Below, piece after piece: positions 1 to 64,000 of a DNA stretch of 64,000 nt. The notes below the pieces were generated by a model, which saw only the letters and a list, made by a program, of their open reading frames with translations, was not told where the DNA came from and made no database searches. Within the stretch, counting starts at the first letter, position 1. Every line of letters begins with the position of its first letter. The DNA comes from Candidatus Poribacteria bacterium. GTDB lineage: Bacteria > Poribacteria > WGA-4E > GCA-2687025. The stretch is from contig OY762492.1 of the NCBI GenBank assembly GCA_963665845.2, positions 2,400,001 through 2,464,000 on the forward strand. The letters run 5' to 3'. Both the position numbers and the translations under genes were made by a program.

Positions 1-1
1 T

Positions 2-829
2 CTGATCGAAGAATCTCACAAGCTGCGGGACGATTCCAACAACCTGATTGACGCCGCGAGGAACGCGCTGCAGGAGGAGCTGAAATTGCCGGCTATGGAA
101 GAGCTGGCAGAACAAGTTGAGCTGTTTGAGCCGACGGCAAATGTCCCCAACTACTCCGTGCCTCTAATTGATACGGACGATCGGCTGGACGCCTCGTACC
201 ACGCCCCTATTGTGAAAGCGATTGAGCGGCGCATAAAGGAAGCAGCGCGGGATGTGGTCAAGGTCGGCGACAGCCGAATCAGCCGCTCGACGCTCATGCC
301 TGGGCGGTTCAAAAGGTTCTATGTTGCGGAAGGTACGGGGGCGCTTTTTATTGGCGGGAAGCAGATTTACGAATTGGACCCGAACGGCAAAAAGTACTTG
401 TCCTTAAGGCGTCACAACGACAGAATCAGGAGCGAAATCACGCTCCGAGAAAACATGATTCTCATCACACGCAGCGGGACTATCGGGAAAGTTGTGCAAG
501 TTCCTGCGTGTTGGAACGACTGGACGGGAAGCGAACACATTATTCGAATCGTTCCGACCGACGACGCAATTGCGGGCTATCTTTATGCTTGGCTGTCGTG
601 CGATCATGCCTATCCGCTGATCGATAGGCATACCCATGGGGCGGTGGTGGATGAAATTACCGCCGCCCAAGTTTCATCCATATCGGTTCCGCTTTTGCGC
701 GCCGAAGAAACGCAGCGAGCAATAAACGAGACGGTTTTAAACGCCAATCAAAAGCGCGCCGAAGCCTACCATTTGGAGCAGAAAGCGTTGGCCGTTCTCG
801 ACGAGAAAGTACTCTACGCAGCTGAATAG
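2..829 (+). CDS. Restriction-modification specificity (S) subunit, 5'-truncated by the window edge
   Basis: Frame open from base 2. TRD-like motifs RLDASYH, ILITRSGTIG, SEHIIRI, YLYAWL and HGAVVDEI, followed by a C-terminal coiled helix typical of HsdS-like proteins. Confidence 0.75.
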   Translation: MIEESHKLRDDSNNLIDAARNALQEELKLPAMEELAEQVELFEPTANVPNYSVPLIDTDDRLDASYHAPIVKAIERRIKEAARDVVKVGDSRISRSTLMPGRFKRFYVAEGTGALFIGGKQIYELDPNGKKYLSLRRHNDRIRSEITLRENMILITRSGTIGKVVQVPACWNDWTGSEHIIRIVPTDDAIAGYLYAWLSCDHAYPLIDRHTHGAVVDEITAAQVSSISVPLLRAEETQRAINETVLNANQKRAEAYHLEQKALAVLDEKVLYAAE

Positions 830-831
830 AA

Positions 832-862
832 GGCGGCGGGAGAAAACGCTTCCCCCGCCGCC
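832..862. terminator. Hairpin between convergent genes, probable bidirectional terminator
   Basis: GGCGGCGGG...CCCGCCGCC stem between the stop codons at 829 (+) and 879 (-). Confidence 0.55.
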
Positions 863-878
863 AAACATGCGCGGAGTC

Positions 879-2477
879 TTAGAGGATCCCCGCCAGCTCC
901 TGCAGCATGCGCCAGTTTTGCCGCCGGTCTTCTTGCGCGCCGAGCAGCTCAGGCGACGGATTGCCTTCCGCGTCGAAGTGCTTGGAGAACCGCCCTTCGG
1001 AACGCGCGAAGGTGATGAAATCGATCACCTCGCCCGTCTTCGGAATGACGCACCAGTCCTCTTTGACGGTCGGGTTGCCTTTCAGATCGAGCCGTTCCTT
1101 GATCGTCTCGCCCGCGCGCGGGTCGTAGATGAAGATCGGAAACGCGCGCGACTCTTTCGCCAATCTCGCCTGCTCCGTCGCCAGCTCGTCCGCGACGCCA
1201 TGTTCAGGCTGGCAGGTCGTGTAGACGTTGATGATCGCCGGACCCTTATACTCGTTCGCCGCGGCGACCGCCTTGTAGAAGTGGTTGAAGTCGGCGCAGG
1301 TGGTCTGCGCGACATACACATCCGGGTGCATCATGCAGATCGTCGCCAGCTCTTTCCGCCGCTCCGTCTTGCCGGGGATCGCCTTGCCGTGGTAGGACAT
1401 CTTCGTGTTCTGCCCCGTGTAAGACGAAGTGGACGCCTGCCCGCCCGTGTTGGAATACACCTGCGTGTCCAGCACCAGAACGTTGATGTCCATGCCCGAC
1501 ATGAGCATGCGCGAGAGCGCTTGGAAGCCGATGTCGTTCATGGCGCCGTCCCCGCCGAGGACCCACAGCTTCTTGTCTTCCCAGCCCTGCTGGTCCCACC
1601 TGGCGCGGACGCCCATTGCGTCGGTCGGCGCGTTTTCAAACAGCGAGTTCGTCCACGGGACGCGGTACGGGTTATACGGATAGGTGGAGGTGTAGACCGT
1701 GTTGCAGCCGGTCGCCGCGACGATGCCGATGTTCTCCGGCCCGTATTTGAAGCCTGTGGACGCGAGCATCATGCGCAGCGCGGTCGCTTCGCCGCAGCCG
1801 GCGCATGAACCCGCCCCGCCGACATACAGCAGCGAGTCGTTTTTCAACATCATATCGGTCGCAAGACGCTCGTTGATGTAAGCGTCCGGCGTTTCCGGCA
1901 GATTTTCAAAGGCGCGGAACGCCTCCTGGTACTGCGGAACGTTCTTGTCGGTTTTCTGAAGCATGGAGAGCGCGTAGTCGTCGCACACTTCAACGCACTC
2001 GGCGCACCCTTTGCATTTCGTCGGGTCGATGAAGATGCCGAACAGGGCGCCGCTGCCCTCATTTTTCTTTTCGTAAGCGTCGTAGTATTTGCGCGTTTTG
2101 ACAAACCTTGAGCGCGTCATTTCCCGCACTACAGGGTCGTCTATCGCTGCCAGCTCTTCTTCCAGCGAGTCGGGGTGGATCACCTTGCCGAGAATGGCGG
2201 TGTCCGGACATTCGATGACGCACTCCATGCAGCCGATGCAGTTGGAGGGGTCGTAAAGCGGTATGTCGGGCGCGATATAGCTGAAATCGCGCAGTTTGCC
2301 TGTAGCGGCGGGGACAAAGCTGAACGCCGTGTCGTCGTCCGCTTCCAGTTCGATCTCGGCGACGCCTCGGTTGTACGCCCCGACGACGCGCCGGTTGAAC
2401 TCTTCAATATCCAGCAGTTTTGGCTCTCGCCGTCCGTTTGTCGGCGCGGCCTTCGGAATGGCGGTTTCGTCGCTCAT
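879..2477 (-). CDS. Pyruvate/2-oxoacid:ferredoxin oxidoreductase, fused 2x[4Fe-4S] (delta) + TPP-binding (beta) subunit
   Basis: CIGCMECVIECP and CKGCAECVEVC ferredoxin motifs; GAGSCAGCGE; GGDGAMNDIG TPP motif; DTQVYSNTGGQ. Confidence 0.92.
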   Translation of the reverse strand: MSDETAIPKAAPTNGRREPKLLDIEEFNRRVVGAYNRGVAEIELEADDDTAFSFVPAATGKLRDFSYIAPDIPLYDPSNCIGCMECVIECPDTAILGKVIHPDSLEEELAAIDDPVVREMTRSRFVKTRKYYDAYEKKNEGSGALFGIFIDPTKCKGCAECVEVCDDYALSMLQKTDKNVPQYQEAFRAFENLPETPDAYINERLATDMMLKNDSLLYVGGAGSCAGCGEATALRMMLASTGFKYGPENIGIVAATGCNTVYTSTYPYNPYRVPWTNSLFENAPTDAMGVRARWDQQGWEDKKLWVLGGDGAMNDIGFQALSRMLMSGMDINVLVLDTQVYSNTGGQASTSSYTGQNTKMSYHGKAIPGKTERRKELATICMMHPDVYVAQTTCADFNHFYKAVAAANEYKGPAIINVYTTCQPEHGVADELATEQARLAKESRAFPIFIYDPRAGETIKERLDLKGNPTVKEDWCVIPKTGEVIDFITFARSEGRFSKHFDAEGNPSPELLGAQEDRRQNWRMLQELAGIL

Positions 2478-2540
2478 GCGGAATCCTTTCTTTCGTTAGA
2501 CCGTCGTTCCCGCGCAGAACGCGGGAATCGCTGGACCGGT

Positions 2541-2765
2541 TTAGACCTGATCGCGTTCCCGAAACGTTTCTCCGTTCACAATGATTTTCGGCAAACCTAA
2601 GAGCGTCCACGGGGGGCGCTGGTTCTGTTCAATGGCGGCAATGTCCTCATCAATCTCGTTCTGATTGATGCGCTCCATGATGAAGTCGCCGTCGTCATGG
2701 ATTTTGCGGCTTGTCCATTTGCCGTCTTCTTCGTTGAACTCGACATACTCGATGATTTTGGGCAT
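2541..2765 (-). CDS. Small acidic hypothetical protein (74 aa) inside the PFOR operon
   Basis: ATG 4 nt after the alpha-subunit stop; protein-like composition; no motif recognised. Confidence 0.55.
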   Translation of the reverse strand: MPKIIEYVEFNEEDGKWTSRKIHDDGDFIMERINQNEIDEDIAAIEQNQRPPWTLLGLPKIIVNGETFRERDQV

Positions 2766-2769
2766 CTGT

Positions 2770-4731
2770 TTATTCCGATTCCCCGTTCTCTATCGGAAGG
2801 ATGATCGATTTCGGTATCTCAAACACCTCGTCGTATCCGCGCTGAACCGCCTGAACGTTCGCTTGGACGACCGCTTCGCCGCGCTTTCCGAACCACTTGC
2901 GCAGGGCGTCTTCCACCCGTTCAAACAGCGTGTCTTTGTTGATGTCGTCCGACTGCAGGATCGGCGAGACGCGCAGGAAGATGCCCGCCAGCACAATGCC
3001 CTGCATGCGCATTTCCAGGTCGGCGGTCGGCGCCACCTCGCGCGCGATCTTCACGGTGTCCAGCGCAAAGACGCGGATGTTTTTCTTCTGAATGTCCTTC
3101 TTCGCGTACTCCGGCACCGCCGCCCACACTGCCGCGGGGTCCCGCTTGTCGCTCTGAATGAACACCATCCCATGCTCCTGCAGCCCCTTCAGCGGGTTGC
3201 CGTGATGAAAGGCGTTCACATCGTTCAGCGGCACAAACTCCACATGGTTCATCTCGCAATGGGTGCGGATGCGCTCCTTGGCGGCGGTCAAGTAGTAGGT
3301 GGTCGGCAAGCCTTTCTTTTCGGAGCCGTATTTCGGGTACGCCTGCACCGTCATGCCGAGCATGCCGAGAAACGAGGCGATCACCTTGTTGGTCGTCACG
3401 GAGCCGAAGCCGCCGACCGAATGCCCGCGCATGGAGAAGGAGCCAGCGGGGCGGATGTCAGGATCGAACGGCGCCTCCACCGCCAGCTCATGCTTGATGC
3501 CCAGCACAAAGTAGCGCCGCTCCTGCCCCGTCCACATGTGCGTATAGGCGCCAATCAGGTCGCCCGGTCGGATGTCGCGGCTGCCGAGACCCGCGGAGCC
3601 GGAGTAGATTGTCGGGATATGGTCGATTTCAGGGTAGCCCGGGTGTCCGCTGATCGCGTCCGCGAAGGCTGCCTTGATCTCCGCCGTCAGCGGATTCGAC
3701 TGCGCAATCGGGTTGTCCATGCGTTCCAGGACGGCGAACGCTTTCACATGTTTGAGCGTCTCGACGATCTGTTCGCTGGGGAAGGGGCGGAAGGAGGTTA
3801 CATGAACGACGCCGACCTTCTTGCCGAATTCGCGCAGATAATCCGCCGTTACCATCGCCGTTTCCATCATGCCGCCCATGCCGACCAGCGCGTATTCCGC
3901 GTCTTCCATGCGGTACGGCTCCACCAGATCGTACCGCCGCCCCGTTTGCTTGTGCCATTCGTCCATCGCGTCTTGGAGCGCGCGGGCCATTTCGGCGTAG
4001 TAGGTTCGCTGCGCGATCTTGCCCTTCATATAGGAGTCCTGGTTCTGGACGGTGCCGGACATGATCGGATCGTAGGGGGTGAACAGGTTGCGAATGCGGT
4101 CTTCCGGTTTGCCGATGTACTCTTCAAGCAGCTCCATTTCGGGCTGCAGCGTCGATTCGACCGTGTGCGTCGTCAAAAAGCCGTCTTGCACGTTCATGAT
4201 GGGTCGGCTGCAGTCTTCGGCGGCGCGTCGGGTGATGGCGGCAAGGTCGCCGGAGGCTTGCGCGTTCATACCGAAGACGATGCCCCAGCCGGTGTCCGCG
4301 ACCGCCATGACATCGTCATGTCCGGCGTGTACGTTGAGCGACTGCGAGGTCATGGCGCGCGCGCCGATGTGGAAAACGATGGGCAGCCCTTTGCCCGCGA
4401 TGGTGTACAGGACCTCTTTCATGAGAACGAGACCCTGTCCGGAGGTGAAGGTGGTGGTGCGTCCGCCGGCGACGGCAAAGCCTTCGCATGCGCTGGCGGC
4501 GCTGTGTTCCGATTCAGGTTCCAAAAATAGAAGCGTGTCGCCCCACAGATTTTTGTATCCGTTGGAGACGGCGACATTGTATCCTTCGCCCATTTTGGAG
4601 GAGGAGGTGATCGGATAGGCGCACGCGGACTGCGTGATATTTATTTCCACCCATACGACCGTTTCGGCTCCGTCGGCGGTTATGAGCGTACCGGGGTAGG
4701 GTACCTTGTTGGCAGGTTTATCGGACGTCAT
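2770..4731 (-). CDS. Pyruvate/2-oxoacid:ferredoxin oxidoreductase, fused alpha + gamma subunit
   Basis: AYPITSS, ESEHSA, TFTSGQGL and GHDD alpha motifs; HSVGGFGSVT and YGSEKKG gamma-domain motifs. Start placed at the ATG after GGAG. Confidence 0.92.
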   Translation of the reverse strand: MTSDKPANKVPYPGTLITADGAETVVWVEINITQSACAYPITSSSKMGEGYNVAVSNGYKNLWGDTLLFLEPESEHSAASACEGFAVAGGRTTTFTSGQGLVLMKEVLYTIAGKGLPIVFHIGARAMTSQSLNVHAGHDDVMAVADTGWGIVFGMNAQASGDLAAITRRAAEDCSRPIMNVQDGFLTTHTVESTLQPEMELLEEYIGKPEDRIRNLFTPYDPIMSGTVQNQDSYMKGKIAQRTYYAEMARALQDAMDEWHKQTGRRYDLVEPYRMEDAEYALVGMGGMMETAMVTADYLREFGKKVGVVHVTSFRPFPSEQIVETLKHVKAFAVLERMDNPIAQSNPLTAEIKAAFADAISGHPGYPEIDHIPTIYSGSAGLGSRDIRPGDLIGAYTHMWTGQERRYFVLGIKHELAVEAPFDPDIRPAGSFSMRGHSVGGFGSVTTNKVIASFLGMLGMTVQAYPKYGSEKKGLPTTYYLTAAKERIRTHCEMNHVEFVPLNDVNAFHHGNPLKGLQEHGMVFIQSDKRDPAAVWAAVPEYAKKDIQKKNIRVFALDTVKIAREVAPTADLEMRMQGIVLAGIFLRVSPILQSDDINKDTLFERVEDALRKWFGKRGEAVVQANVQAVQRGYDEVFEIPKSIILPIENGESE

Positions 4732-4781
4732 ATGCGGCTCCAATGCTCATCGCGAATGCGGCGCTTGCGCTGCGTATAATT

Positions 4782-4810
4782 AGCCTATCAGCATGGCGGC
4801 GGCATGTCAA
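4782..4810 (-). promoter_or_regulatory. Sigma70-like promoter of the PFOR operon
   Basis: Minus strand TTGACA-N17-TAGGCT with an extended -10 TG. Confidence 0.6.
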
Positions 4811-4819
4811 ATCTTTAAT

Positions 4820-5008
4820 CTGACCTCATGCCTAAAGTTGAGACATTTGGACAGACGACCGCTCTATTCATGGAAAAAGGCGCCGCCAACCAGGCCGTCC
4901 CCCGCTTCCGCGAGGGCATGCATTCCCGCGCAAGCGGGAATCTAGAGGCGCCGCAGACGACGTCCGCGTTCGTCCAGCGGAATGTCCCAACTAAAGACGT
5001 AAGGTCAG
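4820..5008. mobile_element. MITE-like element family A, copy 1
   Basis: Imperfect ~26-bp terminal inverted repeats (CTGACCTCATGCCTAAAGTTGAGACA / TGTCCCAACTAAAGACGTAAGGTCAG) around an ATTCCC-N8-GGGAAT core; homologous to 26426, 46977, 61860 and 63675. Confidence 0.75.
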
Positions 5009-5092
5009 GGCAAAACAGACAGACGCTTGACGGAGCGGGGCGGAATGGTATGATGCGTCTCAGAAACGCCGCTTTTCAAAATGGAGAAATCC

Positions 5093-6061
5093 ATGCCGTT
5101 AGAATTGATTGCGACTGCCCCTAGAACCCCCGAACTGCGCGAATACGAGGACGGACCTGTCCCTGACGGAAGCGTCCGCGTTCAGACGGAATTCGGCGCG
5201 CCGAAGCACGGTACCGAAATGACCGAATACAGAGCGCACCGCGGGAGCCGATTCCCAAGGGGGCTTGGCAACATGTGCGTCGGGCGAATCGTCGAGATCG
5301 GCGGCGTTGAAGGGTTTGAGCTTGGAGAGCGCGTCGCCGGCTACGGAAGCCTCCGCGAGACGCACACCTGGAGCGGCGGCTCCGTGTTGAAAATGTCGGA
5401 GCGCATGACATGGAAAGAGGCGGTCTGTTACGACCCGGCGCATTTTGCGCTGGGCGGCGTCAGGGACGGAAACGCGCGGGCGGGCGATCATGTTGCCGTG
5501 TTTGGTCTCGGCGCGCTTGGGCAGATGTCGGCGCAGTTTGCGCGGCTCTCCGGCGCGGACACGGTGAGCGTCATCGATCCGATTGAGGCGCGGCGGCAGG
5601 TTGCGTTGAACGCCGGCGCGGATTTCGCTTTTGACGCGGACCCTGAAGTTGCCGTTTCTGGATTAAAGGAGGTCAGCGGCGGGCGCGGACCCGACCTGAT
5701 CATCGAAACGAGCGCGAATTACCGCGCCTTAGATACGGCTTTGCGCGCTCTTTCTTACGGCGGGACGGTCGCCTATATGGGCTGGCCGAAGGAGTGCGGC
5801 GGCGGGCTGGATTTCGGCGCCAAGGCGCATTTTGAGGTCCCGAACATGATCTTCACCCGCGCCTGCAGCGAGCCGAACCGCGACCATCCGCGCTGGAGTT
5901 TTCAACGCATCAGGGAAACATGCTGGCGCTGGTTGAATGCGGGAAAGCTGAACTGCGAGGAGATTGTGTCGCCTGTCGTTTCGTTTGCGGAGGTTGTGGA
6001 GGCGTATCGAACCATCGACGAGCAGCCCGAATTGAGCGTCAAATTAGGGGTCGCGTTTTAG
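5093..6061 (+). CDS. Zinc-binding alcohol dehydrogenase (MDR) family oxidoreductase
   Basis: GroES-like N-domain (HGTE, GERVAG); Rossmann motif VAVFGLGALG; GAD and GPDLIIETS. Confidence 0.85.
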   Translation: MPLELIATAPRTPELREYEDGPVPDGSVRVQTEFGAPKHGTEMTEYRAHRGSRFPRGLGNMCVGRIVEIGGVEGFELGERVAGYGSLRETHTWSGGSVLKMSERMTWKEAVCYDPAHFALGGVRDGNARAGDHVAVFGLGALGQMSAQFARLSGADTVSVIDPIEARRQVALNAGADFAFDADPEVAVSGLKEVSGGRGPDLIIETSANYRALDTALRALSYGGTVAYMGWPKECGGGLDFGAKAHFEVPNMIFTRACSEPNRDHPRWSFQRIRETCWRWLNAGKLNCEEIVSPVVSFAEVVEAYRTIDEQPELSVKLGVAF

Positions 6062-6240
6062 GCGCCCGGCGTCGTCATTCTCGCGTAAGCGGGAATCTTA
6101 ACCGATACATCTTCCGATCAAATCCATCGCCGCGAATAACTCCGTTTGAGCGGCGCTAACGATTTAGGCGCCGGGCGCTGAAGAATAAGGCGCCGTCGGG
6201 TTGAAACGCGGCGAAATCGGCGTTTCTGGGGTGGAATGTT

Positions 6241-6255
6241 CGGCACAATGTTTGC
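6241..6255 (+). promoter_or_regulatory. Candidate sigma54 (-24/-12) promoter
   Basis: CGGCAC-AATGT-TTGC with exact GG-N10-GC spacing, ~120 bp upstream of the porin-like gene. Confidence 0.55.
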
Positions 6256-6373
6256 GTCTTTAGGTGGACGGCGACGCGGGCTGTCATGAGCAGACTTGAA
6301 ATGGAATTGCAAATGGACCCCGCAGAAGCCACTATTACGGAAACAACGCATCTATCCACTCAGGAGACTTTGT

Positions 6374-7105
6374 ATGTCACGCGTTACAGCAGTTCTGACG
6401 GCGCTAGCGTTTAGCGCCGGTTTTTTGGCGTCCGCGCCGAACGCGGCTGCGCAGGATGTCGCCCTTGATTTCACCTACGCCAGCGCGTATTACTGGCGCG
6501 GCGCGTCCGCCGGCGCCGGAAACGGATTTGTTCAGCCCTCCGCGGACATCTCCTTCGCCGCCTCGCCCGATCTGTCGGTCGGGTTGAACCTCTGGATGTC
6601 GCAGGGACCTGAAGCGGCTGACGCCGACAACAGCGAGATCGATTACACCCTCTACGCCGCGTACAGCGCCGGGGATATCGGCGTCTACGCCGGCGTCATC
6701 GACTATGTGATTCCCGCCGGCGCGCCGTTTGCGGACGGGCATGTGCTGGAAGCGCATGCCGGCATCGACTTCGCGGCGGGCGATCTCGGCATCGGCGTCG
6801 CCGCCGCCCTGAACCTGGACGGCGACGATGACGACTCCATGTACATCGCCCCCAGCCTCTCCTACCCGCTCGGCAACCTGAGCCTCGCATTGAGCATCGG
6901 TCTTGGGAACGGATTCTACAGCGCGGAGGAGGAAGGCGAAGAGGACGCGATGGCGCTGGTCGACCTCACGCCCAGCGTCAGCTACGCGATCCCTCTCGGC
7001 GACGATATGGAAGCGGCGGTCGGTCTGGCGATCGGTTACAACCCCGACACCGGCGCGACTCTTCCGTTCTTGACGCTCGGAACTGGCTGGAGCTGGTCTC
7101 CATAA
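6374..7105 (+). CDS. Putative outer-membrane beta-barrel protein, TorF/Gcw_chp-like
   Basis: Signal peptide ending AAA-Q; SAYYWRG, VQPSAD and EIDY motifs; alternating beta-strand pattern; AGGAG RBS before ATG 6374. Confidence 0.7.
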   Translation: MSRVTAVLTALAFSAGFLASAPNAAAQDVALDFTYASAYYWRGASAGAGNGFVQPSADISFAASPDLSVGLNLWMSQGPEAADADNSEIDYTLYAAYSAGDIGVYAGVIDYVIPAGAPFADGHVLEAHAGIDFAAGDLGIGVAAALNLDGDDDDSMYIAPSLSYPLGNLSLALSIGLGNGFYSAEEEGEEDAMALVDLTPSVSYAIPLGDDMEAAVGLAIGYNPDTGATLPFLTLGTGWSWSP

Positions 7106-7206
7106 ACGAACCTGTCTCATCATGTGTTGGCGCGGCTGTTTGACGCGGCTGCGCCAACATTCTCTTATCCTCCCTTGCCCGCCGGTTGACCCCTGAAACA
7201 AAGCGA

Positions 7207-7261
7207 ATTACTTACTGAGCTATCCTCGCGTTTCGCGCTAGTATACATGCTAGTCATGGCA
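7207..7261 (+). mobile_element. Isolated left-end remnant of the IS1595 copy at 47193
   Basis: ATTACTTACTGAGCTATCCTCGCGTTTCGCGCTAGTATACATGCTAGTCATGGCA is near-identical to 47197-47251. Confidence 0.75.
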
Positions 7262-7279
7262 GAGCCGCCGCTGTTGTCG

Positions 7280-7378
7280 TCTGAACTAGGATTGCCAAGA
7301 TGGAAAAGATTGCCAAGAAATTCCCGCAAACCGCTATCTTGGCAATCTTACTAATCCTTTAATCCTAGTTCAAAACCA
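7280..7378. repeat. Dispersed palindromic repeat family C (TGAACTAGGATT...AATCCTAGTTCA)
   Basis: Inverted ends with internal GATTGCCAA/TTGGCAATC units; homologs at 28475, 53879 and 60857. Confidence 0.75.
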
Positions 7379-7411
7379 AGCGCAACCCGCCCGCGGAAAC
7401 CTCCCTGCCCC

Positions 7412-9448
7412 TTACAAAGGGGGAGTTATGGAAAAGCCCCTTAGCAGGCGGACGAGCAGATTGCCGTATTTGTCCACTGAAGCGCGGTCGCCTTTGCGAA
7501 GCAGGACGGCGGTGTCTTTCTGAACGATGACGGCATGCCCGTCCACCGTATGTCCGCGCCCTAGGCGCTTTCCGTCGTAAAACGGCGTTTGGAGTACGCC
7601 CTCATCGAAGACGACGCGCCGTTCCCCCGTCTTGGCGTCCTGCGCCGAACCGCCTGCCGTTTCCAACATTGGCGGCGTCGGCGGAACCGCCTTTTCCATG
7701 ACCCTCGCCCGCAGGTTCACAATTTCAACAGGCGCCCCGCGCATCGCGTGTCCATGCCGCGCCTCATGCGCCGAATGAAACGCCTCCAAAAAACCGCGCC
7801 TCAACGGAACGCTCAACTCAAACGACTGCCCGCGGTAACGCATATCCAGCTCCTTCAGCGCGGCGATGCGCGTCGGATCCGCGCCATGTTTTAACAGCTG
7901 CGCCGCCGCCCGTTCAACCATCCGCTCCGTCTGCCTGTCCAGCTCCTCAAACAGGGCGGCGCCGCCCAGCATGACGGTCTGCACATCGTCGACCGCCGCG
8001 TCCGCGGCCAGCATGCCGTATGCTGAAAGAGCCGCCGCGGCAAACGGAATCAGCGCCGTATGAATGCCGAGGCGGCGCGCCAGCCCGCAGGCGTGAAGCC
8101 CGCCGGCGCCGCCGAACGAGATGAGCGATTCCGCCCGCCCAAGCGCAATGTTGCGGACAGCGCCCTCCATGCGCGTGTCCGCAATCTGAACGACGCCCAG
8201 CGCCGTCGTTTCCGCCAGCGAGAGGCCGTCCCTCGGCTGTATGCCCGCCTCCTTGCCGAGGCGTTCCAGCGCCGCCCGCGCCTTGTCGACCTTCAGACGC
8301 ATCTGCCCGTCCAGAAAGGCGTTTGGATCAATGCGCCCTAAAACAAGGTTCGCGTCGGTGACGGTCGGCTCCTCTCCGCCTTTGCCGTAGCATATCGGCC
8401 CGGGTTCGGCTCCGGCGCTTTGCGGTCCGACCTGAACGGCGCCGCCCCTGTCCAGCTGGGCAATGGAGCCGCCGCCCGCGCCGATGGTGTGGATGTCGAT
8501 TGCCGGAAACGGCAGCGGCAGCCCATCGATCTCGGTCTGGGGCGTCATCTGCGGTTCGCCGATGATCATGGAGACGTCGGTGGAGGTTCCGCCCATGTCG
8601 AACGCCGCCGCGTTTGGAAGTCCCGCCAGACGCGCCGCAAACGCCGCCCCGACCGCCCCGCCTGCTGGTCCGGACAGGGCGGACCGCGCCGGCTGACGAC
8701 GCGCCAACTCCGACGCGACGGCTCCCCCGTTCGACTGCATCACCCGAAACTCAACGCCCTCCAGCTCCCGCTCAATGTTTCCTAAATATCTGTCCAGCGC
8801 CGGGGCGGTGTAGGCGTTCAACGCGGTTCCGCTCGCCCGCTCATACTCCCGAAACTTCGGCAGAATCTCGCTGGAGGCCGTCACAAAAAACCCGTCCGCG
8901 CGAAGCCGTTCCGCCGCCGTCCGCTCATGCTCTGGACGCAAAAACGAAAACAGAAAGCAGACCGCCACCGACTCCACCCCCAGCGCCTTCAGCCGAGCGG
9001 AAAGCGGCTCCAGTTCTTCAACGCGCAGCGGCGTCTGTATCTCGCCGTTGGAATCAACCCGTTCGGTCAGCTCAAAGCAGCGCTCTGGGGGTATCGTATG
9101 CGCGGGCTTGGCGGCGGTTAGATCGTAGATGTCCGCTCTGTTTTGACGGGCGATGGTCAAAATGTCCTTGAAGCCGCGCGTTCCAACAAAGGCGGCGCGC
9201 GCTCCTTTCCGCTCCAGAATCGCGTTCACCGCGACGGTCGATCCGTGCGCGACGGCTCTCAATCCGCCCTGTTTTAAAAAAGGGCGCAGACCCTCAAGCG
9301 CGGCGCGGGCGGGATCGTCCGGCGTGGAAAACCGCTTGAATCGGCGTATTTCGCCCGTCGATTCATCCAAAACGACAAAATCGGTGAAGGTGCCGCCGAT
9401 GTCCACCCCAATTTTCATCTTACAGATTTGCCTTTCTTGTGCCATCAT
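7412..9448 (-). CDS. Hydantoinase/oxoprolinase family protein (A subunit)
   Basis: GVDIGGTFTD, HGSTVAVNA, EYER, SGPAGG, DMGGTSTD, IGAGGGS, GPQSAGAEPGPICY and FGGAGGLHA. Start could be 9418. Confidence 0.92.
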   Translation of the reverse strand: MMAQERQICKMKIGVDIGGTFTDFVVLDESTGEIRRFKRFSTPDDPARAALEGLRPFLKQGGLRAVAHGSTVAVNAILERKGARAAFVGTRGFKDILTIARQNRADIYDLTAAKPAHTIPPERCFELTERVDSNGEIQTPLRVEELEPLSARLKALGVESVAVCFLFSFLRPEHERTAAERLRADGFFVTASSEILPKFREYERASGTALNAYTAPALDRYLGNIERELEGVEFRVMQSNGGAVASELARRQPARSALSGPAGGAVGAAFAARLAGLPNAAAFDMGGTSTDVSMIIGEPQMTPQTEIDGLPLPFPAIDIHTIGAGGGSIAQLDRGGAVQVGPQSAGAEPGPICYGKGGEEPTVTDANLVLGRIDPNAFLDGQMRLKVDKARAALERLGKEAGIQPRDGLSLAETTALGVVQIADTRMEGAVRNIALGRAESLISFGGAGGLHACGLARRLGIHTALIPFAAAALSAYGMLAADAAVDDVQTVMLGGAALFEELDRQTERMVERAAAQLLKHGADPTRIAALKELDMRYRGQSFELSVPLRRGFLEAFHSAHEARHGHAMRGAPVEIVNLRARVMEKAVPPTPPMLETAGGSAQDAKTGERRVVFDEGVLQTPFYDGKRLGRGHTVDGHAVIVQKDTAVLLRKGDRASVDKYGNLLVRLLRGFSITPPL

Positions 9449-9480
9449 GAGAGTGTATCAACACATACGCGGGGAGCTTC

Positions 9481-10785
9481 ATGAACACGCTAGAGTATAT
9501 CAACGTTGAAGGTTTGGACAAATGCACCCACTGCGGCTTCTGCCTCCCGACCTGCCCGACCTACGAGCAGCTCGGTTTTGAGATGGACTCGCCGCGCGGA
9601 CGCCTGTTTCTCATGAAAGCAGCGATAGAGGGCAGAGCCGAGATGGGCGAGCAGTTTGAAACGCACATGTATCGGTGCTTAGAATGCCGCGCATGCGAGA
9701 CGGCATGCCCCTCCGGCGTCCCGTTCGGCATACTGATGGAGCAGGCGCGCGCCGCGTATGAGGCGTCGGGGCGCCGCTCTTGGCTCCAGCGGCTGACGAT
9801 GCGCCTCGCCTACCGCTCCCTTCTGCCGAAGCAATGGCGGCTGCGTTTGCTCTTCGGGTTGATGCGCTTCTATCAGCGGTCGGGGCTTCAGAAGCTCGTC
9901 CGGCGGTCGGGCGTTCTGCGCCTGCTTGGACGCATGGGCGCGATGGAGGCGATGGCGCCGCCGCTGCCGTCGGGGCGTTTTTTGCGCGAGCTGAAACCGA
10001 TCATGCCGGCGCAGACAGAACGGCGTTACCGCGTCGGCTTTGTTGCGGGATGCGTCATGCAGCCGATGTTTGCCGATGTGAACGCGGCGACCGTCCGCGT
10101 CTTGACGCGCAACGGATGCGAGGTCGTAACCCCAAAACGGCAGCAATGCTGCGGCGCCCTGCATCTCCATAACGGCGTCCGAGACGAAGCGAAGCGTCTC
10201 GCAAAGCTGAACATCGAGACGTTTCTGGACGAGGAGCTGGACGCGGTCGTCATCAACTCGGCGGGATGCGGAGCCGCGCTGAAAGAGTACGGCGAGCTGT
10301 TTGAAGACGACCCAGAAATGCGGGACAAGGCGGAAGAGTTCAGCGAAAAAATGCGCGACGTCACGGAATGGCTTGTCGAGATCGGTTTTGAGCCGCCTGA
10401 ACATGCGATCGAGCGGCGGGCGACTTACGACGACCCATGCCATCTGCTGCACGGGCAGGGCGTCCGCGCGGAGCCGCGCAAGCTGATACAGAGCGTCCCA
10501 GGGCTTGCGTTTGACGAGATGGTCGAGGCGGACTGGTGTTGCGGAAGCGCGGGCGTCTATAACATCTTACAGCCCGAAATCGCCGAGCAGACGCTGGAGC
10601 GCAAGATGCCGCATGTGGAGGCGGCGCAGGCAGACCTGCTCATCACCGCGAACCCTGGATGCATGATCCAGCTGCGCGCCGGCATACAGAAACGGGGGCT
10701 TGAGACGCGCGTTCTGCATCTCATGGAGCTGCTGGACTGGGCGTACACGGGCGAAGAGCCGGATTCGATACGGCGCGGGTTTTAG
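9481..10785 (+). CDS. glcF: Glycolate oxidase Fe-S subunit-like protein (GlcF; CCG domains)
   Basis: CTHCGFCLPTCPT, SPRGR, CLECRACETACPSGV, two CCG motifs, DPCHL and ANPGC. Confidence 0.85.
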   Translation: MNTLEYINVEGLDKCTHCGFCLPTCPTYEQLGFEMDSPRGRLFLMKAAIEGRAEMGEQFETHMYRCLECRACETACPSGVPFGILMEQARAAYEASGRRSWLQRLTMRLAYRSLLPKQWRLRLLFGLMRFYQRSGLQKLVRRSGVLRLLGRMGAMEAMAPPLPSGRFLRELKPIMPAQTERRYRVGFVAGCVMQPMFADVNAATVRVLTRNGCEVVTPKRQQCCGALHLHNGVRDEAKRLAKLNIETFLDEELDAVVINSAGCGAALKEYGELFEDDPEMRDKAEEFSEKMRDVTEWLVEIGFEPPEHAIERRATYDDPCHLLHGQGVRAEPRKLIQSVPGLAFDEMVEADWCCGSAGVYNILQPEIAEQTLERKMPHVEAAQADLLITANPGCMIQLRAGIQKRGLETRVLHLMELLDWAYTGEEPDSIRRGF

Positions 10786-10965
10786 CGTCGGTCAAAAGAC
10801 CCGCTTGCCCATAAATCGTTGTTGCGCGCCGGCGAAAGCCATTGTGCGATACAGAGGAGAAGGAAATGGCCTGCCGGAGACAGGCGTGGAGGCTGTGAGA
10901 CCGAATGACGACGCGAAGTTCCTTTTCGAATGAGCTTGCTGCGCGCCCGGTTTTCATAGAAGGAG

Positions 10966-12099
10966 TTGATGATGCGCCGAAACGCAGAATTGTTCGCCGT
11001 TTGCGCGGTTGCCGCTGCGCTGCTGTTGGCGGGAGCTTCGCGCGCTTCCGCAGTCGGCGCGCTGCCGACGCCGAGAGAGGATGTGACGAAGCTGGAAAAG
11101 CCAACCATCAGCTACAACTCGTATGACGACTACGAGATTCGTCTCATGAACTGGGACGGGACAAACGACCGACTCTGGTTAAGCAATGGAAAGATCAGGT
11201 TCACTCCTCTGGAATGGTCGCCAAACGGCAAGCGCGCCGGGGTGATCACGTTCGACAAGAGGGGATACACGCCTTATGTGATTGATCTGAAAACCGGCCA
11301 ATCTAAAAATCTGATCGACTTGGGCATTCCCGAACCGAAGGGATCATATCGGTGCCTCGATTGGTCGCCCGACGGAAACTGGATGACGCTGGTCAACACC
11401 TGGTATGTTACCAACATCATCGTTCACGGGTTCATCTGCAAAGTGAACGTCGTGAACGGTAAATATGTCCGTCTGACAAAAAATCCGTGGATGCATCCAG
11501 ACAAACCGACATGGTCTCCGGACGGTAAAAGGATTGCGTTCAACGGTTTAAAAGAGCCTAGAATAGAAGGGGTTCCCGCCAACAGCGAAATTTTTGTGAT
11601 GAACGCCGAAGGGTCCAACCTGACGAACCTTACCGACCATCCGGCATGGGAAGAGTATCCAACCTGGTCTCCGGACGGGAAGAAGATCGTCTTTCGCGGC
11701 TACCGCGACAATCAGGAGATTGAGGTACGTCGTCCGGTGGGGCGGGGGGAGCTGTATATGATCGACCTGGAGAGCAGAGATGTGGAGCGGCTGACCTTCA
11801 ACACAGGCTGGGAAGGCTCAGTTTCTTGGTCTCCCGATTCCCGATGGATTGTGTATCGGGCGGGTCCTGTCGGTCCGGGTCCTGACGATAAGACTCCAGA
11901 GGGCGTTTACCGCATGCATCTCCCGACGAGGGAGGTTGTTCTCGTGCGGGAGATGGAGATACGCGATCCGAGATGGGTCTTGGCGGGCAAGAGCCGCTTC
12001 CTCTCCGTTGACCTTGCGGGTAAAAAAAAAGCCCAGTGGGGAGCGGTGAAAAAAGCGGACAGCAGCCCGAATAGTCCAACTTCGCAGGACGGCGAATGA
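10966..12099 (+). CDS. Secreted TolB-like/PD40 beta-propeller protein with C-terminal putative sorting motif
   Basis: Signal peptide; five WSP(D/N)(G/S) repeats; C-terminal SVDLAGKKKAQWGAVKK. Confidence 0.85.
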   Translation: MMMRRNAELFAVCAVAAALLLAGASRASAVGALPTPREDVTKLEKPTISYNSYDDYEIRLMNWDGTNDRLWLSNGKIRFTPLEWSPNGKRAGVITFDKRGYTPYVIDLKTGQSKNLIDLGIPEPKGSYRCLDWSPDGNWMTLVNTWYVTNIIVHGFICKVNVVNGKYVRLTKNPWMHPDKPTWSPDGKRIAFNGLKEPRIEGVPANSEIFVMNAEGSNLTNLTDHPAWEEYPTWSPDGKKIVFRGYRDNQEIEVRRPVGRGELYMIDLESRDVERLTFNTGWEGSVSWSPDSRWIVYRAGPVGPGPDDKTPEGVYRMHLPTREVVLVREMEIRDPRWVLAGKSRFLSVDLAGKKKAQWGAVKKADSSPNSPTSQDGE

Positions 12100-12179
12100 C
12101 GCGCGGGGAAGGTTTATGCCCTCGCGCAGGCGGGGGCATGCCTTCCCTTTGCATCTTTGCCGCATCCGAAACGGGGCGG

Positions 12180-12500
12180 TTATTCCTCCGTCGGTTCTTC
12201 TTCCGCCGCTCGTTTCTGCGCTTCCTTGACCGCGTTTTCAACCCGAAGATAGAGCATCCGCATATCGTAAAGGATGTTCTCAAGGTAGCTTTTTTCAGGG
12301 GCGGTGGCGTTCGACGCCGTTTTTTCTTCTAGGATCGTCAGCAGGTTGATGGCGTATTGGGCGTAAAGCAGGTCGATGACCGGCGCGTCGGTCTGCGGGT
12401 GATTCACCGCGCCGAGAGCCATCTTCGCCTGCGCCGCCAGAAAATCGACCAGCGCGTTCATGTTCGGCTCCGGAAAATGCCGTTCATCCATTTCAGCCAT
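12180..12500 (-). CDS. DUF1844 family protein
   Basis: LAAQAKMALG..HP......DL..A...I.LL.ILEEKT..N....E...L..ILY.MRM.Y pattern. Confidence 0.75.
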   Translation of the reverse strand: MAEMDERHFPEPNMNALVDFLAAQAKMALGAVNHPQTDAPVIDLLYAQYAINLLTILEEKTASNATAPEKSYLENILYDMRMLYLRVENAVKEAQKRAAEEEPTEE

Positions 12501-12501
12501 T

Positions 12502-13905
12502 TCAACTTTTCTCCCCGTTTGAGTTCGCGTCCGGGCGCGACGATTTCGGCGCAATGCGGACGCGCCGAACGCTCCGCTCATCCGCCTCCAGAACGATGAC
12601 CATCAGATCGTCCGTCTCGACGACATCGCTTTTTTCCGGTATCTTGTCCAGCCTGTGCATCAGAAAACCGCCAATCGTTTCGTAATTGCCTTCCGGTATG
12701 GCGGCGGCGTCTTTCAACATGCTCAGCTCCGTATCGCCGCCGCATTCAATGACGCCGGTTCGTTCGTTCAGATGGTAGATGTCATGCTCGTCGTCCCGTT
12801 CGTCCCGTATTTCGCCGACGATCTCTTCCACCAGGTCTTCCATCGTCACCAGCCCGACCACGTTTCCGCGCTCATCCACCGCAAACGCCATGGAACGGCG
12901 CTGAAGGCGCAGCTCCGCCAGCAGCGTCGAGACCAGCTTCGTTTCCGGCACAAAGAGCGGCTTTCGGCGTATGAACGGGTCGATCGTCTCGGCGCCCGCC
13001 TCGTCGTAGATCACATCCAGGATATAGACGATGCCGACGATGTCGTACGCCCGTTCCGAATAGACCGGCACGCGCGAATAGCCGGACTCGCGCACCTTTT
13101 CCATCAGCTCGTCGACCGAGGAGCCTTCCTGTATGGAGACGAAGTCGGCGAGGGGGCGCATCACCCGTTCCACGCGCTGCTCGTAGGTTTCCAGGACGCC
13201 ATGAATCATCTTGCGCTGGTCTTCTTCCAGCGCGCCGTCCTCTTCGCCTGTTTCGGCAAGTATGCGCAGGTCTTCGCGGGTGACAATCTCCGGCTGCCCC
13301 GTCTGACCTGTCAGGCGCATGAACGCTGTCGCCGCGCCGAGTATGACGAAGTTGACGGGTCGAAACGCCCAGTCGAACGCGCCGAGGAGAGGCGCGATGC
13401 GCCGCATGATGCGGTCGGGGTAGGCGCGCGCGAGCGACTTCGGCAGGATCTCTCCAAACAGAAGCAGCAGCGAGCCGACTGCAACTGTGTTGACGATGTC
13501 CAGATGCTCCTCCAGCGAGTACGCTTTCAGCAGGCTTCCCGCGACCACATAGCTGCAGACGCCGGCGCCCGCGTTCACCAGGTTGTTTCCGATTAGGATG
13601 GTCGCTTGCGTCCGTTCTTTAGGTTTATAAAGGGAGGCGGCTTTGCGCGCGGACGCGTCGCCCAGCTCCGCTTCCGCCTCCAGTTTCGGCAGATTGGCGC
13701 AGAGAAACGCCGTTTCGGAACCTGAAAAGAGAGCCGAAAACGCCAAACATCCCAGCGCGATGACAAGATAGAGCGCCGCGGAGGTTTCGTCTCCCGGTTG
13801 AGCTACGGCGCCGTTGTCCGCCAGAGCCGACAACGCGGCGCCGATGGCCGCGCCTACGGCGATCCAGCGGAAAGCGGAGCTGTAGGGGATCAATCGGCGC
13901 GTCAA
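12502..13905 (-). CDS. CNNM/CorB-type hemolysin-family protein (DUF21 + CBS + CorC)
   Basis: SALFSGSETAF, ILIGNN, FGEILPK, YSRVPVY, VDERG and EDLVEEIVGEIRDE. Confidence 0.9.
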   Translation of the reverse strand: MTRRLIPYSSAFRWIAVGAAIGAALSALADNGAVAQPGDETSAALYLVIALGCLAFSALFSGSETAFLCANLPKLEAEAELGDASARKAASLYKPKERTQATILIGNNLVNAGAGVCSYVVAGSLLKAYSLEEHLDIVNTVAVGSLLLLFGEILPKSLARAYPDRIMRRIAPLLGAFDWAFRPVNFVILGAATAFMRLTGQTGQPEIVTREDLRILAETGEEDGALEEDQRKMIHGVLETYEQRVERVMRPLADFVSIQEGSSVDELMEKVRESGYSRVPVYSERAYDIVGIVYILDVIYDEAGAETIDPFIRRKPLFVPETKLVSTLLAELRLQRRSMAFAVDERGNVVGLVTMEDLVEEIVGEIRDERDDEHDIYHLNERTGVIECGGDTELSMLKDAAAIPEGNYETIGGFLMHRLDKIPEKSDVVETDDLMVIVLEADERSVRRVRIAPKSSRPDANSNGEKS

Positions 13906-15323
13906 GCGTTCTCTCCTTCCTCGTCCGTTTCATCGGGGCGGCGCGTCACCAGCGCCGACAAAATGCGTTCGCCGTCCATCTCGGTCACGGTGAAGGTGTA
14001 GCCCAGCTCGTCCGTCACCGAATCGCCCGCCGACGGGGCTTGTCCGAACAGGTTGAACATATACCCGCCGAGTGTGACCGCGTCTTCGTCATGAAAAGAG
14101 GTTTCCAGCAGCTTGGAGGCGGCGCGCAAACTGGTCTTCGCGGGCAGCGGAATGCCGCCCTTCTCAAGCAGCGTCAGATCGTACTCTTCCGCTTCCTCTT
14201 CCAGCTCATCGTCGTCATCGTATTCGTCCACGATTTCGCCGACAATCTCCTCCACAATATCCTCTAGCGTCGCGAGGCCGGCGACGCCGGCGTATTCGTC
14301 CAGCAGGATCGCCATCTGCGTTCCGGCGTCGGAGAAGTCGTTCAGGAGCGCATGGAGCGGCTTCGATTCGGGCGCTTTGAGCGGCGGGCGGATCAGCGTC
14401 TCTTTGCCTTCTGGACGGTTGCGCATCCGCTCCATCAGCTCGCCGATGGTCGCGTCCAGGTCGGGCTGACCGGGGAAGTGGATCGGGAGGTCTTTGACAT
14501 GCAGAACGCCGACGATCTTGTCCGGCGTCTCGTCATAGACCGGCAGCCGCGAGTGTCCGACGCTGCGCGCCGTTTCAAGCGCTTCGCGCAGCGTTCGCCC
14601 TTTTTCGACGCAGACCATCTCGGTGCGCGGGACCAGTATGTCTTTCGCCTGCGTGTCTTGCAGGTCGAAGACGCGGTCAATGAGACGGCGTTCGTCCGTT
14701 TCGATCTGTCCCGTTTCGGCTCCCGCGTCGGCGGCGCCGCGTATCTCCTCCTCGGTGACGGCAGGTTCGGCGGACGGATTGCGCAGACGAAAGACGCGCA
14801 CCACCATATCGATTGCCCAGCGCATAGAGAAACGGAGCGGAGCGAGCAGACGCGAGCAGAACCAAAGCGGCAACGCGATAAAAGCCGAGACGCGGTCCGC
14901 ATGCCGTATGGCGAAGGTTTTCGGTCCGATCTCGCCGAAAAACAGCGTCAGAAGTGTCGCCGAGACGACCGCGGCGGAGGCGGCGTACTGGGCGCTCCAT
15001 TGGAAGACGTTGTCGCTGACCTGCTGCCATGAGGAGGCGACGACGGTCGCGATGGCGGCGTTCACAAAGGCGTTGCCGATCAGGGAGGTGTTGAGCAGGT
15101 TGCGCGGGTTGTCGACAAACATGACGATGCGGCGGCTGATGAGGCTTTTGGAGTCGCGCCGCCTGCGCACCTGGGAGCGGCTTAGGGTGAACATGGCAGT
15201 CTCGGAACTGGAGAAGAAGCCGGACAGCATGAGCAGCCCGCAAAGAAGCGCCGCTTCAGGAGCCAAGCCGCGGAGCGTCTCCATCAGTTTTGAGAGGTAT
15301 GCTTGTAACGAAGACTCGTCCAA
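13902..15323 (-). CDS. CNNM/CorB-type hemolysin-family protein (DUF21 + CBS + CorC)
   Basis: SGFFSSSETA, LIGN, FGEIGPK, HSRLPVY, DEYAG and EDIVEEIVGEIVDE; stop overlaps the next gene's start. Confidence 0.9.
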   Translation of the reverse strand: MDESSLQAYLSKLMETLRGLAPEAALLCGLLMLSGFFSSSETAMFTLSRSQVRRRRDSKSLISRRIVMFVDNPRNLLNTSLIGNAFVNAAIATVVASSWQQVSDNVFQWSAQYAASAAVVSATLLTLFFGEIGPKTFAIRHADRVSAFIALPLWFCSRLLAPLRFSMRWAIDMVVRVFRLRNPSAEPAVTEEEIRGAADAGAETGQIETDERRLIDRVFDLQDTQAKDILVPRTEMVCVEKGRTLREALETARSVGHSRLPVYDETPDKIVGVLHVKDLPIHFPGQPDLDATIGELMERMRNRPEGKETLIRPPLKAPESKPLHALLNDFSDAGTQMAILLDEYAGVAGLATLEDIVEEIVGEIVDEYDDDDELEEEAEEYDLTLLEKGGIPLPAKTSLRAASKLLETSFHDEDAVTLGGYMFNLFGQAPSAGDSVTDELGYTFTVTEMDGERILSALVTRRPDETDEEGENA

Positions 15324-15347
15324 AAATCGCCTCCAGCGATGCGGGCT

Positions 15348-15650
15348 TTAGCCGTCCGTGTCCCGTTGGGAGCGGCGTTTCATTTTTTCTTGAAACGCGG
15401 TTTCTAGATCAACGCCGGTCTGATTCGCCAGCGCCAGCAGCACAAACAGTATATCCGCCATCTCCTCGTCCAGATTGCGCGACCTGTCGGACGGCTTCCA
15501 GCGCTGGTCGCCGTATTGACGCGACATGACGCGCGCCAGCTCCCCGACCTCCTCCATCAGAACGACCGCGTTCGTCAGCTCGGAGTAGTAACCTTCCGTC
15601 GTGGATGCGATCCACTCGTCCACCTGCCGCTGCGCTTCCCGTATCGACAT
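15348..15650 (-). CDS. MazG-like nucleotide pyrophosphohydrolase (YpjD-like)
   Basis: LMEEVGELAR and DEEMADILFVL motifs; start at ATG 15650 (MSIREAQ). Confidence 0.85.
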   Translation of the reverse strand: MSIREAQRQVDEWIASTTEGYYSELTNAVVLMEEVGELARVMSRQYGDQRWKPSDRSRNLDEEMADILFVLLALANQTGVDLETAFQEKMKRRSQRDTDG

Positions 15651-15775
15651 TTGCCCCCGCTGTGTTCGCCCGCAATGAAAATCTAGCGTACCATGAGTTC
15701 GAACGCAATGCAAGCAAACCGATTTAACCCTAGAGCGTTCGCCCCCTCGGAAAACCCCCCAGCCCCCCTTTTCAA

Positions 15776-16797
15776 GGGGTACTACACGTTTGACTATATA
15801 AGCGGATTGCGCTACTCTAAAGGAAGATTGAGAAAGGAAATTCCAATGCAATCTACCAGTATCTACGAGATTTTTGAAAAATATCCCGATGAAAAAAGCG
15901 CCGCCCGATTCTTTGAAGAAAGCCGATGGCCGAACCACATCTGCTGCCCCCGATGCGATTCCAAAAACATCGCCCGAGTGAAAAACGCCAAACCGATGCC
16001 GCTCAGATGCCGAACATGCCGCAAGTATTTCAGCGTCCGCACGGGAACCATCATGGAGAAAAGCAAAATCCCCCTCCATATGTGGCTTCTGGCGCTCTAC
16101 TTGCTCCTGACGTTTAAAAAAGGCGTATCGAGCGTTACGATGGGAAAAATACTGGGCATAAGGAACCAGACTCCGCATGGTCCCTAGGCCGCCGCATCCG
16201 AGCCGCGATGGTAAGCGACGACGAAATGCTGAGCGGAACCGTGGAGATAGACGAGGTCTACGTCGGCGGCAAAGAGAGTAATAAGCATCGCAGGAAAAAG
16301 CTGGGCGTCAGAAGCGGAACCCGCGGCAAGCAGACCGTGATCGGCATGCGTCAAAGAAACGGCGAAATCCGCGCGTTTCTGCTGGACAATATGAAGATAA
16401 AAACGGTTCATGGCGCTGTAAGGGCGAATGTGGCGCCTGGGTCCACCGTTTATACCGACGCTCTCTCGACCTACAAGGGCATGGGGAATACACGCATGCC
16501 GCTGTCTCGCATCAGAAAGGCGAGTATGTTCGCGGCGATGTTCACACCAACAGCATCGAGTCGTTCTGGGCCGTCCTGAAACGCGGATACCGCGGCGTTT
16601 ACCATTTCATGTCATTTAAACATCTGGGTTTATATGTCAGCGAATTCGTGTATCGGTTCAATGTTGGCATCGACAACAGCCTGGACACTCTCGGCAAACT
16701 GATTCCGCGCATGGTCGGCAAGCGTCTCACCTTTGCGGATCTGAAAGGAGAGGGCGGCGAGAAACGACAGCAAATGGCTATCTAGGAATATAGCCCC
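15776..16797 (+). mobile_element. IS1595-family insertion sequence, copy 1 (decayed)
   Basis: GGGG...CCCC ends; transposase zinc ribbon and DDE motifs; 3' half nearly identical to the copy at 47193. Confidence 0.85.
15846..16785 (+). pseudogene. IS1595 transposase, frameshifted
   Basis: RWP..CPRC..CRTCRKYFSVRTGT, VEIDEVYVGG, YTD and HTNSIESFW are split over three ORF segments (breaks near 16170 and 16490). Confidence 0.85.
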
Positions 16798-16895
16798 CCT
16801 TGAAAAGGGTCGCGTCCGATTCCCCCCTTGAAAAGGGGGGCTGGGGGGGTTTAAGGGCGGCAGTCGCGCAAAAAAGAATACCATGCATGGGCGTA

Positions 16896-17897
16896 CTACC
16901 GCTGCGCCTCGTCTATGTCCCAAATCAGAACCTCGTTATTGGAAAATGCGGCGACCGAACTGCCGTCAGGAGAAACCGCAATCGGAATGGAGCTGATTGT
17001 TCCCAGTGGATTATGAAGCGTTTGAAGCAGCGCGCCTGTTTTGACATCCCATATCTTAATGGTTTTCTCTCCGCCGGTGACGATCCTCTTTCCGTCCGGC
17101 AAATAGGCGGCAGAATGAAGTAATTCTTGATGGGGGTCCAACGTCTGAAGCAGCGCGCCTGTCTTGACATCCCATATCCAGACGGCCTCGTCAACGGTCT
17201 CGTAAAAGGATACGCTGGCAAGCTTCTTTCCGTCCGGCGAATACGCCGCCGAAAAAGCGAAGAAGAAAGCCCCTTGAAGCGTATGAAGCAGCGCGCCTGT
17301 TTTCACATCCCATATCTTGACCGAGCGGTCGCCGTTTACGGCCGCGATCGTCTTTCCATCCGGAGAAAATACGATCGAAATTTGGCGATCTCTATATTGC
17401 GCAACTTCATGGAGCGTCTGAAGCAGCGCGCCTGTTTTGACATCCCAAATAGTGATCGAATTTGCGGGAAGTCCATCCGCCGCGGCGATTTTCTGTCCGT
17501 CCGGCGAATACGCAGCGCTGGATCTGTAGGGTCGGGCAATTTGTCTGAGCGTTTGTACGTTCTCAACATTCCACAGGCATAAACCGGGGCTGCCGCCGGC
17601 GACGGCGATCGTTGCCCCTTCGGGAGAAACGGCCGCGGAGCGGGCGCCGCTGTAATTCGCCGTATGGAGAAGCCGGCCTGAGACGGCGTCCCAGATATGA
17701 ACGCCGTCATCGCCTGCAGTGGCGATCCTCTTGCCGTCAGGGAAAAAGGCGGCAGACCAAGCGCGGACAGCATGCCCCGGCAAAATGATGCGAGGCTCAA
17801 TTGCTTCCGTATCAGCGCCGCGCATGAGCAGAAAAAAAGCGGCAACGGCCGTCAGCGCGGCCGCCGAACCGATGATCAGCCGTTTATACATGCCCAT
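16896..17897 (-). CDS. Membrane-anchored WD40-repeat protein
   Basis: N-terminal hydrophobic helix; repeated (Y/F)SPDGK...IWDVKTGALL(Q/H)TL units. Confidence 0.9.
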   Translation of the reverse strand: MGMYKRLIIGSAAALTAVAAFFLLMRGADTEAIEPRIILPGHAVRAWSAAFFPDGKRIATAGDDGVHIWDAVSGRLLHTANYSGARSAAVSPEGATIAVAGGSPGLCLWNVENVQTLRQIARPYRSSAAYSPDGQKIAAADGLPANSITIWDVKTGALLQTLHEVAQYRDRQISIVFSPDGKTIAAVNGDRSVKIWDVKTGALLHTLQGAFFFAFSAAYSPDGKKLASVSFYETVDEAVWIWDVKTGALLQTLDPHQELLHSAAYLPDGKRIVTGGEKTIKIWDVKTGALLQTLHNPLGTISSIPIAVSPDGSSVAAFSNNEVLIWDIDEAQR

Positions 17898-17994
17898 GGA
17901 CGCCTTAACTGCCCCTGGATACTGTCGCCTTTGAAATAAAGCGTTCCGTCCAGGTCGATCAGCAGCGCTTCAATCGGCGCCTGCTCTTCTCCCG

Positions 17995-19560
17995 TCATGG
18001 ATTTGCAGAACGCGCAGGCTCGCCGTCCGAGAGCCGCCGCTGCCCCGCGACAATGAGCGTATCGCCAAAGTTCAACCCCTCCGTCACTTCGACCCTGTCG
18101 CCGTCCCGCAGCCCGAGCTGAACCGGTCGGCGAACGGCAAACCCGTTCTCCAACACAAACGCCGCCCCGTCCACCACCGCGGAGAGCGGAATGACGATCG
18201 CGTTCGCCCGCTCCTCCACCGCCGCGGACACGGACGCGAACATCCCAGGACGCAAAAACCCCGTCTCATTGGACGCGACAATCTCCACACGCGCCGAACG
18301 GGTAACAGGGTTCAACTTCGGCGGAATCACATACACATGCCCCTCCACCGGCGCCGGCGCGCCGACCGCCGTAATCAGAACGCGCATGCCGAGAGAGACG
18401 CTCGGCAGATCCGCGTCGATCACATCCACCACCGCCTTCACCGTCTGAACGTCCATGATCTCAAACGCGGGCGAGGCGGGGGACGCAAACCCGCCCTGCT
18501 CTACCCGCCGCTCCGACACGACGCCTGAAATCGGCGAAACGATGACCGCGTCCAGCCATTTCTTTTTTGCCAGCTCCCAGCTCGCTTCCGCCAGCGCGCG
18601 GTTCGCCCGCGCCGTGTCGATCTCCGCCTTCCAGCTCAGCGCGTTCTCCTGCGCGAGCGCGATCTTTTCGCCCGACTCGGCGAGCTGGAGCTTCGTTCGC
18701 GCCGTCTGCAGATCGGTTTCCCACGTCTCCGCGTTCACCTGCGTCATGGCGAGGTCTAGCGCCGCCTGCGCCTGCGCCGCCTGCGCCTGCATCGCGTCCA
18801 CATCTTCCAACCGCGCGCCGTTTTCGATGGCGTTCAGCGCCTCGGACGCGGTGTCGCGCCGCGCGCGGGCGACGTCCAGCGCCGTCTCTGCCGCTTCTCT
18901 GTCCCGTTCGCTGAGGGCGCCCTCCTCAAACAGCCGCCGCGCGCGTCCGTATGCTTTCTCCGCCTGCTTCAGGTTCGCCTCCGCCAGCGAGAGCGCCGCC
19001 CGCGCCTGTTCCCGTTCCTCGCTTCGCGCGCCCGCTTTTATCTTGTTCAGGGACGCCTGCGCCGCGTCAAGAGCCGCCTGCGCCTGCGCCGCCTTCAGCT
19101 GAACCGTTCGCTTTCCAATCTTGTTCGCCATTTCCAACGCTTGGCGCGCCGCTTCCGCCGACGCATGGGCGTCCGCGACGCGCGCCGCCGCCCGCGTTTT
19201 GGCGAGAGCCTGTGTCTGCTCATGCGCGATGCGGGCGGCGGCGTACTGCGCCTCTGCCTGCTTCGCCGCGAGCCTCAAGGTTTCGTCGTCCACCGCGGCG
19301 AGCAGATGCCCCTTCTCCACCCTATCGCCGACCTCCACCGCCAGCTCTACGATCTCGCCCGCAACCTTTGGCATGACCAGCACAGCGGAGCGCGCCTCTA
19401 TCGTTCCCGACCACTCCAGCCGCTTGTCGATGCGCCCGCTTCTGACCGGCTCCGTTTGAACCAGTCGAGGCGTCGGCATCTCTTGATCTGTTTGACTGGT
19501 TTCTTGACCGATGAGGACCGCAGCCGCAACCGCTAGAAATACCGCCAAAGCGCGCTTCAT
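17995..19560 (-). CDS. Efflux RND periplasmic adaptor (HlyD/MFP family) with long coiled coil
   Basis: V.PKVAGEI..L.VEVGD.V.KG, GARxE repeats, SPISGVV, LRPGMF and VEVTEGL..GD. Confidence 0.88.
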   Translation of the reverse strand: MKRALAVFLAVAAAVLIGQETSQTDQEMPTPRLVQTEPVRSGRIDKRLEWSGTIEARSAVLVMPKVAGEIVELAVEVGDRVEKGHLLAAVDDETLRLAAKQAEAQYAAARIAHEQTQALAKTRAAARVADAHASAEAARQALEMANKIGKRTVQLKAAQAQAALDAAQASLNKIKAGARSEEREQARAALSLAEANLKQAEKAYGRARRLFEEGALSERDREAAETALDVARARRDTASEALNAIENGARLEDVDAMQAQAAQAQAALDLAMTQVNAETWETDLQTARTKLQLAESGEKIALAQENALSWKAEIDTARANRALAEASWELAKKKWLDAVIVSPISGVVSERRVEQGGFASPASPAFEIMDVQTVKAVVDVIDADLPSVSLGMRVLITAVGAPAPVEGHVYVIPPKLNPVTRSARVEIVASNETGFLRPGMFASVSAAVEERANAIVIPLSAVVDGAAFVLENGFAVRRPVQLGLRDGDRVEVTEGLNFGDTLIVAGQRRLSDGEPARSANP

Positions 19561-19605
19561 TGTCCACTCCGTTTCAAGCGAAGATGCAGAACGCAACACG
19601 CCCGA

Positions 19606-20418
19606 TCAGTCTACTTCAAGGATGTTTTCGCTCGTGTATTTTCCCCTCACGCCATCAATGCTGATCTCGCAGACTATCCTGTATTGACCTGCGCGGGCGG
19701 GAGAATAGGAGCAAATTTTTCCATCCACCTCTGTTCCTGGTATGTCAACCCATGAGCTGGAGGCGTTGTTTCTTCGCTGCCACTTTGATGTGTGCGTGGT
19801 GTACGTGACTCCGTTAATGGAGCTATCAACGATTTCGATGCACCTTCCCGCGGTAAAGAAAAGGAATTGAATTTTCCCATCGGAGATGACGAGCCCCTGC
19901 AACGGCTTGTATTCGCCGTTTCCGTTTCCGTTTCCGTTTCCGTCTTCTCTAACGACAGTGACTTCAAACGTCATCGGCTCTGCGTCTGCGTTTTCATGAC
20001 CGCTGTTGTCTGAAGCCGTAACGGTGATGATCGCGAAGCCAACGGACACACCCTTGATGGTCAGCGTCAGCCTCGTCGGCGCAGAACTGGAACTGGACAC
20101 GCTCAGATTTGTATCAATGAGGGCGGTTGATGAAGGGTCTATAGAAAAATCAACGTCATGCAGATCGCCAATATCGTCGCGGATGGCCGTTTCCACAGTG
20201 ATTGATTTTCCTAAATCGACCGACTGATCGGGTATCGCTTCGATCACAGGCTGGCTGTTGCCAGCGTCATCTTCCCCGCAACCTGCGAATGCGGCGATGA
20301 AACAGAGCAGAAAAGCAACTGACGCCGCTACAAAAGCGGACAGCTCGAAGTCAGTCAACCGAGCTCTTTGGAACTGTGTTTGCTTGACGGTTTTTATTAC
20401 CATGTTGATCCTGACCAT
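19606..20418 (-). CDS. Putative lipoprotein with Ig/cadherin-like domain (start uncertain)
   Basis: Hydrophobic stretch ending FAGC; N..P.I..IPDQ and ITVTASD Ig-like motifs; GNGNGNG linker. Confidence 0.6.
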   Translation of the reverse strand: MVRINMVIKTVKQTQFQRARLTDFELSAFVAASVAFLLCFIAAFAGCGEDDAGNSQPVIEAIPDQSVDLGKSITVETAIRDDIGDLHDVDFSIDPSSTALIDTNLSVSSSSSAPTRLTLTIKGVSVGFAIITVTASDNSGHENADAEPMTFEVTVVREDGNGNGNGNGEYKPLQGLVISDGKIQFLFFTAGRCIEIVDSSINGVTYTTHTSKWQRRNNASSSWVDIPGTEVDGKICSYSPARAGQYRIVCEISIDGVRGKYTSENILEVD

Positions 20419-20575
20419 TTTGAGTGTCTTTTACCAACGTCTTGGATTATAGCATGGTTGTCGCGTCAAATCTACCACCTTACAGGACGTCATTCCCGCG
20501 CAGGCGGCGGATCTATGCGTTCGGCGGTGAATCCCCTTACAAATGGAGAACGCATTGTCGCCCGCCCGCGGAATC

Positions 20576-21346
20576 TTATTGCGCCATCCCGCGCGACTTC
20601 AGATACTCAAAGCTCATGCGCGCCGACTCGATGGGCGGGCGGACGCATCTGTCCTGCTCCACGATGAGCCATTCAACGCCGCTTTTTTTCGCCGACTCAA
20701 AGATGTCGTCCCAGTCCAGTATGCCATGCCCGACCTCCGCGAAGGGGCATTCGGCGTCGTCCGGCGCGGGCGCCCTGTCTTTGATGTGAAGATGCGGGAG
20801 CCTGCCGGCGTATTTGCGGATGTAGGCGCCGGGGTCTTCGCCGCCTGTTTGAATCCAGTACGTGTCCAGCTCGGCGCCCATATGCTCGGCGGGGATGTTC
20901 TCCAGCATATAGTCCAGCCCATGCTGTCCGTCCACGCCGCTTTCCAGCTCAAAAGCGTGGTTGTGGTACAGTATCTCCAGCCCCGCCTCGGCGGCGTTGG
21001 CGCATCCTTCAGCCAGCAGTTCGGTGACCTGTTTCCAGTCGTTGTTGAGACGGCGCAGATCGCCGCCGACGCCTGTCATGAGGCGCGTCACGCCGAGCGC
21101 CTTGGAGCGTTCGGCGAGGCGGTCGATGTCGCTGCGCATCTCCGTCGGCGAGCAGCCCCCGCCGATGAGCGTCATGCCGAGATCGTCCAGCGTCTCAAGA
21201 AACGCCTGGGCGTCCATGCCGCCGGGCGGCCCGCCCTCCACGCCGGCGTATCCGATGTCGGCGACCGCTTTGAGCGTCTCGTTCGGCTCTGCCGCCAGCT
21301 GATCGCGCACCGTGTACAGTTGAATGCCGATGGGTATGTTTGCCAT
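20576..21346 (-). CDS. Sugar phosphate isomerase/epimerase (TIM barrel, IolE/AP-endonuclease-2 type)
   Basis: GIQLYTVR, YHNHAFE, ELDTYW, HIKD, EVGHG and IVEQD. Confidence 0.9.
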   Translation of the reverse strand: MANIPIGIQLYTVRDQLAAEPNETLKAVADIGYAGVEGGPPGGMDAQAFLETLDDLGMTLIGGGCSPTEMRSDIDRLAERSKALGVTRLMTGVGGDLRRLNNDWKQVTELLAEGCANAAEAGLEILYHNHAFELESGVDGQHGLDYMLENIPAEHMGAELDTYWIQTGGEDPGAYIRKYAGRLPHLHIKDRAPAPDDAECPFAEVGHGILDWDDIFESAKKSGVEWLIVEQDRCVRPPIESARMSFEYLKSRGMAQ

Positions 21347-21371
21347 GCTTGCCCGCTTTCTTGCTTTTATT

Positions 21372-21956
21372 TTAGCGCCGCCCCAGCTTTTTGACCTCTG
21401 ACAGCGCTGCCTTGTATGTTTTCCATTGTTCAGGCGCCGCTTCTTTCAGCGCCGTTTCTGCCGCTTCCCGCGCCTTTTCGAAGCTCTTAGCGGCTGCGCT
21501 TTTTGCCGCTTTGCCGGTTCTCTCCGCGATGAGCGCCGCTTCCCATGCCTCCCATTCGCCGCTTGCGGCATCCTGCAGCGCGCTCTCCGCCTCGGTCAAC
21601 GCTGTCCACATGGCGCGCCGCGCGATATTCGCCGCGTTGTGCGCCGCGATGTAGGCGTCCCATTCGGCGGGCGCCGCCTGTATCAGCGCGTCCCGTTCTA
21701 TTCTGCCCAAAACGCCTACATATTCAATCGCGTAACCTCCGTTTGGAAACTCGGCGGCGCGGAATGTCTTCCGCGAAGAGACGCCGTTGTTCCGATATCG
21801 ATCCCATTCTGTAGGCGCCGCCTTCATGAGCGCGCGGCGCGCCTTTTCTTCCGTCTTAACCGCCTCGCGGCGCGCCTTTTGCGCGGGGGTCTGATCGCCG
21901 CAGCCCGACAGCGCCAGCGCCGCCGCTATTAACATGACGAATGCGGCGCGCCTCAT
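21372..21956 (-). CDS. Putative lipoprotein with internal AAPxEW helical repeats
   Basis: Lipobox LSGC; four AL..AA(P/S)..W..(Y/W) units. Confidence 0.65.
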   Translation of the reverse strand: MRRAAFVMLIAAALALSGCGDQTPAQKARREAVKTEEKARRALMKAAPTEWDRYRNNGVSSRKTFRAAEFPNGGYAIEYVGVLGRIERDALIQAAPAEWDAYIAAHNAANIARRAMWTALTEAESALQDAASGEWEAWEAALIAERTGKAAKSAAAKSFEKAREAAETALKEAAPEQWKTYKAALSEVKKLGRR

Positions 21957-22972
21957 TCCGCTCCCTCCTTGGACACCTCCACCGATTCGCCCGTCTCCAT
22001 CGATTCAAAAATGGCGTCGATGGTGTTCATCTGTCCGACGCTGTTGCGGGCGGGTATGCGGTGCGTGTCGCCTGTTTCGAGGCAATCGAGCAGGTGGCGC
22101 ATTTGCAGGGCGAACTGATCGTACGGCTCAAATTCAAAGTCCTCTGAACGGCTCCGCGCCCGTAGATGCAGCGATGTCGCGCGTCCGCCGCAGTTCCATA
22201 CCGCGTCCATGCGCATCGACCCGCCCTGTCCGCCGATCTCAATATACTCCGCCGACCAGGAGGTCCACCCGACGGAGATTTGCGCCGTCCCGCCGCACGG
22301 GAAAACGAACAGCATATACGCCGCGTCGTCCACCTCAAAGCCCGGCTGCTTCGCGGCGAAGACGCGCACAGGGTCGGCGCCGAAAATGTAGCGCGCGTGG
22401 TGAATGTTGTAGCAGGCGAGGTCGTAGATGCTCCCGCCGCCCTGCGACTTCGTCCAGCGCCAGTTGCTGCCGGGCGTCCGCGCGTCTTTGCGCGAGCCGA
22501 TGCAGAAGGTGCTGCGCACCGTCGTCAACTCTTCGATGGCGCCTTCGTCGATGAGCGCCTTCGCTTTCATGTGTCTTGGGTGATGGCGGAATTTGAACGC
22601 CTCGGCGACCAGAACGCCGTTCTCTTCGCATGCGTCCACGAAGGCGGCCGCCTCGGCGCCGGTGGAGGTGAACGGCTTTTCGCACAAGATCGCCTTCGCC
22701 GCCTTCGACTCGGCAATCTGAATGCCGACCTCCGCATGGTAAGCGCCCCAGACGCAGATGACAGCGGCGTCGAACTCTTCGTTTTTCAACATCTCCTCAA
22801 GGGAGCCGTAATGGTTGTCGGCTCCGTAGTCATTGGCGTAACGCTCCGCCGCTTCGGGGCGTATGTCGCAGACGGCGGCGATATGGACATCCTCCAGCTG
22901 CCTGCATGCGTTGCCGTGCGCGCGGGAGATTCCGCCCGCTCCGACGATTCCGATTCGTTTGACATTGCTCAT
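21953..22972 (-). CDS. Gfo/Idh/MocA family oxidoreductase
   Basis: IGIVGAGGIS, LCEKP, EAFKFRHHP and GGGSIYDLACY. Confidence 0.92.
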   Translation of the reverse strand: MSNVKRIGIVGAGGISRAHGNACRQLEDVHIAAVCDIRPEAAERYANDYGADNHYGSLEEMLKNEEFDAAVICVWGAYHAEVGIQIAESKAAKAILCEKPFTSTGAEAAAFVDACEENGVLVAEAFKFRHHPRHMKAKALIDEGAIEELTTVRSTFCIGSRKDARTPGSNWRWTKSQGGGSIYDLACYNIHHARYIFGADPVRVFAAKQPGFEVDDAAYMLFVFPCGGTAQISVGWTSWSAEYIEIGGQGGSMRMDAVWNCGGRATSLHLRARSRSEDFEFEPYDQFALQMRHLLDCLETGDTHRIPARNSVGQMNTIDAIFESMETGESVEVSKEGAE

Positions 22973-22987
22973 CGTTCGTCTCCTTAA

Positions 22988-23653
22988 TTAAGACATCTTC
23001 GGCGCGGCTTCTAAACCCCATACTTCCCATCCTTCAGGGGCTGGGCCGCGGGCAAAAAGTTCCAACTTGCGCTGCGTCGGAAACATCTGGTCGATTCGTT
23101 TGCGTATCTCTTCCGGTTTTTGCGAATGCGTCCGCCGCGGTTCCGACAGCAGTTGCCGGACGTTGCGCGCGCCTCTCGGCGTCGGTATGCGCCCTTTTTT
23201 AAAAACAAGGCACAGCTCGCACTGGCTCATCGTATAAAAACCTGGGTTGACGCGCATCTTGTCCCAAACGAACGCGACCGTCGCCCAACGAAAACCCCAC
23301 GCTTTGCCGAGGTCAACGGCTTGATCTAGGTGCGGATTCGTTGTCCACATAAAAAGCAGGCTGTCCTCGGCGGCCGCCTGTCCAACATCAAGCGTTTTGA
23401 GAGCGGACAGCGCGACGGTCGGATAATGGCGGACGGCGCCGCCGGTGTCGCCGCTCCCGGCGCCGGCATGCTGCAGCTGCCCCTTGTAGTCCCACGGCGG
23501 ATCGGCGTACAGTATCTCAAATTGAGCGGGCGGCAGCGGCGGAAACAGCGCGCTGTCGGCGTCTGCGTTGTCGAACATGTTTTTCAAGCGCTCTCCTTCG
23601 GCGGGGGCGACGTTCGGATAGTATAACACACTTTCTGGAAAATTCAGGCGCAT
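22988..23653 (-). CDS. MT-A70 family N6-adenine methyltransferase (start uncertain)
   Basis: ILYADPPW catalytic motif; LFMWTT, AWGF, FVWDK, HSQKP and KLELFAR. Confidence 0.88.
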   Translation of the reverse strand: MRLNFPESVLYYPNVAPAEGERLKNMFDNADADSALFPPLPPAQFEILYADPPWDYKGQLQHAGAGSGDTGGAVRHYPTVALSALKTLDVGQAAAEDSLLFMWTTNPHLDQAVDLGKAWGFRWATVAFVWDKMRVNPGFYTMSQCELCLVFKKGRIPTPRGARNVRQLLSEPRRTHSQKPEEIRKRIDQMFPTQRKLELFARGPAPEGWEVWGLEAAPKMS

Positions 23654-23783
23654 TGCAGGCGTTTTAAGATTCCCGCTTGCGCGGGAATGACGCGGCGCCG
23701 CGTCCGATTCCCCCTTGAAAAGGGGGCTAGGGGGTTTAAAGGAGGGCGCGGCTGCTGCGGCGCCTTAAGATTCCCGCTTACGC

Positions 23784-23989
23784 GGGAATGACGCGGCGGG
23801 GAGGGAATAACGCGGCGGGGAGGGAATGACGCGGCGGGGGAGGGAATGACGCGGCGGGGGAGGGAATGACGCGGCGGGGGAGGGAATGACGCGGCGGGGG
23901 AGGGAATGACGCGGCGGGGGAGGGAATGACGCGGCGGGGAGGGAATGACGCGGCGGGGGAGGGAATGACGCGGCGGGGGAGGGAATGAC
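23784..23989. repeat. G-rich 19-20 bp tandem repeat (GGGAATGACGCGGCGGGG[G]A), 10 full units plus a partial unit
   Basis: Counted directly; grows out of the right arm of an ATTCCC-N8-GGGAATGAC repeat; no spacers. Confidence 0.95.
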
Positions 23990-24108
23990 AGCAAACGGGC
24001 TGAAGCTTCTTGAGAATCCGGCGGAAGCTGCTAGACTGCATGCGCCTTGCCTTCCGCTTGGATCGTCAGGCGCAGCGTCCATTTCCGTTTTTGTTAAAAG
24101 GAGACGCC

Positions 24109-25266
24109 ATGCCGCGCGTCCAGACAGGGCTTGAAACGCTTGCCGCCTCGGACTTCAAGGCGGTACAAAACATGCGCGTCGGACTCATCTCGAACCAGAC
24201 AGGCGTCGATTCGCGTTTTGAGGACAACGCTTCGCTCATCGTTCGGTCGGGGAAAGCGGAGCTGACAGCGTTTTTTGCGCCTGAACATGGGCTTCTCGGA
24301 ACGCAGCAGGCGGGCGGCAAAGTAGAGGACGCGCGGGAGCGCCGTTTTCAGATACCGGCGCATTCGCTTTACGGGAAACTGCGCGCGCCGTCCGACGCCC
24401 AGCTGGAAAACATTGACGCGCTCATCTACGACATTCAGCCTGTCGGCGCCCGATACTACACCTACCTTTCAACCTTGAAGGGCTGTCTCGAAAAAGCGGC
24501 GGAGGCGGGCGTTCGATTTGTCGTGTTAGACCGCCCAAACCCGCTTGGCGGCGAGGCGGCGGAGGGGTTCCCCCCGTTTGACGACAGGTTCCGCTCCTTC
24601 GTCTCATGCGCCCCCTTCCCGATACGGCATGGTCTCACCGCCGGCGAATTCGCCCGCTGGATCGTTCATGAATACGCGCTGGATGTCGACCTTGAAATCG
24701 TCCAGATGCGCGGATGGAAGCGCGCGATGTACTACGCCGACACAGGGCTGCCATGGGTCGCGCCGTCTCCGAACATGCCGACGCCGACGACCGCGCTGGC
24801 GTACCTGGCGTCCTGCCTCATCGAAGGGACGAACGCGAGCGAGGGGCGCGGAACGACGCAGCCGTTTGAGCTGTTTGGGGCGCCTTGGGCGGACGCTTAC
24901 GGTCTATGCGCGGATCTGAACGGGCTGGGGCTGCCGGGCGTCTGGTTTCGCCCGGCGTCGTTCAAGCCCTCTTTTTCCAAACACTCGGGGGAAGTATGCG
25001 AAGGGGCGCAGATGCATATCGCGGAGCCGCGGGCGTTCCGCGCCGTTCAAACAGGCATGGAGCTGCTTGCGGCGCTGCGCCGCCAGAGCGGTCAGTTTGC
25101 ATTCATCGGCGGTGAAAACCGAAAGATGATCGATCTGCTGCTGGGAAACGACGCGCCGAGGCGGGCGCTGGAAGCGGGGGCTGAAGGCAGAGAAGCGTCC
25201 GACGGATGGGAGGCGCGCGCAAAGGCATGGCAAGAAGAAACGGCGCATCTTCGCCTTTACGATTGA
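24109..25266 (+). CDS. DUF1343 / NamZ exo-beta-N-acetylmuramidase family protein
   Basis: VGLISNQTG, FAPEHG, SLYG, DIQ.VGARYYTY, LDRPNP, PSPNMP and SEGRGT..PFE. Confidence 0.9.
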   Translation: MPRVQTGLETLAASDFKAVQNMRVGLISNQTGVDSRFEDNASLIVRSGKAELTAFFAPEHGLLGTQQAGGKVEDARERRFQIPAHSLYGKLRAPSDAQLENIDALIYDIQPVGARYYTYLSTLKGCLEKAAEAGVRFVVLDRPNPLGGEAAEGFPPFDDRFRSFVSCAPFPIRHGLTAGEFARWIVHEYALDVDLEIVQMRGWKRAMYYADTGLPWVAPSPNMPTPTTALAYLASCLIEGTNASEGRGTTQPFELFGAPWADAYGLCADLNGLGLPGVWFRPASFKPSFSKHSGEVCEGAQMHIAEPRAFRAVQTGMELLAALRRQSGQFAFIGGENRKMIDLLLGNDAPRRALEAGAEGREASDGWEARAKAWQEETAHLRLYD

Positions 25267-25276
25267 CGCCCGCGCT

Positions 25277-25305
25277 TTGACAACGCCGACCCGTTCCAGT
25301 ACACT
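25277..25305 (+). promoter_or_regulatory. Sigma70-like promoter of the PhyH gene
   Basis: TTGACA-N17-TACACT, 30 bp upstream of ATG 25336. Confidence 0.6.
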
Positions 25306-25335
25306 CACCCCAACATCACACACAGGAACCTCAAC

Positions 25336-26130
25336 ATGCGCACCGAACTGACCCAAGACCAGATCAAGTTCTACCGAGAAAACGGCTTCATTGTGCTGGA
25401 CGAATTTTTAGACGCGGGCGAACTGGAGGAGTGGCGCGAAGCGGTTGATGAGACCGTCCACAAGCGGGGAATGTATCTTGACCCTGAAAAACGGCGCGAG
25501 AAAAGCGGCTACTACCAGCGCGTCTTCATTCAATCGCTCAACATGTGGAAAGAAAGCGAGCGCATCCGCAAGCTGATCCTCGATCCCAGAATCGGCGAGA
25601 TGTGCTGCAAGCTGGAGGGCATGAGCGGGTACCGCGTCTGGCATGATCAGGCGCTCATCAAGGAACCGTGGGCGAACCAGACCAGCTTCCATCTCGACAA
25701 CCCGTACTGGTCGTTCAGCTCGCCCCATGCGGTCAGCATCTGGGTCGCGCTGGACGACGCGACCTATCAGAACGGGTGCCTTTACTTTTTGCCGGGGACG
25801 CACAAGCAGGCGCGTTACGACAATGTCGGCATCGGTCCGCATTTCGGCGCGCTGCTTGACGTCTATCCTGAATGGGCGGAGATTGAGGCGGTCGCGGCGC
25901 CGATGAAGGCGGGCTGCTGCTCCTTCCACAACGGACTCGTCGCCCACGGCGCCGGCGCCAACGCGACGCCCGGCTATCGACGCGCCATGACCTGCGGCTA
26001 TATGCCGGACGGCGCTACCTTCAACGGCAAACAGAACATCTTGACGAACGAGCAAATAGCGCGGCTGGAGATCGGCGACCCGCTCATTGACCCTGAGCAG
26101 AACCCGCTCGTGTTCTCTACGGAGGGGTGA
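25336..26130 (+). CDS. Phytanoyl-CoA dioxygenase (PhyH) family protein
   Basis: FYRENGF, HLDNPYW (HxD), WVALDD, NGCL.FLPGTH and H..LVAHGAGAN..R. Confidence 0.9.
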   Translation: MRTELTQDQIKFYRENGFIVLDEFLDAGELEEWREAVDETVHKRGMYLDPEKRREKSGYYQRVFIQSLNMWKESERIRKLILDPRIGEMCCKLEGMSGYRVWHDQALIKEPWANQTSFHLDNPYWSFSSPHAVSIWVALDDATYQNGCLYFLPGTHKQARYDNVGIGPHFGALLDVYPEWAEIEAVAAPMKAGCCSFHNGLVAHGAGANATPGYRRAMTCGYMPDGATFNGKQNILTNEQIARLEIGDPLIDPEQNPLVFSTEG

Positions 26131-26180
26131 AGCGAACCGAAACGGCGCGGCAAACGGAATGGTAGGCGCGCTTTAGGGTT

Positions 26181-26224
26181 AAAAAAAAGAACCGAGGGAT
26201 CTTAGAGACACAGACCCCTCGGAA
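26181..26224 (-). terminator. Intrinsic terminator
   Basis: Minus strand CCGAGGG...CCCTCGG stem followed by TTCTTTTTTTT. Confidence 0.7.
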
Positions 26225-26379
26225 CAAAAGGAAAAAATAAGGAAGCGCCGCCGCTCAAAAAAGTTGAGCTTATCGGCTGCCTTTATGTCCTGGGAAGCGG
26301 CGGAGCCTCGAGTCGCAACCCGTTTTGGCGCCGCGTGCGCTGTTTGCAGGAACGCCGCAGCCGGATATAGGCGGCATTT
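26181..26379 (-). ncRNA. Candidate structured non-coding RNA (~200 nt), family unassigned (6S-like rod?)
   Basis: Upstream promoter and downstream terminator. Nested stems GCCGCC/GGCGGC, CGGCTGC/GCAGCCG, TCCTG/CAGGA, GCGGCG/CGCCGC and CGGGT/ACTCG. Confidence 0.5.
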
Positions 26380-26385
26380 GATTTA

Positions 26386-26414
26386 ACTATAGCGCCAAAC
26401 GCGGCCGGCGTCTA
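26386..26414 (-). promoter_or_regulatory. Sigma70-like promoter of the candidate ncRNA
   Basis: Minus strand TAGACG-N17-TATAGT. Confidence 0.55.
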
Positions 26415-26425
26415 TCTTTTTATTT

Positions 26426-26594
26426 CTGACCTTACGTCTTTAGTTGGGACATGCCGGCCGGAGGGACGCGGACGGTTTCGGCGGCGCCTCTAGATTCCCG
26501 CTTGCACGGGAATGACGGCCTGATTGGCGGCGCCTTTTTCCCATGAATAGAGCAATCATGCGTTCAAATGCCCCAACTTTATGCATGAGGTCAG
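26426..26594. mobile_element. MITE-like element family A, copy 2
   Basis: CTGACCTTACGTCTTTAGTTGGGACA...TGCCCCAACTTTATGCATGAGGTCAG with an ATTCCC-N8-GGGAAT core; inverted relative to copy 1. Confidence 0.75.
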
Positions 26595-26708
26595 TTCCCA
26601 AGGCGCGCTGACCGTATAGACCGCCAACAGCCGATACGGCCCAGGCTCCCCGATGACTCGTTTCTTTTCAAGATTCTCAACCGCTAACGCCTTTCCGCCT
26701 TTGCGTTT

Positions 26709-27482
26709 CTATATTGAGTACATCATACGCATCGCTTCGAGAATGTCGAGCGCGTCCACAAGATAGCGTTTCGCTTCCTCCTCAATCTCGCGCGGTATTC
26801 CATGCAGCGCTTCGGCGATCGGTCCAGCGATGGCGGCGAGCGTGTCGGAATCGCCGCCGAGCGAAACGGCGTTGCGAACGGCGTCCTCAAAGCTGATCGA
26901 TTCCAAAGCGCATGCGATCGCTTCAGGGACGGTTTCTTGACAGCTCTCATTGAAGACATAGTTAGGGCGTATTTCGTCCACCGATCTGCTCAGGTCGTAT
27001 CCGTATGTGGAGACAATCTCGCTGCGAATCTCTTGCGGATCCGTGTCATTGAAGGCAAGCCAAATCGCATGCGTTGTCGCGCGGGCGCCTTTCATCCCTT
27101 CAGGGTGGTTATGAGTGACGGCCGTTACCTTGTCGGACGCCTCTAGCGCGTTCGACAGGCTGTCCTTGTTCAAAAACGCCGCCGGAGAGACGCGCATCCC
27201 TGCGCCGTTGCCCCAGCTGTTGTACGGCGCCGGATCGGACGAATAGATCCATCGGACGAAGTTGCCGCCGTAACTGTGGTTGGGATGCTGCCGGCACCAT
27301 CGCTGCATCGTCTGCGCGGGCGGCTTGTCATGCATTAGAATATCCGCGACTGCAGCCGTGCAGACCGTATCGTCCGTGAATTTGCTGCGCGGTCCGAAAA
27401 GCGGAAAATCCTTCGTCTTAATTTGATGCGGGCTGAATTCGTAGGGAGCGCCGACAATGTCCCCAATCACGGCTCCAAGCAT
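26709..27482 (-). CDS. ADP-ribosylglycohydrolase (DraG/ARH family), copy 1
   Basis: MLGAVIGDIVG, FTDDT, SWGNGAGMRVSP, THNHPEG and GGDSDT. Confidence 0.93.
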   Translation of the reverse strand: MLGAVIGDIVGAPYEFSPHQIKTKDFPLFGPRSKFTDDTVCTAAVADILMHDKPPAQTMQRWCRQHPNHSYGGNFVRWIYSSDPAPYNSWGNGAGMRVSPAAFLNKDSLSNALEASDKVTAVTHNHPEGMKGARATTHAIWLAFNDTDPQEIRSEIVSTYGYDLSRSVDEIRPNYVFNESCQETVPEAIACALESISFEDAVRNAVSLGGDSDTLAAIAGPIAEALHGIPREIEEEAKRYLVDALDILEAMRMMYSI

Positions 27483-27528
27483 ATGGTTCCTTTCTATGGA
27501 CTTTCAAGCTGCTTCCGCCTTTGCGTTT

Positions 27529-28320
27529 CTATATTGAGTACATCATACGCACCGTTTCAAGAATGTCTAGCGGACGGTCAAGCGCGTCAAGAAGCCGGCA
27601 TTCCGCTTCCTCCTCAATCTCGCGCGGTATTCCATGCAGCGCTTCGGCGATCGGTCCCGCGATGGCGGCGAGCGTGTCAGAATCGCCGCCGAGCGAAACG
27701 GCGTTGCGGACAGCATCCTCAAAGCTGGTTGCTTCCAGGGCGCATGTGATCGCTTCTGGAACGGTTCCTTGACACGACACATCGAAGGAGTAGTCAGGGC
27801 GAATCTCATCCACCGACCTGCTCAGATCGTATCCGTATGTCGAGACGATCTCGCTGCGAATCTCTTGAGGATCCGCACCGTTGAAGGCAAGCCAGATCGC
27901 ATGCGTTATCGCGCGGGCGCCTTTCATTCCTTCAGGGTGGTTATGAGTGACGGCCGTTACCTTGTCGGACGCCTCTAGCGCGTTCGACAGGCTGTCCTTG
28001 TTCAAATACGCCGCCGGCGAGACGCGCATCCCGGCGCCGTTGCCCCAGCTTTTGTACGGCGCCGGATCGGGCGAATAGATCCATCTGCCGAAGTTGCCGC
28101 CGTATCCTTTTCTGGGATGACGCCGGCACCATTGCTGCATCGTCTCCGCAGGCGGCTTGTCATGCATCAGAATGTCCGCGACTGCAGCCGTGCAGACCGT
28201 ATCGTCCGTGAATCTGCTGTAAGGTCCGAAAAGCGGAAAATCTTTCGTCTTTATTTGGCGCCCTCTGCCTTCATACGGAGCGCCGACAATGTCCCCGATC
28301 ACGGCTCCAAGCATACGCAT
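27529..28320 (-). CDS. ADP-ribosylglycohydrolase (DraG/ARH family), copy 2
   Basis: Same motifs as copy 1; recent tandem paralog. Confidence 0.93.
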   Translation of the reverse strand: MRMLGAVIGDIVGAPYEGRGRQIKTKDFPLFGPYSRFTDDTVCTAAVADILMHDKPPAETMQQWCRRHPRKGYGGNFGRWIYSPDPAPYKSWGNGAGMRVSPAAYLNKDSLSNALEASDKVTAVTHNHPEGMKGARAITHAIWLAFNGADPQEIRSEIVSTYGYDLSRSVDEIRPDYSFDVSCQGTVPEAITCALEATSFEDAVRNAVSLGGDSDTLAAIAGPIAEALHGIPREIEEEAECRLLDALDRPLDILETVRMMYSI

Positions 28321-28474
28321 CCTTTCTATGGACGGTCAAACTGCGGTATCTGGGCTTATGATACCATGCCTGCGGCGCTTTAAGATTCCCGCTTGCGCGA
28401 GAGGAGAGGGGCGCCGACTAGACTCCCCTCTTGAAAAGGGGGCTGGGGGTTTGAGCGCGCGGGTTGAAGTCGGT

Positions 28475-28570
28475 TTTGAACTAGGATTAAAGGATTAGTA
28501 AGATTGCCAAGATAGGGGCTTACAGAAATTTCTTGGCAATCTTTTCAATCTTGGCAATCCTAGTTCAGAC
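28475..28570. repeat. Repeat family C copy, within a cluster of family A/B repeats (28380-28700)
   Basis: TTTTGAACTAGGATT...AATCCTAGTTCAGAC; inverse of the 7280 copy. Confidence 0.75.
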
Positions 28571-28704
28571 AACGGCTAAGATTCCCGCTTGCGCGGGAAT
28601 GACCCCCGTTTTCACGGGGGCAGGCTATGAGGGCGCGGGAATGCATGTCCTCGCGGAAGCGGGGAACGACCTGGTTGGCGGCGCCTTTTTCCCATGAGTA
28701 ATCG

Positions 28705-29937
28705 TCATCGGAGATGCTTGTCGGCAAAATCAAGGAAACGCGCCCAGTCGTACGCCTTGACATCATGTCCGCCGCGGCGGATATGACAGCCGATTCGGCT
28801 CGTCACAGGAGATTCAAGAGGCGGCATTTCCTCCGCCGACATGCCGTCCGTTCCGAGCAATCGGTACACGTTGTCCGCATGTTTCGCGCTTAAAAATTCG
28901 CCGCGCGGGTCTGCCCATCGATCCTCCTCCGCGCTGGCGACATACACAGGGCGCGGCGCCGTCAGCGCGACCAACTGGTGCTGGTCAAACGGAAGCGCGT
29001 TTTCATTTTCGTTGTAACGCTTGAAGTTGCCGCAGAACCAGTGCGGGAACGCCGTATTGATGCGCGCGACCGTTTCGCCGAACCGCCGCCGCGACAGCGC
29101 CGCCCCGCCGCAGCCCGAATTGTTGGAGACGACCAGCGCAAAACGCTCATCCTGCGCCCCCGCCCAGAGAGCCGTCTTGCCCAAACGCGAATGCCCCAGA
29201 ACCGCGGCGCGCGACCCGTCAACCCGCGCCGCAACGGAATTTTCCGACAGCAGCATGTCCAGCGCGCGGCTCAACCCCCATGCCCACGCGCCGATGGAAC
29301 CCCATTCGTCCGCCGCCGGAACGCCCTCGCCGTGAAAAAGCGGATGAACGCCGTTGCGGAACCCGTCGTCCATATCCGGATCAATGTCGCCGTAGTAGGC
29401 GGTCGCCAGCGCGTATCCGCGGGATACGACCATTTCCGCCTGCCATCTGCCCGCCGATGCGCCGCGCTCCTCTTCTGAAGCCGGCTCTCCCGTCCGCATT
29501 GGCGATTCAGGCAAACGTATGCCGGGGTCGGAATGAACCGTATGGTTTCCGCCAAAATTCAATCCGACAAACGCAGGCGCGGGAGAAGACGCGCCGTTCG
29601 GCAGAAAAAGCAGGACATCCATATGCAGCGCGCCGCCGCTGAAATGGATGCGAACCTGCTTGCGCGTCGCGGCTCCGTCCAGCGCGTTTTCGTCTGTCGA
29701 AAACGTTTCATACTCAACCGGCAAAGAGGCGGTCGGCGTCTTGCCGTACATCTGCTCGGCGAAGAGGCGCAGCAGCTCTGGACGCCGCTTCATTCGCCAT
29801 GCTTCCTCCGTCTCAACGCGGGAGCCGTCCAGCATTAAAAGCGCGTCCGGCAAGGCGTATTCGGGAACCTTGCTCTCATCGTAATTCGTTTCCGACATGG
29901 CGGACGCCGCCAGCGCCGCGATCCATAAAACGCTCAT
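28705..29937 (-). CDS. CE15-like carbohydrate esterase (glucuronoyl/acetylxylan esterase)
   Basis: [34 protein letters not shown] nucleophile elbow, PHWF and DQHQL.AL.APRP. Confidence 0.88.
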
Positions 29938-30905
29938 ACGGTCCGCCTTTCCTTCTTCGGCTCAATCAACGCCGGCGAATGCCGCCGCGCAAACCGCTCC
30001 GCCAGCGGACCCGCATACGGCGCGCCCATCTGCTTCTCCGCCCAGGTCTGCCGTTTTCGCCGATGCAGCTTCACGCCCGAATCGCTTTCAGGGTCGCAAT
30101 CCTTTCCGGCGCTGCGGTCTAAAAACAGCGGCGAATCGGACTCCGGCGGCTTTGTCCGCGCGTAAGGCGAGGAGTAGCTGCGCATGATGATCCGCTGTTC
30201 CCGGTTGAGCGTTTTGAGCCATGCGTCGTTGGAACGATGCCGATCCGCTTCGCAGACCCAGGAGGGGCAGTAGGCAAAGAAGATGTTTTTGCGGACCACG
30301 TCGCTCAAGTTCGGCTCAACGCGGTGCCACAGGCTGGCATGCATGAGCGTCATCGTTCCCGCCTTGAGCGTCAGGATGCGCTCGCCGGGCAGCGATTCAT
30401 GCGTGTCGTATCCGCGCAGATAGTGCGTTCGGTGGCTGCCGGGCATATAGACAAAGTTGCCCATTTTCGGCGCCGGCAGATCGGTGAGCCAATATCCGAC
30501 CTTCAACTGCATCGGCAACTCTGGCGAGAAGACGCCGTACGGAACGCCCCGCGCGCCGTCCGGATGCCAGATGTTGTGGCTCCCTCCCTTCGGACGCATG
30601 AAAACCTGCGAGATATGCAGTTTCAGCAGCTCGCCGTAGATGTCGTATGCGTATCCAACATGGCGCGGATGGTCAATCATTTCGGCGAAGGCGCGATGGC
30701 GTTCCACCGCGTTCGAGAACGAATAGGTTTTGGTTGGGTTGAATTTAGAGTCGGCGGACGCAACCTGTTCAATGGCGTTCAGATAATAGGCAACCTCATC
30801 GGCGTCAAGGGCGTTTTCGATGACGAGAAAACCCTCTTCCATAAAGTCGCCCCATTGCGCCTCTGTGAAACCGGGCGGCGCCAACCGGTATGCTTTCTCT
30901 GCCAT
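29934..30905 (-). CDS. PhyH family dioxygenase
   Basis: FMEEGFL, WHPDG, YWLTD, MPGSH and LWHRV.PN..R. Confidence 0.85.
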
Positions 30906-31119
30906 GCCGTTCTCCTACGGTTCTATGGAGATACGGGCATGGTAGCGGAAGGAGGGCGGCGGCGCAAGCGGCTCTCTATAAGGATAGTACGCTCATACGG
31001 GGATATTCGCGCCGCGTTCGATTGCCCCTTGAAAAGGGGGGACCAGGGGGGTTTAAAGGACGGGCGCGACGGCTGCGATGCCTTAAGATTCCCGCTTACG
31101 CGAGAATGACGACGTCCGT

Positions 31120-31190
31120 GCGCTGTCCTTGCCGCTGAACCTCATCACAAAATAGGCGCCTCCAAGCATGAGCAGAACGAGAAGCGCCGA
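31120..31190 (-). pseudogene. Orphan 3' fragment (TM anchor) of another array paralog
   Basis: Translates as SALLVLLMLGGAYFVMRFSG, matching the anchors AVLLLLFGGIYLAMKFS and AVLLLLVGGVYLAMRFN. Confidence 0.6.
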
Positions 31191-31198
31191 CCTTCTAG

Positions 31199-32326
31199 TT
31201 ATCCGCCCTCCGCGTTTTCGTTTTCCTCTTCGGAGGAGCTGAATTTCATGGCGAGATAAATCCCTCCGAAAAGCAGAAGCAGGACGGCTCCCGCCCCAAT
31301 CATAAAGCGGCGCATCCGCGGGTTCATCCCGTTGTTGGCAGTATGCATATTCAGCGCCGAGATCAAAACGAACGGAATTTTATAGGTTAAAGGGGAGCCG
31401 AAGGAGTTCATCTGCCGACTGCCGGAGCTGTCAAAAAACAAAAGCTCCCCCGCCTCTTTATCGAATTGAACGGTCGGCGTCAGTTTGTCAAACTCTTTGA
31501 CGATCTCGATCAACTTGCCGCGCAGTTCCTCGGCGCGCTCCTCGTCCGACTTTCCCTTTAAAGACAGCTCCACATCCAACTTTGAAAGCTCATAGCCGAT
31601 ATCCTCAACCATGGAGGCGACCCCTCTCGGATACTTCAGCGGCGAGATCGAAGCGGAGGTTGACGTCAATCCCGACAAAAAGGGCGGGATCATTGATGTA
31701 CCTGACGAAGGCCCCCCATGAAAATGCCCGTGAATATGGCCGCTGAGAATCCGGAAATGCGTGTGTTGAAAGCTGCGCCAGTTGTTTTCAAGATGCGACA
31801 ATGCGGCGTTCAGATTGAGCGCAAACGGGTCGTCCTCAACCATATTGAATGCAAGCAGACTATTCAGCCGGTGAGCGAATGTGCCGCCCCCGCCGCTGCC
31901 GCTGCTTCCCGACGGCGTGATATGGTAATGGTAACACATCAGCGTTTGAGTTCGCTCGTTGTACTTGACGGAGGAGGCGCCGTCCGGCGTCAGATCATGG
32001 ATTTTGCGCATCTCTGTGAAATACAGCTCGCGGAGTATCGGCAGCCGCTCGTCAACAGGCGTCTTTTTCTTTTTCAACTGCTCGTTCCGAAGCAGGAGCT
32101 GGTCGGAGACGTTGATGACGTGCGCATGCATGTCTTTAAACATGACGGAGCTTGGGTTGCTGCGCATACGATGCTCGGTGTCCTGCATGATCTCTCGGAC
32201 GGCCGCTTCCAGTTCGAAGGTGAACTTTTCTGCGTCGGCGCGGAGCGGCGCAAGACAGAATGCCGCGGCGGTTAGGGCGAAGGTTAAGGCGGTTGACGGG
32301 GCGTATCGGCGCATCGGTTTCTCCAT
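31199..32326 (-). CDS. Helical-domain family, class I (signal peptide + two domains + C-terminal TM anchor)
   Basis: PLRADA cleavage site; FT.ELEAAV, ERLPILR.LY, YNER and ELSKLDVEL; hydrophobic C-terminal helix. Confidence 0.8.
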   Translation of the reverse strand: MEKPMRRYAPSTALTFALTAAAFCLAPLRADAEKFTFELEAAVREIMQDTEHRMRSNPSSVMFKDMHAHVINVSDQLLLRNEQLKKKKTPVDERLPILRELYFTEMRKIHDLTPDGASSVKYNERTQTLMCYHYHITPSGSSGSGGGGTFAHRLNSLLAFNMVEDDPFALNLNAALSHLENNWRSFQHTHFRILSGHIHGHFHGGPSSGTSMIPPFLSGLTSTSASISPLKYPRGVASMVEDIGYELSKLDVELSLKGKSDEERAEELRGKLIEIVKEFDKLTPTVQFDKEAGELLFFDSSGSRQMNSFGSPLTYKIPFVLISALNMHTANNGMNPRMRRFMIGAGAVLLLLFGGIYLAMKFSSSEEENENAEGG

Positions 32327-32327
32327 T

Positions 32328-33386
32328 TTAATTGCTTGCCGCGTTTTCGTTTTCCTCTTGGGTTGAATTGAATCTCATTGCGAGATAGACCCCTCCGACG
32401 AGGAGAAGTAGGACAGCTGCCGCCCCGATCATCAAGAGGCACATCCGCGAATCCCCCGACTTCGCAGAGGTCTGTATGTTCAGCGCCGATAACAACGCGA
32501 ACGGAATTTGATACGTTAAAGGGGCGCCGGCGGAATCCAGCTGCGGACTGCCGGCGTTGTCGTAAAAAGAAAGTTCCGCCGCCTCCTCATCGAATTGAAC
32601 GATCCGCGTCAGATTGTCAAACTCTTTGACGATCTCGATCATCTTGCCGCGCAGTTTCTCGACCCGCTCCTCGTCCGGCCGCCCCTTTAAAGACAGCTCC
32701 ACATCCAACTTTGAAAGCTCGTAGCGGATCTCCGCAACCATGGAGTCGACCCCGCTTCGATACTTCGGCGGCGAGGTCGGAGCTGGGGATGGCGGCAATT
32801 TTGGCAACATATGTTCGTGAAGATAGGAGCTGAGAAGCGCGGGGTTCGATTGTTGAAAACGGCGCCAGGATTCATCAAGGCGCGACAATGCGTCGTTCAG
32901 TTGGCGCGCAAACGGATCCGGCTCTATCTTATGGAATTCAAGCAGCCAGAAGAGTTTTTGAGCGATAGAGCCGCCGCTGTATCTTCCGGACGCGTCGAAC
33001 TCATAACGGGCAAACCGCAGCGATTGATTTCGCTCATTGTATTTCACGGAGGAGAATTTGTCCGGCTTCAGTTGATGGATTTTGCGCATCTCGGTGAGAT
33101 ACAGCTGGCGGAGTATCGGCAGCCGCTCCTTGACAGGGACATTTTTTATCTCAAACGCCTCGTTCAGACGCAGCAGCTGATCGCCGACGCCGGTCATGAG
33201 CTTATGCAGGTCTTTCGCCGCGGCGGAGCTGGGATAGCTGCGAATTCTCGCCTCGCCCTGTTGGGACATTTCTTGGACGGCCGCTTCCAGTTTGAGGGTG
33301 AAGTCTTCAGCGTCGGCGCGCAGCGGCAAGCACACAAACGCCAACGCAGCAAGAACAGCAATCAGCGGAGCGGTTCGGGTCGTCAT
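32328..33386 (-). CDS. Helical-domain family, class I
   Basis: Paralog of 31199-32326 with the same architecture; translationally coupled. Confidence 0.8.
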   Translation of the reverse strand: MTTRTAPLIAVLAALAFVCLPLRADAEDFTLKLEAAVQEMSQQGEARIRSYPSSAAAKDLHKLMTGVGDQLLRLNEAFEIKNVPVKERLPILRQLYLTEMRKIHQLKPDKFSSVKYNERNQSLRFARYEFDASGRYSGGSIAQKLFWLLEFHKIEPDPFARQLNDALSRLDESWRRFQQSNPALLSSYLHEHMLPKLPPSPAPTSPPKYRSGVDSMVAEIRYELSKLDVELSLKGRPDEERVEKLRGKMIEIVKEFDNLTRIVQFDEEAAELSFYDNAGSPQLDSAGAPLTYQIPFALLSALNIQTSAKSGDSRMCLLMIGAAAVLLLLVGGVYLAMRFNSTQEENENAASN

Positions 33387-34456
33387 TCAGTTTCTGCCTT
33401 GTGTTCGGCTTCTTTGGCGGAGTTGCGCTTCAATGACAAAAAGACGCCTGCCAAAACAAGCAGCAAGAGAGCCGCCCCGCCGCCCAGCAGCTGAAGACGA
33501 TTCGAGCTCGGCATCATCAGCGCCGCTGTCAGCTCGGGCGGGACTTCAAATACGATAGGGGAGCCGGCGCTGTCAAGGATCGGACCGCTTTCGTCGCGGA
33601 AAGGGATTTTCACCTCGCCGCCCTCAACCAGAACCTCCAGCCCGACATACTCCACTTTTTGGATCATCTCAAAGAAAAGGCGGCGCAGTTTCTTGGCGCG
33701 CTTCTTGAGCGGCGTTTTCCGCTCCGCCAGCTCCGCATCCAGTTTTGTCAGCTCATGTTCGATCTGCCACATGAGATGACCAAGGTCTCTACCCACAAAC
33801 CGCTCCATCGGCGTTGGAGGCGAAGGGTTCCATAACCCTGTCAGATTGGGGCGGACGATCTCCTTATCGAGAATATGGGAGACTTTGCCCCGAACAACTC
33901 GATTCGTGTATTCAAAACCCTTCCACTCATTGACGAGATCCCGCAATGCGATCGTAAGCTTGAACCCGGCTGAATCGACGGTCGTTCTCCCCTGTATCAA
34001 CAGCGAATCCAACCTCCATGCGAATCCGCCTTCGGGTCCGCTCCCGACGCTGCCCCCTCCGCCTGGAGAACCGCGATGGTAGAACGCCAGCGACTGCAAG
34101 CGCTCATTATACAGCGCTATCGAATTGCCGTCCGGCTCTAACTCATGAATTCGGCGCATCTGCTGAAAATACATCTGGCGCAGGATCGGTATGCGCTCTT
34201 CTTCAGGCATCTGTATCTTTTCCAGCTGTTCGTTTCGGAGCAGCAACAGGGAGCCAATCTCCGAGAGCAGACCGGCGAGGCTTTGCGCCATGACAGATTT
34301 TGGGTAGTCGTTGACAGGCTCATGCCCTTGTTGAGTCAACTGACGGACCGCCTCTTTCAGCTCGCGGGTGAAGGCGTCGTCGTCGGCGCGCAGCGGCAGA
34401 CACGCAAACGCCAGCGCAGCAAGAACAGCAATCGGCGGAGCGGTTCGGGTCGTCAT
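33383..34456 (-). CDS. Helical-domain family, class I
   Basis: Signal peptide near-identical to 32328-33386; C-terminal third near-identical to 34453-35520. Confidence 0.8.
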   Translation of the reverse strand: MTTRTAPPIAVLAALAFACLPLRADDDAFTRELKEAVRQLTQQGHEPVNDYPKSVMAQSLAGLLSEIGSLLLLRNEQLEKIQMPEEERIPILRQMYFQQMRRIHELEPDGNSIALYNERLQSLAFYHRGSPGGGGSVGSGPEGGFAWRLDSLLIQGRTTVDSAGFKLTIALRDLVNEWKGFEYTNRVVRGKVSHILDKEIVRPNLTGLWNPSPPTPMERFVGRDLGHLMWQIEHELTKLDAELAERKTPLKKRAKKLRRLFFEMIQKVEYVGLEVLVEGGEVKIPFRDESGPILDSAGSPIVFEVPPELTAALMMPSSNRLQLLGGGAALLLLVLAGVFLSLKRNSAKEAEHKAETE

Positions 34457-35520
34457 TCAGTTTCTGCCTTGTGTTCGGCTTCTTTGGCGGAGTTGCGCTT
34501 CATGACAAGAAAGAGGCCTGCCAAAACAAGCAGCAAGAGAGCCGCCGCTCCGCCCATCAGCAGCTGCAGACGCTTCGGGCTATTCTGTTTGGCGCTCGGC
34601 ATCATCAGCGCCGCCATCAGCTTGGGCGGAAATTCAAACGCGATAGGGGAGCCGGCGCTGTCAAGGATCGGGCCGCTTTCGTCGCGGAAGGGGATCTTCA
34701 CCGAGTCGCCCTCAACCTGAACCTCCAGCCCGACATACTCCACTTTTTGGATCATTTCAAAGAAAAGGCGGCGCAGTTTCTTGGCGCGCTCCTCGCGCGG
34801 CGCCTTCTGTTCCGCCAGCTCCGCATCCAGTTTTGTCAGCTCGTATTCGATCCTGTGCATGAGACTAATAAAGCGTCTATCCGTATACCGCTCCAGCATG
34901 GTAGGAGGCGAAGGGGTCAACCCCGTCGGGTTGGGGCGGACCATTTCCCTCACTGTAATATGACCGATTTCGCTGTGATGCTTGTAGGAAAAATCCATAA
35001 ACCACTTATGTAAGAGCTCCTGCAACCCGTCCGTAAGCTCGCCCGCGGCAGGGTCGTCGCCGATGCTCTCCTTGATCTTGAGCAGCGATTCCAACTTTGA
35101 CGCGAATGAGCCTCCTCCGCCTCCGCCTCCGCCTGTAGAACTGTAATAATAGAAGCCCAGCGACTGACTGCGCTCATTGTACTCCGCTCTCGAATTGCCG
35201 TCCGGCTCCATCTCATGGATTCGGCGCATCTGCTGGAGATACAGCCGGCGCAGGATCGGTATGCGCTCTTCGTTCGGCGTCTTTTGCGTTTCCATGTGTT
35301 CGTTCCGCAACAACAGGCGGGAGCCAATTTCCGAGAACAGATTGGCAAGGTTTTGCGCCATGACAGAGCTAGGGTTGCCTTTGGCAAGCCCCTGCCCGTG
35401 TTCAACCAGCTGATAGACCGCCTCTTCCAGCTCGCGGGTGAACGCGTCGTCGGCGCGCAGCGGCAGACACGCAAACGCCAGCGCGGCAAGAACGGCGGTT
35501 GTCATGGCGGCGCGTGTCAT
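34453..35520 (-). CDS. Helical-domain family, class I
   Basis: Start at ATG 35520 after AAAGGAG; poly-Gly loop YYYSST-G8. Confidence 0.8.
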   Translation of the reverse strand: MTRAAMTTAVLAALAFACLPLRADDAFTRELEEAVYQLVEHGQGLAKGNPSSVMAQNLANLFSEIGSRLLLRNEHMETQKTPNEERIPILRRLYLQQMRRIHEMEPDGNSRAEYNERSQSLGFYYYSSTGGGGGGGGSFASKLESLLKIKESIGDDPAAGELTDGLQELLHKWFMDFSYKHHSEIGHITVREMVRPNPTGLTPSPPTMLERYTDRRFISLMHRIEYELTKLDAELAEQKAPREERAKKLRRLFFEMIQKVEYVGLEVQVEGDSVKIPFRDESGPILDSAGSPIAFEFPPKLMAALMMPSAKQNSPKRLQLLMGGAAALLLLVLAGLFLVMKRNSAKEAEHKAETE

Positions 35521-35939
35521 GGCGGCTCCTTTCAACCTTCCCGCCATGAAGTATAAAACGCCGACGCGCCAACCGCAATATCTGACCGGCAGTACGCTCA
35601 TACGGTGATATTCGAGGCGCCGCGTCCGATTCCCCCTTGAATAGGGCGCGCCTCTGATTCCCCCCTTGAATAGGGCGCGCCTCTGATTCCCCCCTTGAAT
35701 AGGGCGCGCCTCTGATTCCCCCCTTGAAAAGGGGGGCTAGGGGGGTTTAAAGGACGGGCGCGGCGGCTGCAATGCCTTAAGATTCCCGCTTACGCGGGAA
35801 TGACGACGCGCAGAGCGTCGGCTTTTCCGCTGTTCATCGCGGCTCTTTCAATCGGCCTCTCCAGTTTATGCGGCGGTTTTGGGGCGGCTTCGCCTCTTTA
35901 TAAAGTAGAAGAGAGCCAGCCCGCATGCCGCAAATGCCG
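35114..35939. repeat. ~0.83 kb segmental duplication, copy 1 (copy 2 at 37152-37977)
   Basis: Near-identical sequence at an offset of 2038; begins at a (CCTCCG)n tract and includes 29-bp family B tandem repeats. Confidence 0.9.
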
Positions 35940-35947
35940 CATCGTTG

Positions 35948-36961
35948 TTAGGCGGATTGCCTGCGATTTCTTCTGGACGACCCGACCAGAAAAAACGCCA
36001 AGACCGCGACCGCAAACAACATCAAGGCGCCAAGATAATAGACGATGTCGTCGAACCTGGTCTCAAAGACGAGAAGCGTGTCATCAAGCAACCCGGCTAT
36101 CGGTCCCTCAGATGTGGACTTGCTAGTACCGCCGCTGAATCGCCTGACGCTGGAAATGCGGAAGCTGGAACTCGGACCTTGAGGGAAGAATTCAATATCG
36201 TCTTCAGAGCCGCCCTCGTAGACGGGTCCAAAATGGTTGAACCTCTTCATCCATTTTAGGTAAAGTTCGCGCAGTTCCTTCACGCGCTTTCGGTGCGGCG
36301 CGTTCTGTTGGCGCAATTCTTCGTCCAGACGGGTCAGTTCGTCCCTGATTTCAGAAAACCGCTTCAAAAGTTCGCTCGCAAACTTTGTGCCTTTATGCCG
36401 TTCCCGTTGGGCGATGTTTTGCCCGTCCTTCATGAAATCTCTGAGCGCCATTTTAAAGGCGCGGTTGAATGTGTCAGGATCGGTTCGCGCCGCTTCGCTG
36501 AAAAACGACATCATATTGAAGAGTTGAGCGAGCTTGCCGCTGAGGATGTAGGCGCGGCGGGAATCGGTAGAGCCGCCGGTTTCCCATATTTCCAGAGTAA
36601 AATACGATTCGCCGTACACCATATTGAAGCCGCCGGTCGGTTTCAGCTCATACAGCGGATTCATTTGCTCTCGGAACCGCTGGCGCAGCTTGTCAATGCG
36701 CTCGTTGTACGGAAGGTTTTGCGGTCGAAGCTGCGCGTCGTAAGCGGTCAACTCCGCCGCCGCTTTGGAGAGGATGTCCGCAATCTGTTGCGCCAACAGC
36801 GAGTCGGGAAGCTGATTGAGCAGCTTTTGCCGCTTTCCCATCAGCTCTTGGACGCCCGCTTGAATCTCCGCCGAGACGGGGTCGGCGTTCGCCGGCGCGG
36901 ACGCATGGAGAAGCGGCAAGCAAAAAATAAGAGCGGCGCTGAAATGGATGTTGAGGCGCAA
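35948..36961 (-). CDS. Helical-domain family, class I
   Basis: Signal peptide; DPVSAEIQAGVQEL, LP.S.LA, ERIDKLR and ELTRLDEELRQQ; C-terminal TM + RRNRR. Confidence 0.8.
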   Translation of the reverse strand: MRLNIHFSAALIFCLPLLHASAPANADPVSAEIQAGVQELMGKRQKLLNQLPDSLLAQQIADILSKAAAELTAYDAQLRPQNLPYNERIDKLRQRFREQMNPLYELKPTGGFNMVYGESYFTLEIWETGGSTDSRRAYILSGKLAQLFNMMSFFSEAARTDPDTFNRAFKMALRDFMKDGQNIAQRERHKGTKFASELLKRFSEIRDELTRLDEELRQQNAPHRKRVKELRELYLKWMKRFNHFGPVYEGGSEDDIEFFPQGPSSSFRISSVRRFSGGTSKSTSEGPIAGLLDDTLLVFETRFDDIVYYLGALMLFAVAVLAFFLVGSSRRNRRQSA

Positions 36962-36979
36962 TGGAGGCTCCTTTCTCCG

Positions 36980-37558
36980 TTAGGCGGATTGCCTGCGATT
37001 TCTTCTGGACGACCCGACCAGAAAAAACGCCAAAACCGCGAGCGCAAACAACATCAAGCCGATGAGAGGATAAATCACGGACTTAATCCGTTCTCTTTCC
37101 CAGGACTCCTTGACCAGGAGCGTCTTTTCAAGACTTCTTCCGATGCCTCCGCCTCCGCCTCCGCCTCCGCCTGTAGAACTGTAATAATAGAAGCCCAGCG
37201 ACTGACTGCGCTCATTGTACTCCGCTCTCGAATTGCCGTCCGGCTCCATCTCATGGATTCGGCGCATCTGCTGGAGATACAGCCGGCGCAGGATCGGTAT
37301 GCGCTCTTCGTTCGGCGTCTTTTGTGTTTCCATGTGTTCGTTCCGCAACAACAGGCGGGAGCCAATTTCCGAGAACAAATTGGCAAGGTTTTGCGCCATG
37401 ACAGAGCTAGGGTTGCCTTTGGCAAGCCCCTGCCCGTGTTCAACCAGCTGATAGACCGCCTCTTCCAGCTCGCGGGTGAACGCGTCGTCGGCGCGCAGCG
37501 GCAGACACGCAAACGCCAGCGCGGCAAGAACGGCGGTTGTCATGGCGGCGCGTGTCAT
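36980..37558 (-). CDS. Helical-domain family, chimeric single-domain class I member
   Basis: N-terminus identical to 34453-35520 up to the poly-Gly tract; C-terminal anchor nearly identical to 35948-36961. Confidence 0.75.
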   Translation of the reverse strand: MTRAAMTTAVLAALAFACLPLRADDAFTRELEEAVYQLVEHGQGLAKGNPSSVMAQNLANLFSEIGSRLLLRNEHMETQKTPNEERIPILRRLYLQQMRRIHEMEPDGNSRAEYNERSQSLGFYYYSSTGGGGGGGGGIGRSLEKTLLVKESWERERIKSVIYPLIGLMLFALAVLAFFLVGSSRRNRRQSA

Positions 37559-37977
37559 GGCGGCTCCTTTCAACCTTCCCGCCATGAAGTATAAAACGCC
37601 GACGCGCCAACCGCAATATCTGACCGGCAGTACGCTCATACGGTGATATTCGAGGCGCCGCGTCCGATTCCCCCTTGAATAGGGCGCGCCTCTGATTCCC
37701 CCCTTGAAAAGGGCGCGCCTCTGATTCCCCCCTTGAAAAGGGCGCGCCTCTGATTCCCCCCTTGAAAAGGGGGGCTAGGGGGGTTTAAAGGACGGGCGCG
37801 GCGGCTGCAATGCCTTAAGATTCCCGCTTACGCGGGAATGACGACGCGCAGAGCGTCGGCTTTTCCGCTGTTCATCGCGGCTCTTTCAATCGGCCTCTCC
37901 AGTTTATGCGGCGGTTTTGGGGCGGCTTCGCCTCTTTATAAAGTAGAAGAGAGCCAGCCCGCATACCGCAAACGCCG
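37152..37977. repeat. ~0.83 kb segmental duplication, copy 2
   Basis: Matches 35114-35939. Confidence 0.9.
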
Positions 37978-38944
37978 ACGCAACAGCGATCCAAAGGCGC
38001 CGCATTTTGTTCCGATGATTCCACATGTCGAGAACCCCAAGAATTTCCCCTGAAATCGTCCCGCCGCCGCGCGCATAACTTCCTGGAGCGGGAGAATGGG
38101 TGAACAGAAGCTTGAAGCCGCCCGCGTCGTATTCCACACCGTAATTCTCGACAGGTTTAAAATCGTTGAACTGCTTCATCCATTTTTGAAACCGACCGCG
38201 CAGCTTGGAGACGCGCTTGTCGTATGAGGCGTTTTGCCGGCGCAGTTCGCCGTCCAGTTTGAGCAGATCGGCGCAGATTTCGGAGATGCGTTCGTTGAAC
38301 CGCTCCGCAAACGTCCTATCCGCCTTGTCTTTGTAGATGTTTCGATACGATTCTTTCAAATCGTCAAGCGCGTAATTCAAGGCGCGGGTGAAGGCGTTCG
38401 GGTCGGTTCGCAGCTCCTGTTCGACAAACGAATGCAGATCGAAAAGCCGCTCAAGATGGTACCCTAAGCCGAACTCAAAGAGGCTGATGCTGGCGCTCGC
38501 CGATAAATCGCCTTTAGAAGAAGCGCGGGAAACGGAGCTGGATTCGTAAATTTTCATGACCTGATGCGCTTCATCGTATCGCACTTTCGCCCCGTTGATC
38601 GGCTTCAGATCATGCAGCTGCCGAATCTGTTCGAGGTAACGCTTGCGAAGCATGTCGATGCTCTCCTCGCGGGAAATGTTCTGCGCGAGGAGCTGCGCGT
38701 CGTATTCGGTCAACGCTGTTGCCGTATCGGAGAGGATGCCGGCAATCTGTTTCGCCAGTTCAGATTCGGGAAGCGTATCGAGAATGTTTTTATGAGCATT
38801 CATGAGATCGTCGACGCCTGCTTGGAGCTGCGTCGAAACGGAGTCTAGATTCGTTTGCGCCGTATTTTCCTGCGCAGACGCATGGAGAAGCGGCGCGGCG
38901 GTCAAAACAAGCAGGACAACGGTTGCTGAGGCGCGGCGGAACAT
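37904..38944 (-). CDS. Helical-domain family, class I
   Basis: Start at ATG 38944 after AAGGAG; DSVSTQLQAGV, LPESELA, RTDPNAFTRAL and KLDGELRRQ; C-terminal TM. Confidence 0.8.
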   Translation of the reverse strand: MFRRASATVVLLVLTAAPLLHASAQENTAQTNLDSVSTQLQAGVDDLMNAHKNILDTLPESELAKQIAGILSDTATALTEYDAQLLAQNISREESIDMLRKRYLEQIRQLHDLKPINGAKVRYDEAHQVMKIYESSSVSRASSKGDLSASASISLFEFGLGYHLERLFDLHSFVEQELRTDPNAFTRALNYALDDLKESYRNIYKDKADRTFAERFNERISEICADLLKLDGELRRQNASYDKRVSKLRGRFQKWMKQFNDFKPVENYGVEYDAGGFKLLFTHSPAPGSYARGGGTISGEILGVLDMWNHRNKMRRLWIAVASAFAVCGLALFYFIKRRSRPKTAA

Positions 38945-38957
38945 GGGTCTCTCCTTT

Positions 38958-39593
38958 TCATTGCCCAATTTCGAGCAGCGTATAGATTTTTGGCGTGACG
39001 CCGCCTAAATAGGTCAAGACTTCGTCGGCTGTTTCTGACAAATTCGGGTCTCTCTCCATCTCGTCAAATCTCTTTCCTGTTTCCATAAACCGCTCGCGCA
39101 GTTTGGCGATACGCTCTTGGCGCGAAAGGTTTTGTTGACGCGATTCCGCATCGATACGGGCAAGATCGGCGCCTAGATCGGCGAACATGTCCGCGACCGC
39201 CGCCGCGAATGCGGAACCAGGAAACTTGTCGTTGAGATCGCGCGCGAGCTGGTCAAGCTCTTGGACCGCCTCTTGAAGCTGAACCGCGAACTCGTCTAGG
39301 GCGTCCGCTTCAGGGGCGTCGGATTCGCCGCCGCTGTCGGACGGGGCGGGGGACTCTTCCGCCTCGGCGTCATCAGAGACGGGAGCCTCTTCCTGGCGCT
39401 CTGGGGCGGAAGTTTCGTCGGGCGCTCGCGTCGGCGTTTCAGCAGGCTGCCGCTCAATGGGCGGCGACTGTTCCTCTATAGAGAGGCCGTTTTCAACCTC
39501 GTCTCCAGAACCGCCTGCCATGACGAAGTAGAGAACAACGAAGGCGGCTAAAACAGCAGCCGCTAAGACGGCGAGAAGGACATTCAGGCGCAT
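38958..39593 (-). CDS. Helical-domain family, class II (N-terminal TM + acidic linker + one domain)
   Basis: MRLNVLLAVLAAAVLAAFVVLYF; ENGLSIEEQSP; DEFAVQLQEAV; ERIAKLR; PKIYTLL. Confidence 0.8.
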   Translation of the reverse strand: MRLNVLLAVLAAAVLAAFVVLYFVMAGGSGDEVENGLSIEEQSPPIERQPAETPTRAPDETSAPERQEEAPVSDDAEAEESPAPSDSGGESDAPEADALDEFAVQLQEAVQELDQLARDLNDKFPGSAFAAAVADMFADLGADLARIDAESRQQNLSRQERIAKLRERFMETGKRFDEMERDPNLSETADEVLTYLGGVTPKIYTLLEIGQ

Positions 39594-39614
39594 TCTGTTT
39601 TCCTTTCTCGTCGG

Positions 39615-40271
39615 TTATAAACCGAGCAGCTGCGTCAGTTTTTGCGGCAGATTCGAGTTGATGTATTGCTCAACCGCTTTCTCGTCTTCGCTCACCGGAT
39701 CAATTCCCGCCATCTTCGACTCCATTTCTCTTTCAAATCGCGTAACGTATTCCTCACCCCGCTGTTTCAGCTTGGCGATGCGCGCTTCCCTTGTCAGGCT
39801 TTGACTGCTCAATTCAGCGTCGTACCGCATCAGCATGGAACCAAAATCGGTGTAAAAATCAGCAATGACTTCGGCAAACTTGGAATTTGGAAACCTGTCG
39901 AGCATCGTTTGCACAATATCGTTCATCTCATCGACTCCCTCTTGAAGCTCAATCGTGAACGGGTCTTGCGCGGCGGTTTGCGGAGCGTCGGGCTGCGCCG
40001 CGCCGGCGCTCTCCTCAATTTCAGACGGGGCGGCAGATTCTTCAGCCTCTTCAGAAACGACAGCCTCCTCTTGACGCTCCGGCTCTGGAGTTTTGTCGGC
40101 GGTTTGCGTCGGCTCCTCTGCAGGTTTCTGTTCAATGATGGGCGACTGCTCTTCTATGGAGAGGCCGTTTTCAACCTCGTCGCTGGAGCCGCCGGACATG
40201 ACAAAGTAAAGAACGACGAAGGCGGCTAATACAGCCGCCGCTAATACAGCGAGAAGGACATTCATGCGCAT
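39615..40271 (-). CDS. Helical-domain family, class II
   Basis: Same architecture; DPFTIELQEGV; PQKLTQLLG. Confidence 0.8.
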   Translation of the reverse strand: MRMNVLLAVLAAAVLAAFVVLYFVMSGGSSDEVENGLSIEEQSPIIEQKPAEEPTQTADKTPEPERQEEAVVSEEAEESAAPSEIEESAGAAQPDAPQTAAQDPFTIELQEGVDEMNDIVQTMLDRFPNSKFAEVIADFYTDFGSMLMRYDAELSSQSLTREARIAKLKQRGEEYVTRFEREMESKMAGIDPVSEDEKAVEQYINSNLPQKLTQLLGL

Positions 40272-40312
40272 TGCGTTTTCCTTTCATGCGCGGTTGAGTT
40301 GAGGCGCGGCGG

Positions 40313-40975
40313 TCACCAATCGAGGCCAAGCAGCGTTGTGAGCTTCGTCGGCATGTTCGCCTCCCCCCAACTCTCTAATTCCTCCATGGACGCCGCCAGC
40401 GCCGGATCGTCCAGATCAAAATCTGGCTCTTCGACTTGATTGCTGATCTGTTCGGCGCGCTCTTTCAGTTTCGCAATCCGCTCCTCTCTTGTCAAGTTTT
40501 GGCTCAGCAGCTGCTCGTCGTAGCGGGTCAGCTCGTCCGAGAGGCGGGCGACCACATTTGCAACAAACATGCTCATCGGATTGTTTGGAAATCGCGACCG
40601 CAAGGTGTCGGCAAATTCGGCAAACTCTTCGAGCGCGTCCTGAAGTTCGAGGGTGAGCGGGTCTTTCGGAGCGGCTTGCGGCGCGTCGGGCTGCGCCGCG
40701 CCGGCGCTTTCGGTGTCGTCGGACGAGGCGGTCGACTCTTCAGAGGCGGATTCTTCAAAAACGGGCGTTTCCTCTTGCCGCGTCGGCGCGGAGGTTTCAT
40801 CAGCGGTTTGCGTTGGCTCTTCGGCAGGTTTCTGTTCAATGATGGGCGACTGCTCTTCTACGGAGATGCCGTTTTCAGCCCCGCCGTTTGAGTCGCCGGT
40901 CATGACGAAGTAAAGAACGACGAAGGCTGCCAAGACTGCAGCCGCTAAGACAGCGAGAATGACGTTCAGACGCAT
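40313..40975 (-). CDS. Helical-domain family, class II
   Basis: DPLTLELQDAL; EERIAKLK; PTKLTTLLG. Confidence 0.8.
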   Translation of the reverse strand: MRLNVILAVLAAAVLAAFVVLYFVMTGDSNGGAENGISVEEQSPIIEQKPAEEPTQTADETSAPTRQEETPVFEESASEESTASSDDTESAGAAQPDAPQAAPKDPLTLELQDALEEFAEFADTLRSRFPNNPMSMFVANVVARLSDELTRYDEQLLSQNLTREERIAKLKERAEQISNQVEEPDFDLDDPALAASMEELESWGEANMPTKLTTLLGLDW

Positions 40976-40990
40976 GGCGGTTTCCTTTCT

Positions 40991-41656
40991 TTACTGGAGA
41001 GGCAATCCGAGAAGGGTGAACAGTTTGCGGGGCTGGTTGTTTTCAAAAAATTGATCGTACGCCTCCTTTTCTTCAGGGTCCATTTCTGCCATGATCGCGT
41101 TAACCTGCGGCGAGAGCCGGTTTGATGTCTCGTTGAGACGGGCGGCAAGTTTGGCGGCGCGTTCCGCGCGCTCCAAGTTTTGACCTTGCAGCTCCTCATT
41201 GTATTCCGCCACGCTGTCGACAACTTCGTTCATCAGCGCGGCGATGTCGGCTGCTCCCGGACCTGGATACGAGTCAACAAAACGCTGGGTCATCTCCTTA
41301 AACTCGCTGACAGCGTCCTGAAGTTCGAGGGTGAACGGATCTGGCGCGTCGGCTTGCGGGGCGTCGGGCTGCGCCGCGCCGGCGCTTTCGCTGTCGTCGG
41401 ACGGCGCGGCGGACTCGCTGTCGTTGACAGACTCATCCGAGACGGGCGTTTCCTCTTCCGCCTCAGGCGTCGGCGCTTCGTCGGCGGTTTGCTCTGGCGC
41501 ATCGTCAGCTTTCTGTTCAATGCGCGGCGATTGATCCTCTACAGCGAGGCCGTTTTCAGCCCCGTCGTTTGAACCGCCGGCGATGACGAAGTAAAGAACG
41601 GCGAAGGCGGTCAAGACAACCGCCGCCAAAACTGCTAACATAATGTTCAGACGCAT
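40991..41656 (-). CDS. Helical-domain family, class II
   Basis: Start at ATG 41656; domain closely matches the C-terminus of the sigma fusion 55700-56959. Confidence 0.8.
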   Translation of the reverse strand: MRLNIMLAVLAAVVLTAFAVLYFVIAGGSNDGAENGLAVEDQSPRIEQKADDAPEQTADEAPTPEAEEETPVSDESVNDSESAAPSDDSESAGAAQPDAPQADAPDPFTLELQDAVSEFKEMTQRFVDSYPGPGAADIAALMNEVVDSVAEYNEELQGQNLERAERAAKLAARLNETSNRLSPQVNAIMAEMDPEEKEAYDQFFENNQPRKLFTLLGLPLQ

Positions 41657-41788
41657 GCGTTTCTCCAATCGGTTTTGCTTACCGCATACACTATAACGTA
41701 GCGTCGGGAACGGTGTCAACCTTAATTTTGTCAAAGTCCGATTTTAACTCTGGACTTCGGAAGGGCGGATAGAGAAAGGATTTTAAAA

Positions 41789-42085
41789 ATGCAATCGCCA
41801 AAAGGCAAATCGGTCGCGTTCATCGACCCTGACAACTGCACTGGGTGCGAGGTCTGCCTCGAATTCCGCCCAACCGACCCGAAGAACCGACCCGAACTGC
41901 TCGCATGCATCCTTTTAGAAAAAGGCACCCTCTCCCAACTGAACGGCATCTGCGTCATTGACCAGATCGCCTGCGTCGGCTGCACGCAGTGCGTCCAGTA
42001 CTGCCCTTGGGAAGCGATCCAGATGGTGTATCAGGACGGGACGATTCAGCCGACGGTTCAGGCGGTCGGTTACCTGAAAGCCTAG
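41789..42085 (+). CDS. 4Fe-4S dicluster ferredoxin-like protein
   Basis: CTGCEVC and CVGCTQCVQYCP motifs. Confidence 0.85.
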   Translation: MQSPKGKSVAFIDPDNCTGCEVCLEFRPTDPKNRPELLACILLEKGTLSQLNGICVIDQIACVGCTQCVQYCPWEAIQMVYQDGTIQPTVQAVGYLKA

Positions 42086-42906
42086 TCTCCCGGTTTTTGC
42101 GCGGCGACGCACAGATGCGGCGAATAACGCGGCGCGAGCCAGCCCATCAGCCTCCCCTTCCAGCTGACCGGCGCTGTCAACGCGAGCAGTTTCCAGCCCT
42201 GCTGTTCAAACCAACGCTCCAGATCGACCGTTGCGGAGATGTAGGCGCTGTCCGCGTCTCCCCCGACCGCTTTTCCCTCTAAAACAGGCTCGCGGTAGAG
42301 AAACAAGGGCTTTTCATTGCGCCGCGCCGCCCGTTTTTTAGCGCGTATCGTCCGCGCGTTTTGCCATATTTTTTGAAGCGCGTCCCGCTTGGAACTTGTC
42401 CATATGTAAGGAATATCGCGCCGGCGCAGCCGATGCGCAAGTTCGCGCAGCGGTATGAACGGCGAGCAAAGGTTCGGTCCGGCAATCAGAACGCGCCCGC
42501 CCGGCGCCGTCACGCGCGCCATTTCGTTCAGCGCCGCTTCGGCGTCCGCCGTGTGTTCGATATACTCGTTTGAGCAGACCGCGTCGAACTCTCCGTCCGG
42601 AAAGGGGAGCTGCAAGCCGTCCGCCGCGGCGTAGGCGAGCTTGTCTGTTTGCCATTCCGCCGCCTTTGAAAGAAACAGCGGCGAAATCTCCGCGCAGACC
42701 ATCTTCAGCCCCGCCTGCTGAAGCATCCGCGCGGCGACCCCGTTTCCCCCGCCAATCTCCAGCGCGCGCGACTGCGGCGGAATAAACCGAAGAACAGCGT
42801 TCACATAGGCGGCTAAAAACTGCTCGTCATGCGCCTCCAGCAGCGCAAGATACTCGGTCGATCCGCCGTAAAACTCGCGCATCCGTTCGCGCAGATTGCC
42901 GCTCAT
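42082..42906 (-). CDS. Class I SAM-dependent methyltransferase
   Basis: LEIGGGNG, ADG..LPFPDGEFD, IEH and EMARV..PGG. Confidence 0.88.
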   Translation of the reverse strand: MSGNLRERMREFYGGSTEYLALLEAHDEQFLAAYVNAVLRFIPPQSRALEIGGGNGVAARMLQQAGLKMVCAEISPLFLSKAAEWQTDKLAYAAADGLQLPFPDGEFDAVCSNEYIEHTADAEAALNEMARVTAPGGRVLIAGPNLCSPFIPLRELAHRLRRRDIPYIWTSSKRDALQKIWQNARTIRAKKRAARRNEKPLFLYREPVLEGKAVGGDADSAYISATVDLERWFEQQGWKLLALTAPVSWKGRLMGWLAPRYSPHLCVAAQKPGD

Positions 42907-43895
42907 GCGCCCCCTTGCGGGACGACGTTTAAGACCTCGGCGATCTCGCCCGTTCGGAGCGATTCGTTCGCGGCGAGCGTCAGCGCAAGACTCTTCAGCC
43001 CGTCCTCATAGTCGGAGCGGATTAGGTATGTCTCGCCGTCCCGAACCGCCCTGACGAACCGCTCCACCTGGATGTAGTAGCCGCTTTCTTTAGCGCTGAA
43101 CTGGATCGCCTCGCCGTCCGCGTGTCCGCTCATATGGTTGGCGCCGTAGTCCAGGTTCAGATGGAAGCCGGCGCCGATGAGCCGCAGTGTGTAGCCGCCT
43201 CCGCCGGGCGAGATGGAGCTGTTGACGATGTTGGCGCACGTTCTGCCGCCGTCCGGGTTGTCAAAAAGTATGTTGACGACCGCCGAGTCCTCAAAGTCGA
43301 TGGCGGGGTTCTGATCAGAGACGCCCCAGGCGTGGACGCGCAGCGCCTCGCCGCAGAAATACCGCGCGGCGTCATAGATATGCGTTGCCTGTTCGACGAT
43401 CTGCCCGCCCGATTCTTCATAGACGCGCCACCAAGGAGTTCCGGGCGTGCCGACAAGCGTCGTCCCGGCGGCAAGCCCGACTTTCCGCTCGCCGATGATC
43501 TCCGCCGCCTTGTCGGTCAGGTCGGAATGGCGCCACATGTAGCCGACGTTCGTGATGACGCCCGCCTTTTGAACCGCTTCCAGAACGCGCAGCGAATGTT
43601 CAAACGAGATGCCGACCGGCTTCGCGATGAACAGGTGAACGCCCTTTTCGGCGGCAAGTATCTCCTGATCGGTATGCGCGAAGGGCGGAATGCAGACGAA
43701 CAGCGCGTCCAGCTCTTCGTTGTCAAGCATGCGCCGGTGGTCGGCGTATGCGTTCGCGTTGAAACGCTCTTTAGCGGCGTTGGCGCGGTCGGGGTTGATG
43801 TCGCAGACGGCGGAGACGCGCGTCCCGTCGATGCGGTCTAGGCTGTTGAGATAGTTGCCGGCGATGCCGCCGAGGCCGATGAATCCGATGTTCAT
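42903..43895 (-). CDS. Gfo/Idh/MocA family oxidoreductase
   Basis: IGFIGLGGIA, IPPFAH, FIAKP and SGGQIVEQATH.YD. Confidence 0.9.
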   Translation of the reverse strand: MNIGFIGLGGIAGNYLNSLDRIDGTRVSAVCDINPDRANAAKERFNANAYADHRRMLDNEELDALFVCIPPFAHTDQEILAAEKGVHLFIAKPVGISFEHSLRVLEAVQKAGVITNVGYMWRHSDLTDKAAEIIGERKVGLAAGTTLVGTPGTPWWRVYEESGGQIVEQATHIYDAARYFCGEALRVHAWGVSDQNPAIDFEDSAVVNILFDNPDGGRTCANIVNSSISPGGGGYTLRLIGAGFHLNLDYGANHMSGHADGEAIQFSAKESGYYIQVERFVRAVRDGETYLIRSDYEDGLKSLALTLAANESLRTGEIAEVLNVVPQGGA

Positions 43896-45094
43896 GAGAT
43901 GTCTTTCGCGTTGGATGTCAGCGTTTCGTTTCGATAAACCGTTTCTCCGTTCAGGATCGTTTCAAGGAGGCGCGCTTGCGCGTTCGGCGCGTCCCATTCG
44001 ATGATCGTCAAGTTTGCGGAGTTTCCCGCTTCAAGCGCGCCCGCGCGCCTGTTCAGAAGGCGCATCGGGTTCGTTGAGGCAAGCTGCGCCGCTTCGTTCA
44101 GCGTTAAGCCCGCATACCGCACAGCGTTTTCCACCCCTCGCAGCAGCGGCAGGGCGGCTCCCGCCAGATACGGCGTGTCGGCAAGCTGGACGCGCCCGTT
44201 CTCTAGTTTGTCAAGCGGCTGTCCGTCGGCGCCTTCATACCGACCGGGAGGCATGTCGGCGAGCCATACGGCGTCGCTGACAAGGATAGCGCGCTCCAGC
44301 GTCTTGGCGCGAATCATACAGCGGAGCGTTCTGGGCGGCAGATGATGCCCGTCCGCGATGAAGCTTGCCCATAGCCGGTCGTCGCCCAGCTGTTCCCAGA
44401 TGTAGTTTGGATGGCGCGGGAGAGCGGCATGGGCGCCGTTGCCGAGGTGGGTCGATAGTTTGGCTCCCGCTTCAACCGCCGCGTTCAGCTGCCGCGCGTC
44501 CGCCTTCGTATGTCCAACGGCAACGATGACGCCCTCGTCAACAACGCGCTCTATGAACTGCGGGGCGTTCCATTCGGGAGAGAGGGTGAGGATGCGTATC
44601 TTCCCCTCGGCGTCTTCTTGCCACTGCTGGAACTCGTCCCAGTCGGGCGGGCGGACATGCTGTTTGGGATGGGCGCCGCGCGGTCCGTCTTCGGGGGAGA
44701 TGTAGGGACCTTCGATGTGAATGCCGAGCAGCGAAGCGTCGAAGAGCGCGTCTTGATGGGCGGCGGCGCGGATCGTTTGGATCGACCTGCGCATGCGCTC
44801 GCGCGAGCCTGTGATGACGGTCGGGCAGAAGAGCGGCGCGCCGGACGCCCAGACGCGGCGCGCCATTTCAAGCAGCTGTTCAGGCTGGACGGTCGGGCTG
44901 TTGAGGTTGACGCCCGCGTATCCGTTGATCTGGATGTCGCAAAGGCCGGGGAGGATTCGCGTTCTGTTTTCTTTAGAGAGGGCGTCTTGCGGCGCCGGCG
45001 AGACGCGCGCGATGGTTCCGCCGCTCCATTCGACGCTGAGGGGCGCGCCGTTGGCGTCCTGCCCGACGCGCCGATGTGTTGTGTCGTTGTTCAT
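43892..45094 (-). CDS. nagA: N-acetylglucosamine-6-phosphate deacetylase
   Basis: PGLCDIQING, PTVIT, HIEGPYIS, GAH, VGHT, THLGNG, IADGHH and LAGA. Confidence 0.85.
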   Translation of the reverse strand: MNNDTTHRRVGQDANGAPLSVEWSGGTIARVSPAPQDALSKENRTRILPGLCDIQINGYAGVNLNSPTVQPEQLLEMARRVWASGAPLFCPTVITGSRERMRRSIQTIRAAAHQDALFDASLLGIHIEGPYISPEDGPRGAHPKQHVRPPDWDEFQQWQEDAEGKIRILTLSPEWNAPQFIERVVDEGVIVAVGHTKADARQLNAAVEAGAKLSTHLGNGAHAALPRHPNYIWEQLGDDRLWASFIADGHHLPPRTLRCMIRAKTLERAILVSDAVWLADMPPGRYEGADGQPLDKLENGRVQLADTPYLAGAALPLLRGVENAVRYAGLTLNEAAQLASTNPMRLLNRRAGALEAGNSANLTIIEWDAPNAQARLLETILNGETVYRNETLTSNAKDIS

Positions 45095-45753
45095 GCGTTC
45101 GGCTCATTTTGAGGGGGGCGGTCGATTTGGCGCAGACGATCTAAGGCGCGGGAGAGGCTGGGGGAGGCGTCCGCGGCGTTGTCGATGCGCCAATGGTTTT
45201 GGATGTAATCGCGCATGCATTCAATATAACCAAACCCAACTTCACGCTTTGGCTGGGGCATAAACGCCTTGCGTATTCCTGCGTCACTGGACTGACGCGC
45301 TATGCCTATAAGCGTTTTTTTCGGTTGGTCGATTTCATCGGGCTTTGTAGGAATACGGGCGGATGAAACGGATAAAAATTGCGCGATTTTTTCTTGATCA
45401 GCCATCAGCCATGCTTCCGTTGATCGAACGGCAATGTTGAAAATGAATTTGTCAGGCATGGGGACGGCAAGGCTCCAATCCGCTAGAAGTTCGGGGGCGC
45501 ATGTGTAGTTGCTCTCTAAATCGCATAGGAGAATAAACGATATGCCTCCTTTTTCCGCCGCATTCCTATATCGTTTTGCATTTAAACGAATCGAATCGCG
45601 TCCAGGAGCTTTTGTTTCGCGGTTTGGATTTTTACGAATCAACAGCGATTCCATGATGACGATCTCTGGGCAAGAATGGGCGATCAGCTGTCTGAGCGCA
45701 TCATCTTCAAGCTGACCTTCCGGCACGATCGTAACGTACATCCATTCTGTCAA
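45091..45753 (-). CDS. DUF4276-like protein (TOPRIM-like acidic motifs), partner of the ABC-type ATPase
   Basis: VPEG..ED, LCDLE, EAWLMAD, PDEI..PK and SPSL.R; coupled to the upstream ATPase. Confidence 0.6.
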   Translation of the reverse strand: MTEWMYVTIVPEGQLEDDALRQLIAHSCPEIVIMESLLIRKNPNRETKAPGRDSIRLNAKRYRNAAEKGGISFILLCDLESNYTCAPELLADWSLAVPMPDKFIFNIAVRSTEAWLMADQEKIAQFLSVSSARIPTKPDEIDQPKKTLIGIARQSSDAGIRKAFMPQPKREVGFGYIECMRDYIQNHWRIDNAADASPSLSRALDRLRQIDRPPQNEPNA

Positions 45754-46901
45754 TCAAGCGCGAATGTGAGTTGGCGGGCGTCTTTAGGAGCCGTGGTCGG
45801 GACGACCACTTCGCCTGCCGTTACTTTTTCATTCATGAGCGCATAGATATGCGGAATATCGTTTGTCATCTGGACGCATGTTCGCTCTTTTTCGGGTTGA
45901 AAAACAGCGACCTCGTTTGGGGCAATCCCTTCGTCCATCAACAGCGTTGCGCTGTGCGTACTGATCAAAACCTGGTTCAGCCCTCTCCGTTTTATTCTCA
46001 TGGATCGGGAGATGAGCTGGGGCAGATGTTGAACGACGCCTTCATGGAGTGACAGCTCCGGCTCCTCCATCAACAAAGGCCCTCGGCTGTCCAGAAGCGA
46101 CCAGAACAGCCCAATCAGCCGAAGCGTACCGTCCGAAAACTGCTCTTCGGTTTGGTTTGCGTCATGCATCCTCCAGTGCTTATACTTTGCTGCCAGATGC
46201 GGTATTCCCCGGTCGTCTCTCTCAATGCTTAAGTTCGTCAGTTGCGGCACAGTCGTTCGCAACGCCTCTTCGATACGTCGAAAACGCGCTTTTTGAGTTT
46301 TTTCGGGAGTTGCAGCCATACGCTCCAGCAATCCGTGCCCATACGCCTGAAACGCGGGGCTTTGAACAATCAGCTCGCGCGACCCGCGCACCACCTGCGG
46401 CACAAGGTGAAGGTAGGATATTTTCTCAAACGCCTCCGCAACCTCCCGAAACTTGGCGTTCGTCGATATCTGCTCTAAGTAGGTCTGTGACAAACGGGCG
46501 GGGTCGTCTTCGTCCTCCTTGTTCGGGCGGCGGCAGCGCTCCTCGCCGTTGAATAGAACGATCTCTTTAGTGATGATCGGCAAACGTTTTCCGCGCGGTT
46601 CTTGAGTGAGTTCAAGACGATACGACCATGCGTCTTGTCCAATCTGGATTTCAACCCCAATGCCGACGCGAGACGAACTTCGGGCGGAGAGACAGCGTAT
46701 TTTAGAGACGCCGCCGCGCATCTCGCACGCCGCGCGCAGCCCGCCGCCGGTCAGAACAAGATCGCGCAAAAAACGGATCGCGTCCAGGAAGTTGGACTTT
46801 CCGCTGGCGTTCGGACCGACCAGAAAGAGGCGCGGGCCGACCTTTATATCGATATTTTGAAAGTTTTTCCAGTTGCGCAGCTGAATGCGGGTGAAGCGCA
46901 T
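45750..46901 (-). CDS. SMC/ABC-type ATPase (AAA_21-like)
   Basis: L.NWKNF, Walker A GPNASGKSN, signature SDGT, Walker B LMEEPE..LH and QVLISTHS. Confidence 0.9.
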   Translation of the reverse strand: MRFTRIQLRNWKNFQNIDIKVGPRLFLVGPNASGKSNFLDAIRFLRDLVLTGGGLRAACEMRGGVSKIRCLSARSSSRVGIGVEIQIGQDAWSYRLELTQEPRGKRLPIITKEIVLFNGEERCRRPNKEDEDDPARLSQTYLEQISTNAKFREVAEAFEKISYLHLVPQVVRGSRELIVQSPAFQAYGHGLLERMAATPEKTQKARFRRIEEALRTTVPQLTNLSIERDDRGIPHLAAKYKHWRMHDANQTEEQFSDGTLRLIGLFWSLLDSRGPLLMEEPELSLHEGVVQHLPQLISRSMRIKRRGLNQVLISTHSATLLMDEGIAPNEVAVFQPEKERTCVQMTNDIPHIYALMNEKVTAGEVVVPTTAPKDARQLTFALD

Positions 46902-46937
46902 CGTTCTCCTCTATGGACGGCAGCGGGTTATAGAGGC

Positions 46938-46966
46938 ATGGTACGCTGTAGAGCGGCGGATGTCAA
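46938..46966 (-). promoter_or_regulatory. Sigma70-like promoter of the ATPase gene
   Basis: Minus strand TTGACA-N17-TACCAT. Confidence 0.6.
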
Positions 46967-47192
46967 ACGGCGGGAACTGACCTTTTAAATTGGGACATGT
47001 CGTCTGGCAAACGCGACAGTTTCTGCGGCGCCTCTAGATTCCCGTTTGCGCGGGAATGACGGCGGGTAGGATGACGGTTTCGGCGAATGCTGACAGTTTC
47101 TACGGCGCCTCTAGATTCCCGCTTGCGCGGGAATGACGGCTGGTGGGATAACAGCGGATAGGGCGCGGGGTCTCTAGACTCCCCCTTTTCAA

Positions 47193-48211
47193 GGGGATTA
47201 CTTACTTAGCTATCCTCGCGTTTCGCGCTAGTATACATGCTAGTCATGGCACAGGGAGCGATCCGATGCAGTTTAGCAGCATTTACGATTTATTCGAGCA
47301 GATTCCAAACGAGAAAGCAGCCGCGCGGTTCTTTGAGCAGCATCGCTGGCCGGACGGCAGATGCTGTCCCAAATGCGGCTCCAAACACGGCGCCCGTCAA
47401 AAATGCGAAACCGATGCCGTTCCGATGCCGAACTTGCCGCAAGCATTTTAGCGTCCGGACCGAAACCTTGATGGCAAACAGCAGGCTTGCGCTGCACAAG
47501 TGGGTCCTAGCGATTTACCTGATGCATACCTCGCGCATGGGCATCTCCAGCGTTGAGATGGCAAAGAAGATCGGAACGACGCAGAAGACAGTATGGTTCT
47601 TGTGCCATCGCATCCGAGCCGCGATGGAAAGTGACGACGAGATGCTGCGCGGCATCGTGAGGCGGACGAGACCTACATCGGCGGCAAGGAAAAAACAAGC
47701 GTTCCTCGAAACGGCTGCGCGTCGGAAGCGGAACCGGGGCAAGAAGCCCGTGATGGGCATGCGTCAAAGGAACGGTGAAATTCGGGCGTATCCACTGGAC
47801 AATATGAAAAAGAAAACGCTGCACGAGGCTGTAAGGGCGAATGTGGCGCCCGGGTCAACCCTTTATACCGACGCTCTCCCGACCTACAAGGGCATGCAGG
47901 AATACACGCATGCCGCTGTCTCGCATCAGAAAGGCGAGTATGTTCGCGGCGATGTTCACACCAACAGCATCGAGTCGTTCTGGGCCGTGTTAAAACGCGG
48001 ATACCGCGGGGTTTACCATTTCATGTCGTTTAAACATCTGGGTTTATATGTCAGCGAATTCATGTATCGATTCAATGTTGGCATCGACAACAGTCTGGAC
48101 ACTCTCGGCAAACTGATTCCGCGCATGGTCGGCAAGCGTCTCGCCTTTGCGGATCTGAAAGGAGAAGGCGGCGTAAAACGACAGCAAATGGCTATCTAGG
48201 AATATAGCCCC
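47193..48211 (+). mobile_element. IS1595-family insertion sequence, copy 2 (decayed)
   Basis: GGGG/CCCC ends; near-direct flanks CTTTTCAA / CTTTCAA; transposase motifs. Confidence 0.85.
47266..48199 (+). pseudogene. IS1595 transposase, frameshifted
   Basis: N-terminus (RWPDG..CPKCGS) is out of frame with the rest; the DETYIGG motif region is also shifted; HTNSIESFW intact. Confidence 0.85.
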
Positions 48212-48554
48212 CTTTCAAGGGGAGTCTAGAACCCGCGCCCTACCCGCCGTCATTCCCGCGCAAGCGGGAATCTTAAAGCATTGCAGCCGCCGCGCCCGCG
48301 GAAAACCCCCAGCCCCCCTTTTAAGGGGAGTCTAGAATCCGCGCCCTACCCGCCGTCATTCCCGCGCAAGCGGGAATCTTAAAGCACCGCAGAAGTCGCG
48401 CCCGCGGAAAACCCCCCCAGCCCCCCTTTTCAAGGGGAGTCTAGAATCCGCGCCCTACCCGCCGTCATTCCCGCGCAAGCGGGAATCCAGAGGCGGCGCA
48501 GAAAACGTCTGCCGTCGCATGCAGACATGTCCCAACTAAAGACTCAAGGTCAAA

Positions 48555-49688
48555 TCAATCAGCGGGCGTATTTAAAACGGGGTCATAAAAACCAGCAGAG
48601 GTTACTACCTTCAGAATCAAACTTGTCCGCAAATTCATCGCCCCGTTCGTCGAGAAAAACGCGGTCTTCTCCCAGTCATGCGACAGCAGCAGCGCGCGCA
48701 GCGTCTCTTTTTCTCGGTGAAAGACGACGCCGTACCCCCGCCGGTGCGGCAGCTCTTCAAACGACTCATAGGCGCGCATGCCGGTGAAACAGGTGGACGG
48801 CAGATACACGTCGCACCGATACAGCATCTTTTTGTTGCGCGTTGAGGCGGGCGTTCCGCCGTCCGACAGCGAATAGACCGACGCATAGGACGCGCAGGTA
48901 GGCGTTTCTTCGCGCGGCAGCCTGTCCAGGTTCACCTTGCTCCATACCTGAAAAATGGCGCTGACGCTCACCTCGCGCCCGACGCTTGTAACGAACGAAT
49001 CGGCGGGCAGCCGCTTCGATAGAACGCGCCGATAACGCGGGTCAACTCTCTTGGCGGGTACGCCCTTGCCGTCCGATTCAAACAGCTGCGGCAGCACAAA
49101 GGCGGTCAAATCGGCAAACTGAACCGAATGGTTGATGAACTGCAGCGCCAGATGTCCGCGCAGCCCGAACGGCGGATTGCCGAACACGATATACCGCTTC
49201 TCCGAGTTGTCAGGGCGCCAACGCAAATAGTCGGCTTGAATCAGCTGATCGGCGCAGGCGCCGCGCGGGTCTATGTCGACGCCGATCCGCCTGTCCGGCG
49301 GCATCAGGTTGTAAAAGACGCCTCCCCCGGCGGACGGCTCGATATGCCAGTACTCGCCGAGATCGATCTGAAGCGTTTGCGCCGCCTCCTGCAGCCAAGC
49401 GTAACAGCGGCGCGCCGTTTCGGGCTTTGTGTAAAACTGATCCTTATCGCGCACATGGTCGCCGGTCGGGCTGGCGTCTCCGTCTCTGCCGCTCATTCGC
49501 AGGAAATCGCCCTCGTAGGCGGAAGGAACGATGTCTGTCTTCTCCCACCGTTTGACAGTATTGACATGCAGCCCGATGCTGTCGGCGATCTCCTGGAGCG
49601 ACATGCGCTTTTTCGCCTCTCGGAAAAGGCGGGCGGTCGGCGGCGCGGTTTCTATAGAAAAAAGCCGCCCATTCTCCCCGCTGCGCAT
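48555..49688 (-). CDS. HTH-fused N6-adenine DNA methyltransferase (NPPF type)
   Basis: HTH SLQEIADSIGLHVNTVKRWE; DQFYT; IEPSAGGG motif I; DIDP; GNPPFG motif IV. Confidence 0.8.
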   Translation of the reverse strand: MRSGENGRLFSIETAPPTARLFREAKKRMSLQEIADSIGLHVNTVKRWEKTDIVPSAYEGDFLRMSGRDGDASPTGDHVRDKDQFYTKPETARRCYAWLQEAAQTLQIDLGEYWHIEPSAGGGVFYNLMPPDRRIGVDIDPRGACADQLIQADYLRWRPDNSEKRYIVFGNPPFGLRGHLALQFINHSVQFADLTAFVLPQLFESDGKGVPAKRVDPRYRRVLSKRLPADSFVTSVGREVSVSAIFQVWSKVNLDRLPREETPTCASYASVYSLSDGGTPASTRNKKMLYRCDVYLPSTCFTGMRAYESFEELPHRRGYGVVFHREKETLRALLLSHDWEKTAFFSTNGAMNLRTSLILKVVTSAGFYDPVLNTPAD

Positions 49689-49689
49689 C

Positions 49690-52446
49690 TTATAGAGCGG
49701 TCATCATGTTGAGCGCGAGACGGTCGGCGGCGGGGTCGGCGTTCAGATGGTCGACAAGGTTGAATGTTGTCAAGGTCAGCCGCGCCGTTCCGTTCCGCAG
49801 GATGCAGACATCCGCGGCGTAGGGATCCAGCCGTTCAATGTCCGCATACAGAGCCGCCGTTTCGCATTCGACGGAGGAAGGGGAGTCGTGTATTTCCCAG
49901 CTCTCGACGGGGCAAACGCGCGTATAAACGTCGGTCGACCCGACGGCGCATCCTTGGGGCAGCCCGTCAAAAATCGGATGGCGCAGAATAAACCGCGCGG
50001 CGCCGAAGTCATTTGAAAACGCGCGCAGCGGCGGTTTCCATCCGTCCATTTCAGGCAGCCGCGCCGTCGAATCCTGTCCCTCCGCAAAGAGCCGATGGTC
50101 AAGAACGACCAGCGCCGCCCCGTTTCTCCACCGTTTCAACAGCGCCTTCCAGATGGGCATATCGTTCGGTTTCAACGTTCGTTTTGAGACGGCGGCAACG
50201 TCTGCATACTGGACATCGTCGATAGATGTCAAGGGTCGGGCGGACGCCCCGGCGCGTTTCAACAGCTGCGTCAATTCGCCGTTCTCTTCCCAGACGGCGA
50301 GTCGGTCGGGCGTTGGCGCCGGTTCCAGCTCGCGCGGATAGATCGTCATGGAGCGCACGCGCACGGCGGCGGGCATATTCTCCCCGCCGTCCACTTTGCG
50401 TATCTGCGCGGTGAGGCGGTGCGGTCCCCCCGATGCGCTGCCGGGGAGCGACTCGGCAAAGAGCGGTTGAATCAGCGCGCCTGTGACGCGGACATTTTCG
50501 TTCAGCCGCCATAACGTCGTCTGGTCGGACGCCTGCAGGCTCAACGTGAGAACATACTCGCCCGGTTCCACCGCCTGCTCATTCACAAGCGCGATGTCCA
50601 GGTTGAGCGGATCGTTGATGTAAAGCGAGCGCGGCTGCCAGTCGACATTCAGCATCGATCTGGAGTTCATCTCCCGTATTTTTTGAAAGGCGCCGACCTT
50701 CGGCCGCCGCCAGATGTCCGCCGCGCCGGAGAACTCGGAGCCGCTGTCCTCCAGCGAGGCGAGGCAGTGTCCCAACGCGCGCGGGTTGCCCCATAAGGCG
50801 GTCAGATACTCCTCATAACGTTTCGCCGCCGCCAGCTTGCCCGCGGTCAGAAAGGCGTTGAAGGTCGGAAAGCCGCGCTCCTCCATTTGATGCAGCGCAT
50901 ACTGGTCGCGGTGATGATCAACAACGGCGCGGAACGCCTGCAGATCGGCGGCGCGCTGGTTGTATGCGGCATACTTTTCCAGCAGCACATCCCACTCCGA
51001 GCCGTGCGGAACCCCCCATTCGCTCAAGTAAAACGGCGGCGCGGCGGAATCTGCCGGCTTCATCAGCTTTCGTCCGCGCAGGTTTTCAAGAGGCTCCGCC
51101 CCGCCGTCGTCGCCGCGGTTTAGGCGGAGCTGATGAAAATGGCGTTTGGGCGCATGTTCGCCGGGAAGCCACTGGACCCGCTCTTCAGGGTCGCCGCCGG
51201 CAGCGTTCACGATCATGCGGGTCGGGTCCAACGCGCGCAGTTTCGGCATGACCTGCTGCGTCGCGTAGGTCAACAGCTCGCCCCCGTTTTCGTTCAAACA
51301 GCGCCACCAGAGTACCGAGGCGCGGTTCCGGTCGCGCTTCACCTGGCGCGTCATCAGCTCTTCGAGTCGGCGGGCGCGCGCGGCGGCGTTTCCTTGGTTT
51401 AAATAGGAGGCCGCCAGCGTTTCCACCTGAACCATAACGCCCTGCTCGTCGCATGCGTCCAGCGTCGCCTTGCTGGGAGATTTGCTGTCGGCGCAGATCG
51501 CATTCGCGCCCGCCCGACGCGCCAGTTCAATATCCCGTTCCGCCATGACGCTGAAAGGGCGGGCGACGGTCACCGGCCATACCTGCCGATACAACAGCCC
51601 GCGCAGCAGCAGCGGCCGTCCGTTCAAGGTGATATGCGACCCGTCAAACCCGAATTCGCGCATCCCGAACCTGTCTGTCCACTGGTCGTAGGTTTCGCCG
51701 CCGCGCATGAGCGCAATGTTGAGCCGATAGAGATAGGCGTCATGGATTTCCCAGAGGCGCAGGTGCGCGGTCGGAAGGAAAAGGCTGAGGCGGCAGGTCT
51801 GCTTTCCGACGCCGGCTTCGGCGACTCCGCGCGCGCGGGCGACAGGGGAGCCTGTTTCGGGGAAGGCGGGCGACACGGTCGCCTCCAAGGTGAGCGGTTC
51901 ATGAACCGCCCCGCCTCCGCCGATTTCAACCCAAACATCGATGGAAGAATCGGCGGGGTTGGGGCGTATGAAGGCGTCTTCGATCCATTGGCGCCGCTTG
52001 CTGACAAGACGGGCGTCTTGGAGTATGCCGCCGTAGTTGAGCCGATTGCCGCCTGCCGCGTCTTGTCCGATATGGTCAGCTTTGACAAGACGCGCCGCCA
52101 GTAGATTTCCGCCCTTCTGGAGAGCCGCTGTCGCGTCAAAAGAGAACGGAAGGTTCGCGCTTTCGCAGCCGCCGAGATAGCGTCCGTTCAGCCATGCCTC
52201 CGCAAAAAAATCGACCCCGTCAAACTGAAGAAAAAATCGATTTTGTTCTGGCAGGGAGTCCAGATCGAAACGCTTCCAATGCCACGAAACCTGCCCGGCG
52301 TTCGGAAAGGTTTCCTCAACGCAGCTCGGGACGACCGCATCAACCGCGTCTGGATGCGGCTCATGCATCCATCCATGCCGCCGCCCCTCGTCCATCGGGT
52401 CTAGTTGTTGAAGCCAATCGGGCCCGCTGAGAAGACGCTCCGACAT
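49690..52446 (-). CDS. Glycoside hydrolase family 2-like protein
   Basis: LQFDGVD..WLNG, YGGI.Q, FGMREF..LNG.P..LRG, ACDEQG, RDRNRAS, CLNE (acid/base) and SEWG (nucleophile). Confidence 0.85.
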   Translation of the reverse strand: MSERLLSGPDWLQQLDPMDEGRRHGWMHEPHPDAVDAVVPSCVEETFPNAGQVSWHWKRFDLDSLPEQNRFFLQFDGVDFFAEAWLNGRYLGGCESANLPFSFDATAALQKGGNLLAARLVKADHIGQDAAGGNRLNYGGILQDARLVSKRRQWIEDAFIRPNPADSSIDVWVEIGGGGAVHEPLTLEATVSPAFPETGSPVARARGVAEAGVGKQTCRLSLFLPTAHLRLWEIHDAYLYRLNIALMRGGETYDQWTDRFGMREFGFDGSHITLNGRPLLLRGLLYRQVWPVTVARPFSVMAERDIELARRAGANAICADSKSPSKATLDACDEQGVMVQVETLAASYLNQGNAAARARRLEELMTRQVKRDRNRASVLWWRCLNENGGELLTYATQQVMPKLRALDPTRMIVNAAGGDPEERVQWLPGEHAPKRHFHQLRLNRGDDGGAEPLENLRGRKLMKPADSAAPPFYLSEWGVPHGSEWDVLLEKYAAYNQRAADLQAFRAVVDHHRDQYALHQMEERGFPTFNAFLTAGKLAAAKRYEEYLTALWGNPRALGHCLASLEDSGSEFSGAADIWRRPKVGAFQKIREMNSRSMLNVDWQPRSLYINDPLNLDIALVNEQAVEPGEYVLTLSLQASDQTTLWRLNENVRVTGALIQPLFAESLPGSASGGPHRLTAQIRKVDGGENMPAAVRVRSMTIYPRELEPAPTPDRLAVWEENGELTQLLKRAGASARPLTSIDDVQYADVAAVSKRTLKPNDMPIWKALLKRWRNGAALVVLDHRLFAEGQDSTARLPEMDGWKPPLRAFSNDFGAARFILRHPIFDGLPQGCAVGSTDVYTRVCPVESWEIHDSPSSVECETAALYADIERLDPYAADVCILRNGTARLTLTTFNLVDHLNADPAADRLALNMMTAL

Positions 52447-52461
52447 GTTGATTCTTTCCGT

Positions 52462-53340
52462 TCATCCGCCGCTGTTACTGCTTAATAGGCGCGCGCTGTC
52501 GTCCAGTTGCGTTTGAATTTCATAAATAGACCCGACGCGCGGCGGCGACGGAAGCGGAATGCGCGTCGGGACATTCTCCATGCGCGGCTCCCATACCGGC
52601 TCCCCCCGCAGTATCGTCTCCTGAAACGCCTCCCAGCTGTCGATTCCAAGCAGCGGCCAAGCGTCCATCGCCGCATATTGAAACAGAAGCAAACGGCGCG
52701 GAGACGAGGAGCGGTTCGGCGCCGAGCCATGGACAGCGCGGACATGGTGCAGGGAGACGCTCCCGGCGCGCATCTGAATGGAGTCGATCGTTTCGGCGTC
52801 AGGGTCGAAGCGCGGGTCGGTTACGGCGCCGATGAAGACGCCGTCCTGATGATGATCGTACACTGGTCCTTGGTGCGACCCTGGGACCATCAGCAGGCAG
52901 CCGTTTTCAAGCGTCATGTCGTCCAGCGCGACGCCGGCGGCGAGCAGATCGTCGTTCGTGTGCGGATAAAACGCCCAGTCCTGATGCCACTCCACAGGGC
53001 TGCCGTACCCGCCCGATTTCATATTCAGCTTGTCGCCGTTGAACCGTATGCCCGGTCCGATCAGCTGCTCAACGATGTCCAGAAGCCGCCGATGGCGCAG
53101 GGCGGCGTCAAAAACTGGATGGGCGCGCACAGGGTCTTTGAGTCGGCGCAGGCGCGGCTTCTCGGCGGAATGCCCCGGTTCCAGGTCAAAAAACTCGGTA
53201 TGGTCGACGGCGGAGCGGGAGCGTTCAACAAACTCGTCCGAAACGCGCCGCAGCTGTTCGATCTCTTTTTGGTTAAAGACGCCGCGCGCGACAACATACC
53301 CGCGCCGCTTGTAGCTGTCGACCTGCTCGGCTGTCAGCAT
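52462..53340 (-). CDS. PhyH family dioxygenase
   Basis: KLNMK, WHQDWAFYPHTN, ENGCL..VPGSH and HGSAPN.S..RR. Confidence 0.92.
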   Translation of the reverse strand: MLTAEQVDSYKRRGYVVARGVFNQKEIEQLRRVSDEFVERSRSAVDHTEFFDLEPGHSAEKPRLRRLKDPVRAHPVFDAALRHRRLLDIVEQLIGPGIRFNGDKLNMKSGGYGSPVEWHQDWAFYPHTNDDLLAAGVALDDMTLENGCLLMVPGSHQGPVYDHHQDGVFIGAVTDPRFDPDAETIDSIQMRAGSVSLHHVRAVHGSAPNRSSSPRRLLLFQYAAMDAWPLLGIDSWEAFQETILRGEPVWEPRMENVPTRIPLPSPPRVGSIYEIQTQLDDSARLLSSNSGG

Positions 53341-53795
53341 CTGTTTTCAGGGGGCAATTTAGCGGAAACGCGGTCGATCCATCGGTGAATAGCGGAGGAG
53401 GCGCGCGCCGAAACGACCGCCCCCGCCGTCCCAAGCAGACCCGCCAGGGCGATGAGTCCAAGCCCCCGCGTGGCATAGGCGAGCGCGCCGGCGGCCGCGC
53501 CGATGAGCGACGAGCCGATGATCAAGACGGCGATGATGCGCCCCTCGCGCGACGTTTTTCCGTTGGCAAAGGTTCCGCATGCCGCGCCGAGAGCGACGCT
53601 GGCGGCAATCACCGCAAAGGCGGCAAGCGCCTGCGGAACCGCGCCCGGACCCAAAACGCGCGCCGCAAACAACGCAATCAGCCCAAAGCCCGTCAACGCC
53701 GCCACCGCCAAAAAGCCTGCAGTCAGCGCCAACGCAAAACTAAGCCACATGCGCCGTATGTTGTTTTTCCTGTCCATGTCAACATGATATACCAA
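53334..53795 (-). CDS. Hypothetical integral membrane protein
   Basis: About four hydrophobic segments; overlaps the PhyH start. Confidence 0.55.
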   Translation of the reverse strand: MVYHVDMDRKNNIRRMWLSFALALTAGFLAVAALTGFGLIALFAARVLGPGAVPQALAAFAVIAASVALGAACGTFANGKTSREGRIIAVLIIGSSLIGAAAGALAYATRGLGLIALAGLLGTAGAVVSARASSAIHRWIDRVSAKLPPENRC

Positions 53796-53878
53796 CGGAG
53801 CGGGAAACGCAAACGGGCTTGGATAGTGGGGAGTGGATAGTGGTTAGTGGACAGGGTTTAGGCGGGCGGGTTGAAGTT

Positions 53879-53990
53879 GGTTTGAACTAGGATTTTCAGG
53901 ATTTGAGGATGCGGGCATGTTGAGGGCGGAGAGTCGGTTTCAACAATCCTCCTGGCAATCTTTTCAATCATGCAAATCTTAGTTCAGACA
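53879..53990. repeat. Repeat family C copy
   Basis: TTTGAACTAGGATT...AATCTTAGTTCAGAC. Confidence 0.7.
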
Positions 53991-54213
53991 CCAGACGGTT
54001 TCGGGTTCGCCTCTGGATTCCCGCTTGCGCGGGAATGACAGCCGCCCGATTACAGCGTAGGGCGCGGGCTTCTAGACTCCCCCTTTAAAAGGAGGCTGGG
54101 GGTTTTACGGCAGGCGGCGCAGACGCTTTATGGTCAAAATACGGAATTTGGAAAAATAGCGCTAAAATCAAAGCGGGAACTGCCACAAGAGAGCTGAACG
54201 AAAGGAGCGCCGA

Positions 54214-55590
54214 ATGAACGACCGACCGCTAAGCGACTTCGACGCGACGGTTCTTGGGCAGATGGAGCATATCCGCGCCATCGGCAGAAAACGGCTGCGC
54301 AACCAGAACGAACTGGACGACTTCGTCCAAGAGACGGCGGCGCGCGTCTATGCGAACCGCGATCAGTTGCGCGACCCAGCCAAGCTGAAGCAGTGGATCG
54401 CCGGCATCGCGCGGAACACCGCGAACGAGCTGAACCGCGCCGGCTTCCGTAGACGCGAAGAACCGCTGCCGGAAGACGATGGCGAACTGCCGACCATGCC
54501 CGATCCGCATGAAGAACTGGAACGGGCGGAGCGGAACGACCAGATACGTCAAGCGATGAACAGGCTGAACCCGATCGACCGCGACCTGCTGCAGGGGCGG
54601 TATATGGAGGAGGAGTCGTACGCCGATCTTCAGGAGCGGCATGGGCTGTCCTACTCGGCGGTTGGGTTTCGGCTGCATCGCGCGAAGAGCCGTCTTCGGA
54701 AGTTGCTGACCGGAATGAAGGTCGCGTTGGCATTGGCGCTCGCCAACATGAAACAAACCGCATTTGGAGGAATGCTCATCATGACCAAAACGACCAAGAT
54801 CGTTCTCGCAACAGCGTCGGCTCTCATTCTCGCCCTGCTGGGCGGGTATCTCTGGATCGAATACGGCGGCGCGTCGGACGATTCAGATCAGGGGCTGACG
54901 GTTGAGGAACAGTCGCCGATCATCCATGCCCGCGGCGCCGACGACCGCGCCGATTCTTCAGCCGAAACGGAAACGGCAGGCGGAACCGAAACCTTGCTGA
55001 CGGCTGAAGCTCCCTCAACCGGCGGAACAGGCGAGACGGCAGACGCGCCCAACGCCGGCGAGGCGGCGGCCGTTGACGCGCCCGACGCCTTTTCAACCGA
55101 ATTCCAGGAAGGCGTTGAAGAAATGAGCGACTTTGCGAAAAAGATGGTGGCGGAGTTTCCCGAATTCGAGGGCTTGACAGAAGCGGCGGCGGCAATGGGG
55201 GATGTTCTCCTGAAACGCGAAGCGGAATTGCGGCAACAAGGAATGTCCGCTGCCGAACGCAAAACGCAGCTCCGCGCAACATATCAGGCAGAGTCTAAGA
55301 AGATGTCAGAGATCATCGTAGGAGAAATGACCTTCGGAATGGCTCCCGATTTCTCGTCAGTTGATCCCTCGTCCAAGTCATTCGATCCAACCTCGCTGCT
55401 CCAAATGACAGGTCGGTTTCGCGCCTTAACTCAGTTCATCGTTGAAAATCAGCCCAAAAAGTTGGAAACTGTTCTTGGACTTCCAACAGGGAACAATCCG
55501 TCAATGGATGAGATCAATGACATCTTCAACGGTCTCGATTCCTCCATCATTGACGCCGCCGCGCCGTCAATGGAGCCGGAGGACCGGTAA
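54214..55590 (+). CDS. ECF sigma factor fused via a TM helix to the helical domain (class III)
   Basis: Region 2 DDFVQET...WIAGIARN; region 4 LNPIDR...SYADL...AVGFRLHRAK.RLR; TM; acidic linker; DAFSTEFQEGV...PKKLETVLG. Confidence 0.88.
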   Translation: MNDRPLSDFDATVLGQMEHIRAIGRKRLRNQNELDDFVQETAARVYANRDQLRDPAKLKQWIAGIARNTANELNRAGFRRREEPLPEDDGELPTMPDPHEELERAERNDQIRQAMNRLNPIDRDLLQGRYMEEESYADLQERHGLSYSAVGFRLHRAKSRLRKLLTGMKVALALALANMKQTAFGGMLIMTKTTKIVLATASALILALLGGYLWIEYGGASDDSDQGLTVEEQSPIIHARGADDRADSSAETETAGGTETLLTAEAPSTGGTGETADAPNAGEAAAVDAPDAFSTEFQEGVEEMSDFAKKMVAEFPEFEGLTEAAAAMGDVLLKREAELRQQGMSAAERKTQLRATYQAESKKMSEIIVGEMTFGMAPDFSSVDPSSKSFDPTSLLQMTGRFRALTQFIVENQPKKLETVLGLPTGNNPSMDEINDIFNGLDSSIIDAAAPSMEPEDR

Positions 55591-55699
55591 GAGTTCGTTG
55601 TTCGGCAAATTTTGTTGACGCCGCGTCAAGCCGCATGCAAATAGCGCTAAAAACGCTGAGGGCGCTGCCACAACTGAACCGAACGAAAGGAGCGCTGAA

Positions 55700-56959
55700 A
55701 TGCATGACCGACCGCTAAGCGACTTCGACGCGACGGTTCTAGGGCAGATGGAGCATATACGCGCCATCGGCAAAAATCGGCTGCGCAACCAGAATGAGCT
55801 GGACGACTTTGTCCAAGAGACGGTCGCGCGCGCCTATGCGAACCGCGATCAGCTGCGCGACCCCGCCAAGATAAAGCAGTGGATCGCCGGCATCGCGCGA
55901 AACACGGCGAACGAGATGAACCGCGCGGCGTACCGCAGACGCGAAGAGCCGCTTCCAGACGAAGACCAGCTGCAGGACGACACGCGCGATCCGCATGAAG
56001 AACTGGAACGGGCGGAGCGGAACGAGCAGATACGCGCCGCGATGAACAGGCTGAACCCGATCGACCGCGACCTGCTGCAGGGGCGGTATATGGAGGAGGA
56101 GTCGTATGCCGATCTTCAGGAGCGGCATGGGCTTTCCTACTCGGCGGTCGGGTTTCGGCTGCATCGCGCAAAGCGCCGTCTTCGGAAGTTGTTGACCGGA
56201 ATGAAGGTCGCGTTGGCATTGGCGCTCGCCAACATGAAACGAACAGCATTTGGAGGAGTGCTTATCATGACCAAAACGACCAAGATCGTTCTCGGCGTCG
56301 CGTCCGCCATCATTCTCGCCCTGCTGGGCGGGTACCTGTGGGTCGAATACGGCGCACCATCGGACGACTCGAAGCCTGGGCTGACGGTTGAAGAGCGCGG
56401 GCTGACGGTTGAAGATCAGTCGCCGATCTTCAAGCAGAAATCTGCTGAAACGCCAAAGCAAACCGCCGAAGAAACCTCTGCGCCGGAGCGGCAAGAGAAA
56501 ACGCGCGTTTTTGAAGATTCGATCGCTTCTGAAAAGTCTGCCGCCCCGTCTGACGACAGCGAAAGCGTCGGCGCAACGCAGCCCGACGCCCTGCAAACCG
56601 CTCCGCAAGACCCGTTCACCGTCGAACTTCAGGAGGGGGTCCGCGAGTTTAAGGAGGTGTACCAGCGTCTTGTTGAATTGCATCCAGGTCCGAGGGCAAC
56701 TTACATCGCAGCTCTGCATAATGAAGTTGTCGACAACATGGCGGAATACAATGAGGAGCTGCAAGATCAAAACTTGGAGAGCGCGGAACGCGCCGCCAGA
56801 CTTGCCGCCCGCCTCATCGAGACCTCGCAACGGCTGGAGCCGCAGTACACCGCGATGCTGGCCAAAATACACCCTGAAGAAAAGAAAACATACGCTCAAT
56901 TCATGAAAAACAACACGCCCCGAAAACTGTTCGTTTTTCTCGGGATGCTGCCAGAATAA
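55700..56959 (+). CDS. ECF sigma factor fused via a TM helix to the helical domain (class III), paralog 2
   Basis: Sigma part nearly identical to 54214; different C-terminal domain variant (DPFTVELQEGV...PRKLFVFLG). Confidence 0.88.
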   Translation: MHDRPLSDFDATVLGQMEHIRAIGKNRLRNQNELDDFVQETVARAYANRDQLRDPAKIKQWIAGIARNTANEMNRAAYRRREEPLPDEDQLQDDTRDPHEELERAERNEQIRAAMNRLNPIDRDLLQGRYMEEESYADLQERHGLSYSAVGFRLHRAKRRLRKLLTGMKVALALALANMKRTAFGGVLIMTKTTKIVLGVASAIILALLGGYLWVEYGAPSDDSKPGLTVEERGLTVEDQSPIFKQKSAETPKQTAEETSAPERQEKTRVFEDSIASEKSAAPSDDSESVGATQPDALQTAPQDPFTVELQEGVREFKEVYQRLVELHPGPRATYIAALHNEVVDNMAEYNEELQDQNLESAERAARLAARLIETSQRLEPQYTAMLAKIHPEEKKTYAQFMKNNTPRKLFVFLGMLPE

Positions 56960-57107
56960 ATCTGTTTTCAGCGCCGCGGGCGGGGGACCTCAAACGGCGT
57001 TCCCTGCCCACTGCGCCGCTGAAATCTGGCAGGTTCTTTTTTTGGCGGCATCGTGTATCATCAGGGCGTCAACCTCTATGAGAAACGACGGGAAGGCGTT
57101 CTGAATC

Positions 57108-57929
57108 ATGACGAAAACGACCAAGATCGTTCTTGCGGTTTCTGCCGCTCTGTTGATAGCGATGCTGGGCGCGTATCTTTGGATCGAATACGGCGGCGGG
57201 TCGGACGACTCGGATCAAGGGCTGACGGTTGAGGAGCAGTCGCTGGTCATCCATGACAGCGGCGCAGAGGACAGCGCCGATTCTTCAACCGAAACGGAAC
57301 CGTCCGACGACTCTGAAGCCGCGCAAACTTCCGAAGCGGAGCAGGCTGTCGACAACGGCGGCGCGGAAAATACAGCGGCAGCGTCTCCCGACGCCTCCGC
57401 CGACGCGCCTGACGATTTTTCAATCCAGCTCCAAGAGGGCATCCAGGAAATCGTCGATTACGTTGCAAAGGTGAAAGCGCAAATTCCTAAAATGGATTTG
57501 TTCGAGGAGACAACGCTCGCTTCCGTGGAGGGTCTTGATGAGCTGGACGCGCAATTGCGGCGGCAGGGGGTAGCGCTGGAAGAACGGAGAGAAAAACTGC
57601 TGACGAAGTATCTGTATAACTCCATGGATAACACAGGTTCCATGATAGTGGGGTTTGCCTCCATGACGCAGTTAGAAGGGGGCTTTAACACAGAGCGCAT
57701 GGCAGAGTTGCCCCTGATTCTCCGTAGCATAGGGGAGCCTCCTAAAAAGCTGACCAATCTGCTGATGGGCGATATGACCGAGGCGCAGCTGATACAGAAA
57801 ATGATGACAATCCCTGAATATCGGGCGAAGGTGGAGGCGGCGATGTCGGAGATGAGAGAGAGCTTGCAAGATCTCGATCTAGAGAGTCTTGATCTATCGG
57901 GGCCAATTGAAGATCCGTTGCGCCGCTGA
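57108..57929 (+). CDS. Helical-domain family, class II (sigma-less, MTKTTKIV start)
   Basis: Begins at the MTKTTKIVL segment that is internal in the sigma fusions; DDFSIQLQEGI; PKKLTNLL. Confidence 0.82.
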   Translation: MTKTTKIVLAVSAALLIAMLGAYLWIEYGGGSDDSDQGLTVEEQSLVIHDSGAEDSADSSTETEPSDDSEAAQTSEAEQAVDNGGAENTAAASPDASADAPDDFSIQLQEGIQEIVDYVAKVKAQIPKMDLFEETTLASVEGLDELDAQLRRQGVALEERREKLLTKYLYNSMDNTGSMIVGFASMTQLEGGFNTERMAELPLILRSIGEPPKKLTNLLMGDMTEAQLIQKMMTIPEYRAKVEAAMSEMRESLQDLDLESLDLSGPIEDPLRR

Positions 57930-58014
57930 AATCGGGCAGGTTCATTTTTCAGCGGCATCGTGTATCATCAGGGCGTCAACCTCTATGAGAAACGACGGGA
58001 AGGCGTTCTGAATC

Positions 58015-58845
58015 ATGACGAAAACGACCAAGATCGTTCTTGCGGTATCTGCCGCTCTGTTGATAGCGATGCTGGGCGCGTATCTTTGGATCGAATACGG
58101 CGGTTCATCGGACGACTCGGATCAAGGGCTGACGGTTGAGGAGCAGTCGCCGGTCATCCATGACAGCGGCGCAGACGACAGCGCCGATTCTTCAGCCGAA
58201 ACGGAACCGCCCGACGACTCCGAAGCCGCGCAAACTTCCGAAGCGGAGCAGGCGGACGACAACGGCGGCGCGGAAAATACAGCGGCAGCGTCTCCCGACG
58301 CCTCCGCCTCCGCCGACGCGCCTGACGAATTTTCAACCCAGCTCCAAGAGGGCATACAGGAAATCGTCGATTACGCGGCAAAGATGAAGGCGCAAGTTCC
58401 TGAAATGGCTTCGTTCGGGGACACGTCTCTCGCTTCTGTGGAGGGTCTTGCTGAGCTGGACGCGCAATTGCGGCGGCAGGGAACGGCGCTGGAAGCGCGG
58501 AGAGAGCAGCTGCTCATGAAGTACATCAATAACACCATGGACAACTTAGGTTCCATGACGACGGGGGCTGCCTCCATGGCGCTGTCAGGAGGGGCATTGA
58601 CCCCTGAGCGCATAATGGAGTTGTCCCAAAGCTTCGAGAGCATGGAGCCTCCTAAAAAGCTGCATACGCTGCTGCGCGGCGATATGACGGAGGAGGAGCT
58701 GACGCAGAAAATGATGGCAACGCCTGAATATAAGGCGAAGGTGGAGGCGGCGATGTCGGAGATGAGAGAGAGCTTGCAAGGTCTTGATCTAGAGGGTCTC
58801 AATCTGGACGATCTTGAACTGCCGGAGCTGCATGAGGATCGATAA
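58015..58845 (+). CDS. Helical-domain family, class II (sigma-less), tandem paralog
   Basis: Recent duplicate of 57108, including ~90 bp of upstream sequence; central domain diverged. Confidence 0.82.
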   Translation: MTKTTKIVLAVSAALLIAMLGAYLWIEYGGSSDDSDQGLTVEEQSPVIHDSGADDSADSSAETEPPDDSEAAQTSEAEQADDNGGAENTAAASPDASASADAPDEFSTQLQEGIQEIVDYAAKMKAQVPEMASFGDTSLASVEGLAELDAQLRRQGTALEARREQLLMKYINNTMDNLGSMTTGAASMALSGGALTPERIMELSQSFESMEPPKKLHTLLRGDMTEEELTQKMMATPEYKAKVEAAMSEMRESLQGLDLEGLNLDDLELPELHEDR

Positions 58846-58854
58846 AAGCCGTTT

Positions 58855-60687
58855 TCAGCGCGCCGCGGGCAGGGCGACCTCAAACGAGGTCCCTTGTCCC
58901 TCCACGCTGACGGCGGTTACCTTGCCACGGTGCGTCTCCACGATGCGTTTCACCGTCACCAGCCCCAGCCCCAGCCCCTTCGCCTTCGTTGTGTAGAACG
59001 GGTCGAACGCCTGCTCCACCTGCTGCGGCGACATTCCCGCGCCGGTGTCCGCGACGCTTATCGACACCATGCGCCGGCGCCGTTCGCTGTAATTCAGGCG
59101 CAAACGCCCGCCGTTCGGCATCGCCTGCGCCGCGTTGCGTATCAGGTTCACGAACGCGGCGCGCAGCTTTTCAGGGTCCGCCATGACGGGTCGGCGCGTT
59201 TCAGGCGCCTCCTCCTGAACCGACACCCCCTGCGCCTCCAGGTCATGCTCTATCGCGGCGCGCGCCTCCTGAACAATCGTCCAGATGTCGGTCTCCACAA
59301 AACGAAACGTCTTATCGCGCAGATAATTCAGCTCATTCTCCACCATGTCGGACAGCTCCGTCACGCGGCTCATGATCATGTTCATTTCGGAGACGATCTT
59401 TTCAGGTTCCGCGGCAAGGTTGAGCGGGTCGCCCCGTTCAAAGTTGCGCTGGAGCATCTCGGCGGGGGAGCGTATCGAGTTGAGCAGGTTGCGTATTTCG
59501 TGGCGCACCTGCGAGGTCATGACGCCGAACGCCGCCTCCCGTTCCGCCCTGAGCGCGCGCCGCTCCACGATCCGCGCGCGCGCCGTGTTCACCGAGAACG
59601 ACCAGATCGCCGCCGCGCCCAGCAAAGCCGCGCAGATGGGCGCCGCCGGCAGCCAGATCCAGCGGAACAGCGCCAGCGACAACGCCGCATGAACCGCCGC
59701 CGCCAAGATGCCTCCCAGAACGATGCGCCTCGCCTTCGGCAGCTGTTTGCCGACCTTCAAACCGAGAGGGATCAGCGCGGCGAACCAGAGCGCGAGAACG
59801 ATTCCCGTCCCCCAGCCCGACTTGGGGCGCGCCGTCTGCCCCGTCGTCATGGCGGCGACCATGGCGGCGCGCAGCTCAAAGGCGGAGACGGAGCCGAACG
59901 CGGCGCGCGCCGTTTCCGCTGACGGCAGGCTGGACCCTAGAACGACCCATTTGCCGCGCGCCGCTTGAACCGCCGCCCGTTCCCCGTTCAAAAGAGCGGC
60001 GACCGAGACGGTTTTCAGATTCGATTTTTGAAACGGCGTCAGAACGCGCCCCCGCGAGTTGATCGGGAGATCCAGTTCGCTCGGTTCAACGCCCAGCGCG
60101 TCGGCGGCAAAGAGGGCTTCGATAGAGAAACGGGAGCCGCTTTCGCCGGCGTTCGGGTTTACGACAGACGCGAAGCGGTGAACGCCGTCCCGCTCGTCCG
60201 GTACGGCGCCGCTGAAGGAGGCGGTCAGATTGGGGGCGGCTTTGATATTGGGCGGAATTGGAAGAAGGCGTTGTCCGGCGGGCTGTTGAGCGGCGTAAAT
60301 CGGCATCCGCAGGTTTGACCATCGGGCGCCGCCTTGCTTGATCTGCCCCAGGTCGTCCGCGAGATACGCGCCCGCGCAGCCCGCCTTTTGGAGCGCTTTG
60401 AGCGCATCAAGATAATCGTCGGGGAGCCAGATCGGATAGGGGCGGGTCAGCTCCTCCGCCTTTTCGTCAATGTCGGCGGCGACCAGCTGCGGCGGCGCCT
60501 TCATTTTGAACCGATGCCACTGCGCGGCGCGCCAGTCGAACGCCTTCGTTTCAAGCCCGTCCAGCAATCCAGCCCAGTCGGCGGCGAACGCTGCCGCCAA
60601 ACAGACCGCCAGCTGTATCAGCAGCAGACGGACTGCGCGGCGAGGATCCTGCGCGGATGTAAAAGCCTTGCGCATAGCGGCGCGCAT
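58855..60687 (-). CDS. Sensor histidine kinase with CHASE2-like periplasmic domain
   Basis: LETKAFDWR, DID and PDERDGVHR (CHASE2-like); three TMs; HEIRN H-box; NLIRNA, DTGAGM, FDPFYTTK and GLGLGL. Confidence 0.88.
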   Translation of the reverse strand: MRAAMRKAFTSAQDPRRAVRLLLIQLAVCLAAAFAADWAGLLDGLETKAFDWRAAQWHRFKMKAPPQLVAADIDEKAEELTRPYPIWLPDDYLDALKALQKAGCAGAYLADDLGQIKQGGARWSNLRMPIYAAQQPAGQRLLPIPPNIKAAPNLTASFSGAVPDERDGVHRFASVVNPNAGESGSRFSIEALFAADALGVEPSELDLPINSRGRVLTPFQKSNLKTVSVAALLNGERAAVQAARGKWVVLGSSLPSAETARAAFGSVSAFELRAAMVAAMTTGQTARPKSGWGTGIVLALWFAALIPLGLKVGKQLPKARRIVLGGILAAAVHAALSLALFRWIWLPAAPICAALLGAAAIWSFSVNTARARIVERRALRAEREAAFGVMTSQVRHEIRNLLNSIRSPAEMLQRNFERGDPLNLAAEPEKIVSEMNMIMSRVTELSDMVENELNYLRDKTFRFVETDIWTIVQEARAAIEHDLEAQGVSVQEEAPETRRPVMADPEKLRAAFVNLIRNAAQAMPNGGRLRLNYSERRRRMVSISVADTGAGMSPQQVEQAFDPFYTTKAKGLGLGLVTVKRIVETHRGKVTAVSVEGQGTSFEVALPAAR

Positions 60688-60856
60688 CCTCTGTCAAATC
60701 GGTATAGACAGCTGCTCAACAGCCGTTAATACATGAATACACTGCAGAGGCGCCAGCGTCCATATTTTGTTTTAAGTCGGATTCCGATGGCGCCGCCGCC
60801 TCCGATTCCCCCTTGAAAAGGGGCAGGGGGGGTTTTGAGCGCCCTGGTTGCGCTTG

Positions 60857-60985
60857 GTTTTGAACTAGGATTTTCAGGATTTATAGGATTAAAGGATTTG
60901 GGGTATGAGGGCATGTCAAGGGCGGCGCATCGGCTTTGACATGCCTCATGGCAATCTTTTCAATCATGCAAATCTTAGTTCAGAC
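60857..60985. repeat. Repeat family C copy
   Basis: TTTTGAACTAGGATT...AATCTTAGTTCAGAC, flanked by family B and A-core repeats. Confidence 0.7.
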
Positions 60986-61043
60986 GGCAACCGCGGCGGC
61001 TAAGATTCCCGCACATTTTACCGCAAGGGCGGAAATGACATGG

Positions 61044-61790
61044 TTATTGGACGCCCTCCCATCGGCTCCACAGGTCGCCGTCCGCGGTGTCGAATTTCCA
61101 CTCGTCCTGGTCTTTTCGGCTGATGCGCGTGATGAGAGCCATGCGGGGTCGTTCGCCGGCGTTGGTGCTGGCGGTGTGGGAGATCCACCCGTGCCAGAAG
61201 CAGACGTCGCCCGGCCCGCCCGTGAACTCATACGGCTCGCCCAGCGAAAAATGGACGACGCCGCCCTGCGGTCCATCGATCGGATGCGTCCGAAAATACT
61301 CGGCGAAGAGGCGGTGGCTGCCCGGCCACAAGGTGAACCCGCCGCCTTTATGGTCAACCTTGTCGATGTAGATCGTCGCGGCGATCATGAACCGCCCCGT
61401 CGTGCCTTTTACGACGCCGTTGTGCGGGGTGTAATATCCGTCCAGATGTCCGCGCGCGGGGATGCTCCATGCCTTGTTGGAGCGCGGGAACGATATGTGC
61501 GGGCTGGCGCCTCCCGGTCCGTGTATGTTTTCGTCGCCGACCAGCTGCCGCGCCGCGCCATGCACTCCGCCTTCGCGCACAATCCGCTTTACGATGTCGG
61601 AGCCGCCGACGCCGCCGATCGTCTTGTATCCCTGATCAAGCCAAGAGGCGGGGTCGCTTCTCTCCGCGTCCAGATTCTCCCACACCAGATCCAGCGCCTC
61701 TTCCGTCCACTCGCGCGGGATCATTTCTCGGCAGACAAGATAGCCGTTCTCCTGAAAAGATTTCACCTGCTCATTCGTCAAAGTCGCCAT
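61044..61790 (-). CDS. PhyH family dioxygenase
   Basis: LT.EQV.SFQENGY, HLDG, GGFTLWPGSH and GDVCFWH..HTAS.N..PR. Confidence 0.85.
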   Translation of the reverse strand: MATLTNEQVKSFQENGYLVCREMIPREWTEEALDLVWENLDAERSDPASWLDQGYKTIGGVGGSDIVKRIVREGGVHGAARQLVGDENIHGPGGASPHISFPRSNKAWSIPARGHLDGYYTPHNGVVKGTTGRFMIAATIYIDKVDHKGGGFTLWPGSHRLFAEYFRTHPIDGPQGGVVHFSLGEPYEFTGGPGDVCFWHGWISHTASTNAGERPRMALITRISRKDQDEWKFDTADGDLWSRWEGVQ

Positions 61791-61820
61791 ACGATTCTCC
61801 ACAGCGGTTCATTTAGGCAA

Positions 61821-61849
61821 ACAATACCGGAGCCTATCGAAAAAGTCAA
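61821..61849 (-). promoter_or_regulatory. Sigma70-like promoter of the PhyH gene
   Basis: Minus strand TTGACT-N17-TATTGT. Confidence 0.6.
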
Positions 61850-61859
61850 GCGGCGCAAT

Positions 61860-62325
61860 CTGACCTTACGTCTTTAGTTGGGACATGCCGCTGTGCGAAC
61901 GCGGACGTCTTCTGAGGCGCCTCTAGATTCCCGCTTACGCGGGAATGACGGTCTGGTTGGCGGCGCCTTTTTCCCATGAATAAAGGCTTTGGTCGTTCAG
62001 TTGTCCCAACTTTCAGCATGATGTCAGCCTCCGCGCTGACCTTACTCTTTCGTTGGGACATTCCGCCTGGCGAACGCGGACATCGTCTTCGGCGCCTCTA
62101 GATTCCCGCTTACGCGGGAATGACCGTTTGGTTGGCGGCGCCTTTTTCCCATGAATAAAGGCTTTGGTCGTTCAGTTGTCCCAACTTCAGCATGATGTCA
62201 GCCTCCGCGTTGACCTTACTCTTTCGTTGGGACATTCCGCCTGGCGAACGCGGACGTCTTCTGCGGCGCCTCTAGATTCCCGCTGACGCGGGAATGACCG
62301 TTTAGTTGGCGGAGCCTTCTTCCGA
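61860..62325. mobile_element. Tandem array of MITE-like family A: two full copies (61860-62027, 62036-62201) and one truncated copy
   Basis: Three successive TGACCTTAC..GTTGGGACAT starts with ~175-bp periodicity. Confidence 0.8.
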
Positions 62326-62386
62326 TAAACAGCGGATGACATATGCGCGGAAAAATGCCATACTATAAACGGAAAGAGGCTCCGCT

Positions 62387-62944
62387 ATGTTCGATCTATC
62401 CGCCGCTATTTACTGGATCCCGCTTTTTTGCCTTTTTGTGATAGCGGGGCTGTATGTTTTTGGCATCGAGATCGACGCGCTGGGCTACATAGACGATCGG
62501 GACGCCGGCTGGAAACGGCTGCTCTTTCCGCGCCCCGATCTGCGCGGTTTGTCTGCCGCTTTATTCATCGCGGCCTGGTCGGCGGCTGGACTCTCGCTCA
62601 CCGCCGCCGCGGGTCAGGGAGCCGCATGGCCGACGCGTCTATTGATCGCCGCCGCTGCGCTCGCCGCAAGCTGGGCAGTCTCCTACAGCGGAACGCTGCT
62701 CATCGACCTGATCTTTCCGTCCGAAGCGAAGCGCCCGCGCCGCGCCGAACTGATCGGAGAATCGGCGACGATACTTGACACGCCCGTTTCAGGCGACCTC
62801 GGACGCGCGCGCGTACATCTCCCTAGCGGCGGCTCCATCACGGTGTTTTGTAAAAACATCGGCGACGGCGAGTTTCCCTCTGAAGGCTCCGTCGTCATGA
62901 TCGCCGCCTACGACGAAGAAACGAACACCTTCGACGTGTTTTGA
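62387..62944 (+). CDS. NfeD/YqiJ-like membrane protein (TM helices + C-terminal OB fold)
   Basis: Hydrophobic N-terminal half; LIGESA.I...GRARV...G..V.I..YD OB-fold pattern. Confidence 0.65.
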   Translation: MFDLSAAIYWIPLFCLFVIAGLYVFGIEIDALGYIDDRDAGWKRLLFPRPDLRGLSAALFIAAWSAAGLSLTAAAGQGAAWPTRLLIAAAALAASWAVSYSGTLLIDLIFPSEAKRPRRAELIGESATILDTPVSGDLGRARVHLPSGGSITVFCKNIGDGEFPSEGSVVMIAAYDEETNTFDVF

Positions 62945-62949
62945 CGCGG

Positions 62950-63591
62950 CTAACGAACAGGCGGAAGCTGTATCGCCGGCGGTTGAACCGACACAACCCG
63001 CCCGTTGATGCGGACGCGCCCCTCCGCCGCCGCAAACACTGCCTGCGGATACAGCGCATGCTCAACCGCATGGATTTTCGCCGTCAGCGTTTCTAAGGTG
63101 TCGCTCGGACGAATCAGAACAGGGCATTGGGCGACGATCGGGCCGGTATCGACCCCTTCGTCCACATAATGAACCGTGACGCCGGTCGTCTTGACGCCAT
63201 GCTCCCATGCGTCCTGGACGCCGCGCGTCCCTGGGAACGCCGGCAGCAGCGACGGGTGGATATTCAGGATGCGGTTTTGATACCGCCGCACAAAATCGGC
63301 GCCGAGTATGCGCATAAAACCTGCAAGCGCGATCAGCTGAACGCCGCGCGCCTCCAGTTCTCGGACGGCGGCCGCCTCAAACGCGGCGCGTCCGCCGGCG
63401 CGCTTCGGGCTGATATGGACGGCGTCCACTCCCGCGTTTCGGGCGCGTTCGAGCGCGCGCGCGTTCTCCCGGTCGCTCACCGCAAGCGCGATCTCAACAG
63501 GCGCGTCGGGGCGGCGGCGCGCCGCGTCCATCAACGCCTGCAAATTTGAGCCGTTGCCGGACGCGAACACAGCCAGTTTGACCTTAGACAT
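62950..63591 (-). CDS. purN: Phosphoribosylglycinamide formyltransferase
   Basis: SGNGSNLQAL, LAGFMRIL, NIHPSLLP.FPG, TGVTVHYV..GVDTGPI..Q and EH.LYP. Confidence 0.96.
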   Translation of the reverse strand: MSKVKLAVFASGNGSNLQALMDAARRRPDAPVEIALAVSDRENARALERARNAGVDAVHISPKRAGGRAAFEAAAVRELEARGVQLIALAGFMRILGADFVRRYQNRILNIHPSLLPAFPGTRGVQDAWEHGVKTTGVTVHYVDEGVDTGPIVAQCPVLIRPSDTLETLTAKIHAVEHALYPQAVFAAAEGRVRINGRVVSVQPPAIQLPPVR

Positions 63592-63636
63592 CACAAAGCT
63601 CCATGAAGCCTGTTGACTCGCCCTGCGGCAATCCGC

Positions 63637-63665
63637 ATGCTACTATGGTAACGCAGACGCATCAA
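63637..63665 (-). promoter_or_regulatory. Possible sigma70-like promoter of purN
   Basis: Minus strand TTGATG-N17-TAGCAT. Confidence 0.45.
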
Positions 63666-63674
63666 GGCGGAGAG

Positions 63675-63842
63675 CTGACCACACCCTTAGAGTTGGGACA
63701 ATTCTGGTTGTGAACGCGGACGGTTTCGGGGTAGACTCTGGATTCCCGCTTACGCGGGAATGACGATCCGGTTGATGACGCCTTTAACCCATGAATAGAG
63801 CGATGGTCGGTTCAAATGTCCCAACTTTAGGCGTCAGGTCAG
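63675..63842. mobile_element. MITE-like element family A, diverged copy
   Basis: CTGACC..GTTGGGACA...TGTCCCAACTTTAGGCGTCAGGTCAG; flanked on both sides by GGAGAG. Confidence 0.75.
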
Positions 63843-63855
63843 GGAGAGGTACGGC

Positions 63856-64000
63856 ATGAATGTTAGAACGGGAATAGCCGCGGCGCTGGCGGTACTGGCG
63901 CTGACAGGTTGTCAAAAAAAAGAGCAGGAGCCGCCGATTCGTTTTTACGGATCCACCGTTGTGGAGTCGGCGGAGCCGATACAGAACGATAAGCTGTCCG
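63856..64000 (+). CDS. Putative lipoprotein, 3'-truncated by the window edge
   Basis: MNVRTGIAAALAVLALTG-C lipobox; GGAGAGG RBS. Confidence 0.65.
   Translation, partial: MNVRTGIAAALAVLALTGCQKKEQEPPIRFYGSTVVESAEPIQNDKLS

Follow-up and report, generated by a model that had tools for sequence, protein, structure and literature searches.

Results

Element copies and promoters in the window

The window, a 64,000-nucleotide stretch of a Candidatus Poribacteria genome, contains five loci at which a copy of one MITE family, or a degenerate end of it, adjoins a promoter, as well as two further tandem copies and a solo end:

4820..5008, locus 1: MITE copy of 189 bp, long variant, CTGACC from 4820, inverted relative to the other window copies
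4782..4810, minus strand, locus 1: promoter TTGACA-N17-TAGGCT, -35 (tgtcaa) at 4805-4810, -10 at 4782-4787
2770-4743, minus strand: gene downstream of the locus 1 promoter, POR/PFOR-type oxidoreductase
26426..26594, locus 2: MITE copy of 169 bp, CTGACC at 26426
26386..26414, minus strand, locus 2: promoter TAGACG-N17-TATAGT, -35 at 26409-26414, -10 at 26386-26391
46977..47010, locus 3: MITE-type end, degenerate and carrying a deletion (CTGACC..TTGGGACA), then dRS3-like hairpin units; scores below the profile threshold
46938..46966, minus strand, locus 3: promoter TTGACA-N17-TACCAT, -35 at 46961-46966, -10 at 46938-46943
45750-46901, minus strand: gene downstream of the locus 3 promoter, AAA_21 ATPase
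48520..48553: right-hand MITE-type end (TTGACC...) standing alone, no promoter alongside
61860..62027, locus 4: MITE copy of 168 bp, first of three in tandem, CTGACC at 61860
61821..61849, minus strand, locus 4: promoter TTGACT-N17-TATTGT, -35 at 61844-61849, -10 at 61821-61826
61044-61802, minus strand: gene downstream of the locus 4 promoter, PhyH-family
62036..62201: second tandem MITE copy, 8 bp (cctccgcg) past the first
62210..62330: third tandem MITE copy, lacking the right end; adjoins a promoter-like stretch before a plus-strand gene at 62387-62944
63675..63842, locus 5: MITE copy of 168 bp, sharing 99% identity with two copies elsewhere in the genome
63637..63665, minus strand, locus 5: promoter TTGATG-N17-TAGCAT, -35 at 63660-63665, -10 at 63637-63642
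63669..63674, locus 5: target-site duplication GGAGAG, promoter-side copy, with 3 bp (ggc) between it and the -35 hexamer
63843..63848, locus 5: target-site duplication GGAGAG, distal copy
62950-63594, minus strand: gene downstream of the locus 5 promoter, formyltransferase

At all five loci the promoter lies on the minus strand and is directed away from the element. The gap between the -35 box and the element end is 9 nt at locus 1 (end at 4820), 11 nt at locus 2 (26426), 10 nt at loci 3 (46977) and 4 (61860) and 9 nt at locus 5 (63675), exactly as read in an earlier note on this DNA, and the GGAGAG duplication that the note described at the 63675 copy is also in place. The note did not include the copy at 62036-62201, the truncated copy from 62210 or the end at 48553. 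No perfect target-site duplication was found for the copy at 4820-5008, and downstream of the locus 2 promoter there was neither a called ORF nor an Rfam match. Since the copy at 4820 is inverted relative to the others in the window, either element end can face the promoter.

Distance of element ends to promoters across the genome

We searched the 3.98-Mb genome with two sets of termini, 240 defined strictly and 402 defined by a profile, and confirmed that the location of MITE ends just upstream of -35 boxes holds across the whole genome. Among the strict termini, an outward TTGACA (at most one mismatch) was placed at offsets 8, 9, 10 and 11 in 7, 28, 27 and 13 cases, with about one case at each of the others. 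For the profile-defined termini we required an outward -35 box (at most two mismatches) and TAnnnT at a spacer of 16-18; offsets 8, 9, 10, 11 and 12 then gave 3, 35, 37, 18 and 8 cases, and all other offsets between 0 and 69 gave 0-2 each. The earlier note had proposed comparing the element-to--35 distances with those at random intergenic positions, and they are indeed tighter: the motif stands at offset 9-12 from 96 of 402 termini versus 99 of 20,000 random intergenic positions (0.5%; binomial P ~5e-128).

The -10 box adds to this pattern. TAnnnT at a spacer of 16-18 was present at 39 of 75 strict termini versus 2% of 5,000 random TTGACA-like sites, the commonest spacer at element-adjoining promoters being 17. 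Intergenic TTGACA-like sites were occupied in 53 of 425 cases (12.5%) when accompanied by a -10 and in 45 of 6,952 (0.65%) when not, a difference of ~19-fold; put the other way, TAnnnT was missing at 45 of the 98 occupied sites. Within coding sequence, 12 TTGACA-like sites were occupied and 27,921 free. According to gene calls from a crude in-house finder, 93 of 99 promoter-bearing termini faced a co-directional gene at its 5' end, and relative to the start codon most predicted transcription starts fell between -40 and +70 nt.

Approximately 14 insertions adjoin TTGAAA within CCCCCTTGAAAAGGGGG hairpin repeats, which are not promoter-like in appearance. In the sister genome, 3 of 25 termini passed the strict motif test, and the best hexamer at offsets 8-12 started with TTG in 10. 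A search of the sister genome and public runs, in which contigs break at repeats, found no clean empty site.

Spacing as duplication plus 3 bp

The 9-11 bp range given in the earlier note was recovered, but the spacing is not loose: it equals the length of the target-site duplication (5-9 bp) plus a constant 3 bp, in 28 of 31 cases in this genome. Perfect duplications flanked 48 elements here, with lengths of 5, 6, 7, 8 and 9 bp in 3, 23, 15, 5 and 2 of them. When flanks were aligned in a register taken from the duplication alone, as the note had suggested doing with the genome copies, a TTGACA signal appeared at a fixed position on one side (T.85 T.85 G.77 A.65 C.54); a hexamer with at most two mismatches to TTGACA was found in this register on the better side of 30 of the 48 elements and on the other side of none. 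One flank only thus reads as the duplication, 3 bp and then TTGACa-N17-TAnnnT directed away from the element. The note's view that the promoter-side sequence is not part of the element holds, as the -35 box is separated from the element end by the duplication and the promoters are mutually unrelated. Copies placed back to back 5-9 bp apart represent repeated use of the same target at one promoter. By our criteria, no promoter lay beside 17 of the 48 elements with a duplication or beside 7 of 40 relatives described below; several elements failing these criteria carry TTGCGn hexamers in register.

A probable parent insertion sequence and its transposase

The MITE family comprises ~200 small non-coding copies in the genome. 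The 111 paired copies are mostly 168 or 190 bp long (53 are 168 bp) and contain no ORF, and the family is short, non-coding and multi-copy, with terminal inverted repeats and target-site duplications, as expected of MITEs. The earlier note had called the element non-autonomous, which agrees with these data, and its transposase unknown, which no longer stands. Looking for a transposase gene bounded by the same ends, as the note had proposed, yielded a 1,267-bp insertion sequence at G000:C1:561322-562588, the sole copy in the genome. The MITEs share with it the ends CTGACC...AGTTGGGACA; both ends align and the likeness is limited to the ~30-bp inverted repeats. Because the ends are identical, we infer from the sequence that this IS4/Tn5-type insertion sequence mobilises the MITEs. 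Promoter-like motifs flank this full-length insertion sequence on either side, and it lacks a duplication. The inverted repeats contain TTGGGACA (in relatives TTCGGACA, twice), resembling a -35 box.

The transposase is encoded by a single ORF and matches the Pfam family DDE_Tnp_1 (1.8e-13). Alignment A1 places the catalytic residues at D87, D168 and E267, a D-D-E spacing of 81/99 residues. Y260, R263, E267 and K274 form the Y(2)R(3)E(6)K motif; in relatives, position 267 is E or D. The structure prediction (pLDDT 80.4, pTM 0.80) had Tn5 transposase as its top five Foldseek matches (best 3ecp_A, E 1.7e-11, TM 0.57), and a Tn5-like fold is thus predicted. NCBIfam matches were only to IS4/IS1634/IS701-type models and all fell below the IS4 cut-offs, the best being NF033591 with 77.7 bits versus a cut-off of 152. 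Together, the Pfam, NCBIfam and Foldseek matches mark the enzyme as IS4/Tn5-type and not Mutator-like (p-MULT 3 or 4).

Relatives in other genomes

Relatives of the transposase with 42-51% identity are found in other phyla, mostly in Chloroflexota genomes, with recognisable inverted repeats in 70 of 78 copies. The offset equals the duplication (5-8 bp) plus 3 in 31 of 34 cases, and the logo in the duplication register reads T.97 T.95 G.97 A.72 C.75, followed 17 bp on by T.65 A.65 ..T.80; a -10 accompanies 47 of 56 -35 matches. Exactly one flank holds a promoter in 32 of the 40 copies with a duplication, the left in 16 and the right in 16, which, with the paired copies of our own genome, bears out the note's claim that either end can face the promoter. 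In one Chloroflexota genome, the three promoters hit are nearly identical to each other. As 70 copies of the relatives keep the duplication-plus-3 rule, promoter-adjacent insertion is a property of the transposase clade.

Discussion

How the target is chosen

Since the element ends lie at exactly the duplication plus three bases from the -35 box, promoter-bound RNA polymerase is likely to guide the transposase; the ~19-fold preference for sites with a -10 box points the same way. We consider it probable that the MITE is moved by the single Tn5-type insertion sequence and that its transposase docks on sigma70 RNA polymerase at the promoter. The recognised target would be the holoenzyme-occupied promoter rather than the bare hexamer, most simply through sigma region 4 on the -35 box. 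Strand transfer on the promoter side would be fixed, placing the joint 3 bp upstream of the hexamer, and the other transfer would fall 5-9 bp further upstream. The position would then be set at integration and not through later selection, and the core promoter would be left intact down to about -45, so that the insertion site would be a safe haven.

The transposase might instead recognise TTGAC(A) directly through its DNA-binding domain and cut 3 bp away with RNA polymerase uninvolved, promoter hexamers being interrupted harmlessly. The inverted repeats bear the -35-like motifs TTGGGACA and TTCGGACA, so the transposase's own domain, perhaps the one binding TTSGGACA there, could read TTGAC in the target; the spacing to the hexamer is exact to a single base pair, the insertions beside TTGAAA in hairpin repeats lack a -10, and TAnnnT is missing at 45 of the 98 intergenic sites that are occupied. 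Against this, occupancy is 12.5% with a correctly spaced -10 and 0.65% without. Harmlessness does not explain this preference, since an intergenic hexamer outside a promoter ought to be no less safe a target. In two distant host groups, the full logo matches that of sigma70 promoters, with C at -36, TTG stronger than ACA and a spacer of 17 bp, and TTSGGACA is two bases longer than TTGACA. We regard direct recognition as possible but rather doubtful.

The near-absence of copies from coding sequence and the intact core promoter after insertion would also be expected if insertion were random or weakly biased and copies persisted only where harmless, just upstream of promoters. Such filtering cannot yield single-base precision, with the rule holding in 28 of 31 and 31 of 34 cases and the offsets flanking 8-12 empty; insertions elsewhere in intergenic DNA should be tolerated just as well, yet the motif occurs at just 0.5% of random intergenic positions, and independent copies re-use the identical target. 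We consider this explanation very unlikely. Some insertion-sequence ends carry outward -35 boxes, and the nearly identical promoters in one Chloroflexota genome could be taken to mean that the promoter travels at the element end. This is contradicted by the position of the duplication between that end and the -35 box, with the promoter on one flank only. From copy to copy, the promoter spacers and -10 boxes show no relation, and the tRNA promoter beside the copy at G000:C1:1262381 is present without an element in the sister genome G001. A mobile promoter is scarcely credible.

For the docking of the transposase on sigma70 RNA polymerase, we give even chances to the broader version, in which region 4 of sigma70, in promoter-bound RNA polymerase, is the docking site of an entire clade of Tn5-fold transposases with hosts ranging from Chloroflexota to sponge symbionts, and integration takes place 3 bp upstream of the -35 box to the exact base. 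If true, this would be a second, independently evolved use of the transcription machine as a landing beacon, in the transposase fold that is understood best, and MITEs would naturally mark the active promoters of uncultured bacteria. The ~100 occupied sites make a base-precise promoter map of an uncultured bacterium, and the same applies to the Chloroflexota genomes. Copies pile up at promoters and the gene order between the sister genomes breaks at these pile-ups, which suggests that the MITE family also shapes genome rearrangement. The family could, in addition, uncouple promoters from upstream regulators.

Comparison with known systems

In the available text of Guerillot et al. 2014 (PMC3942029), promoter-directed transposition in bacteria is tied to one lineage, the Mutator-like TnGBS, ISLre2 family (p-MULT 3) and ISKra4 group (p-MULT 4), whose promoter specificity is termed 'unique' and which insert 15-17 bp upstream of the -35 box. 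Our element resembles them in DDE transposition to a fixed distance just upstream of a sigmaA/sigma70 -35 box and in an intact promoter directed away from the element (TTGACa-N17-TAnnnT; 93 of 99 facing a co-directional gene), and it resembles the ISKra4 group and ISLbu1, as described there, in near-symmetric inverted repeats and insertion in both orientations. It differs in the enzyme, a DDE_Tnp_1 protein with a predicted Tn5 fold, and in the geometry, the -35 box lying 8-12 bp (mode 9-10) away from the element end and 3 bp away from the promoter-side joint; the note's claim of a different spacing is thereby upheld. Duplications here are variable (5-9 bp), and the habit is carried mainly by the ~200 non-autonomous copies.

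With the IS4 family (IS50/Tn5, IS10, ISPepr1), the likeness lies in the single-ORF DDE enzyme, the Y(2)R(3)E(6)K motif, the predicted Tn5-like fold and the 5'-CT(GA) ends, which are described for IS10, IS50 and ISPepr1 in the available text of De Palmenaer et al. 2008 (PMC2266710). That text gives duplications of ~10 bp, about one helical turn, for the family, whereas ours are 5-9 bp (mode 6-7), and our transposase reaches none of the NCBIfam IS4 cut-offs (77.7 bits at best, versus 152). In the same available text, the word 'promoter' does not occur and only an AT-rich preference is reported for the ISPepr1 target; our literature searches found no earlier description of promoter targeting by this type of transposase.

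The Ty3 retrotransposon integrates at RNA polymerase III start sites (PMC6673722, in the portion available), and it would share with our element integration at a fixed place set by the bound transcription machine, upstream of genes and in a safe haven. Ty3 is a eukaryotic retroelement with an integrase, tethered by Pol III factors, and the analogy is one of strategy only. Because the habit of the Mutator-like elements recurs in a fold unrelated to theirs, IS4/Tn5, where its geometry is sharper as well as different, our results indicate convergent evolution of the safe-haven strategy. They provide a second system for studying how a transposase reads a promoter and, as the chemistry and structure of Tn5 are well understood, a natural targeting module on a Tn5 scaffold that is experimentally tractable.

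Element ends lie at a set distance from outward promoters

Re-reading the five window loci upheld the spacing reported in the earlier note: the CTGACC end of the MITE (a non-coding element of mostly 168 or 190 bp) lies 9, 11, 10, 10 and 9 nt from a –35-like hexamer on the minus strand. A –10-like hexamer follows 17 nt past the –35, so that all five promoters point left, with the element behind them. As also claimed, either end can face the promoter, since the copy at 4820–5008 is inverted relative to the other window copies, and GGAGAG stands on both sides of the copy at 63675–63842. The window contains further members missing from that list: a copy at 62036–62201, another that begins at 62210 and is truncated, and, at 48553, an end on its own.

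In the whole assembly (G000; 3.98 Mb, 59.7% G+C, three contigs), where the window occupies C1:2400001–2464000, a strict pattern identified 240 termini and an end profile 402. Outward TTGACA with at most one mismatch was found at 8, 9, 10 and 11 nt from 7, 28, 27 and 13 strict termini, respectively, and at about one terminus for each other offset. A fuller promoter test, requiring a –35 with at most two mismatches and TAnnnT at a spacer of 16 to 18, was positive at offsets 8 to 12 for 3, 35, 37, 18 and 8 termini; the remaining offsets, as far as 69, each had none to two. The promoter motif was present at 96 of the 402 termini, compared with 99 of 20,000 random intergenic positions. Collecting the genome copies and aligning their flanks, the check proposed earlier, thus revealed an outward –35 signal peaking at offsets 8–12, and this peak and the excess contradict the suggestion that distances might be no tighter than at random intergenic positions; chance was rejected as the cause of the spacing. 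A peak of TTGACA-like matches at the same position on the opposite strand is an artefact, as TTGACAA reversed gives TTGTCAA, which differs from the motif at a single base.

A –10 box went with the –35 at 39 of the 75 strict termini and at 2% of TTGACA-like sites chosen at random, and 17 was the commonest spacer among the pairs. By the calls of a crude home-made gene finder, the promoter faces a gene of the same direction at 93 of the 99 termini that bear one, and the predicted start site falls for the most part between –40 and +70 nt relative to the start codon. Among 25 termini taken from G001, the sister genome, only 3 passed the strict motif test, and the best hexamer at offsets 8–12 started with TTG in 10.

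Offset equals duplication length plus three

Both ends were present in 111 elements, 53 of them 168 bp and 11 of them 190 bp long. Perfect target-site duplications flanked 48 elements and were 5, 6, 7, 8 and 9 bp long in 3, 23, 15, 5 and 2 cases. A promoter was found on exactly one flank of 31 of these elements, on neither flank of 17 and on both flanks of none, and in 28 of the 31 the –35 offset equaled the duplication length plus 3 bp. The empty site would accordingly consist of the duplication, three bases and TTGACA, in this order, with the promoter-side joint fixed and the far joint variable.

When flanks were registered on the duplication alone, without scanning offsets, the logo of one side read T.85 T.85 G.77 A.65 C.54, followed by TA...T 17 bp on. 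With at most two mismatches, the hexamer was found on the better side of 30 of 48 elements and on the other side of none, and several of the 18 failures had in-register TTGCGn hexamers followed by good –10 boxes. Back-to-back copies separated by 5, 6, 8 or 9 bp show that the same target at one promoter is used repeatedly; an example is C1:3593007/3593013, where aaggcg, the duplication 3 bp from TTGAAC-N17-TATGCT, was used again by the second copy.

The parent candidate encodes a Tn5-like transposase

A search for a transposase gene bounded by the same ends, suggested in the earlier note, identified one element:

G000:C1:561322–562588: full-length insertion sequence, 1,267 bp between paired ends, enclosing a 371-codon ORF

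The transposase, previously described as unknown, is now identified: the ORF is a DDE_Tnp_1 protein (1.8e-13) with catalytic residues D87, D168 and E267 and the motif Y260-R263-E267-K274, and the five best solved-structure matches of its predicted model (pLDDT 80.4) are all Tn5 transposase. Among NCBIfam models, only IS4-type ones matched, all below their cut-offs. The ORF reads through the left inverted repeat and ends 10 nt beyond it; the model is poor over its last 50 residues, which a 94%-identical homologue of 321 residues lacks. The insertion sequence is the only copy in G000 and overlaps the MITEs only for about 30 bp at each end. It has no duplication, and a promoter-like motif stands on each side of it, TTGACA-N17-TAAAAT on one flank and TTGAAC-N17-TATCAT on the other (L001, 330–1800).

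The inverted repeats of the G000 elements contain TTGGGACA (e.g., window 63675–63700), while the ends of the relatives in other genomes (L002–L081) contain TTCGGACA twice, at positions 7–14 and 19–26. Both resemble a –35 hexamer lengthened by two bases. In a search of 20 relatives, G001 (91% complete) had many MITE copies and only a marginal transposase gene fragment matched by the query, and G003, another relative, had many broken fragments. A tblastn search of the transposase against plasmids gave no match.

The same habit in other phyla

Transposase homologues were mostly unnamed metagenome proteins. Scanning genome contigs with a single transposase protein as the query gave no match, while a scan that started from an alignment, with one genome for each species, found 80 loci at 42–51% identity, mostly in Chloroflexota (Anaerolineae) and a few in other phyla. 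The ends have the form CTGAnnTTCrGACAnrAGTTCGGACA in 70 of 78 relative copies. Among 135 flanks, TTGACA with at most one mismatch occurred 4, 20, 26 and 5 times at offsets 8, 9, 10 and 11, against a background of less than one per offset, and a –10 accompanied 47 of 56 hexamer matches. Where a duplication was present, the promoter was on exactly one flank in 32 of 40 cases, evenly left-only (16) and right-only (16), and 31 of 34 offsets exceeded the duplication length by exactly 3. The duplication-register logo read T.97 T.95 G.97 A.72 C.75, then TAnAAT at 17 bp. With the rule repeated in relatives of other phyla, the promoter habit belongs to the transposase clade and not to G000 alone.

Relative copies without a duplication had promoters on both flanks in 7 of 25 cases and on neither in 5, a pattern accounted for if copies recombined or were mis-assembled with one another; the full-length G000 element, with motifs on both flanks, resembles them. 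In one Chloroflexota genome, three targeted promoters (L036, L042 and L043) are nearly identical, TTGACAAATCAGAAyAwAwGTTCTAATATT, and their duplications differ; the likeness points to a kind of promoter that recurs there.

Comparison with the sister genome

We compared 13 G001 MITE loci with G000 and sought three G000 loci in G001, and found no clean empty site among them: each case proved to be an insertion present in both genomes, a deletion of larger size or a gene-order break at the element. The closest to an empty site was a tRNA promoter lacking the element in G001. Between these genomes of the same genus (89–93% identity; L090–L102, L103–L115), gene order breaks at many MITE sites, and the sequences flanking one G001 copy lie megabases from each other in G000. 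The breaks stem from recombination between copies or from joins made in assembling the 40-contig relative. Contigs of the public runs end at the repeats and yielded neither start sites nor a bridged empty site; one run, X6, labelled sponge metagenome, contained a strain about 94% alike over window 60964–61858.

Other repeats in the window

Window 26471–26531, 47015–47152, 61904–61964, 63719–63779 and eight more: dRS3-like hairpin (family D4)
Window 16804–16849, 23692–23737, 35603–35762, 37641–37800, 60790–60835: second hairpin repeat, CCCCCTTGAAAAGGGGG (families D6, D10)
Window 47237–48199, plus strand: IS1595-family (ISXO2-like) transposase gene, lying between two MITE ends, the degenerate one at 46977 and the solo one at 48553

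The dRS3-like hairpin, ATTCCCGC-N4-GCGGGAAT with conserved flanks, is inside every MITE copy and is also found alone and as 77-bp tandem units. It is missing from the insertion sequence and from the ends of its relatives; we therefore consider it cargo acquired by the MITE and rejected it as the targeting part. Genome-wide, about 14 MITE ends lie 8–11 bp from TTGAAA in the CCCCCTTGAAAAGGGGG repeat, the main target class without a –10 box.

A 300-bp stretch of the IS1595-family gene recurs at 16485–16784 as a partial copy (96% identity). A 20-bp unit, GGGGAGGGAATGACGCGGCG, is repeated in tandem about eleven times at 23779–24009, directly after a dRS3-like hairpin (D5). Diverged direct-repeat arrays at 31341–38414, 39336–41671 and 54213–58604 (D1–D3, D12–D20), with approximate periods of 1.07 kb, 0.68 kb and 0.9–1.5 kb, look like tandem paralogous genes. 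The promoter TAGACG-N17-TATAGT beside the copy at 26426 faces a minus-strand stretch of about 250 nt (26130–26385) whose end is close to a GC hairpin and its T-run (about 26230–26260). The stretch had no called ORF and no Rfam match, nor did an Rfam search of the whole window give any; it is a candidate small RNA.

Target choice

Two of the explanations considered cannot produce the observed geometry. Selection alone cannot position insertions with base-pair precision and was rejected, and so was a promoter carried by the element as cargo: the duplication stands between the element end and the –35 box, which places the promoter outside the element, as the earlier note held.

Integration is probably guided by docking on promoter-bound holoenzyme, in which the transposase would most simply contact sigma region 4. 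Of the intergenic TTGACA-like sites, those that have a –10 at the correct spacing carried an element in 53 of 425 cases and those that lack it in 45 of 6,952, an approximately 19-fold difference that harmlessness does not account for. In both host groups, which differ greatly, the logo has the form of a sigma70 promoter. Direct reading of the hexamer by the transposase appears distinctly less probable: it fits the roughly 14 insertions adjoining TTGAAA within hairpin repeats without a –10, as well as the TTGGGACA and TTCGGACA motifs borne by the element ends themselves, but not the far higher occupancy of –10-bearing sites. After the insertion, the promoter retains its native sequence to about –45 and everything beyond is displaced, which would spare the core promoter and could sever upstream regulators.

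Comparison with known systems

A review of the IS4 family (PMC2266710) never mentions promoters, and full-text searches of the openly accessible literature returned no description of promoter targeting by IS4-type elements. TnGBS, ISLre2 and ISKra4-group elements insert 15–17 bp upstream of sigmaA –35 boxes, according to PMC3942029, whose authors describe the transposases as Mutator-like and the specificity as unique. The elements studied here differ from those, as the earlier note had proposed for the spacing: the transposase has a Tn5-like fold, only 3 bp separate the hexamer from the promoter-side joint, and the duplications are short and vary in length.

Follow-up and report, generated by a model that had tools for sequence, protein, structure and literature searches.

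Here we describe the mosaic structure of sig2 (55700-56959), a sigma-factor fusion gene in the 64,000-nucleotide stretch of DNA that was analysed as a whole (the window). The gene is a true patchwork of two neighbouring gene families. Its first half is shared with the adjacent fusion gene sig1, and its second half with the sigma-less array gene 40991. We think it probable that sig2 is an old recombinant joined at a juxtamembrane motif, and that gene conversion, not ongoing cassette switching, has kept its sigma half uniform. The features concerned are:

31199..41719, minus strand: array of 11 paralogous helical-domain membrane-protein genes (ORFs; repeat families)
40991..41656, minus strand: array gene with the linker and domain most similar to those of sig2 within the source genome, G000 (protein and DNA comparisons; dS)
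54214..55590, plus strand: sig1, with ECF sigma factor, membrane helix, motif, linker and a 57108/58015-related helical domain (ORF; Pfam Sigma70_r2 and r4_2)
55639..55652, plus strand: conserved promoter-like upstream element AAATAGCGCTAAAA with a -10-like end TAAAA(T) (direct repeat family D8; also at 54154-54167 before sig1)
55700..56959, plus strand: sig2, mosaic gene, 419 aa (ORF; protein and DNA comparisons)
55700..56194, plus strand: sigma-2 and sigma-4 module of sig2, residues 1-165, sig1-like (Pfam; AF2; 91% DNA identity to sig1)
56252..56269, plus strand: putative internal Shine-Dalgarno-like GGAGGA (codons of Gly185-Gly186) and the ATG of Met190 (codon conservation)
56279..56350, plus strand: predicted membrane helix, residues 194-217, sigma-locus type (AF2 helix; hydrophobic stretch)
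56378..56419, plus strand: tandem duplication of the juxtamembrane motif, 21 nt, GLTVEER / GLTVEDQ (direct repeat family D7, spacing 21)
56394..56432, no strand: recombination breakpoint interval (sig1 homology stops at 56394-56396; array homology begins at 56408)
56426..56605, plus strand: acidic disordered linker, array type (pLDDT <35; 81% DNA identity to an array stretch)
56606..56956, plus strand: outer helical-bundle domain, sig2/40991 type (AF2; domain tree)
57108..58845, plus strand: two sigma-less paralogues, a tandem duplicate pair (57108-57929 and 58015-58845; ORFs, repeats)

The first part of sig2 is an ECF (group 4) sigma-70 factor, having sigma-2 and sigma-4 regions and neither sigma-1 nor sigma-3. 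Pfam matches only Sigma70_r2 (residues 20-75) and Sigma70_r4_2 (109-161), and the sigma70-ECF model TIGR02937 gives 70.6 bits (73 bits for sig1) with a cut-off of 42.9. None of the finer NCBIfam models reaches its cut-off with sig2. In the AF2 model two helical sigma domains (helices 8-81 and 98-165, pLDDT ~90) are separated by a disordered linker (82-96). The membrane helix, of a type common to sig2, sig1, 57108 and 58015, has a pLDDT of only 51-69, and the sigma-less paralogues begin with a Lys-rich end that is followed by the membrane helix. The outer domain modelled alone has a pLDDT of 94 and a pTM of 0.85, with helices at 7-29, 33-59, 63-90 and 94-107. Sigma factor, one membrane helix and a predicted extracytoplasmic part are thus modelled in one chain. 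G000 has 11 such sigma fusions in addition to the sigma-less paralogues. The two paralogues next to sig2 share 77% protein identity, and 87% identity between 57012-57895 and 57919-58805. In a set of 41 fusions, whose overall identity falls as low as 25%, four residues of the juxtamembrane motif (L235, T236, Q240 and P242) are conserved to at least 90%.

A preliminary description of this locus had noted that sig1 and sig2 are nearly identical through the sigma and membrane parts and then diverge, and that the C-terminus of sig2 resembles 40991-41656. Both observations were confirmed. The sigma and membrane parts of the two genes share 88-91% DNA identity (88% between 54154-54908 and 55639-56394), after which the homology collapses; the sigma module alone shares 91.0% DNA and 88.8% protein identity. 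Residues 196-416 of sig2 are 55% identical to the protein of 40991-41656 over 221 aa (E 6e-78), whereas the array proteins share only ~26-30% identity with sig1. The same relationship is visible in the DNA, with 78% identity over 537 nt between 56408-56943 and 41542-41007 of the array, and 81% between 56408-56650 and 40861-40622 in the linker stretch. At the protein level the helical domains of sig2 and 40991, taken by themselves, share 64.7% identity. The post-membrane stretch of sig1, as had also been proposed, follows the other family and matches 57108 and 58015 (83% between 54778-54975 and 57105-57302), and the C-terminal part of sig1 is 44% identical to 58015.

The preliminary description placed recombination at the conserved linker motif, and two breakpoint tests agree with it. 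A maximum chi-square test of the triplet sig2, sig1 and 40991 (283 informative sites, 2000 permutations) gave a value of 162, which was reached in 0 of the 2000 permutations. On the left side of the breakpoint, 55 sites agree with sig1 and 6 with 40991; on the right side the counts are 20 and 202. The breakpoint lies directly after ...EDQSPIF, that is after residue 244, and the switch to 40991-like sequence starts at the GLTVEE.QSP motif. A quartet test puts the breakpoint at alignment nt 677-738. The duplicated junction that had been noticed in the linker is real: GLTVEERGLTVEDQSP is a 21-nt tandem duplication (56378-56398 and 56399-56419) that adjoins the breakpoint, and five of the six sig2-type proteins, sig2 included, carry it (P0002 lacks it). 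Both copies use the codons of the sigma locus (GGGCTGACGGTTGA...) and not those of the array (GGCCTCGCTGTAGA...), hence the repeat is a duplicated sigma-side motif. An origin of the junction from one motif copy of each parent is ruled out by these codons.

The pairing of sigma module and domain is shared among relatives. In G001, a genome of the same genus, contig C21 carries sig1' followed by sig2', and the latter is 87% identical to sig2 over all 419 aa. The pairing is also kept in the protein clusters P0001-P0004 (87-97% identity over 93-100% of the query), and other lineages carry other fusions (P0006-P0010). Among related Poribacteria the near-constant sigma module is found on at least five outer-domain types (sig1, sig2/40991, sig3, 40313 and 58015), three of which occur both fused and sigma-less. 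Separate trees of the sigma part and the domain part, which the preliminary description had suggested, disagree. In the sigma tree 19 modules with five domain types fall in one tight clade (support 98) that is not grouped by domain type, and the AU test rejects a sig2-type clade (p 0.007) and a 58015-type clade (p 1e-5). In the domain tree the sig2 outer domain belongs to a 10-row clade with a support of 99. The earlier proposal that domains are swapped onto a constant sigma output therefore stands in part: modules have been reshuffled, with at least five domain types involved, but a live cassette system is unlikely. Its likening of the locus to polymorphic cassette systems is not supported. 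The same pairing recurs in G001 and P0001-P0004, the outcome that the description itself had named as speaking against it.

Much of the constant look of the sigma module would be explained by gene conversion. The concerted evolution of prokaryotic paralogues by gene conversion is a concept treated in PMC6053082. By the outline given there, the likeness lies in paralogues of one genome that are closer to each other than to their orthologues, with sharp tract ends. This is what is observed in G001 and in relatives. In the first 540 nt of the quartet alignment, 18 sites group the copies by genome, none groups them by orthology and one is a cross site; past the motif, after nt 721, 215 sites follow orthology and two do not (chi-square 195, reached in 0 of 2000 permutations). 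The sigma modules of G001 differ by a dS of 0.062 (sig1' and sig2') and 0.071 (sig1' and the C2 copy), compared with 0.24-0.29 for pairs of orthologues and a species level of 0.26-0.31 in three flanking genes. With ~115-155 synonymous sites per segment, the errors of dS are roughly 0.02-0.05. P0012 carries a partial conversion tract: of the 15 differing positions in alignment columns 1-63, 12 agree with sig1, and of the 48 beyond them 45 agree with sig3. P0006 is almost fully converted, and sig3' of G001 is unconverted (78% DNA identity to the others). Conversion is thus seen in G001 and in the proteins of other assemblies and not in G000, because the sigma modules of sig1 and sig2 in G000 (dS 0.255) are no closer than orthologues. 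From these comparisons the near-identity of the sigma halves is likely to be largely the product of concerted evolution. The case differs from the general concept in that a single module is homogenised, and the sensor half is strictly orthologous and fast-evolving (dN/dS 0.5-0.73, compared with 0.18-0.29 for closely related sigma modules).

Recombination at the LT.EEQSP motif would have given rise to sig2 at about the time when the two sequenced species of the genus split. The two halves date the chimera near that split, since the sigma half (dS 0.255 from sig1) and the linker and domain (dS 0.31-0.41 from the 40991-type genes) are both close to the species dS. Gene conversion would since have kept the sigma half near-identical to that of sig1. 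More generally, unequal crossing-over and gene conversion between paralogues may diversify the family, and conversion tracts would end where DNA homology ends, just past the motif. The founding event would either have replaced the domain on a copy of sig1 or have overwritten the sigma part of an older fusion. Between G000 and G001 the linker and domain of sig2 have a dS of 0.069, far less than the species level, which may reflect a more recent exchange between lineages and a system more dynamic than the word old suggests.

The same pattern could have arisen with no transfer of a domain at all, if sig2 were an old fusion with its own 40991-type domain whose sigma and membrane part was converted from sig1. 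Such conversion is seen in the three states just described for sig3', P0012 and P0006, and the quartet test agrees with it. We nevertheless regard this explanation as unlikely. From the sigma-less genes 40991, tmA' and the G001 orthologue of 40991, the linker and domain of sig2 differ by a dS of 0.31-0.41, which is about the species divergence, whereas the domain types are otherwise mutually saturated (dS between sig1 and sig2 is not computable). The passage of the 40991-type domain between fused and sigma-less genes is therefore fairly recent, and the same is true of the 40313 and 58015 types.

The preferred reading, an old recombinant with a converted sigma half, also has to be weighed against active sensor-cassette exchange. 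In silent-cassette systems (pilE/pilS, or the orphan modules of polymorphic toxins) a constant N-terminal module is joined to variable C-terminal modules, and related copies lie nearby. The sigma locus shares this layout, with the array as the reservoir from which domains would repeatedly be recombined onto the constant sigma module within populations. The array and the sigma locus are inverted relative to each other and 14 kb apart, and a 99%-identical segmental duplication inside the array makes a chimeric gene. A breakpoint at a conserved motif, the use of one sigma module with at least five domain types, and the unexpected likeness of the sig2 domain between species (dS 0.069) would also fit. 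We consider such exchange improbable, however, and the differences are several. There is no near-identical donor in the genome: the best match is 78% over 537 nt, and a whole-genome tblastn search found no copy closer to the sig2 domain than 40991. At a dS of 0.41 from sig2, 40991 is not supported as a recent donor. The motif itself is only ~70% identical between the two loci over ~26 nt. The junction is shared with G001 and four further clusters, and a single junction, with no alternative, was found in the contigs of four of four sequencing runs (at most three samples of one study; contigs drop rare variants).

Nor do the array genes look like silent or partial donors that lack a start or promoter of their own. 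They appear to be complete cistrons of the expressed type, separately translated and driven by a strong sigma-70-like promoter at 41719..41690 (TTGACA-18-TATAGT, 11/12), which is conserved in G001. Each of the four array genes with an N-terminal helix has an ATG with GGAG or GAAAGGAA 6-8 nt upstream. A scan of 12 ORFs near and between the two loci found no invertase, integrase or other site-specific recombinase, only an IS1595 transposase at 47237-48199. An invertase-driven shufflon between the inverted loci was accordingly rejected.

A false join in the metagenome-assembled genome can be dismissed: although repeats abound at the locus and short-read contigs end within the repeated sigma modules, the window sits on a 3.95-Mb contig, G001 and four other protein clusters have this junction on other contigs, and an 810-nt contig (56265-57074) bridges membrane helix, junction and domain with 0 differences in 4/4 runs.

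Sigma factors that carry a membrane helix and an outer domain in the same chain are a known kind of protein, of which few have been studied. The proteins described here are predicted to be ECF sigma sensors tethered to the membrane, with a helical bundle that matches no known family. The sigma factor would be held at the inner membrane while the outer bundle senses a signal. Cleavage close to the motif and inside the membrane helix, the latter by a site-2 protease, would then free the sigma factor, as in IutY. G000 has three Peptidase_M50 genes, a family that is also matched in 14 of 14 control genomes.

IutY of Pseudomonas putida is described as a sigma/anti-sigma hybrid whose sigma factor is freed by Prc and RseP (PMC5411451; PMC8999054), and the review table in PMC8999054 lists it as ECF243. 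As described in those accounts, it resembles sig2 in having a cytosolic ECF sigma factor, one membrane-spanning segment and an outer domain in a single polypeptide; for sig2 the mode of release is a prediction. It differs, on the same accounts, in its FecR-type anti-sigma part, in place of which sig2 has an acidic linker and the helical bundle. Moreover, sig2 belongs to a large paralogous family with sigma-less copies. The ECF48, ECF52 and ECF53 groups of Actinobacteria (e.g. SCO4117), as summarised in PMC8999054, have an ECF sigma factor with one or two C-terminal membrane helices and a long extracytoplasmic extension, and proteolytic activation has been proposed for them there. The C-terminal fusion to a membrane helix and an extracytoplasmic extension is shared with sig2. 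By that summary they carry a zinc-finger anti-sigma domain, and phylum and outer domains differ. Pfam and NCBIfam searches found no anti-sigma domain, nor any other family beyond the sigma regions, in sig2. As sig2 has no cysteine, it has no zinc-finger anti-sigma motif.

The outer domain family is tiny, with 38 representatives among 1.84 billion proteins. Neither the outer domain nor the array proteins match a Pfam or NCBIfam family. A Foldseek search of the PDB with the outer domain returned 0 matches at E <= 0.001, and a profile search against PDB sequences found nothing meaningful, the best match being an engineered protein (E 7e-4). The wide VIA-align search gave none at Z >= 8. Its best matches were BAR domains (Z 7.8) and the McpS sensor domain (Z 7.0); both were discarded, these scores being within the range for any helical bundle. 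The prediction of a two-copy complex scored 0.02, compared with a mark of 0.42.

The locus and its sister genome show how one-protein sensors may evolve. The output module would be kept uniform by gene conversion while the sensor module, exchanged among fused and free genes, evolves fast. A literature search for sigma factors in Poribacteria found no paper on membrane-tethered sigma fusions there, as judged by titles. The source lineage is a bacterium of the sponge-symbiont type.

Every fusion gene has a conserved internal GGAGG-ATG, which predicts an additional, sigma-less isoform of the membrane helix and domain. The ATG of Met190 coincides with the start position of the sigma-less paralogues. 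GGA encodes the first Gly in all 16 fusion genes and in all 7 class-level relatives; at other conserved Gly positions of the same fusion genes it is never used, and across the genome 11.5% of Gly-Gly pairs begin with it. Two products per gene, if confirmed, would change the view of how such sensors are regulated. It is conceivable, if rather doubtful, that the family forms a paired-receptor repertoire of tethered-sigma and sigma-less decoy or partner forms, in which fast-evolving sensor cassettes are traded between fused and sigma-less genes and even between lineages. Recombination would then retune what the sponge-symbiont cell listens to.

The sigma fusions also share an upstream element. 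A sigma-70 promoter scan of 53800-59000 gave 0 sites. An autoregulated promoter of the ECF type (GGAAC...CGT) was considered and dropped, the fusion genes sharing an AAA.GCGCTAAAA(T) element instead. Judged by eye, a similar element precedes 15 of the 16 sigma-fusion genes of G000 and G001. In the whole genome its strict pattern is found 15 times, in seven cases before sigma fusions.

The sigma locus comprises four plus-strand genes and lies 14 kb from a minus-strand array of paralogous helical-domain genes, in a genome (G000) of 3.98 Mb with 59.7% G+C; the window is C1:2400001-2464000 of this genome. Genes without other names are called by their first coordinate.

54214-55590, plus strand, sig1, sigma fusion of 458 aa
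55700-56959, plus strand, sig2, sigma fusion of 419 aa
57108-57929, plus strand, shorter gene
58015-58845, plus strand, shorter gene
40991-41656, minus strand, short array gene
40313-40975, minus strand, short array gene
39615-40271, minus strand, short array gene
38958-39593, minus strand, short array gene

The four short array genes are tightly packed (15-41 nt between them), and beyond them seven longer relatives reach 31199. Pfam recognises Sigma70_r2 and Sigma70_r4_2 in sig1 and sig2 and nothing else. The two proteins score above the 42.9-bit cut-off of TIGR02937, the model of the ECF superfamily, with 73 bits for sig1 and 70.6 bits for sig2. No Pfam or NCBIfam family was found for any of the short genes, or for sig1 and sig2 beyond the sigma regions. 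On the minus strand at 45091-46901 an AAA_21 ATPase gene (45750-46901) adjoins a DUF4276 gene (45091-45753), a couple of the kind met in defence-type modules, and an IS1595-family transposase (47237-48199) lies beside the pair.

The sig2 gene is a mosaic. From 60 nt 5' of the start codon as far as the first GLTVEE of the juxtamembrane GLTVEE.QSP motif, sig1 and sig2 share 88% DNA identity (54154-54908 and 55639-56394), and their sigma modules alone are 91.0% identical, which bears out the preliminary description of two near-identical genes that then diverge. As was also described there, the rest of sig2 matches the array: from 56408 on it is 78% identical in DNA over 537 nt to 40991-41656 (55% in protein over 221 aa), and its 243-nt linker is 81% identical in DNA to 40313-40975. 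Protein identity of sig1 to the array genes is 27-30%, and its post-membrane part is closer to 58015 (44%) and 57108 (36%), as first noticed. The duplicated junction reported in the sig2 linker is a 21-nt tandem repeat (56378-56419). Both copies carry sigma-locus codons, and array-type sequence begins only after ...QSP. A triplet maximum chi-square analysis of sig2, sig1 and 40991 (283 informative sites, 2000 permutations) placed the breakpoint at the motif, directly after ...EDQSPIF. The ratio of sig1-like to 40991-like sites was 55:6 on the left and 20:202 on the right, and the observed value was reached by 0 of 2000 permutations.

A genome search found one same-genus genome, G001, with proteins that NCBI names 'Candidatus Poribacteria bacterium'. 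It has a syntenic sigma locus, in the order sig1', sig2', sig3', tmA', tmB' and the same CHASE2 histidine kinase as in G000. The sig2' protein is 87% identical to sig2 across all 419 residues, with the same domain, and keeps the duplicated motif in diverged form. The sig3' gene is a third fusion with a diverged sigma module and a different array-type domain; tmA' lacks a sigma part and has a domain of the sig2/40991 type; tmB' is the orthologue of 58015. Because sig3' and tmA' are absent from G000, where 57108 stands in their place, gene content has shifted by both gain and loss. There are six short array genes in G001 and four in G000. The synteny begins at about 54142, the left edge of the sigma locus, beyond which the left flanks of the two genomes are unlike; the locus therefore sits at a rearrangement point.

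The sigma module has been homogenised within G001 since the species split. In a codon alignment of sig1, sig2, sig1' and sig2' with 244 informative sites, the sigma module (nt 1-540) grouped the genes by genome at 18 sites, by orthology at none and crosswise at one; past nt 721, orthology was favoured at 215 sites and another grouping at 2. The breakpoint maps to the motif, at nt 677-738 of the alignment (chi-square 195, reached by 0 of 2000 permutations). Sigma-module dS in G001 is correspondingly low, 0.062 between sig1' and sig2' and 0.071 between sig1' and a copy on another contig, versus 0.24-0.29 in the orthologous comparisons; three flanking orthologue pairs give a species dS of 0.26-0.31. 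Within G000 the sig1/sig2 value is 0.255, so no recent conversion is demonstrated there. The sig3-type genes provide a direct view of conversion. The sigma module of sig3' is its own and matches the others at 78% in DNA. P0012, a related protein cluster, resembles sig1 at 12 of the 15 differing positions within alignment columns 1-63 and sig3 at 45 of 48 beyond them; P0006 resembles sig1 nearly throughout (12 of 15, and 34 of 48 beyond column 63).

Besides conversion, domain transfer most likely had a part in the history of sig2, judging from sequence divergence and tree topology. The domain types are mutually saturated, and dS between the linker-plus-domain parts of sig1 and sig2 was not computable. 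For sig2 this part has a dS of 0.41 to 40991, 0.31 to the G001 orthologue of 40991 and 0.37 to tmA', values near the species divergence and the sig1-sig2 sigma distance of 0.255. The two halves of sig2 thus trace back to their closest paralogues over a similar span of time, as predicted for a chimera that arose in that period.

Searching proteins with sig2 yielded 59 matches at E <= 1e-5 (7998 candidates scored), of which 26 were inspected. The identical pairing recurs in five clusters of sig2 orthologues (P0001-P0005, P0005 being sig2'), and the motif duplication is absent from P0002. Near-identical sigma modules were also found joined to a sig3-type domain (P0006), to a 40313-type domain (P0007, P0008, P0025) and to a 57108/58015-type domain (P0009, P0010, P0014, P0016/17, P0020). 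For trees, the matches less 4 duplicates were pooled with 23 G000/G001 genes, giving 78 distinct sequences. Those with a D.F..ELQ-like signature opening the outer domain formed the domain set (47); the 31 with other or unrecognised C-terminal parts were excluded. The sigma tree used the 30 of 47 with a full sigma module, leaving out the N-truncated P0025 and sigma-less rows.

In the domain tree the types separate clearly. The six sig2 rows make up a clade with support 100, nested in the sig2/40991/tmA type, which counts 10 rows and has support 99, and fused and sigma-less genes are mixed within the 40313 type and within the 58015 type. In the sigma tree, a single tight clade with support 98 unites 19 modules that carry five domain types; it is unordered by domain type, needing 15 label changes where the minimum is 9. 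Constraining the sig2 rows together on the sigma tree was rejected by the AU test (p 0.007), as was constraining the 58015-type rows (p 1e-5); the same constraint was not rejected for the sig1 rows (p 0.052) or the sig3 rows (p 0.15). The separate trees thus disagree over the sig2 and 58015 types. Three domain types are found in fused as well as sigma-less form, so the genus has seen several such events, either domain transfers or a sigma part being gained or lost. A second G000 cluster (C1:1716033-1726880), with five sigma fusions, is the same kind of mosaic: genes 1717466 and 1718783 have near-identical sigma parts and unrelated outer parts, and one outer part is common to 1717466, 1723748 and 1725552.

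The outer parts evolve fast relative to closely related sigma modules (dN/dS 0.30-0.73, mostly above 0.5, versus 0.18-0.29). Between the species, the sig2 outer part (56426-56956; 6460-7004 of the G001 locus sequence L013) has a dS of only 0.069, with flanking genes at 0.26-0.31, and that of sig1 has a dS of 0.44 and dN of 0.26 (50-84% DNA identity in 90-nt windows). Recent exchange between lineages and unequal selection are both possible explanations of these opposite values.

The exchange of sensors proposed at first stands as regards the breakpoint at the motif and the shuffling of modules; its likeness to a polymorphic cassette system does not. The array genes are complete, have start codons and ribosome-binding sites of their own, and share a promoter-like TTGACA-18-TATAGT (11 of 12 matches), kept in G001. 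A whole-genome search found no G000 copy closer than 78% to sig2. One 810-nt contig spans the sig2 junction with 0 differences in four runs, and no alternative joints at the locus were seen in these runs (contigs from one study, at most three samples). A scan of 12 ORFs that flank the loci or lie between them turned up no site-specific recombinase.

The array is nonetheless prone to recombination. Positions 35111-35410 and 37149-37448 are 99% identical, so gene 36980-37639 is a chimera of its neighbours. These 300 nt belong to a segmental duplication (35111-35808 and 37149-37846). Gene 36980-37639 has the same 5' part as gene 34453-35601 and shares 91% identity with gene 35948-36961 at the 3' end. 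A 29-nt unit, about CCCCCTTGAATAGGGCGCGCCTCTGATTC, is arranged head-to-tail at 35603-35762 and 37641-37800, directly upstream (minus strand) of two array genes; each site has four overlapping 73-nt copies spaced 29 nt apart.

The sig2 protein is an ECF sigma factor fused to a membrane-anchored sensor, a known kind of protein. There are 19 ECF groups with C-terminal extensions (PMC7826278), in a report whose main text does not mention Poribacteria. The sig2 type has a sensor domain of no known family and a well-documented history of modular recombination. In an AlphaFold model of sig2 built with an alignment of 41 fusions, sigma-2 and sigma-4 are confident and the final sigma-4 helix continues via a short hydrophobic stretch to 184, followed by a helix (194-217), a disordered segment (218-300) and a confident bundle (305-413). 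Modelled alone, the outer domain reached pLDDT 94 and pTM 0.85; fold and profile searches found no specific relative among solved structures. Its family is tiny, with 38 representatives (E <= 0.001) among 1.84 billion proteins; ten clusters looked up were Poribacteria-named (2), 'hypothetical protein' only (1) or without a name (7).

The scaffold of LHRAK..., hydrophobic helix, [FW]GG, Met and membrane helix occurs in 11 of 11 G000 fusions and in other Poribacteria families. In an alignment of 41 fusions, L, T, Q and P of the motif are at least 90% conserved, so the motif probably has a function, for instance in processing. DNA homology ends with this motif, and conversion tracts must stop there. 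Prc and RseP release the sigma of IutY (PMC5411451, PMC8999054). By analogy, the sigma part of sig2 is predicted to be tethered to the membrane and then let go by proteolysis. The genome has three M50 site-2 protease genes, a near-universal family. Pfam recognised no anti-sigma domain in sig2, and its sequence is free of cysteine.

The Gly-Gly ahead of the membrane helix is coded GGA GGN, giving GGAGG, in 16 of 16 G000 and G001 fusions and 7 of 7 class-level relatives, with a conserved ATG 7-13 nt (mostly 10) downstream.

56252-56269, plus strand, internal GGAGG and conserved ATG of sig2, just 5' of the membrane helix
54766-54783, plus strand, internal GGAGG and conserved ATG of sig1, just 5' of the membrane helix

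GGA is never used at other conserved glycines of the same 16 genes, and is the first codon in 11.5% of 7125 Gly-Gly pairs genome-wide. The sigma-less genes start at exactly this conserved Met. A second, sigma-less product is therefore predicted from each fusion gene, and the internal start explains how sigma-less genes could arise from fusions by 5' deletion.

The element AAA(T)AGCG[CG]TAAAA, which differs from the usual ECF-type promoter, lies about 45-55 nt upstream of sigma-fusion starts (54154-54167 and 55639-55652 in the window; elsewhere on C1 at 1717390, 1723692, 1725475, 2182629 and 3729921). The strict pattern occurs at 15 places genome-wide, 7 of them before sigma-fusion genes; a further copy, C1:2489869 (minus strand), is ahead of an unrelated small gene. 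At the sigma locus, the genes lacking a sigma part have a separate conserved upstream block in both species, CGTGTATCATCAG.GCGTCAACCT.TATGAGA, which may be a promoter or leader (57012-57107 and 57919-58014; in L013, upstream of tmA' and tmB').
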